64,000 nt of DNA. Origin: an uncultured bacterium (GTDB taxonomy: Bacteria > Omnitrophota > Omnitrophia > Omnitrophales > Aquincolibacteriaceae). The translations under genes were made by a program, and so were the position numbers. Positions 1 through 64,000 of the stretch are shown here, piece by piece. The notes beneath the pieces are model-generated. The model had not been told where the DNA came from and did not search any database. It worked only from the letters and a program-made list of their open reading frames with translations. Positions within the stretch are counted from its first letter, which is position 1, and each line of letters starts with the position of its first letter. The stretch covers positions 18,468-82,467 of the forward strand of contig CAZLTL010000002.1 of NCBI GenBank assembly GCA_964562525.1, given 5' to 3'.

Positions 1-1657
1 TATTCGCCCCAAAAGAATCCGGCGCATTGCCTTTCTCATTCAAAACCAAAGTCGGCATCAAAAATTCAAATAAAGAGCCGCCCCAGCTGGGCACAATTTT
101 CATGCTTTCATACTGGTAATAACCCTGAAAATAATAAACCTGCCCATTATCAATTTGCTTACCCTTCGGCTTTTGACTTTGCCAGCCCCATGAATCCGGC
201 GGAGTGCGGTAAAGCGACCACCAATGGTCTTCGCTTAAATCGCCTTTACCGATTCCCAGCAGGCTGGTCGCGCGCGCTTCACTCACCAGCATGCCATAAT
301 GCGTTTGAATTAAATCATTTCTTTCCGAATCGAATCCGAGTGAAAGCTGATTGTTTTCATAGTCCAAAAATTCGCTGAAATCCATGCGATTTAAAATTTT
401 AGTGGCTTCCCGGTAAAGCTCTTTGTCAAACGCCTGCCTCGCCACAACAAGCGCAATTCCTAACCAGCCATTATCGACGCTGGAAATAAACCCGCGCGTT
501 ACAGAGAGTTTGGTGGTTTCATAAAAATTGTAATAAAGGTTTTTCCAGCGCCGAAGATTTTCAATCACTTTTAGTTTTTCTGAAACGCGGTGGACAGCTT
601 CTTGCCGAGAGATCAGCCGCATTCGCTCCGCCGCAACAATGCCCATTAAATCCATGGCGATATTGGTCGGCGAGGTGTAATTGCTCGCAAGCGGCGCGTC
701 ACCCAAACGAATGTGGTCGACTATCATGCCGTTTTGTTTATTTTGGGCGGCTTCAAAATATTTCCAAGTATCTTTGGCAATTTCACGCATCAGCGTTCTG
801 TCGTCTTTGATCTTGAGCAGCTGATTCCGCCGAACTTCATTAAAAATCGTTTTGGGAAATCCTTTGAGATTGTCTAAGTTGCTTTCAAAAAAAACGTCAT
901 TCGGTCCATAAAAAGCAATTTCATCAAATTGCATTTTGCCGCGCGCCGGTTGAGCCCCTGAAACAAGCACAAAGGAAATCGAATTGAGCTGATCCCAGTC
1001 AAGATCACGGAAGCTTTCCTGCTTTAAGGTAATTTCATTCCAGGCTTTGTCGCCGGCACAAGAAGCGGTAATGTCAACCACCGCGCGCTTAGCCCGCCAA
1101 TCCTCCAGAACAACGCGCAAAGACCCGGCGAAAGGCTGTTTTTTTTCGGGATCGAATTTACAGGAAAAAACAAGCAAATCAGCCTGGCTTGCATCCAGCT
1201 TTTGCAGCGAGCTGGTAAATGCCATTTCGCGGCTTTTAGGTAAATCAAATGCAAGCTGTAACGAGGACCCAAACTTAGGGTTGCGGGCATCTTCTTTTGC
1301 GCGTCCGACTTTCACTATTTTTGCCGTGGCATTGCGCAAATGCCAAATACCGCCGCGTTTATTCTTCCACTCCGCCTGATTAAAGTCTTCGATCAAAATA
1401 AATTGTGGCGATGCAGCCAGCGATTTATGCGGGGGAACCAAGCGGTAAGCGGAATTGGCCTGCGGGCGGCTGGACACAACCGGCATTTCAGATCGCGCGG
1501 ATGCGGTGGGCGCTTGTTTTTTAGGTGGGGACGTCGTTTTTTGAATTTTGCTTTCCGTCGCGAAAGCGGAAAGTGCCCCCGCGAGCAAAAGCACAAAGAA
1601 AAAAGACCCTGTTTTTTTTCTTTGGTTCAACCAAAGATGGAAAACAGGGTCCTTCAT
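1..1657 (-). CDS. partial CDS (3' end beyond window): secreted protein, putative (alpha/alpha)6-barrel glycoside hydrolase of the DUF3131/GH144-like kind (beta-glucan active?)
   Basis: Continuous minus-strand reading frame from ATG at 1657 to the window edge; absent from the ORF track only because it is edge-truncated. N-terminal signal peptide MKDPVFHLWLNQRKKTGSFFFVLLLAGALSAFA. Family assignment is weak motif recall plus co-operonic GH94 phosphorylase and sugar SBP. Confidence 0.45.
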   Translation of the reverse strand, partial: MKDPVFHLWLNQRKKTGSFFFVLLLAGALSAFATESKIQKTTSPPKKQAPTASARSEMPVVSSRPQANSAYRLVPPHKSLAASPQFILIEDFNQAEWKNKRGGIWHLRNATAKIVKVGRAKEDARNPKFGSSLQLAFDLPKSREMAFTSSLQKLDASQADLLVFSCKFDPEKKQPFAGSLRVVLEDWRAKRAVVDITASCAGDKAWNEITLKQESFRDLDWDQLNSISFVLVSGAQPARGKMQFDEIAFYGPNDVFFESNLDNLKGFPKTIFNEVRRNQLLKIKDDRTLMREIAKDTWKYFEAAQNKQNGMIVDHIRLGDAPLASNYTSPTNIAMDLMGIVAAERMRLISRQEAVHRVSEKLKVIENLRRWKNLYYNFYETTKLSVTRGFISSVDNGWLGIALVVARQAFDKELYREATKILNRMDFSEFLDYENNQLSLGFDSERNDLIQTHYGMLVSEARATSLLGIGKGDLSEDHWWSLYRTPPDSWGWQSQKPKGKQIDNGQVYYFQGYYQYESMKIVPSWGGSLFEFLMPTLVLNEKGNAPDSFGAN

Positions 1658-1714
1658 AACTTGAGCGCTTAGTCGTGTTTGCCGGTTGCGCTTTCAGCGC
1701 AGAGGCAAAACATG

Positions 1715-4183
1715 TCAGCCGAGCGTCACTTCAACCGTATGGGTTTTGCCATCACGGAAATCAGGAACCACATTTCCGCTGATACGCTTACCGTCCACGA
1801 TCAATTCTTTCACGCCGTTATTCTTTTTATTCGGATTCTTGACTTCGATTTTGTAAGTCGTGTCGCGGAAAAAGCGCTGTGCTTTAAAGCCTTTCCATGC
1901 CGCAGGAATTTGCGGATCAATGATTAGCCCTTTGCGCGAAGCGCGAATACCGCAAATCCAGTTATACGCGACTTTCTGCATCCAAGAACCGGAACCGGAA
2001 TACCATGTCCAGCCGCCGCGGCCGAAATTCGGAGAATCCGGACCATCCACGTTTCCGGGAGTGACATACGGTTCGCCGTCATAATGATCAGCATTTTTTT
2101 CAGCGCGGTAAACCGGGCACATATTACGGTAAGCCTTGTAAGCCATTTCCGCATCACCCATCATCGCCGCCGCCTGAACGCCCCAGCATGCCGCATGCGT
2201 ATAAACGCCGCCGTTTTCACGAACTGACGGTGCATATCGGGAAAGATAGCCGATGGTTTCATCCAGTTTGTCATAGCCCGGAGTAAAAAGCAGCGGACCA
2301 TATTCACGGTAAAGATACTTGTACGCGGAGTTCATTGCGGTACGCGCGCGTTCCGGCGTAGCGGTATCACAAATCACAGCCCAAGTTTGCGCGTTCAAGA
2401 AAATCTTTCCGCGGGATTCTGTTTTGCTTCCGAGCGGAATGCCGTTATCGCGGGTCGCGCGGATATACCATTCGCCGTCCCAGCCCACTTCGTTGATCGC
2501 AACTTTCAGCTTCTTAGCGCGATCCAAATAATTGGCAGCGCGATTTTTTTCGCCCTTCTTTTCACAGTAAGGCGCAAACCGATTCAGCAGGCCATAAAAG
2601 AAATGTGCGAGCCAGAAGGATTCGCCCTTCCACTTCACGCCAACATGGCTCATACCATCGTTCCAATCGCCCTCACCCATCAAAGGAATGCCGCGAGGTG
2701 ACCAGCGTGAAAGCACTTTTTCATAAGAGCGCACGATATGATCGTAAATCGTACCTTCTTGTTTCGGTTCGCCGGGTTTCGTCACATATGGCGCCACTTC
2801 ATCAAGAATAGATTCGTCACCTGTTTCTTCAATGTAGTTGAATGTGATCAACGCAAGCCACAACAAATCGTCCACCATGTCGGTATGCGCCGCGATTCCG
2901 GCACCGGGATGCCACCAATGATAAACAGTTCCGTCCGGAAACATCTGTTCGGCATGCACTAAAATTTGTTTGCGTGTTAATTCAGGTGCGGACTCAAGCA
3001 AGCAGTTCGAATCCTGCAGCTGATCGCGAAAACCGATGCCGCCCGAGCACTGAAAATAAGCTGTCTTCGCCCACATGCGCGCGCAAAGAGCCTGATAACG
3101 ATACCAGCGGTTCGTTACAAAATTCATGGCCTCATCCGGCGTTTCAATCCATGACTTGCTGACTAAGTTTTCCCAAAAGCCTGTCACTTTTTCAAGCTCG
3201 GCTTTGACCGTTGCAACTGAGCGATATTTTTCAACAATCGCTTTCGCTTTGCTTTTATCTTCGATGCGCGCCAAAACAAAAACCAATGTTTTAGATTGGC
3301 CGGGATTCAGCGCCACATTGGTTTGCAATGAAGCAATCGGCTCACCCCATTTTTCAAGATCGCGTACGTTTTTTACTTTGCCCGCAACAACGGATTTCGG
3401 CGCGGCATAAGTTCCGTACATGCCGACGAAAGTTTCTTTATCGCCGTCATACCCTGCTGTTTTCGCGTTAGTCAAAGCAAACACAGCAGTCAAAGGCGAA
3501 TCAACGCCCTTGTTCACATGCGGCGGAACAAGCGGCGGGCGCTTTAATCCAATGATTGCGCCAAGCTTGCGGTCCACTTGCACTTCAATAAAAGTTTTTT
3601 GAAATTCACGGTGAACTTCATTGCCGCTGCCAAGACACCAGTCCAAGAAAGGAAAAACGCTCAGGTTGCGTTTCTTTTTGGTTTCATTGGTCAGCGTTAC
3701 CTGCCAAATTTCAGCGGAATCTTGGCGCGGAACGAACATCAATTGTTCGGTTTTGATACCTTGATATTTTGTGGTGAACTTGGCGTAGCCCAAACCATAA
3801 CGCGCTTCGTAGGAATCATATTTAAAATCGGTCGGCTTCCAAGTAGTTGACCAAATTTTTTCGGAGTCGTTGTCGCGCACATACACATACTTGCCGTACG
3901 GATCACGAATCAAATCCTGGCTCCAGCTGGTCAAACGCGAGAGCTGAGAATTGCCGTACCATGAAAAACCGCCGCCGGTTTGAGTTACAACAAAACCATA
4001 ATCTTCGTTCGCGCAAACATTAATCCACGGACGGGGTGTGCGCGGATTGTTGATGACAAATTCGCTTCCGTCTTGCGTGAAATAACCGTATGGGTTTTGA
4101 AATTTTTTGATTTCTTTTACCGCTACCGCGCTTTTTGCCGGCTTCTTAACTTTTTTTCTTGGGCTCGCAACCGCTGTGGACAT
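1715..4183 (-). CDS. GH94 glycoside phosphorylase (cellobiose/chitobiose/cellodextrin phosphorylase family)
   Basis: 822 aa. N-terminus FVINNPRTPRPWINVCANEDYGFVVTQTGGGFSWYGNSQLSRLTSW parallels cellobiose phosphorylase (YVITxPRTPxPWINYLG...AGGYSFY). Lys-rich N-terminal extension. The size fits cellobiose/chitobiose phosphorylase, not the longer 1,2-beta-oligoglucan phosphorylases. Confidence 0.8.
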   Translation of the reverse strand: MSTAVASPRKKVKKPAKSAVAVKEIKKFQNPYGYFTQDGSEFVINNPRTPRPWINVCANEDYGFVVTQTGGGFSWYGNSQLSRLTSWSQDLIRDPYGKYVYVRDNDSEKIWSTTWKPTDFKYDSYEARYGLGYAKFTTKYQGIKTEQLMFVPRQDSAEIWQVTLTNETKKKRNLSVFPFLDWCLGSGNEVHREFQKTFIEVQVDRKLGAIIGLKRPPLVPPHVNKGVDSPLTAVFALTNAKTAGYDGDKETFVGMYGTYAAPKSVVAGKVKNVRDLEKWGEPIASLQTNVALNPGQSKTLVFVLARIEDKSKAKAIVEKYRSVATVKAELEKVTGFWENLVSKSWIETPDEAMNFVTNRWYRYQALCARMWAKTAYFQCSGGIGFRDQLQDSNCLLESAPELTRKQILVHAEQMFPDGTVYHWWHPGAGIAAHTDMVDDLLWLALITFNYIEETGDESILDEVAPYVTKPGEPKQEGTIYDHIVRSYEKVLSRWSPRGIPLMGEGDWNDGMSHVGVKWKGESFWLAHFFYGLLNRFAPYCEKKGEKNRAANYLDRAKKLKVAINEVGWDGEWYIRATRDNGIPLGSKTESRGKIFLNAQTWAVICDTATPERARTAMNSAYKYLYREYGPLLFTPGYDKLDETIGYLSRYAPSVRENGGVYTHAACWGVQAAAMMGDAEMAYKAYRNMCPVYRAEKNADHYDGEPYVTPGNVDGPDSPNFGRGGWTWYSGSGSWMQKVAYNWICGIRASRKGLIIDPQIPAAWKGFKAQRFFRDTTYKIEVKNPNKKNNGVKELIVDGKRISGNVVPDFRDGKTHTVEVTLG

Positions 4184-4200
4184 GAGATGCTCCTTTTATA

Positions 4201-5475
4201 TTATTTCAAAGCACTGTTAATTTCTGGCTCAAGCGCAGAGAAAACCTCTTTGGCTGTTTTCTTTCCGCTGAAAATCAAATCAAGTTGTGGGCTAAGCATT
4301 TTCTCTTCGATTTCGCGCCAACGCTCATGAAACGGGCTGAAGACAGAATAATTGACCGCCTCATTCAGCATTTTTTTATTAGCCGGTCTTGACTTCGTAT
4401 CTGCCGCCCAAAACTCACCTTCCGCAACGCCCTTACGTGAAGGCTGCGCCAAGCCGCCTTGCGCGAACTTTTCCTGTCCCTTAACGCCGGTCAAAGCTTT
4501 CAAAACTTCCCATGCCGCCGCTTTATTTTTTGACGACTTCAACATGGCATACCCGGAGCCGCCTGTGCCGAAAGCGCGCTTGCCCTCTTTGGATTTCGGA
4601 AACATGACAACATCCCAATCAAAATCATAATTACGCAAGCCGGGGGTTTCCCAAATACCGGAGCCAAACATCGCGAGCTGCCCCTTAGCAAAAAGACGGT
4701 CAATGCCCATGCCTAAGTTCGTCAGCGCAACAGGTGTCGGCATGACACCATATACATTGATCAAATTAGCATAAAACTGCATCCCCTCAATCGACTCAGG
4801 CTGCGCAAGTGCCGTGCGCGTCGGATTATTAATGTCATCGACAAGCGCTCCGCCAAATCCGTAAACAAAATTTTTCCAAGCCCAAGTATAAAAACCGTAT
4901 TGCGTTACGCGGCCTTCCGCATCTTTTTTGGTCAACTCGCGGCTGATGCGTAACATGTCGTCAAAAGTCCAGTCGTCTGTTGGATAAGGAATTTTGGCGT
5001 CATCAAAAAGTTTTTTGTTATAAAAAACGCAGGCAAAAGGTGCGATGTCGCGCGGAATCGCTAAAAGCTGTTCGTTGCGCGTAAAGCGCGAAACGATGCC
5101 GTCAAAAAATTCTTCTTTGGAAAACCCGCTCGGGTCATTTTCAAAATAAGGATTTAAATTTTCTAAAACGCCCTTTGAAGCAAAGGTAACAAAGTAATCG
5201 ACTTCCGTTGTAATAATGTCGGGAGCCGCGCCGCCGGCGATGCGGGTTAAAATTTTACTGTCATATCCGCTGTAAGGAGTATGTTCAAAAATGACTTTAA
5301 TTTGCGGATGTTCGGCTTGCCAATCTGAGATCGAATTCGTAATGATGGCAATTTCTTCGGGGCTTCCCCAAAACGCAACTTTCACTTCCGTAACGCCGGA
5401 AGATTTTTCGGAAGAACAAGCAATCAGAGCAAAACAAAGCAGCGCAGAAAAAAGCTTTTTAAATAGTTTCATCAA
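4201..5475 (-). CDS. ABC transporter extracellular solute-binding lipoprotein (family 1, carbohydrate)
   Basis: 424 aa. Lipoprotein signal with lipobox LIAC. Typical SBP_bac_1 sequence features. First gene of the operon with the GH94 phosphorylase. Confidence 0.8.
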   Translation of the reverse strand: MMKLFKKLFSALLCFALIACSSEKSSGVTEVKVAFWGSPEEIAIITNSISDWQAEHPQIKVIFEHTPYSGYDSKILTRIAGGAAPDIITTEVDYFVTFASKGVLENLNPYFENDPSGFSKEEFFDGIVSRFTRNEQLLAIPRDIAPFACVFYNKKLFDDAKIPYPTDDWTFDDMLRISRELTKKDAEGRVTQYGFYTWAWKNFVYGFGGALVDDINNPTRTALAQPESIEGMQFYANLINVYGVMPTPVALTNLGMGIDRLFAKGQLAMFGSGIWETPGLRNYDFDWDVVMFPKSKEGKRAFGTGGSGYAMLKSSKNKAAAWEVLKALTGVKGQEKFAQGGLAQPSRKGVAEGEFWAADTKSRPANKKMLNEAVNYSVFSPFHERWREIEEKMLSPQLDLIFSGKKTAKEVFSALEPEINSALK

Positions 5476-5598
5476 TTAAACTTTACTTGTTTTGGGTTTT
5501 GTCCCGGGAAAAAGATCGCGAATTATAGCACGCTGTTTAGACGTGTCAAAAGCCATTTGCTATTCACCACAAACAACGGTTTGTGCTGACATTCGGCG

Positions 5599-6543
5599 CT
5601 AATTTTTCGGAAGCCCGGCTTTTTCCAAAATGCGGTCGAGATCGTCCAAAGAAAAGTATTGGATTTCAAGCCGTCCCTGATTTTTATTTTTTTTCGGATA
5701 AATCTTCACCTGGGTTCCAAACCAGCGCGTCAACTGCCCTTCTAAGTCCACAATTTCCGGCGTCAAGTTTCGCGCAGTCTTGGCTCCGCGCCGATGAGCA
5801 ACACTACGGCCCACAATCGCTTCCACTTGCCGCACCGAAAGATTTTCTTCGACAATGCGTTTTGCCAAGTGCCTTTGGTGTTCCGGTGTTAACATTCCCA
5901 ATAGAGCGCGGGCATGTCCCGACGAAAGCTGCCCTGCGGCCAGCATTTCACGCACAGAATCCGGCAAGCGAAGCAAGCGAATCATGTTTGCAACCGTAAC
6001 GCGATTTTTCCCAACTCGTTTTGCAACCTCATCTTGCGACAATGCCCCCTGCTCCATAATTTTCTGATAGGCTTGTGCTTCTTCGAGCGGATTCAAGTCT
6101 TCGCGCTGAATATTTTCGATAAGCCCCCACTCTAAAAAATCATGCGGCGCCAAATCCTTAATAATGGCCGGAATTCTTTCTAGGCCGCATAATGCCGCAG
6201 CGCGCAACCGTCTCTCACCGCATATTAAGATGTATCCATCCGCCTTACGCGTCACGATCACAGGCTGAAGCACGCCCTTTTCTTTAATCGAGCTTGCCAG
6301 CTCTTGAATGCTTTCCTGTGAAAATGTCTGGCGCGGCTGATCCGGATTCGGAACAACCTTTTTAATCTCAACCAGCTGAAGCCCTTGGGGTAAAGCATTC
6401 GCCGGCGCTGCAGCAACGACCTGGCTTGGCTTTTCCGCTTGAGTTATTGGCGTGGCCGGTGTCACCGCGGCCGGCGCGGCGCTTTTAACATAAGTATCTG
6501 GTATTAATGCACTTAAACCTTTACCGAGAGCCTTCTTCATCAT
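5599..6543 (-). CDS. parB: chromosome partitioning protein ParB/Spo0J
   Basis: 314 aa. ParB box LQPVIVTRKADGYILICGERRLRAAAL. Directly downstream of parA. Confidence 0.92.
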   Translation of the reverse strand: MMKKALGKGLSALIPDTYVKSAAPAAVTPATPITQAEKPSQVVAAAPANALPQGLQLVEIKKVVPNPDQPRQTFSQESIQELASSIKEKGVLQPVIVTRKADGYILICGERRLRAAALCGLERIPAIIKDLAPHDFLEWGLIENIQREDLNPLEEAQAYQKIMEQGALSQDEVAKRVGKNRVTVANMIRLLRLPDSVREMLAAGQLSSGHARALLGMLTPEHQRHLAKRIVEENLSVRQVEAIVGRSVAHRRGAKTARNLTPEIVDLEGQLTRWFGTQVKIYPKKNKNQGRLEIQYFSLDDLDRILEKAGLPKN

Positions 6544-6625
6544 AACGAAAATCCTCTTTTGGGTTGAAAAATAGCGGTTGAGCCGCCTGCCGTCTCAAAG
6601 CGCAAACAAAGCGACACCATCGTTT

Positions 6626-7459
6626 TTATTCTCCTGCAGGTTGCGCATCGGCAGACACAGCATTTGATTTGCCCGATTGAGCCAAAGACTCAGCAGAAAA
6701 GCGGCGCAGAAACTCTTTCGACAAATCAATATAGGCTTTCGATCCGCGATTATGCGGATCATAAAAAACAGCCGGCCTGCCAAAGCTGGGCGCCTCAGAC
6801 AACTTAACCGCTCGCGGAATAATTGTTTCAAAAACTTTTTCTTTAAAATAGTTTTTTACTTCCTCGATCACCTGCTGAGTTAAGTTGGTGCGAAAATCCG
6901 CCATGGTTAAAATAACTCCACCAACCTCAAGCGCGGAATTCAAGTTTTTTTGAACCAGCTGATAGGTATTCAAAAGCTGCCCCAAACCTTCCAAAGCATA
7001 ATACTCGCACTGCAAAGGTATTACTAGATAATCACTTGCTGTTAATGCATTTATACTTATAAGACCAAGCGATGGCGGGCAATCAATAATAATTAAATCG
7101 TAAGCTTCACGAATAGGATCAAGCTTCTTTTTCAAGACAAACTCTCTCTCTTGAAAAGAAACCAACTCGAGATCGGCAGCCGCCAAATCCGTGTTGGATG
7201 GCAAAAGAAATAAGTTTGAGGTCTCCGTTTTAACGATAACGCTCTCGGGCGAGACATTATCCACAAGAAGTTGATAAGCTGTGAACTGAAGTCCAGCCTT
7301 GTCAATACCAAGTCCGCTGGTAGCATTTCCCTGAGAGTCGAGGTCGACCAAAAGGACACGCTGACCGCTCTGAGCCGCCAAAGCAGAAAGGTTCACCGCC
7401 GAAGTCGTTTTTCCAACGCCGCCCTTTTGATTACAAAATGAAAATAATTTTGCAGCCAT
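6626..7459 (-). CDS. parA: chromosome partitioning ATPase ParA/Soj
   Basis: 277 aa. Deviant Walker A NQKGGVGKTT. Confidence 0.92.
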   Translation of the reverse strand: MAAKLFSFCNQKGGVGKTTSAVNLSALAAQSGQRVLLVDLDSQGNATSGLGIDKAGLQFTAYQLLVDNVSPESVIVKTETSNLFLLPSNTDLAAADLELVSFQEREFVLKKKLDPIREAYDLIIIDCPPSLGLISINALTASDYLVIPLQCEYYALEGLGQLLNTYQLVQKNLNSALEVGGVILTMADFRTNLTQQVIEEVKNYFKEKVFETIIPRAVKLSEAPSFGRPAVFYDPHNRGSKAYIDLSKEFLRRFSAESLAQSGKSNAVSADAQPAGE

Positions 7460-7492
7460 GAAAACCTCACATAAATAGGTCGAGTAAGAAAT

Positions 7493-7508
7493 GTTTCACG
7501 TGAAACAA
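7493..7508. promoter_or_regulatory. parS: parS centromere site (perfect TGTTTCACGTGAAACA palindrome)
   Basis: Exact 16-bp match to the canonical ParB-binding parS consensus, read directly in the sequence. Lies in the AT-rich parA-mnmG spacer. Confidence 0.85.
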
Positions 7509-7679
7509 ACACTATCTTATTCATAGTCGAAATAAATGCAATCTTATTGTTTTATCAACAAAACACTACTAACATATTTGTTTATATATAAATACAACTT
7601 TTATTTAATTTGAAATAAAAATAAACAAATGCTGATAGTTTAAAAATCACGACAAAAACACTCTGCCTTGCAAGCTTTT

Positions 7680-7695
7680 TGTTTCACGTGAAACA
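7680..7695. promoter_or_regulatory. parS: second parS site (TGTTTCACGTGAAACA)
   Basis: Identical 16-bp palindrome 187 bp from the first. The two flank a ~170-bp very AT-rich stretch. Confidence 0.85.
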
Positions 7696-7710
7696 AAATA
7701 TAAAAGCTAC

Positions 7711-9534
7711 TTAACAGGCTTGTTCGCGGGAAAGCTTTTGAACGTAGACTGAAACCAGAGAAACATCGCAGTGCGAGATGCCGGGTATGCGCAAGGCTTG
7801 ACCAATGGAGTCAGGTCTGATTTTTTTTAACTTTTCACGGCCTTCTTTGCTTAGCCCAGTCACTGCGGAATAATCTACGGTTTGAGGAATTTTTCGTTTC
7901 TCTTGTTGCTTAAATTTTTCAACTTCTTTTTTTTGGCGCTCAATATAGCCGGCATATTTAATCAGAGTTTCAACAATTTCCGTTTCTTCCTCATTTGTTG
8001 AGAATGAGTGTAAGTTGTTTTCTTTAAAATAGTTACATTTTATTTCTGGGCGTCTCAAAATCTGTAGAAGCGTGTCTGGCCCGTGTCGTTTCGAGTTTAA
8101 TTCTTTGATCTCGTTTTGAATTCGTGCCATTTTTTGTTCATGCTGAGCAAAGTCTTCATTGCTCACCAAACCAAAATCGTAGCCGTATTTTGTCAGCCGC
8201 TCGTCCGCGTTATCTTGCCGCAAAACCAAACGGTGCTCCGCTCGGGAAGTAAACATGCGGTAAGGCTCATTGGTGCCGCGCGTCACTAAGTCGTCGATCA
8301 AAACACCGATATAAGCTTCGGATCGGTCTAAAACAAAAGGTTCGCGCCCTTTAAGCTTGGAAATAACGTTGAGTCCCGCCATCAGTCCTTGAGCTGCCGC
8401 TTCTTCATAGCCGGAGGTACAGTTTATTTGTCCGGCAAGAAAAAGGTTTTTTATTTTTTTGGTTTCGAGCGAATGCCAAAGTTGTGTCGGCGGCGCGGCA
8501 TCATATTCAATTGCGTAACCATAACGCACAATTTTCGCATTCTCTAATCCGCGAATGGAATGCACCATCTGCTCCTGAACATCTTTGGGTAGGGAAGTTG
8601 AAAGCCCGTTCACATAAACCTCATCCGTATCCAGACCTTCGGGCTCTAAATAAATTTGATGCGAAATCTTGTCGGCAAACCGCACTACTTTGTCTTCGAT
8701 CGACGGACAATATCGCGGGCCTGTCCCAACAATGCGTCCGGCATAAAGCGGTGAGCGGTTTAAGTTTTCCCGAATCAAAGCGTGGGTTACCGCGCTGGTA
8801 TGAGTGAGATAACAAGAAATTTGTTTTTGCGGAATACACTTTGTGCGAAAAGAAAAAGGGCGGGGGGGCTCGTCGCCTTTTTGTTCTTCGGTCACGCTCC
8901 AATCAATGCTTTGATTCAAAAGCCGCGGAGGCGTTCCGGTTTTGAAGCGCACAAGCTCGATTCCGTTTTTGCGCAAAGAATCAGACAGCCCTACTGCGGG
9001 CGGCTCATCTCGCCGACCGCCTTCATAATGCGTTTCTCCGATATGAATCAGGCCTTGTAAAAAAGTTCCTGTGGTAAGAATAACCGTGCGGCTCAAAATG
9101 GTTTCACCATCGCCGGTTTGAATACCGTAACACTCGCTGTTACGCACCAACAAATTAACGCCCATGCCCTTTTTTAAATCTAAGTTCGGCGTGGTTTTTA
9201 AAACACGCTGCATATATTCGGAATAAAGTTTTTTGTCCGCCTGCGCGCGCGGGGCCCATACAGCAGGGCCTTTGGATCGATTCAACATACGGAATTGAAT
9301 TCCTGTGGCATCAGTAGCAAGCCCCATCTCGCCGCCCAGCGCATCGATTTCGCGCACCATATGTCCCTTGGCAAGGCCGCCGATCGCGGGGTTGCAGGAC
9401 ATGCGCCCGATGGAATCAATATCCATGGTAAGAACACAAACGGGAAAGCCGGCGCGGGCAATAGAGAGGGAGGCTTCGATTCCGGCGTGGCCCGCACCTA
9501 CGACTATTGCTGCATATTCTTTTGTGGGGTTCAT
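7711..9534 (-). CDS. mnmG: tRNA uridine-5-carboxymethylaminomethyl modification enzyme MnmG (GidA)
   Basis: 607 aa. FAD-binding N-terminus AAIVVGAGHAGIEA. Typical GidA length and position next to parAB; rsmG/gidB is absent between them. Confidence 0.95.
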   Translation of the reverse strand: MNPTKEYAAIVVGAGHAGIEASLSIARAGFPVCVLTMDIDSIGRMSCNPAIGGLAKGHMVREIDALGGEMGLATDATGIQFRMLNRSKGPAVWAPRAQADKKLYSEYMQRVLKTTPNLDLKKGMGVNLLVRNSECYGIQTGDGETILSRTVILTTGTFLQGLIHIGETHYEGGRRDEPPAVGLSDSLRKNGIELVRFKTGTPPRLLNQSIDWSVTEEQKGDEPPRPFSFRTKCIPQKQISCYLTHTSAVTHALIRENLNRSPLYAGRIVGTGPRYCPSIEDKVVRFADKISHQIYLEPEGLDTDEVYVNGLSTSLPKDVQEQMVHSIRGLENAKIVRYGYAIEYDAAPPTQLWHSLETKKIKNLFLAGQINCTSGYEEAAAQGLMAGLNVISKLKGREPFVLDRSEAYIGVLIDDLVTRGTNEPYRMFTSRAEHRLVLRQDNADERLTKYGYDFGLVSNEDFAQHEQKMARIQNEIKELNSKRHGPDTLLQILRRPEIKCNYFKENNLHSFSTNEEETEIVETLIKYAGYIERQKKEVEKFKQQEKRKIPQTVDYSAVTGLSKEGREKLKKIRPDSIGQALRIPGISHCDVSLVSVYVQKLSREQAC

Positions 9535-9561
9535 TTTTAATTAACTGATAAATCAGAGTTC

Positions 9562-9580
9562 AAAGATCAGAACCATAACT
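9562..9580. repeat. single-arm copy of the same repeat family (mnmG-yidC spacer)
   Basis: aaagatcagaaccataact, identical core to the 35988 copy. Confidence 0.5.
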
Positions 9581-9652
9581 AAAAAATCAAAGCATCCCTA
9601 AAAGCTAGCTGGTTTGAAAGGTTGCTTTGCTCTCTGGTCTTTGAGTTTTGCG

Positions 9653-11314
9653 TTAATCCCTGTCGTCGGGATGAAGCTCAGTTTGAATGCGGTTAATAAA
9701 AACCTGTTGAAGCATCGAAAAAAGATTCTGAAAAATCCAGTACAGCACCAACCCGGAAGGGAAGGACCAGCAAATAAATCCAAAGAAAAACGGCATGATA
9801 TTCATGATCATCTGCTGTTCCGGCATGCTCATGGTTTGAGGCATCATTTTCTGATAGCCAATTTGGGAGATAACCATCAAAAAAGGAAGAATATTGAGCC
9901 ACTCTCCCAGAAAAGGAATTTTAAACGGCAATTGCATAAATTGATCCGGCGCCGAAAGATCTTGAATCCAAAAAATAAAGGGCGCGCCATGCAGCTCAAT
10001 CGCTTCAGGAAGCAAACGGAACATGCCGATTAAAATCGGAAGCTGAATCAGCATCGGCAAACAGCCCGAGATGGGGTTCACTTTGTTGCGCTTGTAAAGC
10101 TCCATGATTTCTTTTTGCGCCCGCTGCGGATCGTTTTTATATTTTTCCTGAATCGCTTTTTGGCGCGGCGACAACAGCTGCATTTTTTTCATGGACTTTG
10201 AGCTGATCAAAGTCAGCGGGGCAAAAACCAGCTTGATCAGAAAAGTTAAAAACAAAATGTCCCATCCGAAATTATGCGTGAACTGATGCAAAAATTTCAA
10301 AATCAAAAGCAGCCAAACCTTGGGCGCTCCAAAAAATCCGCGGGAAAGCACGGTTTGAAAGCCATCTTCAAATTTTTTCAGCGTTTCATAGCGCTGCGGA
10401 CCGGAATAAATTTTAAATTCGACGGCTCCTTTGGCGCCGCCCGCAACAATCAAGGGCTCGAGATGGTTCGCCATCATAATTTTTCCGTCTCTTGCTTCCG
10501 CGCGCGCGGAAATAATTTTACGGTCGGGCCGAACGATTAAGGCGAAATAGCTTTTAACCAGTGCGGTCCATGCGGAAGGCTCAGAAACCCAGAATCCTTT
10601 TTTTTCGATTTTTCCGACGTTGGCGGTTTTTAAACCGTTCGAAAAAGCCATGGCATCATAATATTCGCCTGGTTTCGGCTGGCCGTTAAAATGGTGGTAG
10701 TCCGCGCCATAAACAAACTCGAGAGGGTACGTCTTTTCGCGGTCGGTCAAATTTTCAATCTCCGTAATCAGCTGAAGCCCGGGATTATCGGATGATAAAC
10801 GAAAAGTTTTTGTGATGCGAAATGCGCCGGCTTCTTCATAAACATAGCTGGCTTCGCTTTCTGTTTTCGACGCAAGTTTAAAAACGGAATGGGTAAGGTG
10901 CTCCGCTTGCCCGCGAATCGCGACTGAAAAAATTCCGGGAAGCTCAACATCACCTTGAAAAAAGGCGGTTTGCGTCAAGTGTTCGCGCTTGGCCTCACCC
11001 TTAAAATCAAGCTGGGTTAGAGTCGCGCCGCGGTTTGAAAACTCCGCGGCAATCGTGTTGCTTTCCAGTTTAAAAAGCTCGGCGGGCTGATTGGAACGAA
11101 CCTCGGCTTCCTTGGCGGAAAAATCACTGCTCTCCGAAGACGCCGCCGCGGGCGCTTTGTTTTCAGCTGAAACCGCGCTTTCTACTTGCTCGACCGGCTT
11201 TTCTAGTGGGGCTTGCTGCGGTGGTTTAACCAAAACAAAGTAAACAAATAAGACAAGCGCGGAAAGCGCGATTGCAAAAAAATAATTTTTTTCGAAAGGC
11301 TGGTTTTGGTTCAC
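9653..11314 (-). CDS. yidC: membrane protein insertase YidC
   Basis: 553 aa. N-terminal TM, large periplasmic domain, C-terminal 5-TM core (PMLIQLPILIGMFRLL). Sits in the rpmH-rnpA-yidC arrangement. Confidence 0.9.
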   Translation of the reverse strand: MNQNQPFEKNYFFAIALSALVLFVYFVLVKPPQQAPLEKPVEQVESAVSAENKAPAAASSESSDFSAKEAEVRSNQPAELFKLESNTIAAEFSNRGATLTQLDFKGEAKREHLTQTAFFQGDVELPGIFSVAIRGQAEHLTHSVFKLASKTESEASYVYEEAGAFRITKTFRLSSDNPGLQLITEIENLTDREKTYPLEFVYGADYHHFNGQPKPGEYYDAMAFSNGLKTANVGKIEKKGFWVSEPSAWTALVKSYFALIVRPDRKIISARAEARDGKIMMANHLEPLIVAGGAKGAVEFKIYSGPQRYETLKKFEDGFQTVLSRGFFGAPKVWLLLILKFLHQFTHNFGWDILFLTFLIKLVFAPLTLISSKSMKKMQLLSPRQKAIQEKYKNDPQRAQKEIMELYKRNKVNPISGCLPMLIQLPILIGMFRLLPEAIELHGAPFIFWIQDLSAPDQFMQLPFKIPFLGEWLNILPFLMVISQIGYQKMMPQTMSMPEQQMIMNIMPFFFGFICWSFPSGLVLYWIFQNLFSMLQQVFINRIQTELHPDDRD

Positions 11315-11694
11315 TTTATTTCCCGATAGTTACAAATCAAATCTAATAAATCTTGTTCCAGTTCCTGATAAGAAATTTTTTTATCGACGTGCCGCGCAAC
11401 AATAACGCATGCGGTTTGCCCGGGAATTTCCATTTGTTTTTTTCTGAAAGCTTCCCTGATCTGCCGCCGCATTCGGTTTCTTGCAACTGCTCGCTTGGAT
11501 TTTTTGCGACTAATTACCACCGCAAGAAAGGGACCGCTCCCCGCTAAGGGAGGCGTCACTTTTTGGGATGAAAGAAGGCGGGCCAAAAGATGTTTTCCGC
11601 GCAACAAAACCCCATGCTCTAAAACAGATCGGATTTGTTCGTCTTTACGCAGCCTTAAATCTGGCCGTGGCCGATCCTTTGCGTCATGGATCAA
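11311..11694 (-). CDS. rnpA: ribonuclease P protein component
   Basis: 127 aa. Overlaps the rpmH stop by 4 nt and the yidC start. Basic protein ([24 protein letters not shown]). Confidence 0.85.
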
Positions 11695-11828
11695 GCGGTT
11701 GTTAAACGTTTGCGACCTTTTTTCCGGCGGCGCGCAAGCGTCTGGCGTCCTTTTTGCGTACTTTTTTTCTTAAGAAAACCATGTTTTCTTTTTCTGCGCC
11801 GTTTTTTCGGCTGATATGTGCGTTTCAC
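11691..11828 (-). CDS. rpmH: 50S ribosomal protein L34
   Basis: 45 aa, GTG start. [45 protein letters not shown] matches the L34 consensus. Not in the ORF track (under 60 aa). Confidence 0.9.
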
Positions 11829-12082
11829 CCCGAGATCCTCCTAGATATAAAATCAAAAACGAACCCGTCAGGTCAACAAGGTGATTTCTGTGGGTTCGCG
11901 CCGCGGATTATAACAAAACAAGCCTGAATATCCAGCCTTTTTGTTTTAGCACTGATTAAAAGCGCTCTTGGAAATAATTTTTTTGGACACTCTGGCTGTT
12001 TTTTGGGTACAATGCGCACCTGTTTTTATTCATTATTCCCTGTTGATAAGTTGTTAACATTCTGTTTTTTCTATGCTTGCGC

Positions 12083-12091
12083 TTATCCACA
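12083..12091 (+). promoter_or_regulatory. perfect DnaA box TTATCCACA upstream of dnaA
   Basis: Exact consensus 9-mer 29 bp upstream of the dnaA ATG, plus a near-box TGTTGATAA at ~12045. Lies in the 290-bp rpmH-dnaA spacer. Confidence 0.6.
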
Positions 12092-12119
12092 GGTTATTAA
12101 AAAGCTGTTCATAACATAC

Positions 12120-13463
12120 ATGTCATCGCCGCACACGGAATCGCCCGCTTTGGTTTGGGACAAGGTTTGCGCTTGTCTGAAACGCGAATTAAGCGAGAGA
12201 TCCTTTCAAACCTGGTTCGGGCCTATAGCTATCAGCTCGATGTCCGACACCTCCGTTGCCCTGGGCGTGCCGGATAGCTATTACGGAAAATGGCTTTATG
12301 AGCATTATCAAAACCTGGTCGAAAGCGCCTTTCAAGAGGTTTTAGGTAAAAAAATAGCTGTTTCCTATCTTGTTGTAGATAAAGAGGTTATAGCAGAAAA
12401 AGCCCCTTCACAGATACAGAGCCTGCCGATTGCTTCACGCGCCGACGGAATGAACGCGAATTACACCTTTGAATCTTTTGTTATTGGTCCGGGAAACCGC
12501 TTTGCTCATGCTGCTGCAACCGCTGTAAGCGAAGCCCCTGCAAAGAGTTATAACCCTTTATTTGTTTATGGAAGGGCCGGCTTAGGAAAAACCCATCTCC
12601 TGCAAGCAATCGCAAATGAAGTTAAAAAGAAGAACCCGCGCTTTAACGTTCTTTATATATCAAGTGAAAAATTTGTAAATCAACTTATAACATCCATTCA
12701 AACAAAGAAAACAGCGGAATTTCGCGCTCGCTATCGAAGCTGCGATTTAATTTTAATTGATGACATTCATTTTATTGCGGACAAAGAAGCCACCCAGGAA
12801 GAGTTCTTCCATACCTTCAATACGCTCTACGATGCGCATAAACAGATCGTTGTTTCAAGTGATCGCCCACCCAAAGAAATTCCGGGTTTGGAGGAGCGGT
12901 TGGTCAGCCGTTTTGCGTGGGGCCTCGTAACTGATATTCAGCCGCCTGATTTTGAAACGCGCGTCGCGATTCTCAAAAAGAAAATCGAAAAAGAAACCGT
13001 GGCTGTTCCTGATGACGTGGCTTACTTTATCGCGTCAAAAATTAAGTCCAATATCCGCGAGCTGGAAGGCGCTTTAATCCGTGTTGTTGCTTATTGCACG
13101 CTGACGGGAGCGGTTTTAGATGTTAAACTTGCGGAATCCATTTTGAAAGACTCGTTCCAAGAAGAGTCGCAAAAATTTTCTATCGAAGAAGTTCAAAAAG
13201 TGGTGGCTGAGTTTTTTCACATTAACGTTGCGGATTTACGCTCAAAAACTCGCACTCGCTCGGTTGTTAAGCCGCGGCAGTACGCGATGTTTTTAATCCG
13301 GGAGATGACAAAATACTCTCTCCCTGAAATCGGAGATTTTTTTGGGGGGCGCGATCACACCACGGTGATGCACGCTTGTAAAACCGTAACAAATGAGCGG
13401 TTAAAAGATCCGGAAATTGCTAAAATGCTGGAATCACTTAAAAACATGTTGAAGAAAAATTGA
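12120..13463 (+). CDS. dnaA: chromosomal replication initiator DnaA
   Basis: 448 aa from the ATG at 12120 (MSSPHTESPALVWDKV...). AAA+ Walker A GRAGLGKTHLLQA. C-terminal DNA-binding domain. The ORF-track start at 12003 adds a non-DnaA-like 39-aa extension that covers the DnaA box, so 12120 is preferred. Confidence 0.95.
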   Translation: MSSPHTESPALVWDKVCACLKRELSERSFQTWFGPIAISSMSDTSVALGVPDSYYGKWLYEHYQNLVESAFQEVLGKKIAVSYLVVDKEVIAEKAPSQIQSLPIASRADGMNANYTFESFVIGPGNRFAHAAATAVSEAPAKSYNPLFVYGRAGLGKTHLLQAIANEVKKKNPRFNVLYISSEKFVNQLITSIQTKKTAEFRARYRSCDLILIDDIHFIADKEATQEEFFHTFNTLYDAHKQIVVSSDRPPKEIPGLEERLVSRFAWGLVTDIQPPDFETRVAILKKKIEKETVAVPDDVAYFIASKIKSNIRELEGALIRVVAYCTLTGAVLDVKLAESILKDSFQEESQKFSIEEVQKVVAEFFHINVADLRSKTRTRSVVKPRQYAMFLIREMTKYSLPEIGDFFGGRDHTTVMHACKTVTNERLKDPEIAKMLESLKNMLKKN

Positions 13464-13499
13464 GTTATGAACAGTTTTTGTTTTATGAAACCTATTCAT

Positions 13500-13580
13500 T
13501 TTAATCAAGTTAACAGGTTTTTCCACATTTCCACAAGTCCTATTACAACGACTACTTTTTTATATAAATTAATATAGGAG
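13500..13580. promoter_or_regulatory. dnaA-dnaN intergenic AT-rich region with tandem DnaA-box-like 9-mers (candidate oriC element)
   Basis: ggTTTTTCCACATTTCCACAag holds TTTTCCACA (1 mismatch) and ATTTCCACA (2 mismatches), followed by ttttttatataaattaatatagg. Confidence 0.4.
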
Positions 13581-13590
13581 CAGATAGTAA

Positions 13591-14688
13591 ATGGATATTC
13601 GCATCGATAAAAATGATTTGTTATCTAAGATTTCTTTAGGTGTCAATATTAGTTCTTCAAAAGCAACCACTTTGCCGATTTTAAGTAATCTTTTATTGGA
13701 AACTAAAAAAAACAAACTTCAAATTGTCGCGACCGACATGGAAGTTGGGGTTTTAACGTCGTGCGGCGCTGAAATAAAAGAAGAAGGCAGTGTGACGGCT
13801 CCGGCAAGAAAGTTTTATGACATCATTAAAGAGCTTCCTGACGGAGAAATGGAAATACAGGTTTCTAAAAACCACACCGTTCAAATTAAATCGGGAAAAT
13901 CCGTTTTTAAAGTGATGGGGATGGATAAAGAAGATTATCCACAGCTTCCGGAGCCTTCTCTTGAAAACGCGATTGAAATTGAGCAAAGCCTTTTAAAAGA
14001 AGCGCTGCAATTAACTTCGTTCGCGGTTTCACGTGATGAGACACGTTATGTTTTAAACGGAATTTTAGTTTCGTTTAAAGGAGATATTTTCCGATGTGTT
14101 GCAACAGACGGCAGAAGACTCGCATATTATGAAAAAAAGATTTCTTCTAAAATAAAAAAAGATGTCGAGATTATTATTCCAAGTAAAGCGGTTCATGAGC
14201 TTTCCAAACTTTTAAACTGGGATGGAACGGTTCAAATCTCAGTATTTCAAAACAAAGTTGTTTTTTGCGTTGCGAATACTTTTTTAAGCGCGACGCTGAT
14301 TGAAGGAAAATTTCCTAACTATGAGCAGGTTATTCCAAAAGGAAAAGGAACGACGGCGGAGATTAATCGCAATGAATTATTGCAATGCTTGCGCCGCGCC
14401 GCGTTGCTAACTTCCGCGGAAGCGCCCGCGGTAAAAGTTGATTTTTTAAAAGGGCGCGTCATGATTACCGCGAGAACCCCTAATCTTGGCGAAGCTAAAG
14501 AAGAAGCGGTAAGCCGCCACGAAGGTAAAGAAATGACAATCGGCTTTAACCCTGATTATTTAATGGATGTTTTAAAAAATCTTGAAACCGACAATATTGT
14601 TTTTTCATTAAGTGATTCGGATAAACCGGGCGTGGTGGAAGGTAAAGAAGGTTATCTTTACGTGATTATGCCGATGCAAATCCATTAA
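13591..14688 (+). CDS. dnaN: DNA polymerase III beta sliding clamp
   Basis: 365 aa with a beta-clamp three-domain pattern. Position after dnaA. Confidence 0.95.
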   Translation: MDIRIDKNDLLSKISLGVNISSSKATTLPILSNLLLETKKNKLQIVATDMEVGVLTSCGAEIKEEGSVTAPARKFYDIIKELPDGEMEIQVSKNHTVQIKSGKSVFKVMGMDKEDYPQLPEPSLENAIEIEQSLLKEALQLTSFAVSRDETRYVLNGILVSFKGDIFRCVATDGRRLAYYEKKISSKIKKDVEIIIPSKAVHELSKLLNWDGTVQISVFQNKVVFCVANTFLSATLIEGKFPNYEQVIPKGKGTTAEINRNELLQCLRRAALLTSAEAPAVKVDFLKGRVMITARTPNLGEAKEEAVSRHEGKEMTIGFNPDYLMDVLKNLETDNIVFSLSDSDKPGVVEGKEGYLYVIMPMQIH

Positions 14689-14744
14689 TAAATTTGCTCT
14701 GAGGCGAAGGCTTAACCGCGAGACCAAATAAAAGGCATCTTGAG

Positions 14745-15029
14745 ATGGAAGAGATGAAGGGGTTGGTTGGAAGGGTTTTAGCGGGGATGGTCGATCCGGG
14801 CTCACCGCAGAACAAGCTATCGCAAGAATGGGAAAAAGTCGCGGGCAAGAACATTGCCGCGATTTCGAGACCGTTTGTTTCGAAGAAAAAAATACTTTAT
14901 GTCGAGGTTTCGGATGGGGGATACGCGTTTGAGATTCGCCAAAAATATCAAGCCTCGCTTTTAAAAAGAGCGCAGGCTTTGCTTGGTGAAGAAAATGTTT
15001 TAGATATACGGATTATCGTGAAGCCCTGA
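14745..15029 (+). CDS. DUF721 (DciA-like) protein
   Basis: 94 aa. QEWEKVAGKNIAAISRPFVSKKKILYVEVSDGGYAFEIRQKYQASLLKRAQALL fits the DUF721 pattern (W..vvG..ia.hs.P..l..g.L.V.v.s..w..EL...k..il). Canonical dnaN/gyrB-neighbour position. recF is absent. Confidence 0.6.
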   Translation: MEEMKGLVGRVLAGMVDPGSPQNKLSQEWEKVAGKNIAAISRPFVSKKKILYVEVSDGGYAFEIRQKYQASLLKRAQALLGEENVLDIRIIVKP

Positions 15030-15116
15030 GATGGTTTTTTGCGCTAAAAACGCAAACGCGCAAGCGGCAGATAAAAATTTTAGAGATGTAAGTTTTTAAT
15101 AATAACGACGAGGTAA

Positions 15117-17549
<2,433 letters not shown>

Positions 17550-17622
17550 GGCTCTGAGCGCGCAGCGCTCAACCGCCGACGAGCAACATTATTTTTAAAG
17601 AATAAAGCAGAGGGTACAAAGA

Positions 17623-20106
17623 ATGGCTGACGAAAAGAATCTTTACGCGATGAATGAAAAAATCATTCCGATTGCAATTGAAGATGAAATGAAAAAATCG
17701 TACATCGATTATTCGATGTCGGTTATCGTGGGCCGCGCTTTGCCCGACGTGCGTGACGGCCTCAAGCCCGTGCATCGCCGCATTTTGTTCGCGATGAATG
17801 AGCTTGGTTTCGCGCACAATAAACCTTATAAAAAATCCGCGCGTATTGTGGGTGAAGTGCTCGGTAAATTCCATCCGCACGGTGATATCGCCGTGTATGA
17901 CACGCTGGTGCGCATGGTTCAGGATTTTTCTCTGCGCTATCCGCTGATTGACGGTCAGGGTAACTTTGGGTCGATTGACGGCGACCGCGCCGCGGCGATG
18001 CGTTACACCGAGGCTCGCCTTGCTCAGGTTTCCAACGAACTTTTAGAAGACATCGACAAGAACACCGTTGATTTCGTTCCGAACTTTGACGAATCGTTGA
18101 AAGAGCCGACAGTCCTTCCTTCCCGCATGCCGAATTTGCTTGTGAATGGCTCGGCCGGTATCGCGGTGGGTATGGCGACCAACATTCCGCCGCACAACTT
18201 AACCGAAGTGGTGAATGGGATTTTGGCGACGATCGAAAATCCGGATATCACGATCAAAGATTTGATGAAGCACATCAAGGGGCCCGACTTTCCGACTGCG
18301 GGAACCATCATGGGACGCGACGGAATCCGTTCGGCTTATGAAACCGGCCGCGGCAAGGTTTTGATTCGCGCGAAAGCCGCGATTGAGTCCGGACCGAAAA
18401 AAGAAGCGATCGTGATCACCGAAATTCCTTATCAGGTTAATAAAACCAATTTGATCGAATCGATCGTGGGTTTGGTTGAATCCAAAAAAGTGGAAGGTAT
18501 TTCTGATATCCGCGATGAATCCGATCGCGACGGTATGCGTGTTGTAATCGAGCTGAAGCGCGACGCCAATGCTCAAGTCATCTTGAACCAGCTTTATAAG
18601 CACACGCAAATGCAGCAAACGTTCGGCATTATTATGTTGTCGCTTGTGAAGGGCCAGCCGCGCGTTCTCAATCTGAAACAGATGATCGAGTATTTCATCG
18701 AATTCCGCGTGGAAGTCATCACGAAGCGCACGAAGTTTGATCTCGATAAAGCTGAAAAACGCGCGCACATTCTCGAAGGCTTGAAAATCGCGGTCGATAA
18801 CATCGACAAGATTATCAAAATCATCCGCGGCGCGAAGAATCCGGAAGACGCGAAGAATGAATTGATCAAACAATTCAAGCTTTCGGTGCTTCAGGCGCAG
18901 GCTATTTTGGAATTGCAGCTTCAAAGATTAACCCAGCTTGAAAGACATAAGATCGACGAAGAATACGCCGAGCTTTTAAAGAAGATCAGCGAGCTAAAGT
19001 CGATTTTGAAAAGCCGCCAAAAAATCCTTCATATCATTGGTGAAGAATCCAAAGAGCTGATCAAGAAAACCGGTGATGAGCGTCGCACGCAAATCGTCGC
19101 GGCAGAAAAAGAAATCGACATTGAAGATTTGATTGTCGAAGAAGATGTGGTCATTACACTGTCGCACGCCGGCTATATTAAGCGCATTCCCGTTTCCGCC
19201 TATCGCAAGCAAAACCGCGGCGGCTCGGGCGTGAACGCGGCCGGCATGAAAGATGACGATGATTTCATCGAGCATCTTTTCTTGTGCTCGACGCATGAAA
19301 CTATTTTGTTTTTCACGAATACGGGACGTGTTTATTGGCGCAAAGCTTATGACATTCCGCAGGCTTCGCGTATCGCAAAGGGTAAATCTATCGCGAATGT
19401 GCTCGCGCTGAATCCGACCGAGAAGATTCAGAGTTTCCTCAAGGTGAAAGAGTTTGATGATAAACGCTTCGTTGTCATGATCACGAAAAACGGAATTATC
19501 AAAAAGACGCGCCTTGTGCATTATTCGCGTCCGCGCGCGGGTGGCGTCCAGGCCATCACGTTGCGTGACAAAGATGAGCTCGTTTCGTGCATGATCACCA
19601 CCGGCGAAGACACGATTTTTATCGCGTCCCGCGAAGGCATGGCGATTCAGTTCAGTGAAAAAGACGCACGTGAGATGGGGCGCACGGCTTCGGGCGTAAT
19701 GGGGATGCGTCTCGATAAAAAAGATTACGTGATCGCGGCGGAGCTAACGCAGCCGGATTCAACGGCATTGACCGTAACAGAATCGGGCTACGGCAAGAAA
19801 ACATATTACAAAGAATATCGTCTTCAGTCGCGCGGCGGCAAAGGCGTGATTAACGCGAACGTTACCGATAAAAACGGTAAGGTTGTCAACGTGATCACCG
19901 TAACCGAAGATGATGAAATTATCGTTATGACCGATAAGGGCATGGTGGTGCGCAGCGCCGTGAACCAGATTCGTACGACAAGCCGCAACACGCAAGGCGT
20001 GCGCATTATCCGTTTAAAAGACGGGCATAAAGTTGTTTCCGCCGCACGTGTCGTTGCCGGTGAAGATGACGGCGAGGCTGAGCTGGATCTGAAGGAATCA
20101 AAGTAA
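17623..20106 (+). CDS. gyrA: DNA gyrase subunit A
   Basis: 827 aa. Active-site region [10 protein letters not shown]-terminal beta-pinwheel repeats. Confidence 0.97.
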
Positions 20107-20189
20107 ATGTTAGAAGCGAATACAATTTTTTGCTTTGCGCCAGAGGCGCAACGGCGAAATGCAGCTAACTTTTAAATCAGGTAAAGACC

Positions 20190-20303
20190 ATGTTAGACCT
20201 AAAAAAATTACGCGAAACACCGGATGTTTTTAAAGCGGGCGTTGCCGCGCTGAAATATTTTGGCTCTGCGGCTTCGCCGCAACCGTGGAGCACATATGCT
20301 TGA
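20190..20303 (+). CDS. 37-aa upstream ORF that is a diverged copy of the first 19 residues of SerS; overlaps the serS start
   Basis: MLDLKKLRETPDVFKAGVAALKYFGSAASPQPWSTYA*. Residues 1-19 match the SerS N-terminus (MLDLKKLREAPDIYKAGVA) at 15/19 identity but only about 68% nt identity; differences are mostly synonymous. Its stop overlaps the serS ATG in another frame. Confidence 0.45.
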   Translation: MLDLKKLRETPDVFKAGVAALKYFGSAASPQPWSTYA

Positions 20304-21576
20304 TTTGAAAAAACTCCGAGAAGCCCCTGATATCTACAAGGCAGGCGTTGCTTCCAAGTCTCCCAAAGCAGCGGAGATGATCGATCAGATTCTTGAGCTG
20401 GATAAGGATCGCCGCAAATGGGTGGCCGAAGTCGAGGCTTTAAAAGCCGAGCGCAACAAAGCCAATGATCAAATTGCAGCGGCTAAGCGCTCTGGACAGC
20501 CGGCGGACGCCATTCTCACCGCCATGAAAGAGTCATCCCAGAAAATCAAAGAATTTGATCAAAAGGTGGGTGAAGTTGACTCAAAAATAGCCTCTATTCT
20601 GTCCAATATCCCAAATATACCTCATAAAGATGTTCCGGTTGCTCCAGGTGCAACTGGCAATAAAGTGGTTAAAACTTGGGGTGAACCCAAAAAACTCGCT
20701 TTCGAAGGTAAAGATCATCTCGATTTAGGCAATGCGCTTGGCTGGATTTCGATGGAGACTGGCGCCAAAATTACTGGTGCGGGTTTTCCGGTTTACTTTG
20801 GTGAGGGCGCGCGTCTTCAGCGCGCTTTGATTAACTTAATGCTGGATATGCATACCCAAAAGCACGGCTATAAAGAAGCCTGGTCTCCCGCGATTGTAAA
20901 CCGCGCCTCCATGATCGGCACGGGGCAAGTTCCGAAAATGGAAGATGATATGTATTCACTGTATGAGCCCGAATCTGAAAAAAAGCACGGCGACTTTTTT
21001 CTGATTCCAACGGCTGAAGTTCCGATTACTAATTTTTTTCGCGATGACACGCTTAGTGAAGAGCAGCTTCCAATTTTGATGACGGGCTATACGCCGTGTT
21101 TTCGCCGTGAAGCCGGAACTTACGGCAAAGACACTCGCGGACTTTCACGCGTCCATCAATTTGACAAAGTGGAGCTTGTAAAAATTGCTCATCCGGATCA
21201 TTCTGACCAGGAGCTTGAGACATTACTTGCGAATGCTGAAGCGGTTTTGCAGGCACTGGAATTGCCTTATCGTGTTTTGCTTTTAGGAAGCGGAGACATG
21301 AGTTTTTCAGCCGCCAAATGTTATGACCTTGAAGTTTGGGCGCCGGTGAGCCAGAAATGGTTTGAGGTTTCAAGCTGCAGCACATTTGGCGATTTTCAGG
21401 CGCGCCGAGCGAATATCCGTTTTCGCCGCAAAGAAAACAATAAGATTGATTTTTGCCATACGCTGAATGGTTCCGGGTTAGCATTGCCGCGCATTGTCTT
21501 GGCACTGCTTGAAAACTTTCAGGACGAAAAAGGAAAAATTCATTTTCCCCAAGCTCTGCGTAAGTACTTATCTTAA
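20296..21576 (+). CDS. serS: seryl-tRNA synthetase
   Basis: 426 aa from the ATG at 20296 (MLDLKKLREAPDIYKAGVA...). N-terminal tRNA-binding coiled coil. Class II motifs. The ORF-track start at 20260 is an in-frame upstream extension. Confidence 0.95.
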   Translation: MLDLKKLREAPDIYKAGVASKSPKAAEMIDQILELDKDRRKWVAEVEALKAERNKANDQIAAAKRSGQPADAILTAMKESSQKIKEFDQKVGEVDSKIASILSNIPNIPHKDVPVAPGATGNKVVKTWGEPKKLAFEGKDHLDLGNALGWISMETGAKITGAGFPVYFGEGARLQRALINLMLDMHTQKHGYKEAWSPAIVNRASMIGTGQVPKMEDDMYSLYEPESEKKHGDFFLIPTAEVPITNFFRDDTLSEEQLPILMTGYTPCFRREAGTYGKDTRGLSRVHQFDKVELVKIAHPDHSDQELETLLANAEAVLQALELPYRVLLLGSGDMSFSAAKCYDLEVWAPVSQKWFEVSSCSTFGDFQARRANIRFRRKENNKIDFCHTLNGSGLALPRIVLALLENFQDEKGKIHFPQALRKYLS

Positions 21577-21625
21577 GACTTGCCACGGCAAAAACATTTT
21601 TATAAGCTAGCGCTTTGTTTTTCGC

Positions 21626-21716
21626 GGAGGGGTCGCATAGCCCGGCTTAGTGCGGCGGTTTGCTAAACCGCTGTGGCTCGCAAGAGCTACCGGGGGTTCA
21701 AATCCCCCCCCCTCCG
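21626..21716 (+). tRNA. tRNA-Ser(GCU)
   Basis: Hand-folded cloverleaf. Acceptor GGAGGGG/CCCCTCC, discriminator G. Anticodon stem GCGGT/ACCGC with loop TTGCTAA. Long variable arm. T-loop GGGGGTTCAAATCCCCC. No encoded CCA. Confidence 0.85.
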
Positions 21717-21751
21717 TATTCCATTCCGCTTAATCAAAAAGCCACGAACTT

Positions 21752-21797
21752 AAAAATTCAGACAGTCCTCGGCCGAAGGCCTGCGGAACTCATTTTT
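21752..21797 (+). repeat. conserved tRNA 3'-flank element, copy 1 (after tRNA-Ser GCU); copy 2 at 24957..24997 after tRNA-Arg
   Basis: aaaaattcaGacagtcctcggCCGAAggcCTGCGgaactcattttt versus aaaaattcaAacagCCGAAaCTGCGttcggaactcattttt. Hairpin plus shared AACTCATTTTT tail. Probable shared terminator/processing element. Confidence 0.5.
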
Positions 21798-21901
21798 AAA
21801 TTCATGTCATTTTGATAGCGCTCCATTCTTGGCCTCTCCCCCCAAGGAAATTTTCTAATAAGCATGGGAAAGTGTTTTCAGCTATAATTCTCGCTCGTCG
21901 C

Positions 21902-21991
21902 GGAGAGGTGGCAGAGCGGTTGAATGCGGCAGTCTTGAAAACTGTTAGGGTCGCAAGGCCCTCGGGGGTTCGAATCCCTCCCTCTCCGCCA
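21902..21991 (+). tRNA. tRNA-Ser(UGA), CCA encoded
   Basis: GGAGAGGTGGCAGAGCGGTTGAATGCGGCAGTCTTGAAAACTGTTAGGGTCGCAAGGCCCTCGGGGGTTCGAATCCCTCCCTCTCCGCCA. Anticodon loop CTTGAAA. Long variable arm. TATAAT-like box at ~21884 upstream. Confidence 0.85.
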
Positions 21992-22080
21992 GTTTCATTT
22001 TCTGAAAACGCATGTCTGCTGCGTTGCGATTTTCGCTTCCTTGTGCGGCGTAGGTTTCACTACGCCTCCGCGGGCGCTCA
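21992..22080 (+). repeat. conserved ~90-bp 3' flank shared by tRNA-Ser(UGA) and tRNA-Ser(GGA) (second copy 32560..32647, minus strand)
   Basis: Both flanks share TTTTCTGAAAA, a GC hairpin, then ccTTGTGCG..GTAGGTTTCACTAC.CCTCCGCGG.CG.TCAAT. This includes the hairpin GGCGTAG-GTTTCA-CTACGCC (7-bp stem in the 22050 copy). Confidence 0.55.
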
Positions 22081-22247
22081 ATCGCGCCTTGCATTCAACC
22101 TGTTTTGAGAAAATGATGCGAATAGAAAGTTTGGACGCGAGTGGCGGACCTGAAGTGCGGCCGAGCGGCCAGCGAGAGACCGAAACAAGCGCCGGTAATC
22201 CCTTAATTTTGTTCTGTGCTTAAAGCGTATACAACCCAAGATTACTT

Positions 22248-22493
22248 ATGACCGACAAGCCCGAAGAAAAAATCGAAAATGGCATTCAGCCTTTGGATGC
22301 TTTGCTAATAGCGCTTAATATCAAAAACAGCGACCTTGTCGGACAATCATCCGAGCAGCTTTCGCATAAAGTTGTTGCTAAGGCGCGCAAAGGACGCAGG
22401 CTCACCATTAATGCGAAACATAAAATTTTGAACGCGCTCAACGCTTTTCAAAAAGAGAAAACTTATAAGCTGCCCGATCTTTTCAACTATTGA
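22248..22493 (+). CDS. small hypothetical protein (81 aa), possibly DNA-binding
   Basis: Clean ORF in an otherwise non-coding spacer. Basic segment LSHKVVAKARKGRRLTINAKHKILNALN. No family recognised. Confidence 0.4.
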   Translation: MTDKPEEKIENGIQPLDALLIALNIKNSDLVGQSSEQLSHKVVAKARKGRRLTINAKHKILNALNAFQKEKTYKLPDLFNY

Positions 22494-22500
22494 GGGATAT

Positions 22501-23214
22501 GTGAAAAAGCTTTTGTGTGTTTGCGCTCTATTCCTGATACCGGCTTCTGCCCATGCGCTTGATTTTTCAGCTCTGCTTAAGAAAACCGTTTCAGCGCAAC
22601 CGACAGCGGGGGATTCCAAAATCGCGAGCGGTCTGAAGGAAGCCTTGCGCGTGGGCGCCGAAAAAGCGGTGGCGTTGACCGGAAAACAAGACGGCTACTT
22701 TAAAAATGAAGCGATCAAGATTCTGCTTCCCGAAAAACTGCGCGCGATGGAAGGCGCTTTAAGAAAAGTGGGATTAGGCGGACAAATCGATCAGCTTGTT
22801 TTAAGCATGAACCGCGCTGCGGAAGCTGCCGCGCCTCAGGCAAAAAGCATTTTCATCAAAGCCATTTCTGAAATGTCGTTTGAAGACGCGCAGAAAATTT
22901 ATAAAGGCGGCGACACAGCCGCGACACAGTATTTTCAAACAAAGACCACAGCAGAATTAACGCGGCTTTTTAAACCAGCCGTCACAAAAAGCATGGCGGA
23001 CTATAACGTTTCCAAAATGTATCAAGGCGTCGCGGGTAAATATAACGCGCTTCCCGCCGCAAAACTTTTTCCCGCGCCCGAAGCCGAAGACTATGTCGTG
23101 AGACAGTCTTTAAACGGTTTATTTAAAGTCTTGGGCGATCAAGAAAAAGCAATTCGCCGGGATCCTGCCGCGCGCGTTACCCAGCTTCTCAAAGATGTTT
23201 TTTCTCAGCGGTAA
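22501..23214 (+). CDS. secreted protein, DUF4197-like
   Basis: 237 aa. Signal peptide MKKLLCVCALFLIPASAHA. LKEALRVGAEKAVALTGKQDGYFKNEAIKILLP resembles DUF4197. Family call is recall-based. Confidence 0.5.
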   Translation: MKKLLCVCALFLIPASAHALDFSALLKKTVSAQPTAGDSKIASGLKEALRVGAEKAVALTGKQDGYFKNEAIKILLPEKLRAMEGALRKVGLGGQIDQLVLSMNRAAEAAAPQAKSIFIKAISEMSFEDAQKIYKGGDTAATQYFQTKTTAELTRLFKPAVTKSMADYNVSKMYQGVAGKYNALPAAKLFPAPEAEDYVVRQSLNGLFKVLGDQEKAIRRDPAARVTQLLKDVFSQR

Positions 23215-23223
23215 TCCGGAAAA

Positions 23224-24705
23224 ATGAAGGGCAGCTTTTTTAAGTTCGCCGTTTCAGAAAAAGCGCTTTTATTTGTCTGCGGAATAATTTCCGCGGTTCT
23301 TTTCTTTGGAATTTCGCTCAAAATATTTTGGGATATTGATACCGCTTGGGACTCCTGGTATTACCACTTTCCTTTTGCCGCGCGCCTTTGGGGCATTGTG
23401 CCGGCCGAGCAGTATCAATGGGAGCCTTTTCTCGGGGAAGTTTATCGTGGGTTTCCTTTGTTGGGAGAATGGGCGCAAGGCTTTTTCTGGAAAATGACCG
23501 GGCAAATTCATCTTGCGGTTTTGCCAAGCTTGCTGAGCCTTCTCATTTTAATTTTATCGTTAAATAAGTTGCTTCAGGTTCCGCGCGCCATTTTGGCTGC
23601 TTCTTTTTTGTCGATACCGCTCATTCAGGCGCATGTGATTACCGCGTATGTGGATTTACCGGCGAATATTTTTGCGGCGATCGGCATGGTTTGTGTTTTT
23701 TTAGATTGGATAGAGCCGCAAAAGAACAGGCAGCGCTATTATTTTGCCTTGGCCTCTTTTGCTTTGGCGGCAAACATGAAGTATCAGGTTTTGCCTGTTA
23801 TCACAGCGGCGTGGCTGCTTCTTTTGTTGCGGCGGTTTTTTCTATCTGCGGAGCAAAGCGAGAAAACCCGGGTTGTCTTCGAAGCGATTCTTTCCGCGGG
23901 GATTATTTTTTTTGTTCCAATTAAAAATTACTTTTTATTCGGCCATCCTTTTTATCCTGTCAATTTGCAGGCGCTTGCTCCACCAACGGGAACATTTTGG
24001 GATCTTGATCCTGCATTACCTTTGTGGAAACGCGCTCTCAATGGCGCCGGAATTTGGTTTTTATCCGTTACAGATGCCACGCGCTATCCCTATGAAAGAT
24101 TTATTACGCACGGGTATGATGTTCCTTGGGAAGTCGCCATGGGGTCTTTGTTTCCGCTTGCGCACCGTATGGGTGGATATGGCGGGCCGTATGTTGTTTT
24201 TCTTGTTTTAAACCTGGTGCTTGTTGGACAGTCTTCCGACAGAAAAAAATTCCGCGCTGTTTTTTATTCTTTTCTTGTTTTAACCTTGATCACAGCGGTT
24301 GCTCCCGTATCCTTCGAGTTGCGGTATTACTTTTACTGGATTTTGTTGCTGATCGCTGCCAATCTTTATTTGCTTTATCGCGGCGTTCCGGAGACACATC
24401 CTTTTTCAAGCGGTCTGAAAAAGTTATTTTTTTTGGCAACGATTTTGATGCTTCTGTTCGTTTTAGCCATGTCGCGCGGCATGCATGTTCAGCCGCTTGG
24501 CATTTCAACACAAAAGGCATTGCAGTATTTTCGCCTGAACAAGGCGTGGCTGGATGATATGGAAAGCAAAGGCGGGGGTTGTGTTTTGCAGCGTGAGCCT
24601 GCCAATTTTATGTATGCGCATTATTTTCATCCTCAGCGCAAACCCTATGTCGTTATTTCAGCCACAAAACCGGATGAGTGCGCTATTCGGTCAGGCGGGA
24701 TTTAA
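23224..24705 (+). CDS. polytopic integral membrane protein, GT-C-like (ArnT/PMT-type glycosyltransferase-like)
   Basis: 493 aa with about 11 hydrophobic helices, loops between them and a C-terminal soluble part. Family guess only. Confidence 0.4.
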   Translation: MKGSFFKFAVSEKALLFVCGIISAVLFFGISLKIFWDIDTAWDSWYYHFPFAARLWGIVPAEQYQWEPFLGEVYRGFPLLGEWAQGFFWKMTGQIHLAVLPSLLSLLILILSLNKLLQVPRAILAASFLSIPLIQAHVITAYVDLPANIFAAIGMVCVFLDWIEPQKNRQRYYFALASFALAANMKYQVLPVITAAWLLLLLRRFFLSAEQSEKTRVVFEAILSAGIIFFVPIKNYFLFGHPFYPVNLQALAPPTGTFWDLDPALPLWKRALNGAGIWFLSVTDATRYPYERFITHGYDVPWEVAMGSLFPLAHRMGGYGGPYVVFLVLNLVLVGQSSDRKKFRAVFYSFLVLTLITAVAPVSFELRYYFYWILLLIAANLYLLYRGVPETHPFSSGLKKLFFLATILMLLFVLAMSRGMHVQPLGISTQKALQYFRLNKAWLDDMESKGGGCVLQREPANFMYAHYFHPQRKPYVVISATKPDECAIRSGGI

Positions 24706-24850
24706 AGGGCAAAAAGCCCTTTTGTCGCTTCTCGCAGAAGAATCTCATTTGCTTTACAAATGGCGCGCTTTTACCTATACTTTCGGCTCCTCACGCACCC
24801 GTCCTTCGGCTTACGCTCAGGACCAGGGCAGTAGTAATAGATTTTATCGT

Positions 24851-24924
24851 GCGCCCGTAGCTCAATTGGATAGAGCATCTGACTACGGATCAGAAGGTTT
24901 ATGGTTCAACTCCATACGGGCGCA
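24851..24924 (+). tRNA. tRNA-Arg(ACG)
   Basis: GCGCCCGTAGCTCAATTGGATAGAGCATCTGACTACGGATCAGAAGGTTATGGTTCAACTCCATACGGGCGCA. Anticodon stem TCTGA/TCAGA, loop CTACGGA, anticodon ACG. It lies inside the spurious ORF 24554..25276. Confidence 0.85.
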
Positions 24925-25272
24925 TTTTACTCCGCTTAGTCAAAAACACCCCTTACAAAAATTCAAACAGCCGAAACTGCGTTCGGAACTCATTTTTGAA
25001 AAGGGCTTTTTTAACAACGCTCCGCCGGAAGCTTCGCTCTGCGCCTTTGGCGCATCGCATGTCGGAATTTTGCTAGCCGCAAAATATCATTTTTGTACAA
25101 TTTCGCCCCTCCCCGCGCCGCGCAATCTTTTTTGCCCTGAGAGGAGCTCAGCCAAAAACGCATATTTCCCTTTTTATATTCTCTCGGACGAATATAATTC
25201 TCTCGTGGCACCTTATCACTTAAATTATTTTTGCTTCACTTTGTCGGGCAACGCGCCAGGCGCTTTGTTTTT

Positions 25273-28200
25273 ATGACGGAATCAAAAAAACGTTCCGAGC
25301 CGCCGCTTCCCTCAATACCTCAAACCAGCTTTCAAGGCCTCAAAGAAGATATGCGCCGCCTGCTTTTTCAGCAGCAGGAGGAGGCAGAGGCTGAAAAAAG
25401 AAAAAGCGCGGAATTGCTGGAAATATCGAAAAACCTTCAAGGGCTTCTAACGGAAGCCGCCTCTGCCCTGGAAGACGAAAAGGCCCGGTTGGCAGAGCTT
25501 CAGAAACAGCATCTTTTAACCGAGCAAAGCCTCAAAGAATTGCGCGAAGCTCATACTCGCCAAACGCAAGACGCAGCCGAAAGAATAGCCACCCTTCAGA
25601 GCAAGCTCGAAATCCTCGAAGCTTTTAAAGCAAAAAATGAAAAAGAAATAACCGAAAAAACAGAAGCCCTTTCTGCGCTTGAAAAAATCAAGAATGAGCG
25701 CGAAGCCGCTATTGAAGCGCAGGCGGCCGAGATAAACCGGCTTCAGAGTGATGTAAAAGGGCGCGATGAAAAAATAGAAGAGAATCAAGCGAAGGCACAA
25801 GCGCAGCAAAAAGAAATGGAAGAGGTTTTGGCGCGCGAGAAAGCCAGGCTTTTGGATCTTGAAAAAGAATATGCGGCAATACTGATTCAATTGGAAGAAT
25901 CAAAAGAGACGCGCAGTCGCGAAATTCAAGCCGCGGAAGCAAGAATTATCGGTTATGAAAAAGCTCAGGCTCAGCTTGAAGGCGAAAATGCCAAGTTGAG
26001 AAAAGAAACAGAAAAGCAATATCAGGATCTTTATGAAAAGACGGAGAGCGTCAAGGGTCTGGAAAAAACTATTCAGGAACTTGAGGTGTCGCGTGATGCG
26101 CAAGCCGCTGAAATAGGACGGCTTGAAAAACAAAAAATAGCCGATGAAGAGGCTCTTTTAGCAAAAAGCCAGTCCATTGCCCGCCTTGATGAGGTCGTTG
26201 CCCGTGCGGAAAATCAAATTAAAGAATTAGAGAGCGCAAAAGGAAAGCAAGCGCAAGAGCTGCAAGAGAGCCGATCTGAAACTGAGAAATTGTGCGCATT
26301 AAAGGAAGAGCGCGAACAAGAGCTTGAGTTTAAAAGAGTCGAATTAGCCGATTTAGAGAAGCTGCACCAGGAGCGCGAAGCGACGCTTGAAGTTAAAAAT
26401 CGCGAGCTTGATAACCTCAGCCAAAGCCTAAAAGAAAAAAATGAAGAGCTTGAGATTTTACGAAAACAAACCGAAGCGAAACAGGCCGAGCTGCAAGATG
26501 AGCTGAACCGTGGACGGAAGAAGCTCGAGGAAGTCAGCCAAGAGCATGCGGCAGCGGTATTAAGTCTGGAAGAATTGCGTGAAAAAACCGCCCGCGAAAT
26601 AAAAGCCGCCGATGCCCAGCGGGAAAGCTATGAAAAGACACAAGCCCAGCTTGAAGAAGACAATGCCAGACTCAAGCATGAAACTGAAAAACAATTTCAG
26701 GAAATTTACGATCAGAACGCGAAAGCCGCCCGCCTTGAATCAGAATTGTTCAAGCTTCGGAATGACTGCGAATCTCAAATCAGCCAAATTCAAAAACTGG
26801 AATCAGAAAAAACAGAAACCGAAACTTCTTTAAAGCAAAAGCAAGAAGCTTTTTTGGCGCTTCAAAAAGACCAGGAGCAAGCGGAACAGAAAATTCAAGA
26901 GCTTGAATTGGGCATAGCGCAGCAAAACGAAACATTGTCGAAGCGCGCTTCAGAAATTGAGAAGCTGGAGAGTGTTCGCAAGAAGCAGGATGTAGATCTT
27001 GAGCTGAAGAGCCTTGAGATTGAAGAGCTTGAGAAGGCTCGAATTGAGCGTGACGCAGTCATTGCCGCCAAGAGTGAAGAGCTTCAAGGTTTAACACAGA
27101 AGCTGAACGACCTGAATCAAGAGTTAGAAAGAACCCGGACAGAAGCTCAAGTTAAACGCGAAGATTTAGAGGAAGCGCTTGAGCGTGAAAAAACCAAGCT
27201 TGAAAACCTCGAAAAAGAATACGCCTCAACATCGATTAACCTGGAAGAGTTAAAAGAAACCCGCGCCAGAGAAATTCAGGCTACCGAAGCGAAGATCGCG
27301 GGCTATGAAAAGGTGCAGGCGCAGCTTGAGGACGAGAATGCGAAGCTCAAGAATGAAACCGAGAAGCAGTTCCAAGAGATTTACGACTTAAGCGAGAAGA
27401 GCACCGCACAAAGTAAAGAGATTGAGCACCTTGAGGCAATCCGGGCAGAGAAAGAAGCAGCGTTGGTTCGTGGTAAAGAAGCTTTTGAAACTCTGCAGAA
27501 CCAATTTGATCAAACACGAAACAACTTAGAAGCCTCCCTCGAAAGCGAAAAGAGCAAGCTCAAAGCGCTGGAAGAGAATCATGCGGAGCTCGAGCTGCAG
27601 CATGAAGAGTTAAATGAAAAAAGCCGCAACCAAATCAGCGGCTTAGAAGCGAAATTAAATCAGTTACAGAGCAAGCATGAGAGCTTGGGTGAAGAGCACA
27701 CCGAATTAAAAGCCCGAACAGAAAAAGAGATCGAGTCTTTAGAGACACAGCTGACTGGTTTAAGGAATGAAAAAGATGAGCTTGAGTTTAAGCATGAAGA
27801 GCTAAAAGAGGCGCATGCCAAAGCCGTATCGACAGCCGAGACGAAGATCGCGGAATATGAAGTCCTCAAGGCAAGCCTTGAGGCCGAACTCAAAGAAGAA
27901 AGAGCTAAGCTTGAAGCATTGAACCTCGAGCACGCGAATACGGTTGTGAGTCTGGAAGAATTGCGAGAGCAAAGCGCAAGAGAAGCGAAGGCGGCCGAAG
28001 CTAAGATCACAGGGTATGAGAAGGTGCAGGCGCAGCTTGAGGACGAGAATGCGAAGCTCAAGAATGAAACCGAGAAGCAGTTCCAAGAGATTTATGATTT
28101 AAGTGAGAAGAGCGCACAGCAGACAAAAGACATAGAGCGACTTGAAGCCATACGCGCAGAGAAAGAAGCGGAGTTGGTTCGCGGGAAAGAAGCCTTTGAT

Positions 28201-31200
28201 GATTTGCAGAGCGAATACAAACAAGCTCGCGCTAATTTAGAAGCCGCTGTTGAAAGCGAAAAGAGCAAGCTCAAGGCGTTGGAAGATAACCATGTCGAGC
28301 TTGAACTGAAGCATGAAGAGCTGACTGAGAAGACATCTCGTGAAATATCGGGACTTGAGGATGCGTTAAGTCAGTTACGCGCAGAGCATGGCAATCTCGG
28401 GGAAGAGCACACCGAATTAAAAGCCCGAACGGAAAAAGAGATCGAGTCTTTAGAGACACAGCTCAGTGGTTTAAGGAACGAAAAGGATGAGCTTGAGTTT
28501 AAGCATGAAGAGTTGAAAGAGACACATTCAAAAGCAGTTGTTGCGGCAGAGAGCAAGATTTCGGAATATGAATCCCTCAAAGCAAGGCTTGAAGCAGAGC
28601 TACAAGAAGAGCGGGGTAAGCTCGAGGCACTTAATCTCGAGCATGCGAATACGGTAGTAAGTCTTGAGGAGCTACGAGAGCAAAGCGCAAGAGAAGCGAA
28701 GGCATCAGAAGCGAAGATCACAGGATATGAGAAGGTGCAAGCGCAGCTTGAGGACGAGAACGCCAAGCTCAAGAATGAAACCGAGAAGCAGTTCCAAGAG
28801 ATTTATGATTTAAGCGAGAAGGCGACGCAACAGAATCAAGCGATAGAAAAGCTCGAAGCTGAGCGGGCTGCAAAAGCACAAGAGATTGCTCGGCTGGAAG
28901 AAGAAAAAGAAGAGCGCATTGTTTTAATTCAGGCGAAGACAGCGGAAATTGACCGATTAGCCAGCGAATTTAAAGCACAAAGTCTTGAGTTTGAAAAGCA
29001 CCAAAATGAGGCGCGGATTAAGCAACAAAAGTTAGAAGGCGCGCTCGAAAGCGAAAAGACCAAGCTTAAGGAATTGGAAGAGAAGCATGCTGAGCTTGAG
29101 CTAAAACATGAAGAGTTAAATGAAAAAACCTGCGCTCAAATTACCGGATTAGAAAAAGAATTAGAACGGCTGCGCGCAGATTATGCAAAGCTCGGGAACG
29201 AGAAAACGGAATTAAAAGCCCGAGCGGAAAAAGAGATCGAGTCTTTAGAGACACAGCTGACTGGTTTAAGGAATGAAAAGGATGAGCTTGAATTTAAGCA
29301 TGAAGAGCTGAAAGAGGCGCATAGCAAGGCGGTTTCTGCGGCAGAGACAAAGATTGCACAGTATGAAACGCTGAAAGCGAATCTGGAACAAGCCCTCAAA
29401 GATGAGCAATTGCAGACAGCACAACTTAAAGAGAGCTGCACAAATCTTGATCGTGAGCTGACGTTGAAAGTCCTTGCGCTGGAGCAGCTACAGATAGAAA
29501 GCCAAAACCAAGCTCAGCAAATGACTGTTCTCAATTCAAACCTTGAGAATTTAACCGCGGCCCGTGAAGCCTTGATCGCAGAGCTTGAAGCGCAAAAAAA
29601 TATTTCCGGCGACCTTCAAGTGCGCGCAAAAAAAAGCCAAGAAGAGTTTGCACGCGAACGAAATGAAACCGCTCAGGAAAAAAAGAGGCTTGAAGCGGCT
29701 TTGGCCGAAGAGCATGTCAAGCTTGAGCACGAGAAAAAAGAATTTTTAAACGCACAAAAAATCTGGGCTGATTTTAAAGCACAGACAGTAAAAAAAGCCG
29801 AAGAGACCCAAAAGCAAATTGAGGGGTTAGCTCATCAAAAGCAATCTCTCGAGACCCATTTGGCCAGCCTTAAGCTTGAGCACGACAAGCAAAGCCAAAT
29901 TTTTGCAAAGGAAAAAGAAGCCCATTTCGCCCTTAAGGCCGAGCTTGAAGCGAAGGCCAAAGAAATAAACGGACTCGAACGACTTATTTCCGAAAGCGCG
30001 GAGCAAATCCAACTAAAAAATGCGGAGAATCAGGCTCTTTCGTTGAAGCTGATTCAGCTGAACGACGAAAAAGAACTGTTGGTGGAACGCGCCGAAGAAG
30101 ATCAGAAAAAAATTCAGGAAATCATTAAAAATCTGGAATCAGGACGCGGCGAAAATCTCAGAAAAATTCAGGAGCAGGATGAGGCTATAAAAAATCTTAT
30201 GGCGAGTCAGGCTAAGCTCCAGGAACAAACCGCTGAAAAAGAAAAAACAATAAAAGCTTTATTAACCGCGAAAAATGAATCCGAAGAGCAGATTCAAACC
30301 CTGTCTCAGCAGCTCCACGCCGCGGAAGCAAGCCGGCGAACTCAAGAAAATGATTTGCGGGTGCGCAATGAGAAGCTGAGTCAGATGGAAGTGAGCGCGC
30401 AAGATTTTCAGAAGCAAATTGCAAAGCAATCAGAAAGTTTAGCCGCTCTTGAAAAAACAAGGCTATCACTTGAGTCTCAAATCCGCGAATTGGAATCGGT
30501 TAAAGCGCAGCAAGCGAAAGAGCTCAGCATAAGAAAAGCAGAAGCGGCTCAGACTCAGGCTGCGCATGAAGAAGCTTTTCGTCTTAAAAGGGAAGAGCTA
30601 GCTCAATTGATTAAAGATCGCGACGCAGCGAAAGCCGTGATGACGGCAAAACAAGCCGAGATGGAAGCTTTGATCATAAATCAAAAAGAAAGCTTGGCCG
30701 CCCAACAGAAAGAAATTCAAGCGACGCAGGCCGCCATGAGCATGCTCAAATCGCAAATTACGGACTTAAACCAAAGCGTTGAAAGCAAGAATCAAAAAAT
30801 TATCAGCCTGGAAAAAGAGTACACCGAGCAAAGAGATGCTCTGCATACTCAGACCGCTCAAAACGAGAAGCTTTCCCGAGAACTTCAACAACTCAGGGTT
30901 GAAAAAGAAAAAATAAGCGCAGCGGCGAGAGACAAACAATCCGAAGCAGAGCAAAGAATTAAAGATATTCAAAATTTTCTGTATGGACAGCTTGATGAAA
31001 AGAAAAATGAAATCAAAGCTTTGGCAACCGAGCGCAAAGAAATTCAATCTCAAAATAGTCAGCTGCAAGAGCGCGTTGCTAAGCTGAGCACGGCGCTGGA
31101 AAGCGCGGAAACGCAGGCGAAGCAAACGGAAGAGGCACTACGAAAGCAAATTGATGAAATCAACGGCCTGCTGAATCGTCAAAAAGAAGAGCTCGAGGTT

Positions 31201-31818
31201 AAGTCTGAAGAGCTTCGCATTAGCGATGAGGCCGCTAAAGAAGAGAGACACAAGCAAACGGACTTAATCGAAGAACACAAAAAACTGGAACAGATTTTAA
31301 GAGATAAATATGCCGCGCTTGAAGCCGTAAAAAACACGATGTTTGTAGGCTTAAAAGAAGAACGTGAAAAGCTCGACGAGGCCAAAGCGGCTGTCGCCAA
31401 TTTAGAAAATAAGCTGCATGAAGCGCATGATGAGGCGCAGCGCTGGAAAAGAGAAGCGGCGGATTTAAAAAAACAAACTCAAGAGCTTGAATCGTTGCGC
31501 GAGAAAAATGTTCGGGCTTTGAATGCGGACGGAGAAGATTGGAAGCGCAAAGTTCAGGATTTTATGCGAGAAAGAAAAGAGCTGACGCAAGCCCTGGACA
31601 CCGAACGTGCGCGGGTAAAAAAACTCGAAGAAGAAATGCTCAAGCTTCAGCGCTCAGGGACAGAAAGCCGTCCCAAAGCGGTTTTCCAAGATACGAAACC
31701 CGTGCAAAATGATTCCGCGAAGAGGCCGTTAAATGCGGATAAGGTTAGCGGTCTTGAGCTGATCCTTGCCTTGGAAGATCAAAAGAACCTGCCCAAAAAG
31801 CCCGAGCAGGGCAAATAA
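25273..31818 (+). CDS. giant coiled-coil protein (2181 aa from the ATG at 25273) with ~237-aa tandem repeats; SMC/filament-like, function unknown
   Basis: Almost entirely heptad-rich E/K/A/L/Q sequence. No signal peptide or TM. Three near-identical 711-bp tandem units at 27286..29418 plus older diverged copies upstream. The antisense ORFs in the track (27660..28061, 28371..28772, 29181..29441) are repeat artefacts. Confidence 0.85.
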   Translation: MTESKKRSEPPLPSIPQTSFQGLKEDMRRLLFQQQEEAEAEKRKSAELLEISKNLQGLLTEAASALEDEKARLAELQKQHLLTEQSLKELREAHTRQTQDAAERIATLQSKLEILEAFKAKNEKEITEKTEALSALEKIKNEREAAIEAQAAEINRLQSDVKGRDEKIEENQAKAQAQQKEMEEVLAREKARLLDLEKEYAAILIQLEESKETRSREIQAAEARIIGYEKAQAQLEGENAKLRKETEKQYQDLYEKTESVKGLEKTIQELEVSRDAQAAEIGRLEKQKIADEEALLAKSQSIARLDEVVARAENQIKELESAKGKQAQELQESRSETEKLCALKEEREQELEFKRVELADLEKLHQEREATLEVKNRELDNLSQSLKEKNEELEILRKQTEAKQAELQDELNRGRKKLEEVSQEHAAAVLSLEELREKTAREIKAADAQRESYEKTQAQLEEDNARLKHETEKQFQEIYDQNAKAARLESELFKLRNDCESQISQIQKLESEKTETETSLKQKQEAFLALQKDQEQAEQKIQELELGIAQQNETLSKRASEIEKLESVRKKQDVDLELKSLEIEELEKARIERDAVIAAKSEELQGLTQKLNDLNQELERTRTEAQVKREDLEEALEREKTKLENLEKEYASTSINLEELKETRAREIQATEAKIAGYEKVQAQLEDENAKLKNETEKQFQEIYDLSEKSTAQSKEIEHLEAIRAEKEAALVRGKEAFETLQNQFDQTRNNLEASLESEKSKLKALEENHAELELQHEELNEKSRNQISGLEAKLNQLQSKHESLGEEHTELKARTEKEIESLETQLTGLRNEKDELEFKHEELKEAHAKAVSTAETKIAEYEVLKASLEAELKEERAKLEALNLEHANTVVSLEELREQSAREAKAAEAKITGYEKVQAQLEDENAKLKNETEKQFQEIYDLSEKSAQQTKDIERLEAIRAEKEAELVRGKEAFDDLQSEYKQARANLEAAVESEKSKLKALEDNHVELELKHEELTEKTSREISGLEDALSQLRAEHGNLGEEHTELKARTEKEIESLETQLSGLRNEKDELEFKHEELKETHSKAVVAAESKISEYESLKARLEAELQEERGKLEALNLEHANTVVSLEELREQSAREAKASEAKITGYEKVQAQLEDENAKLKNETEKQFQEIYDLSEKATQQNQAIEKLEAERAAKAQEIARLEEEKEERIVLIQAKTAEIDRLASEFKAQSLEFEKHQNEARIKQQKLEGALESEKTKLKELEEKHAELELKHEELNEKTCAQITGLEKELERLRADYAKLGNEKTELKARAEKEIESLETQLTGLRNEKDELEFKHEELKEAHSKAVSAAETKIAQYETLKANLEQALKDEQLQTAQLKESCTNLDRELTLKVLALEQLQIESQNQAQQMTVLNSNLENLTAAREALIAELEAQKNISGDLQVRAKKSQEEFARERNETAQEKKRLEAALAEEHVKLEHEKKEFLNAQKIWADFKAQTVKKAEETQKQIEGLAHQKQSLETHLASLKLEHDKQSQIFAKEKEAHFALKAELEAKAKEINGLERLISESAEQIQLKNAENQALSLKLIQLNDEKELLVERAEEDQKKIQEIIKNLESGRGENLRKIQEQDEAIKNLMASQAKLQEQTAEKEKTIKALLTAKNESEEQIQTLSQQLHAAEASRRTQENDLRVRNEKLSQMEVSAQDFQKQIAKQSESLAALEKTRLSLESQIRELESVKAQQAKELSIRKAEAAQTQAAHEEAFRLKREELAQLIKDRDAAKAVMTAKQAEMEALIINQKESLAAQQKEIQATQAAMSMLKSQITDLNQSVESKNQKIISLEKEYTEQRDALHTQTAQNEKLSRELQQLRVEKEKISAAARDKQSEAEQRIKDIQNFLYGQLDEKKNEIKALATERKEIQSQNSQLQERVAKLSTALESAETQAKQTEEALRKQIDEINGLLNRQKEELEVKSEELRISDEAAKEERHKQTDLIEEHKKLEQILRDKYAALEAVKNTMFVGLKEEREKLDEAKAAVANLENKLHEAHDEAQRWKREAADLKKQTQELESLREKNVRALNADGEDWKRKVQDFMRERKELTQALDTERARVKKLEEEMLKLQRSGTESRPKAVFQDTKPVQNDSAKRPLNADKVSGLELILALEDQKNLPKKPEQGK
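27286..29418 (+). repeat. 3 x 711-bp in-frame tandem repeat inside the coiled-coil gene
   Basis: Unit starts at 27286, 27997 and 28708 (period exactly 711 bp = 237 codons). The first ~110 nt of each unit are near-identical (EAKI[AT]GYEKVQAQLEDENAKLKNETEKQFQEIYDLSEK). Confidence 0.85.
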
Positions 31819-31831
31819 GGAAAGACACGTC

Positions 31832-32314
31832 TTGGAAAATATTCACGAACACTTCATGAAGGAAGCCATTAAGCAGGCCGTGATTGCTTTTGAGCGCGGG
31901 GAAGTTCCTGTTGGCGCGGTTGTGGTTTATAAAAATAAAATTATTGCGCGCGGGCACAATCAAATGGAAACCTTGCATGACCCGACGGCACATGCGGAAA
32001 TGATCGCGATGACCGCAGCTTCTGAAAAATTATCCGAAGGCAATGATAAGCATCGCGGCTCGCTCGAGGGTTGTACGCTTTATGTTACGATGGAACCTTG
32101 CCCGATGTGTTCGGGAGCACTGGTCATCACGAAATGCTCGAGCGTTATTTATGGCGCGCGTGATGTCAAAGCTGGGGCCTGCGAGAGTCTTTATCGCATT
32201 CCGCAAGATGACCGCCTTAACCATCGCCTTGACGTTTTGGGCGGTGTAATGGAAGAAGATGCCAAGACCCTTTTACGCGAATTTTTTAAAACTCTAAGGA
32301 AAGAGAAGCGCTAA
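31832..32314 (+). CDS. tadA: tRNA-specific adenosine-34 deaminase TadA
   Basis: CDA fold motifs HAEMIA and TMEPCPMCSGAL. N-terminus like E. coli TadA. Start ambiguous (ATG 31766 overlapping the upstream gene, TTG 31832, ATG 31856). Its substrate tRNA-Arg(ACG) is 7 kb upstream. Confidence 0.85.
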   Translation: MENIHEHFMKEAIKQAVIAFERGEVPVGAVVVYKNKIIARGHNQMETLHDPTAHAEMIAMTAASEKLSEGNDKHRGSLEGCTLYVTMEPCPMCSGALVITKCSSVIYGARDVKAGACESLYRIPQDDRLNHRLDVLGGVMEEDAKTLLREFFKTLRKEKR

Positions 32315-32330
32315 GGTAAAGAGGTAGTGT

Positions 32331-32360
32331 TTTTCAGAAAATGGCGGAGAGGGTGGGATT
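32331..32360. repeat. 30-bp direct repeat duplicating the 3' 19 nt of tRNA-Ser(GGA) plus 11 nt of flank (second copy at 32637..32666): att-like scar
   Basis: ttttcagaaaatggcggagagggtgggatt occurs at 32331-32360 and 32637-32666; sequences diverge immediately after. Only ~276 bp lie between the copies and no integrase is present. Confidence 0.6.
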
Positions 32361-32647
32361 AACGCCGCCCTACATTCATGTGCCGCTAGTCGCAGCCATT
32401 CATTTCGGGTCGGGCACTCGCTCCTCATAAAGACTTCCTTAGATCAAAATCTGACAGGAGTCAGTTTTCGATTTTCGTCAGCTAAATGATTTCGTCGGCG
32501 CTCACTTCGAATCCCCCCACGATATTCACGCCATTTCTCAAAAGGGGCTGAATACCAGGAAAAATTGAACGACCGCGGAGGTGTAGTGAAACCTACTTCG
32601 CACAAGGGAGTGAAATTTTGACGCCGTAGACGCCCCTTTTCAGAAAA

Positions 32648-32739
32648 TGGCGGAGAGGGTGGGATTCGAACCCACGGAACCCTTTCAGGTTCACACACTT
32701 TCCAGGCGTGCGCACTAGACCAGGCTATGCGACCTCTCC
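32648..32739 (-). tRNA. tRNA-Ser(GGA), CCA encoded
   Basis: Reverse complement GGAGAGGTCGCATAGCCTGGTCTAGTGCGCACGCCTGGAAAGTGTGTGAACCTGAAAGGGTTCCGTGGGTTCGAATCCCACCCTCTCCGCCA. Anticodon loop CTGGAAA. Long variable arm. Confidence 0.85.
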
Positions 32740-32840
32740 CCGAAGTGGCGCACATTATAGCGAATCCGTTTTGACAAAGCACTAGCCTCTTTCATGTTTT
32801 TTATCCTTCTCTTCGTCCCGCCGAGAAGATCGCATATACT

Positions 32841-34322
32841 ATGCCTTCTATGAAAAAGACTTATTTTTCGAATCAAGACAAAACTTTTTTAAAAAAGCAC
32901 GGAATTTTGCCTTCAGAAGCGGAAGAGCAATTACGGCGATTTAAGCGCGGTTTTCCTTTTGTTGATTTAGCCAAGCCTTGTACCGTTAAAGATGGCATTT
33001 TAAAACTAAGCGCAAAGGAAGAAAGGCGCGCCGAAGCCATTTTTAAGCGGAGCATGATTGATAGAAAAGCGGTTAAATTTGTGCCGGCATCAGGCGCAGC
33101 CAGCCGCATGTTTCATTTTTTGCAGGAAACAAAACCTGAATTTGAAGACTTAAAAAAGGCATTTCTTAAAAACTTACCCCGCTTTGCTTTTTATGAAGAT
33201 TTAACGGCTGTTTTGCGCAAGCAAGGGCATGATATTCAAGCTCTTCGCCGGGCTCGAAAGTTAGAACCCATTCTTAAGGCGTTACTTGATCCCTCGGGAC
33301 TCGGCTATCGACAAGCGCCCAAAGGGTTGATTTTCTTTCACGGAAAAGGAAAAAATAAAAGGACTGCTTTTCAAGAGCAGCTTTCCGAAGCCGTTCTTTT
33401 TTCTTCCCGCGGAAAAACACGCGTTCATTTTACTTTGCCCGCGGAAATGCGTACCAAAGCGAAAAAGCACCTAAGTCAGTCCGCGCGTTTTTTTAAAGAA
33501 ACCCGATTTATTTTAACGGACTCCATTCAAAGTCCTGCCACGGATTGTCTCGCGGCAGATAAATCGGGCAAACCGGTGCGCAATGAGCGCGGAGAGGTTT
33601 TGTTGCGTCCTGCGGGTCATGGAGCGCTATTGACGAATCTCAACCGGATTGACGCTGACTTTATCTATATCAAAAATATCGATAATATTTTGCCGCAAGC
33701 AAAGCGTCGCGAAGCGGATCGTTGGAAACGAATTTTGAGCGGGTTTTTTTTGGAGACCCAGGAACAACTTTGTCAGGCTCAAAAAGCGTTGAGTCAAAAA
33801 AAGCTTTCTCCCACGCAGGCTTTGCAGGTTTTGCGTTTTGCCGAAAAGCTGGGCTGGCGCGGACATGGGCGCAAAGAATTGACGGCCTTTTTAAACCGGC
33901 CTTTGCGTGTTGGCGGAGTCGTTGCTAATACCGGTGAGCCAGGCGGCGGACCTTTTTGGATACGAAACGAGCAGGGCCTTTCGCCTCAAATTGTTGAAAG
34001 CGCGGAAGTGAACTTCAAATCAAAGGGACAAGAGCTGATTTGGCGAGCCTCAACCCATTTTAATCCGGTAGAGTTTGTTTGCGGTGTTTGTGATTATCGC
34101 GGAAAAAAATATAATCTTATGGATTTCGCGGATGCGGAACGCGGATTGATAACCAGGAAGAACTATAATGGCCGCGAAATTCATGTGATGGAATTACCCG
34201 GTCTCTGGAATGGCGGCATGGGAAACTGGCTCACTCTTTTTGTTGAAATTCCGGGAATTGTTTTTGCTCCGGTTAAAACCGTTTTAGACTTACTTAGAAA
34301 AGAACATCAGGTTAAAAGGTAA
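32841..34322 (+). CDS. UDPGP-family nucleotidyltransferase-like protein (DUF4301-like; possible UTP--sugar-1-phosphate uridylyltransferase)
   Basis: 493 aa. VKFVPASGAASRMF (cf. the LNGGLGTSMG loop), LRPAGHGALL (cf. PGHGD/PDGNGG) and IKNIDNI. Immediately upstream of, and 1 nt from, phosphoglucomutase. Confidence 0.4.
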   Translation: MPSMKKTYFSNQDKTFLKKHGILPSEAEEQLRRFKRGFPFVDLAKPCTVKDGILKLSAKEERRAEAIFKRSMIDRKAVKFVPASGAASRMFHFLQETKPEFEDLKKAFLKNLPRFAFYEDLTAVLRKQGHDIQALRRARKLEPILKALLDPSGLGYRQAPKGLIFFHGKGKNKRTAFQEQLSEAVLFSSRGKTRVHFTLPAEMRTKAKKHLSQSARFFKETRFILTDSIQSPATDCLAADKSGKPVRNERGEVLLRPAGHGALLTNLNRIDADFIYIKNIDNILPQAKRREADRWKRILSGFFLETQEQLCQAQKALSQKKLSPTQALQVLRFAEKLGWRGHGRKELTAFLNRPLRVGGVVANTGEPGGGPFWIRNEQGLSPQIVESAEVNFKSKGQELIWRASTHFNPVEFVCGVCDYRGKKYNLMDFADAERGLITRKNYNGREIHVMELPGLWNGGMGNWLTLFVEIPGIVFAPVKTVLDLLRKEHQVKR

Positions 34323-34323
34323 A

Positions 34324-35976
34324 ATGGACAAACAGACCCAAATTCAAAAAATAAAAACCCAGCCTTTCTCCGACCAAAAGCCCGGAACTTCGGGGCTGCG
34401 AAAAAAGGTTTCTGTATTCCGGCAGCCGCGGTATGTGGAAAATTTCGCTCAATCGATTTTTAACGCGCTGCGTGCCGAGGGAGAAAAGATAGAAGGGAAA
34501 ACTTTGATTGTCGGCGGCGATGGCCGCTATTACAACAGTGAAGCCATTCAAAAGATTATTCGTGTCGCGGCCGGGAATGGTTTCGGGACAATTCTCGTTG
34601 CTCAAAAAGGGATTCTTTCCACGCCCGCCGCGTCGTGCGTCATCCGCCGACAACAGGCCTTGGGCGGAATTATTTTGTCCGCAAGTCATAATCCCGGCGG
34701 GCCCGAAGGCGACTTCGGCATGAAATACAATATTGCCACCGGTAGCTCCGCCCCGGAAAAATTAACCGAAAAAATTTATGCCGAGTCTTTGAAATTAACA
34801 GAATATTTTGAAGCGCCGGTGCCCTCGGTGGATTTAACCAAGCCGGGTATGACGCGCTGGGGTAAAACCACAGTCGCTGTCTTTGACGGACTGAACGATT
34901 ACATCGAGCTTATGCAGAGCTTATTTGATTTTGAAAGTATTCGCGCGCTTTTAAAAAGCGGATTTAAAATCAAGTTTGATGCCATGCATGCTGTTACCGG
35001 CCCCTATGCCAAGAAAATATTTGTCGAGCTTTTGGGCGCGGCGCCCGCGGACATTCTTAATGCGGAACCCAAAGAAGATTTCGGCGGCGGTCATCCCGAT
35101 CCCAACTTGGTTTACGCGGAAGAGCTGGTTAAAATTCAATTTGGCAAAGCTGCAGCCGATTTCGGCGCAGCATCCGACGGCGACGGTGACAGGAACATGA
35201 TTTTAGGAAAAAACTTTTTTGTTTCGCCCGGCGATTCGCTGGCGATGATCGCGGAGCATTTATCGACTTGCGCGCCGGGGTATGTGAAGGGCCTCAAAGG
35301 TGTTGCGCGGTCGATGCCGACCAGCGCGGCGGTGGATCGCGTCGCGAAAGCTCTGAATATTCCATGTCATGAAACGCCCACAGGATGGAAGTTTTTCGGC
35401 AATTTGATGGACGCAGGTTTGTGCACGATTTGCGGCGAAGAAAGCTTTGGGACAGGCTCAGATCATGTCCGTGAAAAAGACGGTCTTTGGGCGGTTTTAG
35501 CGTGGCTTTCCATATTGGCTAAAACACGCAAGCCGGTTGAACAAATCGCAAAGGAGCATTGGAAAAAATTCGGACGGTCTTATTTTGCCCGGCATGATTA
35601 TGAAGCGCTTGAAGCGGGTCCTGCCGCTGAAATGATGCGTGAAGCCGTGTTTATTTTTCCGCGACTGGTGGAACAGCAAATCGGCGAAGGCAATGTCGTT
35701 TCTACCGATGATTTTTGTTATGAAGACCCGACGGATAAAAGCTATTCGAAAAACCAAGGGCTTCGGATATTTTTGGATAACGGAGCGCGGATCGTGATGC
35801 GTCTTTCCGGAACCGGAACACAAGGTGCGACACTGAGACTTTATTTTGAGAGATACTCTTCAAATGAACTTAGCCACGATCCAAGTCAGTATTTAAAACC
35901 ACTATATACGTGGACGCGAAAATTTTTAAAACTCAATGAACGCTTTGGCCGTGAAGAGCCGGACGTTGTTACTTAA
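34324..35976 (+). CDS. pgm: phosphoglucomutase (alpha-D-glucose phosphate-specific, PGM1-type)
   Basis: 550 aa. Phosphoserine loop SASHNPGGP. Metal loop ASDGDGDRNMILG. Sugar-binding region. Phosphate-binding N-terminus DQKPGTSGLRKKV. Confidence 0.92.
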   Translation: MDKQTQIQKIKTQPFSDQKPGTSGLRKKVSVFRQPRYVENFAQSIFNALRAEGEKIEGKTLIVGGDGRYYNSEAIQKIIRVAAGNGFGTILVAQKGILSTPAASCVIRRQQALGGIILSASHNPGGPEGDFGMKYNIATGSSAPEKLTEKIYAESLKLTEYFEAPVPSVDLTKPGMTRWGKTTVAVFDGLNDYIELMQSLFDFESIRALLKSGFKIKFDAMHAVTGPYAKKIFVELLGAAPADILNAEPKEDFGGGHPDPNLVYAEELVKIQFGKAAADFGAASDGDGDRNMILGKNFFVSPGDSLAMIAEHLSTCAPGYVKGLKGVARSMPTSAAVDRVAKALNIPCHETPTGWKFFGNLMDAGLCTICGEESFGTGSDHVREKDGLWAVLAWLSILAKTRKPVEQIAKEHWKKFGRSYFARHDYEALEAGPAAEMMREAVFIFPRLVEQQIGEGNVVSTDDFCYEDPTDKSYSKNQGLRIFLDNGARIVMRLSGTGTQGATLRLYFERYSSNELSHDPSQYLKPLYTWTRKFLKLNERFGREEPDVVT

Positions 35977-35987
35977 CTTATAACGCA

Positions 35988-36075
35988 AAGATCAGAAGTC
36001 AAAACCATAACTTAAAGCCCAAAAACGTTCGGACAGTTGAGTGTTTTTGATCTATGGTTCTGAGCTCTGATCTTT
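35988..36075. repeat. intergenic inverted-repeat element (arms AAAGATCAGAAgtcaAAACCATAACTT / TGATCTATGGTTCTGAgctCTGATCTTT), member of a small dispersed repeat family
   Basis: Arms at 35988-36013 and 36048-36075 are near-perfect reverse complements. Related copies: AAAGATCAGAACCATAACT at 9562-9580; AAGGATCAGAACCACAG / TCTATGGTTTTGATTTCTGATT at 38588-38664; a partial copy at 36076-36090. Confidence 0.6.
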
Positions 36076-36092
36076 AAATTCTGATCTTTATT

Positions 36093-36824
36093 ATGCTGGC
36101 TGTTGAAATAAAAAATTTATCAAAATATTACGGGAAATTCCAAGCGCTAGACCATCTTTCATTTGAAGTGAAGGAAGGCGACTTCTTTGGATTTCTTGGG
36201 CCTAACGGCGCGGGCAAAACCACAGCCATTCGTGTTTTAACGGGTTTAGCGAAGTACAGCGAGGGGGACGTTCGGGTTTTTGGCTATGATGTGGTGCGCG
36301 ATTATCGCAAGACGCGCAGCTTAATCGGGCTGGTTCCTCAAGAGTTTAATTTTGACCCCTTTTTTTCGGCGGAGTGGATTTTACGTTTGGAAGGCGGTTA
36401 TTTTGGGATGGGATCCAAAGAGGCGAAACAGCGGTCGGAAGAATTGCTCAAAATGCTGAATCTTTGGGAAAAGCGGAATCAAGATTATAAAAAGCTTTCC
36501 GGCGGCATGAAGCGGCGGTTGCTGATTGCGCGCGCGCTGATGCATCGTCCCAAACTGCTCATCTTGGACGAGCCAACAGCCGGAGTGGATGTGGAGCTGC
36601 GCTATGAACTTTGGGAATTTTTGCAGAAGCTGAATCGCGAAGGCACAACGATTATTTTAACCACGCATTATATCGAAGAGGCGGAACGGCTTTGCGAAAC
36701 CATAGGCGTGATTCACCAAGGAAAAATGCTTACGGTGGAAAAGAAAGAAGAGCTGATTCGCTCAGGGAAGCTAGAAACGGTTTTTCTCCAGCTGATCCGA
36801 TCTGAAAACGAGACAAAAGCATGA
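36093..36824 (+). CDS. ABC transporter ATP-binding protein (ABC-2 exporter type)
   Basis: Walker A GPNGAGKTT. Signature LSGGMKRR. Walker B LLILDEPT. Confidence 0.9.
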   Translation: MLAVEIKNLSKYYGKFQALDHLSFEVKEGDFFGFLGPNGAGKTTAIRVLTGLAKYSEGDVRVFGYDVVRDYRKTRSLIGLVPQEFNFDPFFSAEWILRLEGGYFGMGSKEAKQRSEELLKMLNLWEKRNQDYKKLSGGMKRRLLIARALMHRPKLLILDEPTAGVDVELRYELWEFLQKLNREGTTIILTTHYIEEAERLCETIGVIHQGKMLTVEKKEELIRSGKLETVFLQLIRSENETKA

Positions 36825-37585
36825 AGCGTTGGAATGGTTTCAAAACTTTGGTGTGGCGTGAAGTTGTGCGGTTTTTTACCGTGGCAATTCAAACGCTTTT
36901 ACCGCCTCTGGTTTCAAGTTTTCTTTATGTTTTTATTTTTGGACTTTCGCTCGGGAAGCGCTTGGGTGATTTGCATGGTGTGTCGTATCTCCAGTTTATG
37001 CTTCCGGGCATGATCATGATGTATGTCATTGAAAGCGCATATCAAAACACTTCAAGCTCGCTTTTTATTTCCCGCTGGGCGAATTACATCGAAGAGCTTT
37101 TGGTGACTCCGCTTTCCTACACCGAAATGGTTTTTGCCATCATTTTCGGCGGACTTGTGCGTAGCATGCTAATCGCAGCGGGAGTGTTTGGCGTGGCCTC
37201 ACTTTTCGTGACTCTGCCGTGGACGCACCCTTTGCTTGTATTTTATTTTTTAGTTTTGGTTTCATTGACCTTTTCTTGCCTGGGAATGATCGTGGCGCTC
37301 GTTGCGGAAGAGTTTGAACATTTAAGCATCGCGACTACGTTTTTGATCACACCGCTTGTCTTTTTTGGGGGCGTATTTCATTCAACGGAGATGCTGCCCG
37401 AAAAGCTTCAAGGCATTTCCCAATTTAATCCTATGTTCTATATGATTAACGGATTACGCTATAGTTTTCTCGGCAGCTCCGATGCGCCGATTGCGCTTTG
37501 TTTGATAGTCGTCGCGGGGCTTTTTATTGCATTATTTTCAGGAACCGTTTTGCTTTTTCGTTCAGGATACAAACTTAGGAAATAA
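36821..37585 (+). CDS. ABC-2 family transporter permease
   Basis: 254 aa with 6 TM segments. 4-nt overlap with the ATPase gene. Confidence 0.8.
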   Translation: MKRWNGFKTLVWREVVRFFTVAIQTLLPPLVSSFLYVFIFGLSLGKRLGDLHGVSYLQFMLPGMIMMYVIESAYQNTSSSLFISRWANYIEELLVTPLSYTEMVFAIIFGGLVRSMLIAAGVFGVASLFVTLPWTHPLLVFYFLVLVSLTFSCLGMIVALVAEEFEHLSIATTFLITPLVFFGGVFHSTEMLPEKLQGISQFNPMFYMINGLRYSFLGSSDAPIALCLIVVAGLFIALFSGTVLLFRSGYKLRK

Positions 37586-37590
37586 TTCAC

Positions 37591-38565
37591 ATGATAAATT
37601 CTTATTTCTTTTGTGCGGAAACGGGTCTCAAGCGGAATGTCTCACGTGCGGAGATGCACGCTATTCTTAAGAAAAAAGAAGGCGTGCTGTGGGTGGACAT
37701 GGATGAAGCCACCGACATTGAAGATGAGCTGCTGGTGGAAATTTTTAATTTCCATGAACTTGCGATCGAAGACGCGCTCAATGATCATTGCGGCTCGAAG
37801 CTGGATGATTACGGCGATTATTTATTCATGAACATGGACGCGATCGCGCTCAAATTAAATGAAGAGCATCAGCGTGTGCTTGTTTCCTCTGAACTTTCCA
37901 TGTTTTTAGGCCCGAATTATGTCGTGACTTATCACAAAAACACGATCCCTTCCATTTTAGCGGACCGGCTGGCTGTTGAAAAAAAGCCTCATGCTCAGCT
38001 GGGTGAAGGCGCGGGGGCGTTGCTGCATACGATTATTGACCATTTGGTTGATAGCTATATTTCCGTAATTCATCAGTATGAAGAAAAAGCGGAAGAAATC
38101 GAAACAGAAATTTTTTCGGATGGAGCGGATTATTTAAAAAAATTGATGAGCGTAAAACAGGACATATTTAAACTGCGGCGTGTTTTTGGACCCCAAAAAG
38201 ATATGCTTTACGCGCTTGCTCGTTACCGGAAATTGGTTGGAACGGAAAACGAATTTTATTTTCGCGATGTGTATGACCATCTGGTGAATATCACCTTGAT
38301 GGCTGATGGAATTTATGAAAATTTAACCGGAATTTTGCAGGTTTATTTTTCTTATTCTTCAACCAAACTCAATGAAGTGATGAAGCGCCTGACGATTTTA
38401 GCGACGCTTTCCATGCCCGCACTTTTAATTTTTAGCCTTTATGGAATGAATTTTGAGTGGATGCCTTTTCTGAAAAACCCGCTTGGATTTTGGGTTTCTC
38501 AAGGCGTAACCTTTTTGATGGCGGTGGGGATGCTCATTTGGATGAAATGGAAAAAATGGATCTAA
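37591..38565 (+). CDS. corA: magnesium/cobalt transporter CorA
   Basis: 324 aa. C-terminal two TM helices with the YGMNFEWMP (GMN) motif. Confidence 0.85.
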   Translation: MINSYFFCAETGLKRNVSRAEMHAILKKKEGVLWVDMDEATDIEDELLVEIFNFHELAIEDALNDHCGSKLDDYGDYLFMNMDAIALKLNEEHQRVLVSSELSMFLGPNYVVTYHKNTIPSILADRLAVEKKPHAQLGEGAGALLHTIIDHLVDSYISVIHQYEEKAEEIETEIFSDGADYLKKLMSVKQDIFKLRRVFGPQKDMLYALARYRKLVGTENEFYFRDVYDHLVNITLMADGIYENLTGILQVYFSYSSTKLNEVMKRLTILATLSMPALLIFSLYGMNFEWMPFLKNPLGFWVSQGVTFLMAVGMLIWMKWKKWI

Positions 38566-38587
38566 ATAAATCAAAATTTAAAACTCA

Positions 38588-38664
38588 AGGATCAGAACCA
38601 CAGTTTAGAACTCAAAGATGCTCAAACATCTTTCAGCTTTTATCTATGGTTTTGATTTCTGATT
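38588..38664. repeat. second copy of the GATCAGAACCA-type inverted-repeat intergenic element (corA-rlmN spacer)
   Basis: Left arm aaggatcagaaccacag; right arm tctatggttttgatttctgatt, which is the reverse complement of aatcagaaatcaaaaccataga. Confidence 0.55.
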
Positions 38665-38665
38665 T

Positions 38666-39718
38666 ATGAACTCTAAGTTAACCTTGTATGGGATGAGCGT
38701 AAAAGATCTGCAAGAAGCGGTGAAGGCCGTAGGTTTGCCGGCTTTTCGCGGTGTTCAGTTGGGCGACTGGATTTATAAGAAGAATGTTTTGGAGTGGAGT
38801 GAGATTAAAAACTTCTCCAAGGCAGATCTCGAAAAGCTCGCCGAACATTATGATTTACGTTCTCTCGATGGCTCAGAGGCTTCTTTTTCAAAAGGCTTAG
38901 AGTCGACTAAAGGTTTGTTCAAAGCACGCGATGGGCATTTTCTCGAAAGCGTTTTAATTTCGCAAAGAGACCGTCAGACGGTTTGTCTTTCCACCCAAAT
39001 GGGCTGCAAAATGGCATGCTCGTTTTGCGCGAGCGGCAAGGCGAAGTTTTTACGCAACCTCACGGCCGGTGAAATTGTGGAGCAAGTCGCATGGGTTCAG
39101 CGGAAAACCGGAAAAAAAGTGACGAATATTGTTTTCATGGGAATGGGGGAACCACTGGATAATTTTGACGCAACCATGAAGGCGATTGAAATCCTTATCG
39201 CGGATTGGGGCTTTCAGCTGGGCGGAAGGCGCGTCACGGTTTCCACTTCAGGCATTACTCCTAAAATTATTGAATTTGTCGAGCGCGTGGATGGGCGCGT
39301 GCGGCTTTCGGTTTCATTGCACTCTTCCAAGCCCGAAGTGCGCGATGAGCTGATGCCGATTAACCGAAGATACAACATTGATAATCTCATGCAAACGCTG
39401 ACCGAAGTTCACAGCAAGTTGAAACGTGAAATTACTTTCGAATATACATTGATTGAAAACATCAATGACACCGAAGAAGAAGCGCGCGGTGTGGTTAAAA
39501 TTTGTCTTCCTTTAAACGCGAAAGTGAATCTCATTCCTTACAACCCCATTCGTGAAATGGCCGCGGTTTACAAAACGCCTTCCAAAGAACGAATTGAAAG
39601 ATTTACCAAAATCTTAATGGATTCGGGAATTCACGTGACGCTTCGCAAAACCGCCGGCAGAGAGATTGACGCTGCGTGCGGCCAGCTCAGGCTCGACCGT
39701 GAGCAGGTTAAAGGTTAA
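38666..39718 (+). CDS. rlmN: 23S rRNA A2503 / tRNA A37 C2-methyltransferase RlmN (radical SAM)
   Basis: 350 aa. CxxxCxxC cluster MGCKMACSFCASG. RlmN/Cfr-specific residues (GMGEPL). Confidence 0.85.
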   Translation: MNSKLTLYGMSVKDLQEAVKAVGLPAFRGVQLGDWIYKKNVLEWSEIKNFSKADLEKLAEHYDLRSLDGSEASFSKGLESTKGLFKARDGHFLESVLISQRDRQTVCLSTQMGCKMACSFCASGKAKFLRNLTAGEIVEQVAWVQRKTGKKVTNIVFMGMGEPLDNFDATMKAIEILIADWGFQLGGRRVTVSTSGITPKIIEFVERVDGRVRLSVSLHSSKPEVRDELMPINRRYNIDNLMQTLTEVHSKLKREITFEYTLIENINDTEEEARGVVKICLPLNAKVNLIPYNPIREMAAVYKTPSKERIERFTKILMDSGIHVTLRKTAGREIDAACGQLRLDREQVKG

Positions 39719-39729
39719 ATCTAAAAGGT

Positions 39730-40164
39730 TTAAACCATAGGCTTAAGGTTGCCAGGTTCTTTCTTACCACGCAAGGTGAGCATGCTAGCCCCCAACATTT
39801 TGCAAAGGCTATTGTTTTCTGAAATGAGATTTTCTATAGATTCAGGAGTTATTTTTTTTGAATCTCGCAGTAAACAAAGCCAGTATTCACTTTCATTAGC
39901 GGATTTCAAAGCGTATGAAAAAAAGTTAGCAAAATCTTTTCGAGAGCTACTGCCCTTTGCTTCAATGATATTAGCGCCAATCGAAGTTGCGGCACGCAAT
40001 AATTGCTTTGCGATAATTTGGGAAGCGAAATCATTTTTGAGCGCTTCCATAAGACGGATAACTCTAATTGAGAACGCATAGCTCTTTTCTTGTAATAAGG
40101 TTTTAGCTTTTGGGTTATGGTTTTGCCCCTTAACCTTTAAGCTTTGACTTGATTGTATTGCCAT
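39730..40164 (-). CDS. four-helix-bundle protein (TIGR02436 family)
   Basis: KSYAFSIRVIRLMEALKNDFASQIIAKQLLRAATSIGANIIEAKG...SEYWLCLLRDS is a typical family signature. The annotated start overlaps the stop of the convergent... strictly upstream-on-minus gene by 28 nt, so the true start is probably internal. Confidence 0.75.
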   Translation of the reverse strand: MAIQSSQSLKVKGQNHNPKAKTLLQEKSYAFSIRVIRLMEALKNDFASQIIAKQLLRAATSIGANIIEAKGSSSRKDFANFFSYALKSANESEYWLCLLRDSKKITPESIENLISENNSLCKMLGASMLTLRGKKEPGNLKPMV

Positions 40165-41798
40165 ATTTCCTCCAACTCAGGGTTTGCGCTATAAATTCTT
40201 TCCAGCTGCTTCGACAAATATCCATCCGTTAGCGCATCGATCAAAGAGGTCAGTTCGTCGAGGCGCAAAAGGCGCTCAAGGTGCGCGGCTTCGTCGGGCG
40301 AAGGCGAGTGGATGATTTCTGCCTGTAAGCGGCGGCGCTCATAAAAAAGCCGCGTGGCTTCGGATAATAAGTCGTTGCGCTGATCAACCATGAGCTTGGA
40401 GCGTGAATCAATCGAGGTTTGAGACGAACTAAAAATAAAATCTCCCAGATCCCAAGAAGCGCTGATGTCAGCGCCGCGGTCTTTGTCCCATGGCCCTTCG
40501 ATAAAACGGTCGGGATCATTTGTTCCGGCACGATCAAGATCGATGTTGTTCGATGTTCCCCAATCTTTTCCCGCGGAAAGGCTTGGAAGTAAAGCCGCCA
40601 CGCGAGATTGCGCATGCCAGCGTTTAATTTTGCCATTACCTGTGTCAGAGTAACGAATGACTCTTTTATGAATGTCTCTCGCAGAGGGCTCGAGCCGCAG
40701 CAGCTTATTAAAAGTACGCGCGTTCTCCGCGCTGATGGGCAGGGAAGGAGCTTTCTCAGCCCACTCCCAAAGTCCTTCCGCATTGACCGCGAGCAAGAGA
40801 TTTAAAGCGTCCAGATGTAGCGCTGAAAAAATATTTGCTTTTGCGAAACCGTCATTTTGACTTTGCCACTTGCCGTCCGAGCTATTAAAAACAAACAAAC
40901 CTTGTTCGCAAATGCCGATCAATTGTTTCTTTTTAGAGTTCCAGACCAAGCGTTTTGGAAGAGCGTTGCGCAATCCCGATCCGGAAAGCTGCTGCCAATC
41001 AAGCCCGTTACGGCTTTGAAAAACCCCTTTGGATGTTGCGAGGTAGAAGCTTTCTTCTGTTTCAACAAAGTCAAAAAAGGTTTGTTGCAGGGCCTGCGAC
41101 TGCTCATCTTCAAATTCTTTAGGGAGCGTATCCGCATCATCGTTGGTTTTGTCGAAATCAAAAAGTTTTAAGGCGGTTTGTACCGAATCATCCTCAGCAA
41201 GGCGCCAGTCGCCATTTGCCGAAAAGAAAAGTCCGATGGAGCTTTCGGCGATTAAAAAAACAGGTAAAGAATCCGCAAGATCAGAGCGCTTATGCCAGGA
41301 GGAAGTATTTTTTTGTGCCGACCATAGACCGCGCGGGGTCCCAACCCACCATGTGTCTTTCCCCGCGAAAAAAGCAAGCGGAGCTTTTTCTTTGTCGCGG
41401 CTTTCATAAATACGATTCATCTCCCGCGTCACCGCATTTCCTTCAAAGACGGATTGTCTGGTTTGAATCCAAAGACTTTGATTCAGCCCGGAAGCGGAGA
41501 TTCGCGTAATTTCATCTTGCGGATGAGAAACAGCAAAGAGGGATTGCCAAGCGCCGTTTTCATTTTTAAAAACGGCATGCGGTGTCGCGGCGTAATAACT
41601 GTTGTCTGATTTGGGATCGGAAGCAAGTGCCACAGGCGTTTCTGTGGAGGGAAAGCCATGAACTCTTTCCCATGCGGCTAATCCTGATTTTGGCAAGATG
41701 AGCAAGACAGCTAATACAAACCATCCCCACTTCCGGGAAGCGGGGATGGTCCCAGCTCGAGTATTTGATTTTGTGCAGCAAAAGTGATTCATAAGCAA
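40137..41798 (-). CDS. secreted protein with BNR/Ycf48-like beta-propeller repeats and a C-terminal charged/helical tail
   Basis: 553 aa. N-terminal hydrophobic signal. Recurring G.W.S.d.G.tW-like blades (DTWWVGTPRGLWSAQ, GVFQSRNGLDWQQL, GLFVFNSSDGKWQSQ). Divergently transcribed from the giant gene across an AT-rich 167-bp spacer. Confidence 0.5.
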   Translation of the reverse strand: MLMNHFCCTKSNTRAGTIPASRKWGWFVLAVLLILPKSGLAAWERVHGFPSTETPVALASDPKSDNSYYAATPHAVFKNENGAWQSLFAVSHPQDEITRISASGLNQSLWIQTRQSVFEGNAVTREMNRIYESRDKEKAPLAFFAGKDTWWVGTPRGLWSAQKNTSSWHKRSDLADSLPVFLIAESSIGLFFSANGDWRLAEDDSVQTALKLFDFDKTNDDADTLPKEFEDEQSQALQQTFFDFVETEESFYLATSKGVFQSRNGLDWQQLSGSGLRNALPKRLVWNSKKKQLIGICEQGLFVFNSSDGKWQSQNDGFAKANIFSALHLDALNLLLAVNAEGLWEWAEKAPSLPISAENARTFNKLLRLEPSARDIHKRVIRYSDTGNGKIKRWHAQSRVAALLPSLSAGKDWGTSNNIDLDRAGTNDPDRFIEGPWDKDRGADISASWDLGDFIFSSSQTSIDSRSKLMVDQRNDLLSEATRLFYERRRLQAEIIHSPSPDEAAHLERLLRLDELTSLIDALTDGYLSKQLERIYSANPELEEIWQYNQVKA

Positions 41799-41968
41799 GA
41801 AATGTATGATAAATATAAATGTAAGTCAATTGAAAAATGATTATTTATTATATTTAAGGATTTTCATCTTGGCTGGGTTGAAATGGCAGGGTTTAGCAGG
41901 CACATTTCTAAGAACATTTACTAAGTTCAACTTCGGGCGTAAAGCAGTCTTCAAAGCAAGGATAGTTG

Positions 41969-44900
41969 ATGGGACGGCATCAGCAGTTCTTAAAATTCGT
42001 GGCCATTTTTGTCATCATGTGCCTTTTGGCGCAAGATGTGGCGATGGCGTTGCCATCAACGCAGCCCGAAGGCCGGAGGCCGGAGGCTAAAGGGGGGTCT
42101 TTCTCAGAGCTCCGGGTTCCGGGCTCCGGACTAAAAATTCATTCCAACTTAGGCAATGTCGACGAGTCTTTCGAAGGCACGAACGGTAAGCACATTACTT
42201 TCATTCTTGATGCACACGACTCCCTTGATGCGCAAAAGAATATCGTCCGAATCATTCAGCAGGCGACAAACTCCGGTATCAAAACCGTTTTTGAAGAAGG
42301 TTATGAAGGCGAGCTCAATACGGACGATTGGTTTGGAGCTATTGAAGATGACCAGATCCTCCGCAAAGTTTCCTACTATTATTTAGATCAGCTGAAAATC
42401 GGCGCCGCGGAGTTTGCGCATATTAACCGCCATAGGCGGTTAGGACGGAGGCCGGAGGCCACAGACCAGAGTTCGAATGCTTCTCAATCCTCCAGGCTTC
42501 GGGCTCCGGGCCCGCGAGTCGATTGGAAGCTGATCGGCGCGGATGATAAAGAAGCGTATCTCGAAAACGTGCGGGCTTTCGGTGATTCTGAAAAAGTTCG
42601 CGAGCAAATCTTACGCGACACACAAGCCATTCAGCGCGAACTGAAAGTCTTGGGCGATAAACAACTTTCACCTGAAGCTAAGAAATGGATTCTCGATTAC
42701 GAACGCTTTCATGATAACAGCCTTCCTTTGCTTGATTATTTAGGACGCTGGATCAAGCTTGCGCCTGAAAATGCTTGTCCGCTTTTGCGGCGCATTGTGG
42801 CGGCCGCGCAAGACCCTGAGATTGCACGTTCAATTCAAAAAACACGAGCCTCCGAAGTCTTAAGTGAAATTAAAACTTTCGAGGCAGCTGTTGAAAAACA
42901 TTTTTTTCCAAATAATCAAACGGCTGAAATTTGGCAGGCATGGAAAACCATGGCCGCAGTTGAAAAGCTTGCTGAGCTTAAAATCTCAAATCAAGATTTA
43001 AGTCACCTTAAAAACAATCTTAAAGCTCTCAAAACAGAAAATTTAGCGCGACAATTTGCCCGCGCGAAAAAGAATCCTGTTGTGATTTCAAAGCGCTGGG
43101 AAATGCTCATTCAAAACGCTTTGAGATTTTACGAGCTTGCACATAAGCGTGATGAAGCGGTGGAGCGAACTCTCAAAGAATGGGTCCGGAGGCCGGAGAC
43201 CGGAGACCCGATAAAAAAAACCAATCTCGCACCTCAAGCCTCCGGTCTCGGGCCTAGCAAGAACAGCTCAGCTGTTCTTGTTTTCGGTGGCTTTCATCGC
43301 GAAGGCATTACCGAAATTTTGCGGCGCAATGGATTTTCTTACACAGTTGTGATTCCAAAAATTATCGATTTTTCTAAGCGCCATCAAGCTCTTTACCGCG
43401 AAGCTATGAGTGTTGGGCCTAGGGGTTCAGGTTTCCGTCCCCAGGCGTCTGTTCAGGCGGCGCGGCCGCTTTCGAATTTTTATGACCCTGCATTTGGTTC
43501 GGAAATTAGAGCTGCTGAGGAAACAATCAAAGAAAACCCCGGGCGTGACTTGTCAGCCTCAGCCCTTTTGCTGCATGAAAAACTTTCAACAACCGCGGCG
43601 CATGGAATTGCTGGCGGGAATCTGAGCCGTCCCTCAGGTTCTCCCAACACGCGCCGCCTTTTAAATTCTGAAAAACTCCCAGGGTTGCGGGCCGCATCTC
43701 CGGGAGTTGGAACGGTTATGCCCCACGCCCGCTCCGAAAGCCGCGCTAAAAAAACAGTTGAGCAATTAGTTGATGAGGCAGAAAAGTTAATTCGAGACGA
43801 AACATCTATAAGAGGATGGTGGAAAGAAAACATTCAAAATGCGAATCAGAATCAAGCGGGCAAGGGGAGCCGCTCCACCAACTTCTCAATTGCATTTGGA
43901 GAAATCATTCCGAGGCCTTTACGTGAAGCGAAACAGTTGCTCGAGCGATTAAATGAAAGATTCTTAGCTGAACAAACGGAGGCTTACCCTACAAACGCCA
44001 TGAATAAACTCTTTTTTATTTTTTGCGGCACCTATGTAAGTCAGAAAAAAAATCTTTGGAATAAAGCTTTTAAACAGTTGCCCGAAGATAGCCAAAAGAT
44101 TTTTAATTCAGCTGCAAAGCAGCATGATGGTCTAAAAACGCTAAGCAATCTAAGCATGTATCGGGACTCTGTTTTCAAGGCAATGGCAGAAGAGAGAGAT
44201 TTTAAGCGAGCAGATGTGCTTGAGGCTATTAAGGCGAGACAAAAATTTGAACATGAAATAGATGCCCTGATTTGGTTTTCCCGCGTCATGAAGACGCCCG
44301 AAGCAGGCAAGGCTGATCCGCTAGATACTTTTTATCGAAATTATTCCAAACCGCTTGCGCGCGATGCAACCGCCACCGTTTATCATGAACTTGTCCGCCA
44401 AGTTCCGCGCGAGCAAATTACGCCCGAGTTTCGCAATGCCATGACCGCCTACCATGATCATCTGGTTGAATATCGTGACGCATTTATTTTTATTCTCTCC
44501 GAGATTGATAAACATATGCCTTTTCGCTCAGAATCGCGGCAAAACAAAAAAGCAAATAATGCTATTCCCAAAGAAGAAGAACAGAAGGCGCGACAATTGC
44601 AGAGCCGGCTGGAAGCGTATTTACCCCAATTAGAAAAGTGGAGCGGAGAGAAAAAATTATCTGTCCGGTCAGCTCAAGCGCAAAATAAAGCGGCGGTTGA
44701 AATGGCCGCGCTTTTGAATACTTACGTTGCTGACTATGTGAGCAAAAACAAACCCAATGAAAGCGTGAATGTTTTCCGCGACAGTCTCGGGAAATCTTTG
44801 CAGATTTGGGACATAGAGACGCATGTCTTTGTCGGCGGAGATAAAGACAAAAACTTGCCCGGTGACATTCGCGGCGATTTGGTGCGGGTGAGAGATTTTA

Positions 44901-47900
44901 TAAAAACCATGCGAGTGCATTTAGACGCAGACCGCTGGCAGACATTATCCGATTATTATGACGGAAATCGTCTTCATCTTGAAAAAATAGCTGGTCGATC
45001 GGAAGCGCGCGAGCCGGAAAAATTATCGATTCGTTCGATTTTTCATCCCAAGCATTTTTGGTACAGCACTGGACTTTTTGCTTTTTTTAAAATAGCGGAC
45101 TCTCTTTTTTTGAAGTGGCGGACGTTGACAATAGGCGAGCCCGATTATTGGAAGCCTCTCGATTGGATAACCAGCGTGACCTATCCGCTATCAATAGCAA
45201 ATATTGGTTTTTATTTTCTTTTTCTGTGGAGGTCTTCTTCTTGGAATGAAGCCGTCACGCAGAAAGTTGCGCACATTATTTTGACCGGAGTCCCGACGCT
45301 GTTTTTTGTCTTGGAATTCGTAGGCCCGTATATTTTTCCTTCGGGAATGACGGGGCATATTTTCGACCCCGACGATGCCGCCGCTGTTTTATTATCCGGG
45401 GTTATTCTGCGGCTACTGCATTCCACCAAGCTTCCTCCAGCAAAACGCTCAGAAGCGCGGGATTTAGCTGCGCCGGACAAGGAAGCGGTTCAACGTGTCT
45501 TTGATAAAGTCACGGAAGGCAACCCGCTTTCGGCGGAAGATTTAGAGATTGCTGTGCGGCAAGCGGTTGCTGAAAGCCGTGCGTGGTTAATTGGGCGGGT
45601 TAAAAATGCTATGAGCGCGGACGAGCTGAAAAAAATTCAGGAAGAGGCTGCCGCAAAAAAAACCGATGAAAACGAGATCATTCTTTCTGGAAAAAACTGC
45701 GCGGGGCAATGCGGGTATTCATCGGCGGATGTGATGAACCGGCTTTACTCGATTTTGGGCGATAAGGCGCTGATTCGCCGCATTCAAGCGCATGACGAGT
45801 TTGGTGTGAAGCAAAGGCAAAAGCATCTTTTTGTTTTAGCGGCATTGCCTGATCAGTCTAAAAGTTTTCTGATCGACCTAACTTTTACTCAATTTTTGAA
45901 TTCAGGCTGGCTGCCGCTTGATTTAATTGGCCGTGAATTAAAAAACCGTGATGGCAAGCGCGAAGCGCAGGGCCTCAGTTCGCTTTTGCTTCACGGGTAT
46001 GTTGATCTCAACCGTAACAAAGATTTTTTGACCGATTATGCCTACAGTTTTATTTCAGGTTCGGAAGATGATGACGCGCATTATCCCGCCCAATTCTTAC
46101 CCGCGGACTTGATAACTCTTGCGCCTAACGCTATTTCACGGCCCTTGTCTGATTTTTTAACGTTGGATGTGAACTCTGAAGCCGCTTTCGAAACCGCGCT
46201 TCAAGAGAGAGAGCTTAATTTTGATTTGCTGGCCCAAGAGCGCCGTGAGCGTTTGAAGGAAATGTTTTTAAAATATGCTGCGCGCTCTGAAGTGCGCGGG
46301 CTTTCTCAGGCTGAAGCAGAAAAAATTTCAAAGCTCCATGCAATTTATATGGATGTCATGCGGAATAAATCAGGCGCGTGGAAAGACGGGGCTGAAAAAG
46401 TAGAGTCTGCCGGATTTTTAGTCACAGGGGTTGGTTATTATCCGATTGATACGGACAATGAACTCGAACATTTGCTGGCAATTTTTCCAAAAATTCGCGA
46501 TAAGACAAATTCAAGTCAACCTCTTCGCTTTCTTGATTTAGGATCAGGCGCCGGCAAGCTTTTGGTACAAGCGTTGATGCTCGATAGCAATCTTAATGGC
46601 GTTGGCATTGAATATGATCAAGTGCTGCATGAAGCTTCTTTGGATCTCGCTGAGGAAGCCGCCAAGCAAAAACTCATTTCTCGTGAGAGGGCGCGTTTTT
46701 TGAAAGGGGATTTTTCTGCCCCTGAGTTTGAAAAAGAGATTTCTTCCGCGGATGTTCTTTTCCACTATCAGGCAAGCTCCTTTGATCCCGCGCCCCTTGA
46801 GCAAGCACTGATTCGTTCGATGCGGCCTGGCACCAAGCTTTTAGTGTATGGTTCATCCCGTGATTATTTTCGAAGGTTATCGGCAGACCTTGGCTTTGAA
46901 CGAGTGTTTGATGAGGCCGCGCGAGTGATAACTTACAAAAGAAACTTTATGCCGCGCGAGCCCATCTCTTATCAAGATACCGCCGTTGTTTTTGTGCACA
47001 CCGCGGGCATGGGCGATCATTCGCTGCCGTTGGCATTGGATAACCGCCGCGTGATTAAAGACGCAGTAAAAGCGATGCAGAATTTAGGCGGCAAGGAACT
47101 CGAATTTCATATTGATGGGCATCCGAGCTATTTACCGCCGCGACCCGACCGCATCCGTTCCAGACAAAAAAATACAGCCGCGCTGACTTCGCCCTTTAGT
47201 TACGATTTTGATCCTGTCCGCAAGGCGCAAAGGTTTGTTATGGCCGGCGGTGAGTGCGAGGCTTGCTTTCAAGCCGCGCTCACTTCACTGCTGGAAGAAG
47301 GCAATGAGGAAGCAACGCCGAAAGAAATTCACTTAGCCGCGGACGCTGTTTACCAAGTTGTTCCGGTCCTGAATGAAGATGACCCCCGCGGAGTGCATAA
47401 TGAATCTGCTCCGGTATCCGCGGAGCATCTTTTGAAAATGGTTGAGCAAACGGCAGCGCTAAAACAGCTGAGAAATTCCAGCGAAGTTACCCGTCCGCAA
47501 TATTTTTTAAACGGAAGCCCGGCGTCTTCAAAAACAAAAATTATTATTTGGAGCAATCATCGCGAAATGATTGATTGGATTCGCACGGATCAAAAAAGAT
47601 CTGAAGCGCGTGAAGCCGCAGCTATTCCCGTTAGGCCGGCGAATTTAACGGTTAAAAAATTTGACCGCGCACCGGCTGCGTTAAAGCACTGGGTTACCAA
47701 GGCGGAAGAAGAGCCTTGGGGTGTTTTGGAAGAAAACAGTCCGCCGTTTGTGTTGCAAGACGGTGTTTTGACATTGGCGCTTGGCGAGGATAACGCGAAA
47801 TATTTTTTCCGGCCTTTCCCAGAACGAACATTGGGCCTTGAAACGGTTCAAATCAATGAATCTTGGACGGAAGAGGGACAAATAAGATTTACAGTTGTCA

Positions 47901-50900
47901 AAAAACTTCCGGGCAATCGGCTGATTGTGAAAGGGTTTGTTGTCTCGAATGAATCAGAAGAAGTTTCCATCAGCGCTAAAACAAAAATCCGCGTCCGCAA
48001 AATTTTAGAGTTAAAAGAAAATATTGCCGGGCGCGTTGCCGGAGGAACGGTTTATCCGCAAAGCGTGATTGCTGCCGAGACGCCTAAAAGAAAAATACTC
48101 CCAACCTTTTTGCCCGTTGAAAAGGTTGTCGTTCCGACTGTCGAAATTGCCCAGGTGGCAAACATCCCTGAAAATAGCCCAGTGAAAATGGTAGCGAGGA
48201 AAAAATTAGCCGTCATTGCCGCGCTTCCGGCTGATTTTGATTGGGAAAAGCTCTCCGCACAGTTGCCCGCGTTTGAAAAGAATGAACTTCTCGGAGAAAC
48301 TACCGAGCGTGGGTATTTCAACTTACGCGTTGGCGAGAAAATGGTTTATGTCATGACGAATTTGGGGGTCAAAGACAAGCGCGAAGTTTTTGTTCGATCT
48401 GCCGAGGTTATCGGCAAGGGATATCGGTTAGTTTTAGGTTTTTCAGGCACGGATCAAACCACCACGCTGTGGATGGGCCATTTTCGCACGCGAGCTTTTG
48501 ATCAAGCCGCGAATTCAAAAACAGGCACCGAGATTTTTGAAATTTTAGATGAAGAGACTTGGACAGAAAAGTTTTTTGCGGAGCTTTTGCTTAAGCCGGA
48601 TGAGAAAAGCTGGGAAGAAATTCTAAAGCCTTTTGGAAATGAGATTGCGATGAATTTAGGCAAGGTTTATCAGAATGGTTTTCGCAAGGTTAAATTGGGA
48701 GATGATTTGTGGGCCGAAATCAGTGTTGCACCGCACAAATACGCAGGCTATTCGATACAAGTCGTGTCCGTTCGGCCGGAAGATGACTTGCTTCGGGTCG
48801 AGCTTTTTCTGACCAGCCCCGACGGTTTAACTAATGTGACATTGATTCGGTATGTATCCAGCGAAAAGGAGAAAGCTCAAAGCAAAGGCGCTGCTTTGGG
48901 AAAAGAAGTTTTTTACCGCCGGCTCTTGACCGAAGCCGATAGCATAGATTTAAGAGCCGGAAAAGAAATTGCCAGAAAAACAAAGCGCGAAGAGAATGCC
49001 GCCATTTTTCAAGCCCTCCCCGCTGATTTCATCGCGACCTTATCTCCGTTAGAGCAAAAAGTTGTCGCGCAGCTTGCTCAAAATCCGGAAATTTCAAATC
49101 AAGAAATTGCGAAGGCTTTGAATTCTTCTAAGCCGTCGGTGAGCAATGCGATTCAGAGGATTCGATTCAAAGCGAAAGTCAGAAATTTGATTCCGAAACT
49201 CGAAGAAAAAATCGGGCGTTCCGAAGCGCGGATTTTAGATTACGAAAAAGTCAGCGATATGGAGTTAACGGATTCAGTTCGGCAGGCTTGGTTCGCGAAG
49301 TACAAGCTAGGCATGGTTGAGCACGCGCTTGAAATTATTGATTTTTCAGGTAACACGCGTGACGCGCGCAAAGATGTCGGCACTCAAGCGTATGGCTTTT
49401 CATTGCCTGGCGATTCCAAGGGTGTTTTTGTCGCGTTTCCATTCGCGCAAATGGAAGGGGAGCGCGACAACGGTTATTTCGCTCTCTTTGATCAACAGGG
49501 CGAAATGGTGGGCGAAGGGCTTTATTCCGCGGCGGTTATTTCCGACAGTAAGCGGAAAATTCTAACTTTAAGGTTTCAGGTTTTACCCGAATATCGCAGT
49601 CAAGGTTATGGCCGAGTCATGACTGAAGCGATTCGTTATTTTGCGGATCAGCTTGATTCCGAAATGCAGCTTTTCTTTCATTTTAATTCGGACGAAGTCA
49701 ATAATCTTGCTTTGCGAAAATCGTTAACTGGGCTTGGGTTTCAGGAAATACCCCAAGTGTCGCATATGATGCAGCTTCCACGCTTGGCTTCTTCCCGTTC
49801 CGAAGCGCGCGGCACAGATAGCCAAGATCTCGATCGATTAGCGTATCTTTGGGGGCAGTATACGGAGGCGCTCAAAGAGAATCCCGTTCAGCGGTCTCAT
49901 GCGGGGACTGCTTTTTCAAGATGGCTTATGACGCAATCCGCGCTTGATTTGGGTGCCGGAGCGTATAGCTTTGTGGATACGTTGAAAAACTTAGGCAATC
50001 CTAATACCTACCGCATGGACACGAAACCTGTTCGGCACTCCGACTGGGGGACTTACGCAACACACTTGCAGCAGTCTTTTTACAATCCTTGGCCGCTTGG
50101 AGATGAGTCACTCAAAATTATTTATAGCCATTGGGCTTTAGGCGGAGAAGTTCCCGGGCTTTACCCAAGCGCTTGGGATATGCCGCTTGAAAAGAATCCG
50201 GATGCTACGTTTGCAAATGAACTGAAGCGCACGCTTCATCCCGATGGATTTGCTTATTTTGAATTAGGTTTTGAGCCCAACCCCGATCTGGTTCGCGCGT
50301 TGCGCCGTGCTGGCTTGCACGTTCAGTCGCCACCGGAGCACGCAGAAGATTTTGGAGAGCAATCTTTAGCGGTGATTGTGACGAAAAAACCATTTGCCGA
50401 TGTGATCAATCAAATTCAGGCTGAATTGGAAGCGAATAATCCGCGGCTTGCCGAAAATGTAAATCAAGAAGTCAGAGGAATGCGCTCCGAGGCGAGGCCA
50501 ACAGAAAATTTCAAACCGCAAGTGATTCAGCATCGTGCTAACACTCGGGATTTTATTGAGGCCGCTTATGAGGCCGGCGCGGATGGGTTTGAAATGGATA
50601 TTCAAATGACAAAAGACGGGGTCATGATTTTAAATCACGATCCATTTCAAATTGGCAATGCAGCCCACTTCTCCGTAGAGCTGAATTATTCAGAGCTTAA
50701 AGCAGCTAATCCCGAACTTTTGACTTTGAAGGATGCGTTAAATTTGCCGGTGTTGCGTCAAAAGACGGCTTATTTGCATGTTAATAATTTGGCGACCATG
50801 CCTTCTGTGCGCGAGAAACTGAAGCAAAAAGGCAAAGAGGCTCTTTTGGATAACTATGATGTTAGGGCCGTTTCTGCGATTCAAAAAGAAATTCAAAATT

Positions 50901-53900
50901 CAGCAGGACTATCGCGCCTTGTTTTTTCATCCTTTGATGTTAAGCAACTGTTGCTTCTAAGAAAAGAAGCCGTCTCAGCAAGGTTCATTTTGGATACGGA
51001 TTACGGTGCCAACGATCCTGAAATAAACCAGGTTTTGGATTTGGCAGCAGAATACAAGCTGACAGGTGTGGGGCTTCCTGGTGAAAGGATAACTGTCGAC
51101 TTGCTTCAAGATGTTAATGCTCGCGGCCTTCAGGCTGATTACGGCGCCTCTCCGGAGATTTTGCGGGCTTTGATGCCGCTTAAAACCGGAAACCTTGTTG
51201 TTGTTGATGATGTTGCCGCAACGAGAAAAATTTTGACGAGTGAAGAGGAAGAAAAAGCACACTCAAAAATGCGTGCGGTACGATTGAATGGTGAATTGAG
51301 GCCGACTCAAAGCTCATTCCTAGAACGGCATGATCCGCAGTGGAAAATTTTGCGCGAACAATATCTCGATGGAATATTGCAACGCGCAAAGCAAGATGCC
51401 GGTGACTCAAAAAATCCCGTCATAAAAGTGCTGGTTTTAGGCTCAAGCTCAGGCGAAGAACTTGTCCGAGCTTATTATGAAATCGTGACTTATTTGGAAA
51501 GCCGCGGCGAGAAACTTGCACGGACGGCTGCAGATGAAGGTTGGAAACTGCAAATTACCGGAATTGAGAAAGACGATGTTGTTGCCGAACGTGCACGCAA
51601 AAATTTGCAGGGCGAAACACCTTTCTTCGCTTATGACCTTGATGTTGAACCGAACCGAACTTATATCGAAGCTTTGCTTCAACGCGTCAGCCGCGATTCA
51701 GATTTGGTTGCGGAAGCGATTGAAGTGCGAACTCAAAACGCGGTGGAAGCTCTTAAAGAAACAGATTCCGCGCATTTGATTTTAGCCAACAATGTTTTTT
51801 ATTTACTCGGCAGCGTCTATCCACGCGAAGACCGCGCAGCGATTGAGCTGTTGTCGCGGCGATTCCGCAATTCTGTGATTGCGACAACCTACGATTGGAA
51901 TACCCAAATATACGCTTTAGGCGGCAAACCTGGCGAAAAAGAGTTGCCTTTTGTGCGTGCTGAAAGCAAAACTCTTGCAAAATACATTCCGGACGAGACG
52001 GCTTATTTGTTTTTTTCGCCCAATCCCGATTTTAATTTAGTGGCTTCTTTGCGCTCCGAAGCGCGCGGTTTTTTTACGAAAGCGTGGAATTTAGCTAGCA
52101 GCCGGGATGCGCGTTTGAAGGTTGCGCAGAACTGGCTTGAAAAAGGCCTTGTTGATCTCGAAGAGCGAAAGGAAATTACAAAAGACGAAGCGCAAAAACT
52201 TTTGTCCGCTGCCCGCGAGAATCGCGACGTGGGCGTATTGCTTGAAATTCTTGGCATTCACTTAATTTTGAAAGTGACGCCGCATCCCGGAGCTTTTGGT
52301 ACCACGGCCGCCATGACCGGGCTCGCGACGGGACAATGGTGGCTTGTCCCGCTTTACTTTTTAACGGGAATTTTCCGCGGCATAGCGACATTTGCTTTAA
52401 TTCGTAAAACAAAGCTCCCGCATAAATGGTTTTTAATTTTAGGCTCGGTCATTCCTGTCGCAGGAAATTTCTCAGTTCCGGCTTATATGCTTCGGCAGCC
52501 CGAATTACGGCAAACAGGGAAGGCAATGATGGCAGTGGCAAAACTGAGACTCAAACAAAAAGCGCGAATCATCCCGTCTCACGATAAACGGTCGGAAATG
52601 CGTGAATTCAAAGCGGAGTGGAATGAAGAGGCCCTGACTCAAATTGAAAAGGCAAACCCGGGGACGAGGGCGAAGATTCTTCAGGTTCTCGAAATACCGC
52701 TTAGTCAATTAGTGTTAGATCAGGATTATGATGATCAAGACGGCCGAAGCGTTTTAATTTATTTGGATGAGCCGGTTGATTTTGTTGATAAGCAAACCGG
52801 CTTGCGGGAAACAATACGCACGATCAAAGTCAAAGGCGCTGCTTTTGAAAACGAAGCCGTTTTACCGGATTTCAATCTTTTACGTTTAGATCCCGGTGTT
52901 GCGCCTGACCAGGCCGAAAATATTGGCAGGAAGCTCATGGAGCCCTCTTTTACAAAGGAAGGGCGCTTTTTGCTGACACCCAAACGACCGACGGCGGAAG
53001 GCGCGATGCGGCTTGATATGGCGCGGCAAGAGTACCAAATTTCACAGAAATCTTTTTATGCGGGTTTGCCCGTTCCTATCGCGCTGGGAATGGCTGAATT
53101 TCAAAATAAAAATTCGGACGGCACATCCGCGGCTGCGGTTATTTTGGGCGTGGCTTCAGCGCGTGATTTGCGCGTCACTAATTTAATCGGGTTTAAAACG
53201 CAGGCGTACTTACAATCTATTGCTCAGCCGATGGATTCCGCTGAGCGAGCCGCGCTTAAAGCTTTTTTTGAAGAAGATGTTGTGCGGCTTGCCGGAGCTC
53301 AGGGGCAGGCTCTGCGGGCTTTTAACGACCGCGGATTTATTCACCCGCAATTTCACTTGGGGAATGGCGGGGCTAACATTGATCTCGACGAAGGTCTCGC
53401 ATCGATTTATTTAATGGACCACGAAGGTTCGCTTGAAAGAAACAAGCTGACCGAGGCGCAGTTTTTAGGCTGGCTTGTTTTAGGTCTCAAACAAGCCGCA
53501 AAGCGCATACACGATTTAACCGATAAGCGTTATTACTCCGGCCCCAAGCTGAATTGGACATCCGCCTTTATTCGGGGATATTTTGGCCGCTATGCTGACA
53601 GACCTGAAATAAAAAAATATCTTTCACCGAAAAATTCCGCACTTTTTATCGAAGACTTACACGCTATTTTGTTTGACGCTGAAAAGCAGCCTGTTTTTGA
53701 AATCAATTCACCGCTTACGAGGCTTTTGGCTCAAATGTATGGGCTTAAAGAACTGCGGCGCTCTGAGGCGCGAAACGCATTAGAGATTTTTGATGAAGCG
53801 GCGGACAATTTACTGGCTTATCCCAAAGCGCTTCTTCATTCGCGCGGCTTAGAACCCTATTTGGACGCGTTCGACCGCGAGCATTATGTCTGGGATGAAG

Positions 53901-56900
53901 CCCAGCAGCATTGGGCGTCGAAAGATTTTCATCCCACAATCACGGGTGCGAAGCGGCTTACTTTGGGGTCTTGGGAAGATATTCAGCGTGCTTCACCCGA
54001 TGAACACGCGCGCATGAAGAATTTTGTAGCCATTCGTTTAAACACAACAGAAGGAGTGCGCAGCTTTTATGCTTTTGATGACCACGGCTGGTCGCTTCAG
54101 GCTTATGCCGAGGCGCATTGGCGCCGAGAAGTTCCGGCATTCGGCAACACGCAAATATTTATAGACAAGCACGGGGATGATCGAAAAGTGCATGGCGGAC
54201 AACACTACAAAGAAATGTTTCAAGCGATGCTTCGTCAGAGTCCGAGTGCGAACAATGACATTGATTTTGATATGGGCGGGTTTAATAACACGCTTTGGTT
54301 TTCGGGATTTATTCCGAAAGAAAATCATCATCGGTATCATGCGAACATGGGTTGGTTTCGAGAGATGTTGGCCGGCTTTCCAAGCAACCAAGCTGTTCTG
54401 CTTAATGTCGATACCGACGCGACGGAGTTTATTGTAGGCGAATGGAAGAACGAAACGCCGCTTGGCTTAGGCGAAGACGATTTTGAATCGCTTGCCATTG
54501 ATTTAACCAATTTGCGCGACAAATACAGCCTAACTCCGCTTACGGCGCATTTCACCACAACCCATTTTGAAAATGAAAATTTGGCGGATTTTTCTTTGCA
54601 TTCAAACCGCATTCAATATGGCGATACCGAACTTGCGCGTTTTCTTCCCCGTGTCGCGCCTTTTATTTATTTTGTAAAAGATCAGCCTGTTGAATTACGC
54701 GATCAGGCGATTGAGCAAGCGGCGCAAGAGCATGCCGCGCAATGGGAGCGGGATTTTGGCGCGAAATTTAACCGCTCCGAAATGCGCAAGCATGAAATTT
54801 CGGCGGAGCTCTTTTTTGTTCGCAGTTTTCAGGAAAAATGGGCGCGGCGGACTTTCATTGAACAGCATTGGCTTTTGCGCGCTATTGCGCGCGGACTTGA
54901 GCTTTCTTCTCAAGATGCTGCGTTTTGGGTTTTGGAATGGGATTTTGCCAAGTTCGCTGTTTTGAATCGGCTTGCGCAAAATTTAAAAAGGTTTAAAGGT
55001 TTAAAACAAGAAGATCTGGCGCGGGGGATGAGCTTTGAAACGCTTATCTTCGATGTGATGGAAGATATCCGTGATCCGGAGTATCGATTTGTTCGGAAGT
55101 TTTTAGGATGGGAAGAGCCCCCTGCTGATTTTTTTAGAATGGCGGATGAGGCTGTCAGCCGTGTTTCAGATTATGTTAAGTTGCTCGAGCCGGATCAAGC
55201 TCGCTATGGAGCTTGGGTAATTCGAAATGCCGCGCTTGATTATCAGTCTTACTTTGATTATTTGGTAAATGTCATCGGCCGCGATGATTTTTTTGAATTT
55301 GATAGTGAAGTTGAAAAAATAGAGCAAAAATTTATTTTGTCGCGCCGCTCCGAAATGCGGGCAGATTGGAATGATGAGATCGGACTTTGGAGTTCGCCGC
55401 AGGTAATTGAACGATTGAGTCAGTTTGTTCTTGATCCGCTCAGCGTTAGTTTATGGCGGCTTAAAGCAAGCGCTTGGCGCATTCCCGAAAGCGATGTCAA
55501 TTCGGTGCGGGATGAAGTTTTACGGCGATCGAAAGAATGGCCGCGGGCGGCGATATTTCAACGGGAAGATTTTTCGGCGCTTTCCTTTCTTCATCTTCCA
55601 TGGTCGTATCTCAAAGCCCGTTCTGCATTGATGGATGATCCGGATCGATTTGCTGTTTATTCGCTTTGGGAAGAATTAGAGAGCCTTTCGAAAAAAATTC
55701 GTGAATCCCGTATTTATACCTATGAAACCATTCGCACTGCCGCAAGATATTCGGGCATTTGGGGGCATGGAACAGCAAGCTCAGTTCTCCGCGAAGCTAG
55801 AAGTGATTATGAGCGCTGGCGGTTCAGAGCGGTTCACGACCATGATTTAGAAGATGAGTGGGCAATGCTCAATATCATGATTGAAGGTGAAATTAGCGCT
55901 GGAGAAGGAGCGCCTTTTGCCGGTATGGAATTGAGTGGAAATACGCCTGATTCATGGGGGCCGTTTTGGATTTTAACCCGCGGTTTTGAAAGTTTTTATC
56001 AATTTCATCCTTCAGGACGCGAAGATCATTGGGCTTATTTGGTTCCCAACCAAGCGGCGATCGACTTTTTTGAAAGAGGCCTTGAGCTTGCGGTAAGCAA
56101 AAAATTGATGACCGAAGAAGATCGACAGGATGTTTGCTCCAAGCTGGTGACTTACGATGAGTTTAACGCTTTAGAGGAACTGCTTTGGAATATTCGTGAT
56201 CAAAAAATAAGTATTAGCGAAGCGGTCGCGCAAGCCGGCGTTACGCGCTCTGTTCGCTCCGAAAGTCGTGCTAGCTCAAATGACACTGTCGATGAGGTTC
56301 AGCTTGCGAAAAATGAGGAGAGATATGCACAAATTATGAAGACCGCATTGAAGCGCGTGAAGCCCGGGCAAACGGGCGAGTTGGTTGAAATTGACAGCGG
56401 GCTTTCTGCAGAAGAAGATGCGCAGTTTGATCAAGAGCTGAAGCAACTTTCGGTTTATTTTGCTGAGGCGGGAGATTCAGCAAAAGCCGCCGTGATGTTT
56501 TGGTTGATTAAGAGCGACGAAATGGCTGCTGATCTTGCAAAGGATGTGATCTCTCTCAAAGGTTTGGGAGAAGATCGGCAGGTTATGATTCGTACCACGA
56601 GCCCCCCTTCGGCATTGCTCAGGGCAGGCGAGCTGCGGACCACGAATAGTCATAGTCAAGCGGTCAGCGGAACGAAGTCACGGATTTTAATCAGCCGCAC
56701 CGAGCTTGGCTCGATGAGCGAAGAAAATTTCAAAGCCTTCTATAAGTTTTTCTATCAAAACCAAGAGCTGGAGCTGTCCGTCTACGGTTCCGGCTCAAAA
56801 AATCCAGAAGAGGAAACGCGTGTCGGCTTGCTTGAGGCCGTCCCCTCGGCAAAAACCGGCCGCGTTTCTTTCTTCTTGGACCCCTCTTCTGCAGCGCAAG

Positions 56901-57127
56901 GAGGGGAAGCGATTGAGTTTTCTTCTGTTCCGGGCACAAAAACATTACGCGGCAAAAAGATTGCCGCAGCGGATATTCGTACAGTCGAAGGCATGGCATC
57001 CGGATTTTTAGCCGCCATGGGTATGGAATATACCGAAGACAAAGGCTTTGTCCGCGTGACGAGCGGGATCGAAATCAGCCGCTTCTTCGAGTTTCTCTCT
57101 TGGCAAGTATTCGCTGCTTCAGCGTAA
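41969..57127 (+). CDS. giant (5052 aa) multi-domain, multi-pass membrane protein. Order: signal peptide; TraB/GumN/Tiki-like domain; TM cluster; SAM-MTase; LuxR-type HTH; GNAT; GDPD; CheR-like MTase; TM cluster; long alpha-rich C-terminal region. 17 R-S-E-A-R-type motifs
   Basis: Single 15.2-kb open frame. TTG at 41966 or ATG at 41969 with AAGGA 7 nt upstream. Signal peptide MMGRHQQFLKFVAIFVIMCLLAQDVAMA. Domains read from sequence: ITFILDAHDS...VLVFGGFHREGITEILRRNGFSYTVV (TraB/GumN GAGHL-like); LDLGSGAGKL (class I MTase); LSPLEQKVVAQLAQNPEISNQEIAKALNSSKPSVSNAIQRI (LuxR/sigma-4 HTH); RSQGYGRVM (GNAT); HRANTRDFIEAAYEAGADGFEMDIQMTKDGVMILNHD (GDPD); VLVLGSSSGEE...HLILANNVFYLL (CheR-like). Hydrophobic helix clusters at ~45050-45420 and ~52250-52500. 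Confidence 0.9.
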   Translation: MGRHQQFLKFVAIFVIMCLLAQDVAMALPSTQPEGRRPEAKGGSFSELRVPGSGLKIHSNLGNVDESFEGTNGKHITFILDAHDSLDAQKNIVRIIQQATNSGIKTVFEEGYEGELNTDDWFGAIEDDQILRKVSYYYLDQLKIGAAEFAHINRHRRLGRRPEATDQSSNASQSSRLRAPGPRVDWKLIGADDKEAYLENVRAFGDSEKVREQILRDTQAIQRELKVLGDKQLSPEAKKWILDYERFHDNSLPLLDYLGRWIKLAPENACPLLRRIVAAAQDPEIARSIQKTRASEVLSEIKTFEAAVEKHFFPNNQTAEIWQAWKTMAAVEKLAELKISNQDLSHLKNNLKALKTENLARQFARAKKNPVVISKRWEMLIQNALRFYELAHKRDEAVERTLKEWVRRPETGDPIKKTNLAPQASGLGPSKNSSAVLVFGGFHREGITEILRRNGFSYTVVIPKIIDFSKRHQALYREAMSVGPRGSGFRPQASVQAARPLSNFYDPAFGSEIRAAEETIKENPGRDLSASALLLHEKLSTTAAHGIAGGNLSRPSGSPNTRRLLNSEKLPGLRAASPGVGTVMPHARSESRAKKTVEQLVDEAEKLIRDETSIRGWWKENIQNANQNQAGKGSRSTNFSIAFGEIIPRPLREAKQLLERLNERFLAEQTEAYPTNAMNKLFFIFCGTYVSQKKNLWNKAFKQLPEDSQKIFNSAAKQHDGLKTLSNLSMYRDSVFKAMAEERDFKRADVLEAIKARQKFEHEIDALIWFSRVMKTPEAGKADPLDTFYRNYSKPLARDATATVYHELVRQVPREQITPEFRNAMTAYHDHLVEYRDAFIFILSEIDKHMPFRSESRQNKKANNAIPKEEEQKARQLQSRLEAYLPQLEKWSGEKKLSVRSAQAQNKAAVEMAALLNTYVADYVSKNKPNESVNVFRDSLGKSLQIWDIETHVFVGGDKDKNLPGDIRGDLVRVRDFIKTMRVHLDADRWQTLSDYYDGNRLHLEKIAGRSEAREPEKLSIRSIFHPKHFWYSTGLFAFFKIADSLFLKWRTLTIGEPDYWKPLDWITSVTYPLSIANIGFYFLFLWRSSSWNEAVTQKVAHIILTGVPTLFFVLEFVGPYIFPSGMTGHIFDPDDAAAVLLSGVILRLLHSTKLPPAKRSEARDLAAPDKEAVQRVFDKVTEGNPLSAEDLEIAVRQAVAESRAWLIGRVKNAMSADELKKIQEEAAAKKTDENEIILSGKNCAGQCGYSSADVMNRLYSILGDKALIRRIQAHDEFGVKQRQKHLFVLAALPDQSKSFLIDLTFTQFLNSGWLPLDLIGRELKNRDGKREAQGLSSLLLHGYVDLNRNKDFLTDYAYSFISGSEDDDAHYPAQFLPADLITLAPNAISRPLSDFLTLDVNSEAAFETALQERELNFDLLAQERRERLKEMFLKYAARSEVRGLSQAEAEKISKLHAIYMDVMRNKSGAWKDGAEKVESAGFLVTGVGYYPIDTDNELEHLLAIFPKIRDKTNSSQPLRFLDLGSGAGKLLVQALMLDSNLNGVGIEYDQVLHEASLDLAEEAAKQKLISRERARFLKGDFSAPEFEKEISSADVLFHYQASSFDPAPLEQALIRSMRPGTKLLVYGSSRDYFRRLSADLGFERVFDEAARVITYKRNFMPREPISYQDTAVVFVHTAGMGDHSLPLALDNRRVIKDAVKAMQNLGGKELEFHIDGHPSYLPPRPDRIRSRQKNTAALTSPFSYDFDPVRKAQRFVMAGGECEACFQAALTSLLEEGNEEATPKEIHLAADAVYQVVPVLNEDDPRGVHNESAPVSAEHLLKMVEQTAALKQLRNSSEVTRPQYFLNGSPASSKTKIIIWSNHREMIDWIRTDQKRSEAREAAAIPVRPANLTVKKFDRAPAALKHWVTKAEEEPWGVLEENSPPFVLQDGVLTLALGEDNAKYFFRPFPERTLGLETVQINESWTEEGQIRFTVVKKLPGNRLIVKGFVVSNESEEVSISAKTKIRVRKILELKENIAGRVAGGTVYPQSVIAAETPKRKILPTFLPVEKVVVPTVEIAQVANIPENSPVKMVARKKLAVIAALPADFDWEKLSAQLPAFEKNELLGETTERGYFNLRVGEKMVYVMTNLGVKDKREVFVRSAEVIGKGYRLVLGFSGTDQTTTLWMGHFRTRAFDQAANSKTGTEIFEILDEETWTEKFFAELLLKPDEKSWEEILKPFGNEIAMNLGKVYQNGFRKVKLGDDLWAEISVAPHKYAGYSIQVVSVRPEDDLLRVELFLTSPDGLTNVTLIRYVSSEKEKAQSKGAALGKEVFYRRLLTEADSIDLRAGKEIARKTKREENAAIFQALPADFIATLSPLEQKVVAQLAQNPEISNQEIAKALNSSKPSVSNAIQRIRFKAKVRNLIPKLEEKIGRSEARILDYEKVSDMELTDSVRQAWFAKYKLGMVEHALEIIDFSGNTRDARKDVGTQAYGFSLPGDSKGVFVAFPFAQMEGERDNGYFALFDQQGEMVGEGLYSAAVISDSKRKILTLRFQVLPEYRSQGYGRVMTEAIRYFADQLDSEMQLFFHFNSDEVNNLALRKSLTGLGFQEIPQVSHMMQLPRLASSRSEARGTDSQDLDRLAYLWGQYTEALKENPVQRSHAGTAFSRWLMTQSALDLGAGAYSFVDTLKNLGNPNTYRMDTKPVRHSDWGTYATHLQQSFYNPWPLGDESLKIIYSHWALGGEVPGLYPSAWDMPLEKNPDATFANELKRTLHPDGFAYFELGFEPNPDLVRALRRAGLHVQSPPEHAEDFGEQSLAVIVTKKPFADVINQIQAELEANNPRLAENVNQEVRGMRSEARPTENFKPQVIQHRANTRDFIEAAYEAGADGFEMDIQMTKDGVMILNHDPFQIGNAAHFSVELNYSELKAANPELLTLKDALNLPVLRQKTAYLHVNNLATMPSVREKLKQKGKEALLDNYDVRAVSAIQKEIQNSAGLSRLVFSSFDVKQLLLLRKEAVSARFILDTDYGANDPEINQVLDLAAEYKLTGVGLPGERITVDLLQDVNARGLQADYGASPEILRALMPLKTGNLVVVDDVAATRKILTSEEEEKAHSKMRAVRLNGELRPTQSSFLERHDPQWKILREQYLDGILQRAKQDAGDSKNPVIKVLVLGSSSGEELVRAYYEIVTYLESRGEKLARTAADEGWKLQITGIEKDDVVAERARKNLQGETPFFAYDLDVEPNRTYIEALLQRVSRDSDLVAEAIEVRTQNAVEALKETDSAHLILANNVFYLLGSVYPREDRAAIELLSRRFRNSVIATTYDWNTQIYALGGKPGEKELPFVRAESKTLAKYIPDETAYLFFSPNPDFNLVASLRSEARGFFTKAWNLASSRDARLKVAQNWLEKGLVDLEERKEITKDEAQKLLSAARENRDVGVLLEILGIHLILKVTPHPGAFGTTAAMTGLATGQWWLVPLYFLTGIFRGIATFALIRKTKLPHKWFLILGSVIPVAGNFSVPAYMLRQPELRQTGKAMMAVAKLRLKQKARIIPSHDKRSEMREFKAEWNEEALTQIEKANPGTRAKILQVLEIPLSQLVLDQDYDDQDGRSVLIYLDEPVDFVDKQTGLRETIRTIKVKGAAFENEAVLPDFNLLRLDPGVAPDQAENIGRKLMEPSFTKEGRFLLTPKRPTAEGAMRLDMARQEYQISQKSFYAGLPVPIALGMAEFQNKNSDGTSAAAVILGVASARDLRVTNLIGFKTQAYLQSIAQPMDSAERAALKAFFEEDVVRLAGAQGQALRAFNDRGFIHPQFHLGNGGANIDLDEGLASIYLMDHEGSLERNKLTEAQFLGWLVLGLKQAAKRIHDLTDKRYYSGPKLNWTSAFIRGYFGRYADRPEIKKYLSPKNSALFIEDLHAILFDAEKQPVFEINSPLTRLLAQMYGLKELRRSEARNALEIFDEAADNLLAYPKALLHSRGLEPYLDAFDREHYVWDEAQQHWASKDFHPTITGAKRLTLGSWEDIQRASPDEHARMKNFVAIRLNTTEGVRSFYAFDDHGWSLQAYAEAHWRREVPAFGNTQIFIDKHGDDRKVHGGQHYKEMFQAMLRQSPSANNDIDFDMGGFNNTLWFSGFIPKENHHRYHANMGWFREMLAGFPSNQAVLLNVDTDATEFIVGEWKNETPLGLGEDDFESLAIDLTNLRDKYSLTPLTAHFTTTHFENENLADFSLHSNRIQYGDTELARFLPRVAPFIYFVKDQPVELRDQAIEQAAQEHAAQWERDFGAKFNRSEMRKHEISAELFFVRSFQEKWARRTFIEQHWLLRAIARGLELSSQDAAFWVLEWDFAKFAVLNRLAQNLKRFKGLKQEDLARGMSFETLIFDVMEDIRDPEYRFVRKFLGWEEPPADFFRMADEAVSRVSDYVKLLEPDQARYGAWVIRNAALDYQSYFDYLVNVIGRDDFFEFDSEVEKIEQKFILSRRSEMRADWNDEIGLWSSPQVIERLSQFVLDPLSVSLWRLKASAWRIPESDVNSVRDEVLRRSKEWPRAAIFQREDFSALSFLHLPWSYLKARSALMDDPDRFAVYSLWEELESLSKKIRESRIYTYETIRTAARYSGIWGHGTASSVLREARSDYERWRFRAVHDHDLEDEWAMLNIMIEGEISAGEGAPFAGMELSGNTPDSWGPFWILTRGFESFYQFHPSGREDHWAYLVPNQAAIDFFERGLELAVSKKLMTEEDRQDVCSKLVTYDEFNALEELLWNIRDQKISISEAVAQAGVTRSVRSESRASSNDTVDEVQLAKNEERYAQIMKTALKRVKPGQTGELVEIDSGLSAEEDAQFDQELKQLSVYFAEAGDSAKAAVMFWLIKSDEMAADLAKDVISLKGLGEDRQVMIRTTSPPSALLRAGELRTTNSHSQAVSGTKSRILISRTELGSMSEENFKAFYKFFYQNQELELSVYGSGSKNPEEETRVGLLEAVPSAKTGRVSFFLDPSSAAQGGEAIEFSSVPGTKTLRGKKIAAADIRTVEGMASGFLAAMGMEYTEDKGFVRVTSGIEISRFFEFLSWQVFAASA

Positions 57128-57235
57128 AGGCTGACTGTGGGCGGTTTTCCGAGTCTCAATGCTTTGCTCCTTGTCCTTTGTCCTTTATTCCCTTTATAAT
57201 GCGCGCTCTTCCAGCCAATTTTTTTTAGGAGTTTT

Positions 57236-58333
57236 ATGGGTTTTAAGTGCGGTATCGTCGGGTTGCCCAATGTCGGCAAATCCACAATTTTTAATGCGAT
57301 CAATAAAGAGTCGCGCGCGCAGGCGGCGAATTATCCGTTTTGCACGATTGAGCCCAACAAGGGAATTGTTCCCGTTCCCGATAACCGCCTTGAAGTTCTG
57401 ACTAAGCTGATTAAACCGCAAACCAAAGTTCCGACCACGGTTGAGTTTTATGATATCGCCGGATTGGTTAAAGGGGCGGCGGAAGGCGAAGGTCTCGGCA
57501 ATAAATTCTTAACCCATATTCGCGAAGTCGAAGCGATCATGCATGTGGTGCGCTGTTTTGAAGACGCGAATATTTTGCATGTTTCCGGCAGCGTGAACCC
57601 CGCGCGCGACATTGAAGTGATTGATACCGAGCTTTGCCTGAAAGATCTTGAAACCATCGGCACGCGTTTTACCAAGAATGAAAAGCTCGCGCGCAGCGGC
57701 GATAAAGAAGCTTTGGCGATTCAGCCCACTTTAGACAAAATTAAAAAAGCACTCGAGGCAGGCACGCCTTTGCGCAAAATCGGTCTCACCGAAGATGAAA
57801 AGTTTACGGTGAAAGAATGCAGCTTTCTGACTTTGAAGCCTGTGTTTTATTGCGCAAACGTGGCTGAGGGCGATTTGCCCAATGGCGGCCCGCTTGTCAA
57901 TGAAGTGCGCAAAATCGCAGATGCCGAAGGCGCGAAAGTGGTTGTGATCTCCGGTAAAGTGGAATCTGAAATCATTGAGCTTTCTGAAGAAGAACAAAAA
58001 AGTTTTCTCGAAGCCTTAGGCCTTGAAGAGCCCGGCATGCATAAGCTGATTCGCTGCGGATATGAAACTTTGAATTTGATTACTTATCTTACCGCTGGTG
58101 AAAAAGAAGTTCGCGCCTGGACGATTATGCGCGGTATGACCGCGCCGCAAGCTGCTGGCGTGATTCATAGCGATTTTGAGCGCGGTTTTATTCGCGCAGA
58201 AGTCATGAGTTATGAAGACTTGGTTGCCTGCGGTTCTGAAAAAGCCGTTAAGGAAAAAGGCCTCCTTCGCGTCGAAGGCAAAGAATACGTCGTCAAAGAC
58301 GGCGATGTTATGTTGTTTCGCTTCTCAGTCTAG
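57236..58333 (+). CDS. ychF: ribosome-binding ATPase YchF (Obg family)
   Basis: 365 aa. G1 GIVGLPNVGKST. TGS domain. Typical YchF length. Confidence 0.95.
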   Translation: MGFKCGIVGLPNVGKSTIFNAINKESRAQAANYPFCTIEPNKGIVPVPDNRLEVLTKLIKPQTKVPTTVEFYDIAGLVKGAAEGEGLGNKFLTHIREVEAIMHVVRCFEDANILHVSGSVNPARDIEVIDTELCLKDLETIGTRFTKNEKLARSGDKEALAIQPTLDKIKKALEAGTPLRKIGLTEDEKFTVKECSFLTLKPVFYCANVAEGDLPNGGPLVNEVRKIADAEGAKVVVISGKVESEIIELSEEEQKSFLEALGLEEPGMHKLIRCGYETLNLITYLTAGEKEVRAWTIMRGMTAPQAAGVIHSDFERGFIRAEVMSYEDLVACGSEKAVKEKGLLRVEGKEYVVKDGDVMLFRFSV

Positions 58334-58386
58334 CTCGCCACATTCAAAAACGATCAACTTATAGCGTTGCGATCTTTTTACATTCT

Positions 58387-58410
58387 ACAACCTTTGCAAA
58401 GTTGTTTTTT
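58387..58410 (+). terminator. Rho-independent terminator after ychF
   Basis: ACAAC-CTTTGCAAA-GTTGT stem-loop followed by TTTTTT. Confidence 0.5.
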
Positions 58411-58469
58411 ATGTGCCAATCAGGTACTTTTTACCAATACACTTCCGTATTAAAAAAATTAAAAGAAAT

Positions 58470-61400
58470 ATGTATCAAATCCTAAGTAACAATTTGGGCA
58501 AGCACTTAAGGCTGGTTTTTGCGGTCTTTTTCTTTTGTGCCCAGGTCTTTCCGGAAGTCTTACCCGCGTTTGCGCAATCATCCGCTTTACCGGTTGCGCA
58601 ATTTCATTTGCCCGAGGAAGAGGGTCATGTTGAAACTGTGTTTGAGGGCCGGAATTCCGGCTGGGTTGCGATTATCAAAGATGCGCACGCGATTCCTCAA
58701 ACCCAAAATTCAATTGCCCAAATTCTGGAACGCCTGGAGCAATCTTACGGGGTGGATTGGGTCGGCGCCGAAGGTGCGGCAGGAATTTTTCAAACACAGC
58801 TTTTTCGATCTTTTCCCGACCCCCGTGTTTTAAAAGAAAAGCTGAGCGATTTTATCAATCGCGGCGAGCTGGGAGGTGCCGCGATTGCGGCATTAAATTC
58901 AAAAGGAGCCGCTGTTTTTGAAGGGATAGAAAATCCGCAAACCTATGAAGCCGGATTGCGCGATTATCAGCGCTCGCGCAAAGATTTGGAAGCTTGGCAA
59001 AGTTCTCTCAGCCAGCTCGAGCGCGAAGTTGTTTTGCTTAAGAAGAAACACTATTCGCTGCGCGCCCAAAGCTGGGACTTTAAGTTTGCGCGCCTGGACG
59101 CGCCCGACCCTGAAGCGCGGGCATGGGCGGGCGCTTTGCTTGAAATGCGCCGCCGCATTCCTTACTTTTCAAAAAAATATCCAAATTTAAACGCAGTTTG
59201 GACTGAAATGCGAATTTCGCGCGCAGGAGCGGATTCTATGCGGCCGCGGATCCAAAATTGGAAAGAGGCGATGGAGCAAATAGACCCGGCTCTGAGACAG
59301 CTTGCGGCATGGCAAGCTGATTTTCAGACCTGGAGAACGGGCAGTATAAGTGATGCGGAATATGCCGTCCGCTTGCAGGCTTTCTGCGACGCGCGCGAGC
59401 TAAAAATGAATTTACCGGAAAGTTTATCCGCACTTGTGAGTTTAGGCGGTCGTCTTAAAGCTTTGCGCGGCGGAGCTTGGGTTCAAGAGTGGCGCCTGGC
59501 TCGAGCGGAAGCTGAGAAGCTTGTTTTTGCGGGCCAAGCTGAAAAGCAGGTTTTTGAATTGGATCAAACCTTAACAAAATTAAAAAAAGCAGTCGATCTC
59601 AAAATCAGCCGAGACGAATGGATTCGCCTTTCGCAAAATGAAAACAGAAACGGCAACGCAAGCGGCGTTCATGATGCAGAAATTGAGGCGGCTAAGACGG
59701 AGCTTCAAAATTTAAATCAGCGGTTTTTGGAATCCGCAGCGGCTGATTTTTATAAAGGTGCGGTGAAGCGTGAAGATTATTTTGAAAATAAACTGGCGCA
59801 AAGCTTAAAAGCTAAAAAGGGTCGGCGAGCCGCGGTTGTTTTGGGCGGATTTCACGCCGAGGCACTTGCCGACAGCTTGCGTAAAAAAGGAATTTCATTT
59901 GTTGTCTTGATGCCGGCGACCGGCGCTATTCCGGAAACAACGCTTTATGAAAATTTGATGCGCGGAGAGGTTTCCTGGAGTCCTTACTTCAAAATTGTGA
60001 ATGGCCGCATCCGAATTTACGAATCCTTTGCCGCCGCAATGATTCACCGATTATTGAACTTAAATCAGCAAAAACAAAAACCCGAACAAGTTTTAGCTCA
60101 CTTCAAAAGTTGGCGCGAAAATTTGATACGCGGCATTCTGAATTCGCGGCAAAGCCAAGAGGCTTTAAGTGCGCTAACTTTGCTTGACCGGGAAATCTTG
60201 TCATCGCTTTACGGTGAAGCATTTGAAACGGCTCAGGCGAAAGCTTTGAATCAGCTCGCGCCATCTTCCTTTAAAGATGCTCAGGGTCTTTTTCGTGCTG
60301 CTTCCGGCATGACGCTTCAACCCTGGGCCGCGGCACCGCTTGGAGATTTGGATGCGGCGACTATGGAAGCGCGGGTGATTGCTCCTGAACTCGATGTGAC
60401 GGCCCGGTCGGAGTTTCGCGAAGACGATGAATCGGAAGAAGGCGAGACGGGATGGATTCATTTGTCTGCCTGGACTCTGGCCGTTATCAGCGCGGTTGTT
60501 ATCGGTTGGCAAGTTTGGAAAATGTACGAAAACGCGGATCGGTTTTATACGCGCCAAGCAGAACTTAAAGCCGCTGAAGTTCAGAAACAGCGGCTGGAAA
60601 TCGAATCCAAGAAAAAAATGGAAGAGCGCCGCCGCGAACTTCAATTACGTAAAACAAAAGCAAAGAACGCACCTTTTGAAAGCAAACCCAAAGAACAAGC
60701 TTCGGCACGCTCCGAGATGCGCGTTATGCCGCGCGAGCGCAAGGTGTCGGATCAAGAACTGTCTCAACTTTGGAAAGCCAAGCTTGAGAGTGACGGATCT
60801 TTTTCAAAAAAAGTTTCCAATCTTGAAGATCTTAAAATAATCAGTGATTCCGCGCAGGAAAAAGGCTATGTGATTGTCCTGCCTTCGGTTGCTTCGGTAG
60901 AGCAAATGCTGCAGCTTAAATTTCCGGCAAAGATTCGTATTTACCCGCGGCAAGTTGAAGCGGAGAATTTTGAAAAGGCGATGGAAGTCATGCTCGAGCG
61001 TCAAATTCGTGCGGGGCGCGTGGTGGAAAAGGAGGGTGTTTTAAAGTGGCAGCCGTTCATGCAGATTTTTGAGGACGGAAAAACGGTGATTTATGTTGTG
61101 TATCAAAAGGGAAAGCTGGTGCCTGAGCTGTTTGAAGGAGGCGTGCCCGCGGAAATTCAAAAAAATGCGGACCATGTTTTTGTGTTTAATCCCGGCCGCG
61201 CTAAGCGTCCGGGAGCCGCCGCACCGGCCGCGCAAAAACTCCCTGACGATCACCCTGATTTAAATCCTCCCGCGAAAACAATCGAAGTGGCGCCGCCCTT
61301 TATTGAAAGCCAAATTCCCGAGCAAATGTTTTTTTGGTCTGCCGCGGAAGGCGCGCAAGATCTGAGTCAGCGATGGATGGTGGTCGTGAACCGCTATCCG

Positions 61401-64000
61401 GTTTTACCGCCGTCGCTGGATGGTAAAACCACGGATCAGCCGCAAGCGATTGTTCTTTCGCGTGATGTTGAAAGAACTTTGGGGCGGAGCTCATACGCCC
61501 AAAGCTGGATGCATCGCCCTGAAAACTTAAGCGATATTCTTCAAACTCACGCAGAGCTGGAAGGCGTACCGCAAGAAAAACGTGCCGCGCTTTCGGATTT
61601 AGCCGAATACCTTTCTTTTGCGGTGGGATCAATTTTCAACAGCGAAAAACCGGATAGCCACAATGTTTTGATCGTCGGTAAAAATACAAATCATGTTTTG
61701 GCGGTAAACGGATACCGGCATCCGGACGCGCCGCTTGCCGCGCATGGCGGAGCGAGCCAACTGCATGGGCACGCGCAGCATGTGAACGCTTATCTTCCGA
61801 TAAAAAACGCGCCGCCCGAGGCATTTACAAAAATCGCAACGCTTCCGCTGGGCGAAAATTCTGCCGACGTTTTAGTGATGAATTGGGAAGGCAAAACAGC
61901 GCTTGTGGTGGATTATGGTTCCCAACGCATTTTTATTTTCAGCCGACCGAATGGGAAGCCCGCCAAATTTGACGGCAATTTTTCATTTCTTGAATTGGGC
62001 GGGATGATCGTTGTCGCCTCTATTGCACGACTTTTTCAGTTGAATCAAGCCGAAACAGAGTCTTTGGCGCAAGCTCAGGATCCTTCGACCTGGCTTTTTG
62101 ATCATCGCAAGACCCTGGTGGAGCGCGGCGTTGATCCCCGTCTTTTAGATGATGCGCGCGAAGCGTTTTCCAGTCAGTCTGAGCCGATGACAGCGGATGC
62201 TGAAACAATGACGCGGCTTGCGTATGATTTGAAAGACTTGCATTATTTGCGCGGTTTTCAGGCAGCCGAAGAGTTCTCGCAAATTATCCGCGACCCGCTT
62301 TTTAGTGAGATGTCCTATTCGCCTACCGAGGTGGCAAAATTACTTTCGCAAGACATGCCCCGCTTTGAATGGGTGCGCAGCTTGGGCGGAAAACCCCTTT
62401 TGATCAGCACAAAGTTCCCGCAGGGAATTTTGGCGTTAATGATGCAGTTTCGTGAACTTGCGGTTTGGGGCCGCGAAGCAGAGCGCGGGCAAGTGGCGCT
62501 GCGCAGTATGCGTTTTCACGCGAAACGAGGGGATCTTTTCCGTTATTTGAAAGACTGGGCGCAAACAGGCGGAAAAAAACTTCAGCCGTTTACGCGTAAA
62601 ATCGAAAGCTTGGCGGAGCAATCCGAAAAATATTTACGCGAGGCGGAATCATTTTCCAATGCGGCACAGCAAGAGGCTTCTTTTGAGAAAGCCCTCGCGG
62701 CGAACTATGAGGCGCTGCAATTAATCGATCAGCTGGGTGAGTGGATGGCGGAAGAAGCATTGAAATTTTATCTGAGCGAAAGCAAGTTTTCTGAGCGGGA
62801 GTGGTTTTATCGAAACGTTGTTTCCAATCGCAATCTACGCAAATACATCAGCCGAATTTTGGCTAAAGATCCATCGGCTGTTAGTTTAAAAACGGATATC
62901 GCAGATGGTGTCCAAGCTTATCGCATCTCTTATCAAGGAAAGAATTTTATTCTTGGAATTAATACCGGCGCGATTTCTATCCCACAGGAAAAAGACGGTT
63001 TGCCCGACCGCGCTTTGGCGCATGTGTCCGTCAATGAAGAATGGAAATCTTTTTTGACGGAAGCAGGTGTGACAGGGCAGATGCGCTATCAAATTACAGA
63101 TGCTAAAACAGGAAAAACAGACCGGAGGTTTTTAAGTGCGGCGGAAGAGCTTCCGCTGGAAATTCCTAAGCCGGAGGGCTTGAGATTGCTTCAAATTGAA
63201 CCTCAAAGCAAAGCCGCGTTTGGGGTGAAGTCTCCGCAGCCTTCCGGTCTGAACGCGCGCGAAATACAAGCCTCCATTGAGCGCGCTTTGAATGATCCGG
63301 AGAGTCTCAAATTTACTCTCCAAGATTTGATCGATGAGGTTGAGGAAACGGCTGTCGATGAAGCCGGAAGAAAGAGGCTGACGGCGTTTATGTTTTTGAT
63401 CGCGGTTATTGAACCCGCCCTGATTGAAAAAGTTAAAAATTGGAATATTTTCGCTTACGCGCTATTGAAGCGGCTGATGGCTCAAAACCCCGAACTTTTT
63501 TCCAAACAAGCTGCTGTTGTTTTCCATAAGCCGGACCGTAATACTACGATTGTGCTTTCGCGGTCGCTGAATGGAGGCGGCAACGGCCAAAATATTGTTT
63601 TTGCTTTGCAATTCCATGATGCTCCCGTCAACCCCAATGACGGCAAAGTTTGGTCGGTTATCCGCGACTTAGGCTCTGATGACAAGCCGATTTCTTTAGA
63701 CCGCGACTCCATGTATCAGGTTCAAAATCTTTTGGAGCCAAACCAAACCATTTATGAAAGACCCGCTTCGGGCGCTGAGTTTATGCGGCATTGGGACATT
63801 GGTATTCCCGTAAGAGACGCGGGATCGGGACATTTGAAAAGACAGCATGGATGGGGTGTGGATGCTTACCGATTCTATCCTGTTTATCCTGAGACTCCGA
63901 AAGTGCGCCTTAAAACCTCTTTTGCTTTGCCGGTCATTCCCGAATTGATGGGTGCTTTTAATTTGATGGATGTAGGCGCAGAAAAAAGAACCGATGGAAC
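58470..64000 (+). CDS. second giant gene, partial (over 1843 aa within the window, 3' end beyond the window). Paralogous N-terminal domain to the first giant protein. Carries a TM helix and RSE[FM]R motifs
   Basis: Frame 0 is open from the ATG at 58470 to the window edge. No stop-bounded ORF is listed there; the other listed + ORFs are in another frame. Signal peptide MYQILSNNLGKHLRLVFAVFFFCAQVFPEVLPAFA. ETVFEGRNSGWVAIIKDAHAI and AAVVLGGFHAEALADSLRKKGISFVVLMP align with ESFEGTNGKHITFILDAHDS and AVLVFGGFHREGITEILRRNGFSYTVVIP of the first giant protein. TM helix WTLAVISAVVIGWQVW. Motifs TARSEFRED (aa 646) and ARSEMRVMP (aa 747). Confidence 0.8.
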   Translation, partial: MYQILSNNLGKHLRLVFAVFFFCAQVFPEVLPAFAQSSALPVAQFHLPEEEGHVETVFEGRNSGWVAIIKDAHAIPQTQNSIAQILERLEQSYGVDWVGAEGAAGIFQTQLFRSFPDPRVLKEKLSDFINRGELGGAAIAALNSKGAAVFEGIENPQTYEAGLRDYQRSRKDLEAWQSSLSQLEREVVLLKKKHYSLRAQSWDFKFARLDAPDPEARAWAGALLEMRRRIPYFSKKYPNLNAVWTEMRISRAGADSMRPRIQNWKEAMEQIDPALRQLAAWQADFQTWRTGSISDAEYAVRLQAFCDARELKMNLPESLSALVSLGGRLKALRGGAWVQEWRLARAEAEKLVFAGQAEKQVFELDQTLTKLKKAVDLKISRDEWIRLSQNENRNGNASGVHDAEIEAAKTELQNLNQRFLESAAADFYKGAVKREDYFENKLAQSLKAKKGRRAAVVLGGFHAEALADSLRKKGISFVVLMPATGAIPETTLYENLMRGEVSWSPYFKIVNGRIRIYESFAAAMIHRLLNLNQQKQKPEQVLAHFKSWRENLIRGILNSRQSQEALSALTLLDREILSSLYGEAFETAQAKALNQLAPSSFKDAQGLFRAASGMTLQPWAAAPLGDLDAATMEARVIAPELDVTARSEFREDDESEEGETGWIHLSAWTLAVISAVVIGWQVWKMYENADRFYTRQAELKAAEVQKQRLEIESKKKMEERRRELQLRKTKAKNAPFESKPKEQASARSEMRVMPRERKVSDQELSQLWKAKLESDGSFSKKVSNLEDLKIISDSAQEKGYVIVLPSVASVEQMLQLKFPAKIRIYPRQVEAENFEKAMEVMLERQIRAGRVVEKEGVLKWQPFMQIFEDGKTVIYVVYQKGKLVPELFEGGVPAEIQKNADHVFVFNPGRAKRPGAAAPAAQKLPDDHPDLNPPAKTIEVAPPFIESQIPEQMFFWSAAEGAQDLSQRWMVVVNRYPVLPPSLDGKTTDQPQAIVLSRDVERTLGRSSYAQSWMHRPENLSDILQTHAELEGVPQEKRAALSDLAEYLSFAVGSIFNSEKPDSHNVLIVGKNTNHVLAVNGYRHPDAPLAAHGGASQLHGHAQHVNAYLPIKNAPPEAFTKIATLPLGENSADVLVMNWEGKTALVVDYGSQRIFIFSRPNGKPAKFDGNFSFLELGGMIVVASIARLFQLNQAETESLAQAQDPSTWLFDHRKTLVERGVDPRLLDDAREAFSSQSEPMTADAETMTRLAYDLKDLHYLRGFQAAEEFSQIIRDPLFSEMSYSPTEVAKLLSQDMPRFEWVRSLGGKPLLISTKFPQGILALMMQFRELAVWGREAERGQVALRSMRFHAKRGDLFRYLKDWAQTGGKKLQPFTRKIESLAEQSEKYLREAESFSNAAQQEASFEKALAANYEALQLIDQLGEWMAEEALKFYLSESKFSEREWFYRNVVSNRNLRKYISRILAKDPSAVSLKTDIADGVQAYRISYQGKNFILGINTGAISIPQEKDGLPDRALAHVSVNEEWKSFLTEAGVTGQMRYQITDAKTGKTDRRFLSAAEELPLEIPKPEGLRLLQIEPQSKAAFGVKSPQPSGLNAREIQASIERALNDPESLKFTLQDLIDEVEETAVDEAGRKRLTAFMFLIAVIEPALIEKVKNWNIFAYALLKRLMAQNPELFSKQAAVVFHKPDRNTTIVLSRSLNGGGNGQNIVFALQFHDAPVNPNDGKVWSVIRDLGSDDKPISLDRDSMYQVQNLLEPNQTIYERPASGAEFMRHWDIGIPVRDAGSGHLKRQHGWGVDAYRFYPVYPETPKVRLKTSFALPVIPELMGAFNLMDVGAEKRTDG

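Follow-up and report, generated by a model that had tools for sequence, protein, structure and literature searches.

A recurrent R-[S/A]-E-x-R pentapeptide between the cassettes of giant modular proteins of Omnitrophota, a candidate cut-or-dock site

The sequence studied is a 64-kb window of the assembly GCA_964562525.1 (contig CAZLTL010000002.1, 18,468-82,467, forward strand), and nucleotide positions below are those of this window, all features lying on its plus strand. A giant ORF occupies 41966-57127. It had been described as encoding a 5053-aa protein, and does span 5053 codons from a TTG, but the ATG at 41969 is the likely start and gives 5052 aa; a database copy (P0001, 5052 aa) is 100% identical and begins at this ATG. 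The product is a modular multi-enzyme protein, a member of an Omnitrophota-specific family. A second, divergent paralogue (58470-64000, at least 1,840 aa) runs off the window. It has the DAH and GGFH pattern of the N-terminal domain described below, aligns at 22% identity in the family alignment A1, and contains one canonical motif site (RSEMR) and an off-consensus RSEFR, in which Phe at position 4 falls outside the motif definition used.

The giant protein opens with a basic and hydrophobic segment (aa 2-29, 41969-42052), a probable signal peptide or signal anchor, with a Kyte-Doolittle peak of 2.37 at aa 11-29 and a helix at 2-28 in the structure model; such a segment is present in 102 of 157 complete family members. 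It is followed by the family-defining domain (aa ~48-545, 42107-43600), an alpha/beta core of the TIKI/TraB/ChaN/EreA type, and the fold bears out the TraB/Tiki likeness proposed from the sequence. No curated sequence model of the TIKI/TraB/PrgY/ChaN/erythromycin-esterase superfamily matches the domain at threshold, PF04187 reaching E 0.085 in only 3 of 25 members. The domain differs from that superfamily in a modelled helical insert of ~215 aa (aa 195-410), and in always forming the N-terminal end of a much longer modular giant. D82-A83-H84 (42209-42217), invariant in A1, corresponds to the acid-x-His element of the superfamily's 2His/2Glu set, as in RRSP (E3900/H3902) and Bcr135 (H85) (PMC6254334). 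E110-E111 (42293-42298; E111 invariant in A1), 27 residues past H84, matches the second acidic residue, the equivalent spacing being 28 residues in RRSP (H3902 to E3930) and Bcr135 (H85 to E113) (PMC6254334). G441-G442-F443-H444 (43286-43297), a second Gly-x-x-His-type element that is also invariant and served as the family search pattern, holds the second catalytic-type His.

Three strings in this region, at aa 37, 161 and 408, had been counted as N-terminal variants of the motif. The strings are real, but they lack the final Arg, are weaker, and lie within the N-terminal domain, not at module boundaries: RRPEA (aa 37-41, 42074-42088) in the disordered stretch past the signal segment (pLDDT <50 at 28-47), RRPEA (aa 161-165, 42446-42460) in a low-confidence loop (pLDDT <50 at 158-172), and RRPET (aa 408-412, 43187-43201) at the end of helix 376-408 and the start of another low-confidence loop. 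In the loop equivalent to aa 161-165, the orthologue P0004 has a full RPEAR (site 160). A degenerate copy, GSEIR (aa 511-515, 43496-43510), sits in a confidently modelled helix (508-522, pLDDT >90) packed against the domain, and many relatives have such a copy 50-100 aa past GGFH.

Strict copies follow along the rest of the chain, and the proposal that they bracket the enzyme modules largely holds. Motif 1 (RSESR, aa 589, 43730-43744) ends the N-terminal cap and aligns to ARSESR in the relative P0003. Motif 2 (RSESR, aa 854, 44525-44539) is kept in the relative P0002, an 83%-identity block beginning exactly here, and the block shared with P0002 stops 3 aa upstream of motif 3 (RSEAR, aa 1011, 44996-45010). 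Next comes a hydrophobic, membrane-type cassette (aa 1016-1160, 45011-45445; hydropathy peak at 1101-1119 and weaker ones) with a motif at each side, the second being motif 4 (RSEAR, aa 1161, 45446-45460), which is RSETR in P0002 and RSEMR in P0003, and at which homology blocks begin. Motif 5 (RSEVR, aa 1440, 46283-46297; RSEAR in P0002) precedes a methyltransferase cassette (aa 1445-1877, 46298-47596; DOT1-like/class I SAM, 1508-1627, PF08123, E 3.2e-5). The methyltransferase does lie within 45446-47597, as first stated, with the sites at aa 1440 and 1878 as its nearer bounds; its counterpart in P0003 is 80% identical at another position (aa 2039-2473), and the shared block stops exactly on motif 6 (RSEAR, aa 1878, 47597-47611). 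The cassette at aa 1883-2417 (47612-49216) ends in a winged-helix or sigma-70 region-4-like HTH (2361-2398; PF13412, E 5.1e-5; TIGR02937 weak). Between motif 7 (RSEAR, aa 2418, 49217-49231; RSESR in P0002) and motif 8 (RSEAR, aa 2611, 49796-49810; RSEMR in P0002) lies, as foreseen, a GNAT-like cassette (aa 2423-2610, 49232-49795; weak PF13508 match at 2506-2563), which forms a 92.5%-identity block with P0002 running from motif to motif (2415-2615). Motif 9 (RSEAR, aa 2840, 50483-50497), identified by pattern match, adjoins a cassette (aa 2845-3362, 50498-52051) with a glycerophosphodiester phosphodiesterase (2858-3056, PF03009, E 9.7e-15) and a further region; the Pfam match starts 13 aa past the motif, not 8 aa as originally given. 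Motif 10 (RSEAR, aa 3363, 52052-52066), kept in P0002 and P0003, begins a homology block, and is followed by a second hydrophobic cassette (aa 3368-3541, 52067-52588; peak at 3461-3479) that matches P0002 aa 1179-1379, at a different position, with 87% identity. Pattern match and alignment with relatives identify motifs 11 (RSEMR, aa 3542, 52589-52603), 14 (RSEMR, aa 4461, 55346-55360) and 15 (RSESR, aa 4764, 56255-56269), and, together with homology blocks, motifs 12 (RSEAR, aa 3932, 53759-53773) and 13 (RSEMR, aa 4270, 54773-54787). Motif 15 stands ahead of the C-terminal cap (aa 4769-5053, 56270-57124), which includes the family's conserved C-terminal domain and the tail ...VFAASA; the residues directly past the motif are disordered in the structure model.

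The original prediction had listed 14 copies of RSE[AMS]R and expected far fewer than one; all 14 stand at exactly the amino-acid positions given, and 0.024 are expected from composition. Its list overlooked the fifteenth site, RSEVR at aa 1440, which lies outside the RSE[AMS]R pattern. With 14-15 sites against 0.024 expected, a chance origin is excluded. RSEAR, RSESR and RSEMR are the three most frequent pentapeptides of the protein, and when all six frames of the window are scanned, the giant-ORF frame alone shows a cluster of motif sites (15, versus 9 scattered singles elsewhere). Motif-to-motif intervals range from 150 to 540 aa and have no period, contrary to the proposed spacing of 125-265 aa or multiples thereof.

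The motif is a property of a very large, undescribed family of giant modular polyproteins, which at 50% identity falls into at least 9,171 clusters and whose named relatives are all from Candidatus Omnitrophota. The most frequent pentapeptide among about 200 related giants of 0.8-7.8 kaa is R-[S/A]-E-[L/V/M/A/I]-R, with RSELR, RSEVR, RSEMR and RSEAR occurring 100-650 times over expectation family-wide, and in an independent sample of 104 proteins the density is 2.05 sites per kaa. The motif is specific to the giant-protein family: the giants contain 29 sites in 14.6 kaa, and the neighbouring ORFs, all frames included, 3 in 47 kaa. Between two caps, members carry anything from no cassette to dozens of them, each self-contained and unrelated to the others, including enzymes and membrane segments, in relatives also SecA and sigma-70, and further NAD salvage and sugar-nucleotide enzymes; a minority have protein-kinase domains, and no additional hydrophobic segment occurs in 60 of 157 complete members. 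The C-terminal domain (~190 aa) ends in hydrophobic-x-[S/A]-Ala. The first strict motif lies 50-150 aa past GGFH in 174 of 191 proteins, the distance from the last motif to the C-terminus has a family-wide median of 187 aa, and minimal members, with N-cap and C-cap only, retain 2-4 sites between the caps. The motif is thus conserved as a peptide in orthologues and across a huge family, which was the check that the original prediction had proposed.

Several observations place the motif at module boundaries, as had been suggested. It lies in Ser/Pro/Thr-rich linkers at cassette edges, with four fixed residues, an upstream flank weakly favouring Ser, Pro, Ala and Thr, and a downstream flank weakly favouring Ser, Ala and Thr, then acidic residues. 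Doubled sites, 10-55 aa apart, are frequent, and their spacers are disordered (in 171 short spacers, S, P, T, N, A and Q are enriched, and W, Y, C and F depleted). Blocks that share 50-92% identity with P0002 or P0003 start and stop within 0-14 aa of motifs in each of the two proteins compared, and the cassette order differs. Homology blocks start within 30 aa of a motif in 51% of cases (10.5% for random placement) and end within 30 aa in 45% (11.7%), and no Pfam domain straddles a motif in five proteins, for which the joint chance is roughly 2e-5. The motif thus looks like a linker signal between cassettes. Some matches lie inside conserved structured elements (the C-terminal domain, RSELRFLVYG; the helix past the N-terminal domain), so some of the matches must be something other than linker sites. 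Such helical copies, and the i/i+2 ion pairs that Arg, Glu and Arg could form, would suit a purely structural role in the linker, such as a helix cap or a staple made of salt bridges, that needs no reader of its own. This is very improbable, because four invariant residues between unrelated folds are not expected of a generic linker, nor are a fourth residue uniform within a genome and different between genomes, or the scarcity of sites in neighbouring ORFs.

Selection on the peptide, not the DNA, had also been proposed, and is right in the main. In one MAG (JAUYMS01), all 25 sites of four paralogues (loci L023, L035, L059 and L070) have Leu at position 4 (24 RSELR and one RAELR), with Leu encoded by all six codons, Arg by CGN and AGR, and Ser by TCN and AGT; the constancy of Leu despite its six codons indicates selection on the peptide. 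A motif variant tends to be common to paralogues of one genome (0.33 vs 0.12, p <2e-4). The motif is therefore under peptide-level selection with a genome-specific fourth residue, and is probably read by a genome-specific protein factor. The proposal had missed a significant secondary codon bias: codons vary among the motif copies of the giant ORF, but not randomly, all 15 motif Ser codons being TCN, against 30% AGY elsewhere in the gene. Across family sites, Ser is AGY in 7% (32% outside) and TCC in 51% (31%), the first Arg is AGR in 8% (24%), and the last Arg is CGG in 46% (33%). This bias, and recombination breakpoints within a few residues of the motif, could point to a nucleic-acid feature, either a recombination joint or an mRNA signal for cassette swaps, with the peptide as a by-product. 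Such an origin is highly unlikely, since the peptide is invariant where the DNA varies (the 25 sites above), there are not enough fixed nucleotides to make up a DNA site, and the bias can be explained if sites descended via neighbouring xCN codons (Ser, Ala, Pro and Thr).

The explanation that we favour, at evenly balanced confidence, is that the gene product is a modular polyprotein and the motif the site at which an endopeptidase acts. The giant gene would encode a precursor consisting of an N-cap (the signal-like helix and a ~500-aa putative hydrolase of TIKI/TraB/ChaN/EreA fold, with its His/acid pattern intact), cassettes and a C-cap, with the pentapeptide R-[S/A]-E-(L/V/M/A/I)-R in the short flexible inter-cassette linkers, where a sequence-specific endopeptidase would recognise it and cut the precursor into modules. 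Within this explanation, the protein's own TIKI-like domain is a tentative and rather doubtful candidate for the enzyme. It retains the superfamily fold together with D-x-H, the Glu at +27 and GGFH, a set that matches the 2His/2Glu set of the endopeptidase RRSP. Against it, the superfamily also includes esterases and non-enzymes (PMC6254334), and the domain, following a Sec-type signal, should be periplasmic, and is predicted to lie across the membrane from many cargo modules, most cargo being of cytoplasmic type. None of its columns covaries with Ser/Ala at motif position 2, or with Leu vs Val/Met/Ala at position 4, and N-domains from same-variant genomes are not more alike than others, which likewise argues against the domain as the reader. 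The data are explained equally well, if not better, by one trans-acting enzyme per genome.

The motif may instead be read but not cut, as a docking, assembly or modification site (e.g. through Ser phosphorylation, modification of an Arg, or a chaperone or translocase that captures it), in which case the giant would stay an intact, membrane-anchored multi-enzyme scaffold. This is a serious possibility, albeit an unlikely one. It accounts equally well for everything that speaks for a peptide-level, genome-specific reader, a 2026 preprint reads such proteins as membrane-anchored architectures (bioRxiv 10.64898/2026.06.07.730766), and the copy in the helix packed on the N-domain could represent a docking mode. 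Kinase domains occur in some members, but only in a minority; doubled sites in disordered spacers suit redundant cleavage better than stoichiometric docking, minimal members retain sites between their caps, and a scaffold has no obvious need for an identical mark at every junction.

MARTX toxins of Vibrio and relatives have conserved ends, exchangeable effector cassettes and proteolytic release at inter-domain sites. The present family shares giant size, conserved end regions and an internal cassette mosaic, cleavage here being only proposed, and the MARTX effector RRSP has a TIKI-type fold (PMC6254334), as does the present N-domain. By analogy, the sites might be cut in a host or prey cell, as in a secreted multi-effector toxin, either by a protease of the prey or by a domain of the same protein once activated. 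The N-terminal signal, the mosaic content, the members lacking further membrane segments, and literature proposals of Omnitrophota as predators or parasites are consistent with this, which we nevertheless consider improbable: the cargo is metabolic or housekeeping-like, in contrast to the cytotoxic cargo of MARTX, the genome-specific variant argues for a reader from the same genome, and no secretion-system genes adjoin the loci, nor were transporter genes found near them. Domain searches (Pfam/profile) detected neither RTX repeats nor a cysteine protease domain in the giant protein, its N-terminal signal is of Sec type and not for type I secretion, and its junction signal is a strict pentapeptide, compared with Leu-X in MARTX. 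Viral polyproteins (picornavirus 3C and potyvirus NIa sites) have a short consensus at junctions, often with the protease in the chain. They resemble the present family in one long ORF with many functional units and a short conserved consensus per junction, but here the family is cellular, with several paralogues per genome and shuffled variable cassettes, and cleavage is a proposal. In multi-core RiPP precursors (cyanobactin PatE), repeated short recognition sequences flank peptide cassettes of 6-8 residues; the flanking of each cassette is alike, and one enzyme could excise many products, but the present cassettes are enzymes of 150-900 aa, and neither the recognition sequences nor the proteases are the same.

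A close likeness is to the giant 'multi-enzyme' proteins of Omnitrophota (bioRxiv 10.64898/2026.06.07.730766; West-Roberts et al. 2023, bioRxiv 10.1101/2023.11.21.568195), very long ORFs of the same phylum, covered by large numbers of unrelated Pfam enzyme domains, and with a signal peptide and membrane segments. That they are cleaved to give several products was already a suspicion of West-Roberts et al. The published ones are at least 10-30 kaa long, whereas members of the present family measure 0.8-7.8 kaa and are recognised by their two caps and the pentapeptide. A description of the motif was not found in the literature searched, in line with the original prediction. The layout common to thousands of related giants suggests a cut-or-dock site not described so far, which, if true, could explain how Omnitrophota use giant genes.

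The motif R-[S/A]-E-x-R (RSE[AMS]R in its window form) lies in a single uninterrupted open reading frame (ORF), 41966..57127 (+), of 5053 codons from a TTG start; the database copy of this protein (P0001) is 100% identical and, starting from an ATG one codon downstream of the TTG, is 5052 aa long. All 14 RSE[AMS]R sites of the original prediction were recovered at the residues listed there, against 0.024 expected from composition, and RSEAR (8), RSESR (3) and RSEMR (3) are the three most frequent pentapeptides of the protein. A 15th site, RSEVR at aa 1440, was absent from that list. A six-frame scan of the whole window found 15 sites in the frame of the giant ORF versus nine isolated matches elsewhere. 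The 'N-terminal variants' also put forward (RRPEA, RRPEA and RRPET) exist as strings, but lack the final Arg and lie in or beside low-confidence loops in the model of the N-terminal cap (N-domain), and the proposed regular spacing of the motif is unsupported, because the intervals between sites range from 150 to 540 aa and show no period. The bracketing of enzyme modules by the motif largely held up: the DOT1-like methyltransferase (1508-1627), HTH (2361-2398), weak GNAT (2506-2563) and GDPD (2858-3056) matches, which are the four Pfam domains of the window protein, all fall within inter-motif segments.

A search with the first 5000 aa of the window protein returned 97 true relatives (2.8-7.8 kaa) from sources named Candidatus Omnitrophota or Omnitrophica, with highly divergent Pfam content (radical SAM, glycosyltransferases, kinases, Nudix, HD, SecA, sigma-70, helicases and others). 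R-S-E-x-R is the top pentapeptide in almost all of them, in up to 18 copies, and is replaced by RAEVR, RPEAR or RSEQR in a few. Family-wide, RSELR occurs 218 times (1.1 expected), RSEVR 155 times (0.7), RSEMR 136 times (0.2) and RSEAR 96 times (0.9). Residues ~30-530 of the query are common to all relatives, and the remainder is shared by at most four. An N-domain profile searched against 1.84 billion representatives matched at least 9,171 clusters with a threshold of E<=1e-3 (5,353 with E<=1e-30), always at the N-terminus, and 104 new sequences from this search carry 2.05 motifs per kaa. Scanning one genome per species gave 170 relatives, every named one from Omnitrophota, with four or more paralogues in several MAGs. 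A search for cap-less motif proteins using the region between the caps (the cargo) alone matched the window protein itself and one orthologue. Composition statistics, over-representation across the family, frame specificity and comparison with neighbouring ORFs together rule out chance or low complexity as the origin of the motif. It punctuates, universally and at the peptide level, the capped modular proteins of a very large and undescribed Omnitrophota family.

A second giant ORF of the family (window 58365-64000, start codon at 58470, + strand) encodes at least 1,840 aa and runs past the window end; its N-domain is divergent (22% identity) and lacks the H152/R155 element, and it has two motif-like sites only (RSEFR and RSEMR). 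The sole gene between the two giant ORFs encodes a YchF-type GTPase (57236-58333). Divergent from and just upstream of the first giant gene lies a 553-aa ORF (40137-41798, -), whose product has a hydrophobic segment at its N-terminus and no Pfam match; a 23S rRNA intervening-sequence protein (PF05635) is encoded at 39730-40164 (-). Further genes in the window include a DUF4301 gene (32841-34322, +; E 9e-158) and a 2,195-aa ORF (25231-31818, +) with a strong A-over-T skew (0.36-0.39), whose Glu/Leu/Ala/Lys/Gln-rich product is internally repetitive and coiled-coil-type, with a sub-threshold TBP-TOTE match as its sole Pfam match. The remaining neighbours are housekeeping genes (PGM, ABC-2 transporter, CorA, RlmN-like).

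The modules between the caps (cassettes) are shuffled at the motif. With its closest relatives, P0002 and P0003, the window protein shares high-identity blocks (50-92%), all of which are bounded 0-14 aa from a motif in both partners, and the block order differs. The GNAT cassette occupies 2415-2615 in the window protein and 2012-2212 in P0002, the second membrane cassette 3362-3558 and 1179-1379, respectively, and the methyltransferase cassette 1447-1881 in the window protein and 2039-2473 in P0003; other cassettes of the window protein are without any counterpart in these two relatives. The motif proved to be conserved in relatives, with 11/12 aligned sites retained in P0002 and 6/7 in P0003, the fourth residue varying among A, S, T and M. 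The same relationship to boundaries was found for 1,951 BLAST blocks between non-orthologous family members, in which a motif precedes the block start by no more than 30 aa in 51% (10.5% with random motif placement) and follows the block end by no more than 30 aa in 45% (11.7% with random placement). In blocks that extend across a motif, the corresponding position of the partner is also a motif in 36% of cases, at 20-60% identity.

No Pfam domain crosses a site in five mapped proteins (joint-chance estimate, roughly, ~2e-5). For example, P0077 (L002 10001-22102) contains both a complete sigma-70 (regions 2-4) and SecA domains, each motif-bounded, the latter filling 2434-3320, which is SecA-sized and runs from motif to motif; Bac_transf occupies the segment 2928-3137 of P0025; and the ROK domain of P0057 stops 10 aa short of a site. 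The first site lies 50-150 aa beyond the GGFH sequence of the N-domain in 174/191 proteins, and the last a median of 187 aa (IQR 138-202) from the C-terminus. The flanks of the motif are almost information-free, with a preference for Ser/Pro/Ala/Thr at -3 to -1, Ser/Ala/Thr at +1 and acidic residues beyond, and in the spacers between sites no more than 55 aa apart (171 pairs) S, P, T, N, A and Q are over-represented and W, Y, C and F under-represented. Some matches lie outside linkers, within the conserved domain at the C-terminus or within the helix that directly follows the N-domain; this helix is confidently modelled in the window protein, where it carries a degenerate GSEIR (aa 511-515). 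A short conserved consensus at the junctions between independently folding units, a feature expected of a polyprotein, is present in these proteins.

Selection on the peptide is indicated by JAUYMS01, a MAG with four paralogues (L023, L035, L059 and L070), because Leu is kept at position 4 in 25/25 sites (24 RSELR and one RAELR) across all six Leu codons; these sites also use both CGN and AGR for Arg and both TCN and AGT for Ser. The original prediction had argued that, since codons differ between instances, selection acts on the peptide and not on the DNA. JAUYMS01 supports the role of the peptide, but the argument needs a caveat, because a survey of 475 sites in 71 loci (L003-L082) revealed a significant synonymous bias inside the motif: AGY encodes 7% of motif Ser versus 32% elsewhere, and AGR 8% of first motif Arg versus 24% elsewhere, with TCC, CGY (the first Arg mostly CGC or CGT) and a final CGG being favoured. 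A bias of the same kind is present within the window gene. It may reflect descent through Ser/Ala/Pro/Thr neighbours, codon context, or an mRNA feature. The codon spread in JAUYMS01 rules out that the motif is due mainly to a repeat or a site of recombination in the DNA, leaving the codon bias as a secondary effect.

The fourth residue carries a further signal. Each protein has a favoured residue at this position (dominant fraction 0.60, versus 0.41 +/- 0.008 after shuffling), and the same residue is shared more often among paralogues of one genome than between genomes (0.33 versus 0.12, p < 2e-4), although the N-domains of the sharing paralogues are merely 39-49% identical. The simplest explanation is a genome-specific protein that reads the motif.

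The N-terminus of family members consists of a basic and hydrophobic segment, which in the window protein is Sec-like by hydropathy and modelling, followed by the conserved N-domain. The N-domain was identified by fold search alone, as an alpha/beta fold with a parallel beta-sheet core like that of ChaN, Ere/Bcr135, TraB and the RRSP C2 domain, all sequence-level routes being below significance. Of PF01963 (TraB/PrgY/GumN) and PF04187 (ChaN-like), only PF04187 was matched, at E 0.085 in 3/25 members, and there was nothing in Pfam or NCBIfam at 0.01 and no PDB sequence match, which places the N-domain outside current libraries. Its loops tolerate in-frame insertions (...SFPRKRES... in P0005 and ...IPAKAGIH... 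in P0007), which look like translated short interspersed repeats of the sort found in many uncultured bacteria. In an alignment of 25 sequences, D82, A83, H84, Q90, E111, G112, G115, A148, G441, G442, F443 and H444 show no variation, and H152 and R155 hardly any. The catalytic set of the TIKI superfamily comprises 2His/2Glu (E3900, H3902, E3930 and H4030 in RRSP; H85 and E113 in Bcr135; PMC6254334). Judged from the alignment, this pattern and its spacing appear to be reproduced by D82-A-H84 (acid-x-His), E111 (at +27, compared with ~28 in the superfamily) and GGFH444 (Gly-x-x-His).

The C-terminal cap, a domain common to 89/97 relatives, gave a mediocre model with generic, Rossmann-like fold matches. 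Nearly all complete members (P0002-P0203 and window 56270-57124) terminate in hydrophobic-x-[S/A]-Ala-COOH (VFAASA, VVAYSA, AFAVAA), a small apolar tail that resembles the recognition tails of ssrA-type or tail-specific-protease (PDZ) systems. Among complete members are some of just 800-1200 aa that are essentially cap plus cap, most with 2-4 motifs. The cargo of the 4,541-aa P0066 is a pathway-coherent NAD salvage set, consisting of a glutamine-dependent NAD synthetase (CN_hydrolase and NAD_synthase), a Nudix domain, an isochorismatase/nicotinamidase-like domain and NAPRTase, and the unusual variant RSEQR is used at 4/4 of its sites.

Omnitrophota ORFs above 20-30 kaa have been reported by Seymour 2023 and West-Roberts 2023 (bioRxiv 10.1101/2023.11.21.568195), and a 'multi-enzyme' class was defined by signal peptide and membrane helices in a 2026 preprint (bioRxiv 10.64898/2026.06.07.730766). 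The window protein shares the features of this class (distinct Pfam domains tiling the ORF, signal peptide and/or membrane helices, an Omnitrophota source), while its 5 kaa falls below the 10-kaa cut-off of the catalogue. A junction motif, a common cap and a TIKI-like domain all go unmentioned in the three studies, and a full-text literature search for the motif strings gave irrelevant matches only ('research' misspellings and unrelated alginate-lyase motifs). The closest functional analogues are MARTX toxins and viral polyproteins. Like MARTX toxins, the Omnitrophota family has mosaic, exchangeable internal cassettes between conserved ends. By contrast, the glycine-rich RTX-type repeats at both ends of MARTX toxins and their internal autoprocessing cysteine protease domain have no counterpart in the Pfam and NCBIfam matches of the window protein, which has TIKI-like and Rossmann-like ends and no detected peptidase family; and, whereas MARTX toxins use type I secretion with adjoining transporter genes, the window gene encodes a Sec-like signal and has housekeeping neighbours. 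Archaeovorin/dockerin-type giants (West-Roberts 2023) differ in their HEAT-repeat or dockerin arrays, C39/S8 peptidase and size above 30 kaa, none of these domains being present in the window protein.

The N-domain is a candidate reader of the motif, because of its constant co-occurrence with the motif, its membership of a superfamily that includes site-specific endopeptidases, and its apparently intact catalytic pattern. Two observations count against this assignment. No covariation of cap columns with Ser/Ala at position 2, or with Leu versus Val/Met/Ala at position 4, survived multiple testing, and 'Leu genomes' do not have caps that resemble one another more than other caps do. Also, the signal-like N-terminus predicts a periplasmic cap, as opposed to mostly cytoplasmic-type cargo; 60/157 complete members have no hydrophobic segment beyond the N-terminal one. 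Neither the window gene nor two relatives proved to have conserved protease or secretion genes nearby; their neighbours are ordinary or housekeeping genes and differ between the loci, and the 553-aa unannotated neighbour of the window gene is unrelated to the unannotated gene beside P0077. The main rival to proteolysis is that a non-proteolytic partner docks at, or modifies, the pentapeptide.

The interpretation with the best support is that the motif is cleaved as a polyprotein processing site, and we judge the case for it to be evenly balanced. A broader and more doubtful proposal is that Omnitrophota make a substantial share of their enzymes as Sec-targeted polyproteins, which a dedicated TIKI-superfamily protease, either the cap itself or a trans-acting relative, would cleave at a genome-specific pentapeptide. 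In some lineages, such polyproteins would contain SecA, sigma-70 and complete sets of pathway enzymes, NAD salvage among them, and cassettes would move freely between genes because the junction signal is universal. A virus-like 'one ORF, many proteins' mode of expression would then be routine in a cellular organism.

With the motif, a new family can be delimited that numbers more than 9,000 clusters and has a candidate protease as its cap, and exact fragment boundaries are predicted in thousands of proteins. West-Roberts 2023 noted that missing cleavage-point information blocked protein splitting and structural analysis, for which the motif offers a rational guide, in structure prediction and annotation alike. 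Biotechnology may also gain from it an orthogonal pair of protease and site. As for giant genes, which are a hallmark of the phylum, whether their products persist as single chains or cut pieces is an explicit open question, which a sequence-recognisable junction motif makes testable; a proteomic set from a cultured Omnitrophota enrichment is available (PRIDE PXD025008). Should cleavage occur at these sites, Omnitrophota would provide the first case of a cellular system whose ordinary enzymes are routinely expressed in the form of shuffled polyproteins.

Follow-up and report, generated by a model that had tools for sequence, protein, structure and literature searches.

Why should a single bacterial membrane protein unite a Tiki/TraB-like domain, a SAM methyltransferase, a LuxR-type HTH, a GNAT acetyltransferase, a GDPD phosphodiesterase and a CheR-like methyltransferase? 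The initial annotation of the 64-kb window analysed here (the whole stretch of DNA, 64,000 nucleotides) had read this combination from one giant gene and treated it as an oddity of one protein. Here, we report that the giant instead belongs to a very large "chassis plus cargo" protein family restricted to Omnitrophota. Multi-enzyme giants have been published from Omnitrophota before; we found no published description of the delimiter, head or tail presented below.

The gene is one open reading frame without interruption (41966–57127, + strand), with ATG at 41969 as the likely start and TTG at 41966 as an alternative. Its 5,052-aa product is 100% identical to database protein P0001 (181,577-bp NCBI contig), and intact relatives of 4,895 aa (P0002) and 5,486 aa (P0003) occur in independent assemblies. 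The adjoining YchF shares clusters of at least 90% identity with Omnitrophota proteins. The family chassis comprises a Sec-type signal peptide, an N-terminal domain (NTD) of ~450 aa and an α/β C-terminal domain (CTD). Chassis features and a second family member are as follows.

41969–57127, +: giant gene, 5,052 codons plus stop (translation, P0001)
41969–42049, +: predicted Sec-type signal peptide, aa 1–27 (hydropathy; cleavage site by rule)
42131–43483, +: NTD, aa 55–505, within module M1
56270–57124, +: module M16, containing the family CTD
58470–64000, +: paralogue, running past the window end

The predicted signal peptide opens with a positive n-region, followed by a hydrophobic core (aa 10–21) and an A-M-A|L-P site. 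A structure model of the NTD (pLDDT 82) predicts a TIKI/TraB/EreA/ChaN-type α/β core with a ~215-aa helical insert. Residues D81, H83, Q89, E110, E148, R394, G440, G441 and H443 were 100% invariant in 166 representatives. The signature D-x-H … E … GGFH (GGFH, G440-G441-F442-H443) matches the catalytic 2His/2acid set found in TIKI-family hydrolases, which include the endopeptidases Tiki and RRSP. H83 and E110 are 27 residues apart; RRSP and Bcr135, with a 2His/2Glu set, have 28 residues from catalytic His to Glu (PMC6254334). The TIKI superfamily includes esterases and non-enzymes, so the fold alone does not imply peptidase activity. The CTD forms the last ~150 aa here, ending in …VFAASA-COOH (in the family, about 170 aa ending in [A/S]-A-COOH).

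An NTD profile matched 8,907 representatives at 50% identity, with the NTD N-terminal in all. Family loci were confirmed in GTDB species genomes (n = 170); among the best 80, titles naming a taxon were all Omnitrophota except one "uncultured Planctomycetales bacterium", and many read "uncultured bacterium" only. Genomes carry several paralogues (up to 5 in some MAGs). One member of 805 aa has a signal peptide, NTD, delimiter, one module and CTD.

Fourteen mutually unrelated modules make up the cargo of the giant protein. Among them are two membrane modules, a GDPD, two to three SAM methyltransferases, a Cys-His-Asp candidate, a probable GNAT and an HTH; several others are unknowns. R-[S/A]-E-x-R, a pentapeptide with 15 in-frame copies in the gene, is present at each module junction.

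43730–43744, +: delimiter 1, RSESR, ends NTD module M1
43745–44524, +: M2, 260 aa, no family recognised
44525–44539, +: delimiter 2, RSESR
44540–44995, +: M3, 152 aa, no family; 82% identity end-to-end to P0002 module
44996–45010, +: delimiter 3, RSEAR
45011–45445, +: M4, 145-aa membrane module (SIFHPxH…), 3–4 hydrophobic helices (hydropathy)
45446–45460, +: delimiter 4, RSEAR
45461–46282, +: M5, 274 aa, candidate Cys-His-Asp (papain/transglutaminase-like) hydrolase
46283–46297, +: delimiter 5, RSEVR
46298–47596, +: M6, 433 aa, class I SAM methyltransferase then C-terminal extension
47597–47611, +: delimiter 6, RSEAR
47612–49216, +: M7, 535 aa, unknown region then C-terminal HTH
49217–49231, +: delimiter 7, RSEAR
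49232–49795, +: M8, 188 aa, probable GNAT acetyltransferase; 95% identity end-to-end to P0002 module
49796–49810, +: delimiter 8, RSEAR
49811–50482, +: M9, 224 aa, probable second SAM methyltransferase (LDLGAGAYSF)
50483–50497, +: delimiter 9, RSEAR
50498–52051, +: M10, 518 aa, GDPD phosphodiesterase then CheR-like Rossmann domain
52052–52066, +: delimiter 10, RSEAR
52067–52588, +: M11, 174-aa membrane module, 3–4 hydrophobic helices; 90% identity to P0002 module
52589–52603, +: delimiter 11, RSEMR
52604–53758, +: M12, 385 aa, no family recognised
53759–53773, +: delimiter 12, RSEAR
53774–54772, +: M13, 333 aa, no family; 86–88% identity end-to-end to P0002 and P0003 modules
54773–54787, +: delimiter 13, RSEMR
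54788–55345, +: M14, 186 aa, no family recognised
55346–55360, +: delimiter 14, RSEMR
55361–56254, +: M15, 298 aa, no family; 89% identity end-to-end to P0002 module
56255–56269, +: delimiter 15, RSESR

The motifs behind the original domain calls were recovered where they had been placed: LDLGSGAGKL (nt 46532–46561), HTH (nt 49040–49174), RSQGYGRVM (nt 49595–49621), GDPD HR…E.D (nt 50528–50608), VLVLGSSSGEE (nt 51428–51460) and HLILANNVFYLL (nt 51773–51808). Profile support varied. The GDPD call (M10, aa 2857–3055) is strong (Pfam E = 3.7e-15; matches to solved GDPDs, PDB 1v8e). The methyltransferase M6, DOT1/Methyltransf_31-like with LDLGSGAGKL as motif I, passes one curated cutoff marginally (DOT1, 25.8 bits against 23; Methyltransf_31, E = 1.3e-5). 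M7 retains its HTH (aa 2358–2402; HTH_24, 23.4 bits against 21.9, with matches to MarR, GerE and sigma-70 region 4) but the LuxR label is not established (LuxR/GerE model below cutoff, 16.2 against 23.5). GNAT is matched in M8 (Acetyltransf_7, E = 2.5e-3), though below threshold (18.6 bits against 27), and CheR is the sole profile match for its M10 segment (about aa 3120–3280), again sub-threshold (E = 0.044; profile positions 7–147 of 195). Two modules had been overlooked: M9, with a weak Methyltransf_11 match (E = 0.17; profile positions 1–94 of 95), and M5, in which QCG…KHL…IDLT is conserved (three-sequence alignment), the profile search gave no support and the homologue search was null.

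In other reading frames, R-[S/A]-E-x-R was found nowhere in the gene span (41966–57127) and 6 times in the whole window. Across 85 relatives it occurs 768 times against 22.6 expected from composition, with 6–12 occurrences for each control motif with K or D substituted; giants hold 2.1 copies per 1,000 aa, and the ORFs beside them in these genomes 0.22. Different sites use different codons, so it is the peptide that is under selection; flanking residues showed no conservation. Delimiters interrupt none of the 16 Pfam envelopes checked, and in two different proteins the GDPD begins 6 and 13 residues past a delimiter. The first delimiter always comes directly after the NTD; some R-S-E-x-R copies lie within the CTD and look structural rather than functional. 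Divergent lineages keep the catalytic NTD and use other delimiters: xGFG[AV] (×14; P0060, L074), G[AS]SLG (×7; P0083), PG[RK]MAV (×4; P0085) and R[PL]EAR (×10; P0069). Five paralogues share a single uniform variant in certain genomes, which fits a genome-wide trans factor or a cis-acting NTD equally.

Modules M3, M5, M8, M11, M13, M15 and M16 recur delimiter-to-delimiter in P0002 and P0003 (72–95% identity), in an order different from that of the giant protein. With the syntenic orthologue P0004, the giant has only the NTD, the CTD and part of M7 in common; the other cargo of P0004 differs. The modules behave as independent evolutionary units that are swapped, reordered and replaced exactly at delimiters. 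An earlier suggestion of a "fused operon-like assembly" thus holds for autonomous, delimiter-bounded modules recurring in other orders, but not for operon-type signals, as promoter-like and terminator-like sites are not enriched inside the gene.

With moderate confidence, we interpret the giant as a polyprotein-like array of cassettes, with the delimiters as recognition, and probably cleavage, sites, possibly cut by its own NTD. A cognate factor, co-evolving with the delimiters, would recognise them, and cleavage would release separate enzymes and membrane pieces; the best protease candidate would be the N-terminal TIKI-like domain. Such processing, which we infer from sequence, would resemble that of a viral polyprotein or a MARTX toxin. 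With the delimiters, the question of whether Omnitrophota giants are processed polyproteins has its first concrete candidate cut sites. Topology is a problem for the NTD as protease of later delimiters. The signal peptide is predicted to put the NTD outside the cytoplasm. The paralogue has a signal peptide, an NTD (DAH, GGFH) and a single-TM module bracketed by RSEFR (60405) and RSEMR (60708), followed by at least 1,090 aa of cargo without annotation; the TM, after the first delimiter, has an acidic-outside, basic-inside pattern, and later delimiters would therefore face the opposite membrane side from the NTD.

The same sequence statistics would be expected if the motif served in binding or docking rather than cleavage. 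It is possible, if doubtful, that the chain remains whole as an uncleaved, membrane-tethered multi-enzyme scaffold, with R-[S/A]-E-x-R as hinge or docking elements (e.g., β-strand addition to a partner) arranging modules on the membrane, and an NTD that acts outside the cytoplasm, as a hydrolase or sensor, on a substrate of its own. The motif sorts into two faces, R/E/R and S/hydrophobic, as an extended docking strand would; the giant has a signal peptide and TM modules; the paralogue's NTD and cargo apparently lie on opposite sides of a single TM helix; and Omnitrophota giants have been viewed as membrane-anchored surface or coat proteins (PMC10066038; 10.64898/2026.06.07.730766). However, free module permutation and wholesale cargo replacement, both among close relatives and at an orthologous locus, disfavour an ordered assembly line, a mere hinge needs neither a strict pentapeptide nor a lineage-wide swap to another uniform motif, and an HTH shares a 5,000-aa chain with small-molecule enzymes without an obvious joint pathway.

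We consider it rather unlikely that the giant is a secreted, MARTX-like multi-effector polyprotein against a host or prey cell, exported whole by Sec, with TM modules and chassis aiding in reaching or crossing the target membrane, and with methyltransferases, acetyltransferase, phosphodiesterase, HTH and Cys hydrolase freed at delimiters to act in the target cytoplasm. This would account for the presence, downstream of a signal peptide, of cofactor-dependent "cytoplasmic" enzymes, also in TM-less relatives (P0031 architecture). Conflict systems typically show such fast turnover and shuffling of cargo, each small genome has many paralogues, and RRSP, a structural match of the NTD, is itself a MARTX effector. 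Host dependence or predation has been inferred or shown for Omnitrophota, with giant-ORF peptides increasing in attached cells (PMC10066038). Nevertheless, the case is wholly inferential. The gene sits among housekeeping genes close to oriC, with no delivery apparatus nearby, the 79 loci with an identifiable giant ORF have no conserved neighbour, relatives' cargo is mostly ordinary sugar/nucleotide-metabolism enzymes rather than recognisable toxins, and a profile search of the giant protein found neither RTX repeats nor a C80 domain.

Unlikely, too, is a version of the original proposal in which alternating TM clusters sort module blocks into compartments of the producer cell (N-terminal modules periplasmic, the methyltransferase/HTH/GNAT/GDPD middle cytoplasmic, the C-terminal block periplasmic). 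The hydrophobic segments do lie as described (by hydropathy, N-terminal aa 10–28; aa 1030–1151, nt 45056–45421; aa 3421–3508, nt 52229–52492), the two clusters exactly flank the block with the SAM and acetyl-CoA enzymes and HTH, and a three-helix M4 with a positive C-terminal flank would make that block cytoplasmic. However, M4-equivalent modules in P0004 and P0006 have four hydrophobic segments, and four helices in M4 would place 13 K/R inside against 2 outside (three helices, 8 against 8). Hydropathy and this positive-inside reading suggest four helices, and therefore no net change of membrane side. The helix number of M11 is ambiguous (3–4), and internal hydrophobic segments are absent in 15 of 85 relatives; relatives with similar enzymes lack TMs altogether. 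Different compartments for the modules are thus not established, and the HTH is not demonstrably on the "wrong" side. That the frame is artefactual, through chimeric MAG assembly or through decayed genes that stay open by chance, is hardly credible: the sequence does stem from a metagenome-assembled genome and is the lone member of its 90% identity cluster, but chance cannot produce a 15.2-kb open frame, intact relatives of similar length in independent assemblies share head, tail and delimiters, another MAG keeps the synteny, and family members number in thousands.

The gene also carries in-frame palindromic inserts, the third of which forms a predicted hairpin of −34.6 kcal/mol (z = −3.0).

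42063–42131, +: insert 1, GGCCGGA heptads, encodes RRPEAKGG…LRVPGSG
42441–42509, +: insert 2, in a low-pLDDT loop of the NTD model
43184–43256, +: insert 3, in a low-pLDDT loop

The giant gene was a single open reading frame (ORF) of 15.2 kb, with the ATG at 41969 as the probable start, and its 5,052-aa product was identical to a database protein on a 181,577-bp NCBI contig. Intact relatives of 4,895 and 5,486 aa were present in independent assemblies, and a 15-kb open frame cannot be due to chance. The features discussed here were as follows.

1-21600, both strands: chromosomal origin region
25231-31818, plus strand: 2,195-aa coiled-coil ORF
39730-40164, minus strand: gene for a "23S rRNA intervening-sequence protein" (IVP protein)
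40137-41798, minus strand: 553-aa secreted protein, divergently upstream of the giant gene
41966-57127, plus strand: giant gene
42063-42131, 42441-42509 and 43184-43256, in the giant gene: palindromic inserts of about 70 nt
43730-56269, in the giant gene: 15 junction pentapeptides (delimiters)
45461-46282, in the giant gene: module M5
57107-57124, in the giant gene: conserved C-terminal end
58470-64000, plus strand: paralogue of the giant gene, running to the window end

The protein very probably consists of a signal peptide, a TIKI-like N-terminal domain (NTD, the head; aa 55-505) and a C-terminal domain (the tail). Between head and tail lies a changing series of autonomous modules, set apart from one another by a strict delimiter that is specific to the lineage. 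In the giant, the delimiter was R-S-E-x-R (x = A, M, S or V), found in 15 copies, all in the coding frame and at 15/15 junctions, so that the chain is split into 16 pieces (M1, with the head, to M16, with the tail); the median piece family-wide was 326 aa.

A search with 4,992 residues of the giant returned 85 proteins (2.7 to 7.8 kaa; the named ones all Omnitrophota), each sharing only about 9% of the query, namely the NTD. Their Pfam content was wildly dissimilar (epimerases, radical SAM, kinases, NUDIX, HAD, glycosyltransferases and more). An NTD profile matched 8,907 cluster representatives (4,915 at E <= 1e-30), and in the 150 matches listed the NTD lay at or near the N terminus. GTDB species genomes held 170 NTD loci, with up to five copies in some MAGs; among the 80 loci listed, taxon-named titles were all Omnitrophota but one ("uncultured Planctomycetales bacterium"), and many titles read only "uncultured bacterium." The YchF encoded next to the giant was at least 90% identical to Omnitrophota proteins. 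One member of 805 aa comprised a signal peptide, the head, a delimiter, one module and the tail. In about 80 of the 85 members, a hydrophobic helix is followed by a terminal [A/S]-A-COOH (…VFAASA in the giant), with the last Ala invariant in the alignment; this ending is reminiscent of a recognition tail of the ssrA-like or C-terminal-protease type, or of an export signal.

The initial annotation had placed Tiki/TraB, SAM-methyltransferase, LuxR-HTH, GNAT, GDPD and CheR domains in one membrane protein. Every motif was recovered in translation at its quoted coordinate, and hydropathy reproduced the N-terminal hydrophobic segment (aa 10-28, then A-M-A|L-P) and the two internal clusters (aa 1030-1151 and aa 3421-3508). 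The GDPD domain, in the N-terminal half of M10, was firmly matched (PF03009, E = 3.7e-15, profile positions 10-214 of 244, covering the catalytic HR…E.D region), and six solved GDPDs matched it in a PDB sequence search (best E = 1.4e-6). The methyltransferase in M6 was upheld by class I motif I and a marginal profile match (DOT1, 25.8 bits, cutoff 23; Methyltransf_31, E = 1.3e-5), with a weak PDB match to DOT1L. At the end of M7, an HTH was supported (HTH_24, 23.4 bits versus a cutoff of 21.9), with LuxR a candidate subclass (GerE, 16.2 bits versus 23.5); weaker matches were to MarR, GerE and sigma-70 region 4 (sigma70-ECF, E = 1.6e-4). M8 contained the GNAT motif A RSQGYG, and Acetyltransf_7 (E = 2.5e-3, 18.6 bits) fell under its cutoff of 27. 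The sole match in the C-terminal half of M10 was CheR (PF01739, E = 0.044, 13.7 bits versus a cutoff of 27, profile positions 7-147 of 195). The earlier list lacked two modules: M9, a probable second methyltransferase, and M5, a candidate Cys-His-Asp protein. In M5, QCG(Y/F)SS … QKHL … FLIDLTF was conserved in three proteins, and the order and spacing of Cys, His and Asp resemble those of papain- or transglutaminase-like hydrolases, with no profile match; a homologue search with M5 returned nothing, M5 itself included.

For the head, residues 55-505 were aligned with those of 16 relatives and the paralogue in the window. The AlphaFold model (pLDDT 82, pTM 0.76) predicted an α/β fold with the parallel β-sheet core typical of the TIKI/TraB/EreA/ChaN superfamily, with a helical insertion of about 215 aa dividing the core. 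Structural matches were to TraB (8.8), EreC (8.3), two BcR135/136-type proteins (8.3 and 7.9), the MARTX effector RRSP (8.0), ChaN (7.9) and HopBA1 (7.5); Foldseek against the PDB gave nothing significant, with HopBA1 and BcR135 ranked second and third. Nine residues were 100% invariant in 166 NTD representatives (<=50% identity): D81, H83, Q89, E110, E148, R394, G440, G441 and H443. TIKI enzymes have a 2His/2Glu catalytic set (Glu-x-His … Glu … C-terminal His), in which the His and the next Glu are 28 residues apart in RRSP and Bcr135 alike (PMC6254334). As read from the alignment, the arrangement D81-A-H83 … E110 (27 residues after H83) … GGFH443 appears to match this set, with Asp in place of Glu as the first acid. 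The head thus shares with the superfamily the α/β core with its parallel sheet, the order His/acid … Glu … His and nearly the same spacing (27 versus 28), and differs in the helical insert, the Asp, further invariant residues (Q89, E148, R154 and R394) and fusion to kilobases of cargo. PrgY, a member of this group, is extracytoplasmic, as is predicted for the NTD. The Tiki/TraB-like assignment is therefore backed by structural matches and the D-x-H … E … GGFH arrangement at the level of fold and active site but not of profile membership: the NTD of the giant had no Pfam match at E <= 0.1 (PF01963 TraB_PrgY_GumN, PF05139 and PF04187 included), no NCBIfam match and nothing relevant in a sequence-profile search against PDB sequences, and PF04187 was matched by one of 18 relatives (E = 0.052).

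The three palindromic inserts, all in frame within the head, are made of GGCCGGA heptads (14 matches versus 0.6 expected; 13 of the 14 in the inserts, the other a 3-mismatch match at 59910-59925). They encode low-complexity loops of the RRPEA…LRxPG type, which coincide with the low-pLDDT loops of the NTD model and are occupied in relatives by different low-complexity inserts. The three inserts have the look of small repeat elements that form hairpins and are tolerated at surface loops.

The junction motif was precise and statistically overwhelming. In the 85 relatives, R-[S/A]-E-x-R occurred at 768 sites versus 22.6 expected from composition, while control motifs (K for R, D for E) occurred 6 to 12 times; per 1,000 aa, the density was 2.1 in giants versus 0.22 in adjacent ORFs of the same genomes. 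Residues flanking the delimiters were unconserved. Delimiters broke none of 16 Pfam envelopes in four proteins, GDPD started 6 and 13 residues past a delimiter in two unrelated family members, and a B12-binding and radical-SAM pair (a natural two-domain enzyme) was kept within one module. The motif thus parses each giant into protein-sized units and gives a rule for splitting thousands of unannotated giants before structure prediction. The preferred x, and S versus A, varied by lineage, and divergent branches used other uniform delimiters while retaining the invariant NTD residues; the first delimiter lay just past the NTD in the giant and in 4/4 proteins with alternative delimiters.

Alternative delimiters in divergent relatives (motif, copies, protein)
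R[PL]EAR, 10 copies, P0069
x-G-F-G-[AV], 14 copies, P0060 (also at locus L074)
G-[AS]-S-L-G, 7 copies, P0083
PG[RK]MAV, 4 copies, P0085

The modules behaved as cassettes. M3, M5, M8, M11, M13, M15 and M16 recurred at 72 to 95% identity, delimiter to delimiter, in the relatives P0002 and/or P0003, and stood there in another order (M5 precedes M6 in the giant and follows M13 in P0003). In another MAG, P0004 occupied a syntenic locus (DUF4301, PGM, ABC-2, CorA, RlmN, IVP protein, secreted protein of about 540 aa, giant, YchF) and matched the giant in its head, its tail and part of M7 alone, all other cargo being replaced. Operon-like internal signals were not enriched, whether promoter-like sites (17 versus 17.8 expected) or terminator-like sites (35 versus 27±4).

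Odd domain mixtures of this kind are a known phenomenon, since multi-enzyme Omnitrophota giants have already been published. Giant ORFs were described in the phylum by Seymour et al. 2023 (PMC10066038), named "Archaeovorins" by West-Roberts et al. 2023 (bioRxiv 10.1101/2023.11.21.568195), and characterized by Nielsen & Lui 2026 (bioRxiv 10.64898/2026.06.07.730766) as "multi-enzyme metabolic clusters" with methyltransferase, GNAT and HAD modules, 94% of them with a signal peptide or transmembrane (TM) segments. Such ORFs are a phylum hallmark whose function is an acknowledged open problem. Cleavage into several products has been suspected, and N-terminal C39 or S8 peptidase domains are present; the study that named the Archaeovorins stated that neither structure prediction nor functional dissection was possible for want of known cleavage points (10.1101/2023.11.21.568195). 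The present family resembles them in phylum, in the tiling of unrelated enzymes in one ORF (methyltransferase, GNAT, HAD, NUDIX, radical SAM, kinases, glycosyltransferases) with signal peptide and TM helices, and in a peptidase-type domain close to the N-terminal signal peptide. It differs in size (mostly 0.8 to 8 kaa, the giant having 5,052 aa, versus at least 10,000 to 147,000 aa or an ORF of >20 kb), in the peptidase (a TIKI-fold domain versus C39 or S8) and in neighborhood (housekeeping genes near oriC versus a type II/IV secretion-like locus upstream and PilZ genes downstream). New here, set apart from the published giants by their descriptions, is a subfamily whose members are smaller and far more numerous, have another kind of head and a defined tail, and carry an explicit delimiter. 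Neither preprint (2023, 2026) speaks of a junction motif or gives cleavage points; the words "linker" and "polyprotein" occur in neither, "motif" does not occur in the 2026 preprint, and a full-text literature search for the delimiter pentapeptides returned spurious matches only.

Several explanations of the motif were weighed. A DNA- or RNA-level signal at the junctions is ruled out by the Arg, Ser and Ala codons, which differ among the giant's 15 delimiters; the constraint is therefore on the peptide. Ser-dependent autoproteolysis or a phospho-Ser site is unlikely, because whole lineages have R-A-E-x-R or R-P-E-A-R. We consider it probable that a factor co-evolving with the delimiter recognizes it. 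That this factor cuts is a serious possibility, which on comparative grounds we would place just short of an even chance; cleavage is the most economical reading because the pattern is that of viral polyproteins and MARTX toxins, because no fixed module order is needed, because a hinge would need neither five fixed residues nor a swap to a different uniform motif, and because processing of the larger giants by N-terminal C39/S8 domains is already suspected, with cleavage points lacking. Genuine cleavage would mean that a cellular organism expresses polyproteins systematically, which is rare, and might supply an orthogonal pair of site-specific protease and target site.

For the cutting enzyme, M5 is excluded as the family's processing protease, being present in only 3/85 proteins, and no conserved neighbor gene offered a partner or protease: the largest neighbor cluster covered 7 of the 79 loci with an identifiable giant ORF, which were simply syntenic orthologous loci. 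The head is the obvious candidate, since it is universal, its catalytic residues are invariant and the TIKI family includes site-specific endopeptidases; that it cuts the delimiters is a tentative proposal. The delimiter, a candidate hydrolase with an invariant active-site set and the cassette shuffling together make the polyprotein question on Omnitrophota giants directly testable.

The Ser codon was TCN in 15/15 delimiters, never AGY (gene background, 70% TCN); a single nucleotide change converts TCN to GCN (Ala) or CCN (Pro), the variants of other lineages. In one MAG (loci L028, L043, L061, L070 and L071), one delimiter variant was used in all paralogues (RSELR, 20/21 sites, five loci); in another (L003 and L080), the variant differed between paralogues (RSE[AM]R versus RSEQR). 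Uniform versus mixed variants per genome bear on the question of a cis- or trans-acting recognition factor.

What fits least well is the topology: given its signal peptide, the head should lie outside the cytoplasm, yet the cargo comprises an HTH and enzymes of the SAM, acetyl-CoA and ATP types. In M4, the positive-inside count (13 K/R inside versus 2 outside) favors four helices and hence no change of side; the equivalent modules in the relatives P0004 and P0006 also had four hydrophobic segments. In a crude hydropathy scan, too noisy for use of TM-helix parity per module, 15 relatives had no internal hydrophobic segment, so that all their modules would share the head's compartment. In the paralogue, a single TM segment follows the first delimiter, with flanks acidic outside and basic inside, and the membrane would therefore separate later delimiters from the head. 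One way out is export of the entire chain, in keeping with a multi-effector protein directed at a host and with the host-dependent lifestyle inferred for the group; another is a second, cytoplasmic factor. It may also be that no cleavage takes place at the motif.

An inclusive reading, which we think rather unlikely, is that Omnitrophota encode thousands of true polyproteins that are exported and cut by their own N-terminal TIKI endopeptidase at a lineage-specific pentapeptide into a shifting set of enzymes, membrane pieces and DNA-binding proteins, for combinatorial delivery to a host or prey cell. Were it true, cells would have their own equivalent of the polyprotein expression of viruses, with protease and site built into one chain and co-evolving as a pair.

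Viral polyproteins (processed by picornavirus 3C, potyvirus NIa or flavivirus NS3) have a uniform short motif at every junction of unrelated products, a lineage-specific consensus and the protease in the same chain. The giant differs in belonging to a cellular organism, in its chromosomal gene, dozens of paralogous arrays per phylum and freely shuffled content, and in that its cleavage is putative. MARTX toxins are likewise large bacterial proteins with an array of unrelated effector modules, mosaic in repertoire between strains, and their internal protease frees modules at inter-domain sites; one MARTX effector, RRSP, shares its TIKI fold with the NTD, and a MARTX-type mosaic of exchangeable modules was present here (recurrence, reordering and cargo replacement at the syntenic locus). 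However, MARTX junctions are Leu-X sites, whereas the giant's is a strict five-residue motif; the giant has an N-terminal Sec signal, not a C-terminal type I signal, and its cargo looks metabolic or regulatory, not cytotoxic. Neither RTX or glycine-rich repeats nor a C80 cysteine protease domain had a Pfam match anywhere in the giant protein. Polymorphic toxins (Rhs, CdiA and MafB-type) combine a constant trafficking chassis with rapidly exchanged modules, often with embedded releasing peptidases; in contrast to their single C-terminal toxin, the giant has many modules per protein, no adjacent immunity genes and modules that are not recognizable toxins.

The ORF-poor stretch past 58.4 kb, considered as rRNA, was instead the second giant ORF; across the whole window, Rfam found only four tRNAs. 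In this paralogue, of which the window covers at least 1,843 aa, a signal peptide and a DAH/GGFH-bearing head (23% identity to the head of the first giant) are followed by RSEFR and RSEMR delimiters flanking a single-TM module and then by >1,090 aa with no Pfam match or further delimiter. Upstream of the giant gene were DUF4301, PGM, an ABC-2 transporter, CorA, RlmN and the IVP protein; downstream were YchF and then the second giant.

The window covers the chromosomal origin region (cumulative GC-skew minimum at about 10 to 12 kb), with genes for a GH94 phosphorylase and a solute-binding protein, parB, parA, gidA, yidC and rnpA on the minus strand and dnaA, dnaN, gyrB, gyrA and serS on the plus strand. 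The giant gene lies about 30 kb from the origin, co-oriented on the plus strand with dnaA-gyrA, among housekeeping genes and with no obvious mobile element. The 553-aa secreted protein, followed by the IVP gene, had no Pfam match, has W-rich repeats and is possibly a β-propeller; its gene is kept beside the giant in seven syntenic loci, distant ones included (33 to 37% head identity). Of the two ORFs of 553 aa (9653-11314 and 40137-41798), which are not paralogues, one is YidC. The 2,195-aa coiled-coil ORF is E/K/A/Q-rich, with long internal repeats and a very strong AT skew (0.36 to 0.39); its sole match was a weak one to TBP-TOTE (E = 4e-5, under cutoff), and it carries the only two chance R-S-E-x-R matches among all other ORFs of >=200 aa in the window.

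Follow-up and report, generated by a model that had tools for sequence, protein, structure and literature searches.

Giant modular proteins of Omnitrophota with a recurring RSExR junction motif are candidate polyproteins

Giant open reading frames (ORFs), a hallmark of the Omnitrophota, have a function that is still an open question. The published giants ('multi-enzyme metabolic clusters', Archaeovorins) have at least 10,000 aa, carry a signal peptide and transmembrane segments, and are tiled with many enzyme domains (methyltransferase, GNAT and others) on one polypeptide. In this literature, cleavage into smaller products is posed as a question, the cleavage points are called unknown, and module-by-module structural analysis has been blocked for want of them; no junction motif, conserved head or conserved tail is described. 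MARTX toxins are likewise very large, with conserved ends and unrelated central modules that are exchanged from strain to strain, and an in-built protease frees these modules at unstructured linkers. They are exported by type I secretion and are cut at a loose Leu-X site. The polyproteins of picorna-, flavi- and nidoviruses are encoded by a single long ORF, consist of unrelated units with a short recurring motif, and include the processing enzyme in the same chain. A fourth point of reference is the TIKI/TraB-PrgY-GumN/Ere/ChaN superfamily, with a parallel-sheet alpha/beta core and a helical lobe inserted between its two halves (PMC6254334, PMC7979712). It includes sequence-specific endopeptidases, namely Tiki and RRSP (PMC6254334); other members are the Ere enzymes, which are esterases, and the haem-binding ChaN (PMC7979712), so that protease activity does not follow from the fold.

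The DNA analysed here, a stretch of 64,000 nucleotides (the window), encodes two giant proteins on either side of ychF (Table 1). They come from the same phylum as the published giants and share the signal peptide, the transmembrane segments and the tiling by enzyme domains, but are smaller (5053 and about 2680 aa). Pfam recognises methyltransferase, GNAT, GDPD and HTH domains in the window, and the proteins have, size aside, the class 1 traits of a 2026 preprint on such giants. We propose that both genes are members of a family of giant, Sec-targeted polyproteins specific to the Omnitrophota, which we name 'cargo trains'. A train consists of a signal peptide, a head of about 450 aa that is conserved, a series of variable modules and often a tail, the modules being unrelated to each other, of ordinary protein size, and comprising putative enzymes, DNA-binding and membrane modules. 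With the MARTX toxins the trains share great size, conserved ends and a mosaic array of unrelated modules that varies among strains, as seen in the window and at the related loci L001, L002 and L004; for the in-built protease, the train counterpart is a candidate only. The trains differ from MARTX toxins by a Sec-type signal peptide, a strict pentapeptide junction and the presence of some membrane-protein modules. Pfam matches to RTX repeats or to the cysteine protease domain were absent both from 19 segments of genes 1 and 2 (E≤0.1) and from nine segments of the L001 giant genes (E≤0.01). In having a single long ORF, unrelated units, a short recurring motif and a (candidate) processing enzyme in the same chain, the trains resemble viral polyproteins. 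Unlike these, they are bacterial and chromosomal, lie among housekeeping genes with several paralogues per genome, and carry cargo that is hypervariable even among strains; their cleavage is inferred. We found no published descriptions of the motif, the head or the tail.

Table 1 Features of the two giant genes and of ychF in the window (positions in nucleotides; first motif, pentapeptide at the start of the module).
Feature	Position	Strand	Length (aa)	First motif	Description
gene 1	41966..57127	+	5053		Giant ORF: signal peptide, head, 14 cargo modules, tail
gene 1 N-terminus	41966..42049	+			aa 1-28; signal-peptide-like by sequence reading and hydropathy
gene 1 head	42104..43435	+			aa ~47-490; AlphaFold core pLDDT ~90
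m01	43730..44524	+	265	RSESR	No family match
m02	44525..44995	+	157	RSESR	Relative at ordinal position 3 in the L007 giant ORF
m03	44996..45445	+	150	RSEAR	Hydrophobic, membrane-type; 3-4 candidate helices
m04	45446..46282	+	279	RSEAR	Relative at ordinal position 10 in L004
m05	46283..47596	+	438	RSEVR	SAM-dependent methyltransferase fold (Pfam DOT1 3e-6, Methyltransf_31 4e-6); relative at position 7 in L004
m06	47597..49216	+	540	RSEAR	C-terminal helix-turn-helix similar to sigma-70 region 4, its end 19 aa short of the next motif (Pfam HTH_24 8.6e-6; NCBIfam sigma70-ECF 6e-5, under that model's cutoff)
m07	49217..49795	+	193	RSEAR	GNAT-like (Pfam Acetyltransf_7 3e-4, under that model's cutoff); 95% identity, end to end, with m03 of the L001 gene 1 homologue
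m08	49796..50482	+	229	RSEAR	No family match; missing from the gene 1 homologue of L001 as far as this is visible (3,296 aa); another module follows the GNAT there
m09	50483..52051	+	523	RSEAR	Glycerophosphodiester phosphodiesterase domain, beginning 19 aa past the motif (Pfam GDPD 2e-15; PDB 1v8e 1e-6)
m10	52052..52588	+	179	RSEAR	Hydrophobic; relative at position 8 in L004
m11	52589..53758	+	390	RSEMR	35-aa remnant kept in L001
m12	53759..54772	+	338	RSEAR	88% identity, end to end, with L001 m06; relatives in 5 proteins at differing ordinal positions
m13	54773..55345	+	191	RSEMR	Same length in L001 with 34% identity (adjoining modules 88-89%)
m14	55346..56254	+	303	RSEMR	89-91% identity with L001 and L002 counterparts, which are followed by two additional modules (430 and 639 aa)
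m15	56255..57124	+	290	RSESR	Conserved C-terminal tail domain; end ...FAASA
ychF	57236..58333	+	365		GTPase between both giants (Pfam YchF-GTPase_C 2e-40)
gene 2	58470..64000	+	≥1843		Runs past the window end
gene 2 N-terminus	58470..58574	+			aa 1-35, ...PAFA|Q; signal-peptide-like by sequence reading and hydropathy
gene 2 head	58617..60029	+			Retains DAH, EG, R(ED), GGFH
gene 2 module 1	60405..60707	+	101	RSEFR	
gene 2 cargo	60708..64000	+		RSEMR	No family match

The ORF of gene 1 begins with TTG, and an ATG at 41969 that coincides with the start of the homologue P0001 is probably the true start. The N-terminus has a K/R n-region and a hydrophobic core (aa 11-29), followed by VAMA|L. For gene 2, an earlier note on this DNA had described a frame leading out of the window, with a signal peptide, two junction motifs and a membrane helix, and all of this held up. 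In the sister strain L001, on a contig with an identical YchF protein, the gene is uninterrupted at 2680 aa; its third motif is at aa 2421, and its C-terminus reads ...IASMA. The codon differences between the two strains (139/103/543 at codon positions 1/2/3) indicate purifying selection on the frame. A hydrophobic helix at aa 661-679 (nt 60450-60506) lies between RSEFR (aa 646) and RSEMR (aa 747), so that the first module reads RSEFR, acidic stretch, transmembrane helix and K/R-rich stretch. The N-termini of the two giants, proposed earlier to be paralogous, are joined by two colinear BLASTP segments (E 7e-9 and 1e-8, 21-24% identity) that take in DAH, EG and GGFH; judged from these alignments, the domains are distant paralogues. 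The placement of giants around ychF, also pointed out in the earlier note, is real in this lineage but is specific to it: none of 80 other heads has ychF within 10 kb. We therefore place this housekeeping gene outside the system and regard its position as incidental. Frame breaks within the giant ORF at a few related loci (L012, L017) could suggest that such ORFs are several ordinary genes joined through errors of assembly or sequencing, or open non-coding frames. This explanation is practically negligible in view of the strong third-position substitution bias, the 15 kb without a stop codon, and the recurrence of uninterrupted frames on independent assemblies and at 80 loci from dozens of metagenome-assembled genomes (MAGs).

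The linker motifs, on which the earlier note touched briefly, are the strongest feature here. Gene 1 contains 15 copies of RSExR compared to 0.11 expected (2000 shuffles, shuffle maximum 2). In a six-frame scan of the whole window, RSExR occurred in no open frame besides genes 1 and 2; the four remaining matches use different reading frames, and three of these matches sit directly beside a stop codon. Across 80 head-bearing giant ORFs of Omnitrophota genomes, we counted 408 motifs in 224,725 aa (1.8 per 1000 aa) versus 11 in 477,321 aa (0.02 per 1000) for the other ORFs shorter than 600 aa at the same loci, and the motif is nearly confined to ORFs that either bear a head or are giant and start beyond the fetched locus. 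The charged residues are strict, with 426 RSExR compared to 7 RSExK, 9 KSExR, 2 RSDxR and 4 RTExR, while RAExR is 8-fold enriched and is the dominant form in some members. The flanks of the motif carry nearly zero information. At the x position, V/L/M/A/I are selected at the amino acid level with differing codons, and the third codon positions of the motif are variable, which argues that selection acts mainly on the peptide.

These properties bear on the question whether the giants might stay intact as membrane-tethered multi-enzyme scaffolds, with the pentapeptide serving as a short linear motif in the linkers, e.g. for docking, for modification, or for a pause in folding or translation. Such a scaffold would agree with the 2026 preprint, which views multi-enzyme Omnitrophota giants as membrane-anchored arrays, and with the predicted topology of the gene 2 protein, which suits a receptor-like single polypeptide. 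However, the replacement of Ser by Ala in the motif excludes Ser phosphorylation, O-glycosylation and self-cleavage by a Ser nucleophile, the strict R/E identity between uninformative flanks would have no obvious reason, and the free reordering and strain-level swapping of modules would be left unexplained. We consider intact scaffolds somewhat unlikely.

A comparison of strains revealed that a recurring short junction motif separates autonomous units. Modules common to the window and to strains L001 and L002 align end to end, and the insertions, the replacement by a 34%-identical module, the truncation and the reordering observed among the window, L001, L002 and L004 all fall at the motif. 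Strains differ by insertions or deletions of whole modules, and the breakpoints lie no more than about 15 nt from the motif. The median length of internal modules is 326 aa, recognised Pfam domains start or stop within about 20 aa of a motif, and the stretch upstream of the first motif is predicted to be disordered in the AlphaFold model. Upon clustering of 485 modules, the head formed the sole large cluster (76 members), no other exceeded 5 members, and 309 of the 353 clusters were singletons. Some domain boundaries are unmarked, since the gene 2 cargo in L001 is a single stretch of 1674 aa without a further motif. The sharp breakpoints could also be expected if the motif were the protein-level footprint of a cassette system acting on DNA, with a site-specific recombination core and in-frame cassettes, and the codon bias in the first two motif codons (CGY 80% vs 42% background, TCN 95% vs 69%) would be in line with such a system. 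It is nevertheless very improbable: the x position is under amino-acid-level selection across codons, no recombinase adjoins the genes in the window, and free third positions together with a near-background composition of the 15 nt on either side of the motif leave no extended or palindromic site.

The earlier note had assigned both heads to a TraB/GumN/Tiki-like domain. In the profile search set beforehand as the refuting test of this assignment, neither head had a Pfam match (E≤0.1) to TraB/GumN, Tiki, ChaN or Ere; the same four were absent for 18 head-bearing proteins at E≤10 and in an NCBIfam search of the heads. An hhalign comparison of 94 heads with 94 diverse YbaP/TraB relatives gave a probability of 0.3% and an E-value of 0.21, out of register, and the N- and C-terminal halves of the head, aligned separately, did not match either. 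Membership in the TraB/PrgY/GumN family (PF01963) is therefore rejected at the sequence level. What stands of the assignment is a weak likeness at the level of the fold. The superfamily members considered were HopBA1 (5T09), Bcr135 (3B55), EreC (6XCQ/6XCS) and RRSP. For the AlphaFold model of the gene 1 head, Foldseek ranked HopBA1 (5t09) first and Bcr135 (3b55) 18th, and for that of the gene 2 head it ranked EreC (6xcs) fourth, with a probability of 0.75, the top probability in the list; the two modelled heads share only 22% identity. All matches to TIKI/Ere-fold structures had E>0.05 and poor global superposition, and for both heads they were the best non-helical matches. Both heads conserve D82-x-H84, E110/E111, R395 and G441-G-F-H444 at the ends of predicted strands, and this series follows the order of E47/H50, E78, R261 and H289 in EreC (PMC7979712). 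The predicted models weakly resemble the TIKI/erythromycin-esterase/ChaN hydrolase fold, with a predicted parallel-sheet alpha/beta core with a helical lobe between its halves. Unlike the known superfamily members, the heads have additional conserved AEYAHINR and GAD motifs and a much larger helical insertion (about 210 aa in gene 1), and are always N-terminal in a giant modular protein. The conserved motifs of the gene 1 head are DAH, EEG, AEFAHINR, GAD, RD and GGFH; AEYAHINR, conserved elsewhere, is missing from the gene 2 head.

We suggest that the pentapeptide R-[S/A]-E-(V/L/M/A/I)-R at the start of every module would be an endoproteolytic processing site, and that cutting there would turn a train into separate proteins. 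The head would be the foremost candidate for this processing, being present in cis throughout and having the look of an enzyme. To the reading that the giants are polyproteins, cut at R-[S/A]-E-hydrophobic-R and carrying a candidate protease as their head, we assign a probability of roughly 0.45. The build of the proteins, the motif counts, the separate evolution of the modules, the distribution of the family and the weak likeness in fold are observations; cleavage at the motif, the side of the cut, the enzyme and the compartment are what we infer. Against this reading speak the weak fold matches of the heads, the profile searches without a TraB/GumN match, the non-proteases among members of the fold, the motif-free 1674-aa stretch of gene 2 and the missing AEYAHINR in the gene 2 head. 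Alternatively, a separate enzyme may cut at R-[S/A]-E-x-R in trans and the head may have another role, e.g. in sensing, or in the periplasm as an esterase or hydrolase that attacks envelope or prey material. The topology predicted for gene 2, with the head outside, a single transmembrane helix and the cargo inside, speaks for this: its two motifs in the window would lie on opposite sides of the membrane, and once the protein is inserted, the second site would be out of reach of a periplasmic head. The same can be said of the mostly non-proteolytic activities of known fold members (PMC7979712) and of the fact that the gene 2 protein retains junction motifs though its head has lost AEYAHINR. Cleavage in trans is still unlikely, as the window encodes no candidate protease, the head is the only family with a large cluster among the 485 modules, and the motif hardly occurs apart from head-bearing or incompletely fetched giant ORFs.

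A motif that marks independently evolving units turns the question posed in the literature into a concrete cleavage hypothesis with candidate cut sites, and provides a rule for dividing giants into units small enough for structure prediction; the head as candidate enzyme and the C-terminal signal as a further candidate both come from the present analysis. If cleavage occurs, it would represent an unusual strategy of bacterial gene expression with a new sequence-specific protease and its recognition site. It would be the cellular, chromosome-encoded equivalent of polyprotein expression in viruses, its cargo being reshuffled among strains in a cassette-like manner, and would supply the missing cleavage map for Omnitrophota giant proteins.

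The tail, of roughly 190 aa, is found in many complete ORFs including gene 1. A tail HMM built without this lineage matched m15 of gene 1 with E 1.6e-6 and had no second match among the 41 modules searched, which came from genes 1 and 2 and from the homologues in L001/L002. An [S/A]A C-terminus is present in 19 of 21 complete ORFs and in all six upstream giant ORFs, compared to 1.2% of control ORFs. It is tempting to extend the cleavage hypothesis to the whole phylum, with Omnitrophota routinely making ordinary proteins as head-to-tail polyproteins that an N-terminal TIKI/Ere-fold protease would cut at a phylum-wide pentapeptide, and with the [S/A]-A tail as a second handling signal; we regard this extension as doubtful. 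The named relatives are Omnitrophota MAGs, except for 'uncultured bacterium' records and one 'uncultured Planctomycetales bacterium', and single genomes encode several paralogous trains.

Gene 1, the first of the two giant genes in the window, is an open frame of 5053 uninterrupted codons whose TTG start is directly followed by an ATG at 41969, in agreement with where the closest homologue in the databases begins. Gene 2 opens downstream of ychF and, as had been read from the sequence alone, remains open over 1843 codons up to the window edge. An identical YchF protein was found on three further public contigs, the longest of which, the sister-strain locus L001, shows the same order of giant gene, ychF and giant gene and allowed us to complete gene 2, whose full length in L001 is 2680 aa. 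Between the window and L001, gene 2 differs at 139, 103 and 543 first, second and third codon positions, respectively, with 466 synonymous versus 209 non-synonymous codon changes. The frame thus encodes a protein under purifying selection, and an artefactual origin of the giants is poorly supported.

The motif RSExR, referred to as junction, occurs 15 times in gene 1 compared to 0.11 occurrences expected from shuffling, and cutting at these positions would give 16 pieces. Gene 2 carries RSEFR (aa 646) and RSEMR (aa 747), which flank a hydrophobic helix (aa 661-679), in agreement with the earlier note, and no RSExR was present in the other open frames of the window. A search with the conserved N-terminal domain of the giants (the head) across one genome per species returned 149 relatives, and the best 80 of the 149 loci (L004-L083) were analysed. 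These 80 loci, often several per genome, belong to Omnitrophota MAGs or unnamed metagenome bins, one bin being labelled Planctomycetales. The ORFs carrying the head in these loci (head-ORFs), most of which extend past the 10-kb flank, contain 408 RSExR in 224,725 aa (1.8 per 1000), compared to 11 in 477,321 aa of ORFs under 600 aa from the same loci; the remaining background occurrences lie mostly in large ORFs that are edge-cut neighbouring giants or continuations of frame-broken head-ORFs. In L012 and L017, the head-ORF is frame-broken and continues in an overlapping frame still bearing junction motifs, which could be due to a sequencing error or a real frameshift.

Over 422 sites, the motif reads R-S-E-(V/L/M/A/I)-R with almost uninformative flanks, and KSExR, RSExK, RSDxR and RTExR are nearly absent. 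RAExR is 8-fold enriched, shows the same preferences at x and dominates in members without RSExR, and is thus a true variant of the junction motif; it replaces RSExR almost exclusively in the head-ORFs of L009, L022, L078, L035 and L080. Since Ala takes the place of Ser in this variant, the Ser hydroxyl is dispensable, which rules out Ser-dependent self-cleavage or phosphorylation at the motif. Co-variation of head lineage with RSE/RAE type was rejected because RAE-dominant proteins form no head clade, and the idea that translation starts internally at x was dropped because just 43% of the x codons are NTG. The third codon positions of the motif vary, which indicates a signal read mainly as peptide and leaves a cassette site acting at the DNA level poorly supported. 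Among 432 junctions (window plus L004-L083), the first Arg codon is CGY in 80% versus 42% in the background and AGR in 5.5% versus 24%, and the Ser codon is TCN in 95% versus 69%; the last Arg codons equal the background. This bias points to shared descent of the junctions or to a weak nucleotide-level constraint. Full-text literature searches yielded no prior description of an RSEAR, RSEMR or RSEVR motif, and searches on cleavage or polyproteins in Omnitrophota yielded none either.

Cutting at the junctions delimits modules (m01-m15 in gene 1, m15 being the tail), and the domains recognised by Pfam in gene 1 lie within the pieces or near their edges (see table). Most modules had no Pfam match, and comparison of the cargo to PDB sequences yielded the GDPD domain as sole match. 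A search of m12 against a large protein database returned nothing although the L001 copy is 88% identical, so that the database index seems to reach the interiors of giant proteins poorly. Comparison of the window with the sister-strain loci L001 and L002 put every breakpoint no more than about 15 nt from a motif. L004, whose head is 65% identical, represents the next closest species; there, the modules related to m04, m05 and m10 occupy ordinal positions 10, 7 and 8. Clustering of 485 modules from 83 proteins gave 353 clusters, 309 of them singletons; the sole large one is the head with 76 members, and any other has at most 5. With a median of 326 aa (interquartile range 217-506), the internal modules are as long as ordinary proteins.

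Features of the window and of gene 1, with counterparts in the sister-strain loci.
Feature	Position (strand)	Description	Evidence or comparison
Coiled-coil ORF	25231-31818 (+)	2195 aa, pure coiled-coil composition (E 19%, L 12%, A 12%, K 11%, Q 9%), long internal repeats	Sole Pfam match below threshold
PF05635 gene	39730-40164 (-)	23S rRNA intervening-sequence protein family	9e-25
ORF next to PF05635 gene	40137-41798 (-)	553 aa, divergent from gene 1	No family match
Gene 1	41966-57127 (+)	Giant ORF	
RRPE[A/T], first copy	42074-42088	Gene 1 head, aa 37	
RRPE[A/T], second copy	42446-42460	Gene 1 head, aa 161	
RRPE[A/T], third copy	43187-43201	Gene 1 head, aa 408	
SAM methyltransferase		Inside one junction-bounded piece of gene 1	Pfam
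HTH		Gene 1, end 19 aa ahead of next motif	Pfam
GNAT-like domain		Gene 1, in 193-aa piece	Pfam
GDPD domain		Gene 1, start 19 aa past motif	Pfam
m07		Gene 1 module	L001/L002 counterpart 95% identical, end to end
m11		Gene 1 module	35-aa remnant in L001/L002 comparison
m12	53759-54772	Gene 1 module	L001/L002 counterpart 88% identical, end to end
m13		Gene 1 module	Counterpart in L001/L002 comparison of equal length, merely 34% identical
m14		Gene 1 module	L001/L002 counterparts 89-91% identical, end to end
No window module		Between m14 and m15 counterparts	Two additional L001/L002 modules (430 and 639 aa)
m15		Gene 1 module (tail)	L001/L002 counterparts 84-85% identical, end to end
Gene 1 C-terminus	57110-57124	...FAASA	
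ychF	57236-58333	365-aa YchF GTPase, downstream of gene 1	Pfam 2e-40
Gene 2	58470 to window end (+)	Giant ORF	

The C-termini of the giants are likewise conserved. An [S/A]-A end, preceded by a hydrophobic stretch, was found in 19 of 21 complete head-ORFs and in 6 of 6 giant ORFs just upstream of head-ORFs, compared to 8 of 642 control ORFs (1.2%); besides gene 1, gene 2 in L001 provides an example (...IASMA). Such an end is reminiscent of C-terminal tags of the ssrA or Prc type, or of a PDZ-domain ligand. Many giant ORFs with [S/A]-A ends share a tail domain of about 190 aa, and an HMM of this tail, built without the window lineage, singled out the last module of gene 1 among the 41 modules searched (E 1.6e-6); the tail of gene 2 was not detected. 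The family thus follows one grammar, in which the signal peptide and the head come first, units of junction plus cargo are then repeated, and a last junction leads to the [S/A]-A end, preceded in many members by the tail.

The best-supported reading is that the giants are polyproteins and that the pentapeptide may serve as their processing site, with autoprocessing as a hypothesis. This reading draws on a motif that bounds units whose gain, loss and exchange are independent, that sits both beside domain edges and in predicted disorder, and that delimits units of ordinary protein size; its strictness in residue identity, not in context, has the look of protease recognition. The long chain would be converted to separate module proteins by cutting at the junction pentapeptide. 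Rival readings are that the giants are uncleaved scaffolds with the pentapeptide as linker motif, or that the junctions are cut by a protease acting in trans. If the polyproteins process themselves, the head would be the natural candidate enzyme, since it is the only module common to essentially all members, has a conserved constellation of acid, His and Arg residues and looks like a fold with sequence-specific endopeptidases among its members.

The N-termini of genes 1 and 2 indeed align, as the earlier note had proposed, in two colinear BLASTP segments (E 7e-9 and 1e-8, 21-24% identity) that take in DAH, EG and GGFH, and both proteins have a signal-peptide-like start, ending VAMA|L or PAFA|Q. 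The same note had likened both heads to TraB/GumN/Tiki proteins. Neither head matched a TIKI-group Pfam family at E<=0.1, and 18 head-bearing proteins gave zero matches to these families at E<=10. Searches of the heads against NCBIfam and PADLOC found nothing, and a profile of the head alignment matched among PDB sequences ribosomal L35 only, by chance. For a stricter test, 94 diverse full-length relatives of the E. coli TraB family protein YbaP were collected and aligned; hhalign of 94 heads against them returned a probability of 0.3% (E 0.21) with the motifs out of register, and the N- and C-terminal halves of the head showed no relationship to TraB/GumN relatives either. All sequence and profile tests being negative, membership of the heads in the TraB/GumN family is not supported; a TIKI/Ere-like fold is plausible from structure models and residue order.

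AlphaFold modelled the core of the gene 1 head with confidence (pLDDT about 90 across aa 50-480), its strands ending at ILDAH, VFEE, LIGAD and VLVFGG(FH) and a helical insertion of ~210 aa lying between the last two; the stretch ahead of the first junction is disordered. Foldseek against the PDB gave no significant match for this head, with HopBA1 at rank 1 (5t09, E 0.42) and Bcr135 at rank 18 (3b55). For the gene 2 head, modelled separately and 22% identical to that of gene 1, EreC (6xcs) ranked fourth with the highest probability of the list (0.75) over 408 aligned columns. HopBA1 and Bcr135 belong, with ChaN and RRSP, to the TIKI superfamily with its 2His/2Glu catalytic motif (PMC6254334). 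The Ere fold, in which a major alpha/beta lobe is joined by a minor lobe of four helices, is known from a handful of solved proteins, and its catalytic residues are E47, H50, E78, R261 and H289 (PMC7979712). The head residues D82-x-H84, E110/E111, R395 and G441-G-F-H444 are conserved in the catalytic order of EreC (E47/H50, E78, R261, H289), and the divergent gene 2 head retains the D-x-H, Glu, Arg and GGFH residues and has lost AEYAHINR. Given three matches to a rare fold from two independent models and the agreement in residue order, we lean towards a distant relationship of the heads to the TIKI/Ere fold, not an established one; this fold alone does not imply protease activity. The gene 1 head also carries three RRPE[A/T] copies within or beside loops modelled at low confidence (aa 23-46, 159-181, 414-428). 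At least the second copy is inserted when compared with most other heads, and the motif is absent from the 80 other head-ORFs.

Topology is the main difficulty for a mechanism with the head as protease. Along gene 2, the first motif is followed by an acidic stretch, the transmembrane helix, a K/R-rich stretch and the second motif, an order that predicts the two motif sites on opposite membrane sides. No strong transmembrane segment past the head was found in the visible part of 35 of the 80 head-ORFs, and some trains may therefore be wholly exported. If so, SAM- and acetyl-CoA-dependent cargo would make sense only inside another cell, which, as a speculation, would fit a MARTX-like effector model and the predatory or parasitic lifestyle proposed for Omnitrophota in the literature.

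MARTX toxins and viral polyproteins are the closest functional analogies to the giants, although the defining domains of MARTX toxins are absent from genes 1 and 2 by Pfam. Multi-enzyme giants bearing signal peptides and transmembrane segments have already been described in Omnitrophota; the published papers report no junction motif, conserved head or conserved tail, and one of them states the cleavage points as unknown. We rate the giants as belonging with these known modular proteins and see a realistic, though less than even, chance that they constitute a new polyprotein-processing system.

With regard to the surroundings, the placement of ychF between the giants holds in the window and L001 but is incidental; with no ychF near the 80 other heads, it was ruled out as a component of the system. 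In L008, L024, L026, L066 and L068, the head-ORF is preceded on its strand by another giant ORF with junction motifs, whose end lies 0.1-2 kb upstream, so that tandem giant genes recur in the phylum without an intervening ychF. Promoter and terminator scans around the giant genes were uninformative. The genes around the pair are ordinary chromosomal ones (deaminase, phosphoglucomutase, ABC transporter, CorA, RlmN-like radical-SAM enzyme), and the coiled-coil ORF explains the AT skew (0.36-0.39) between 26 and 32 kb.
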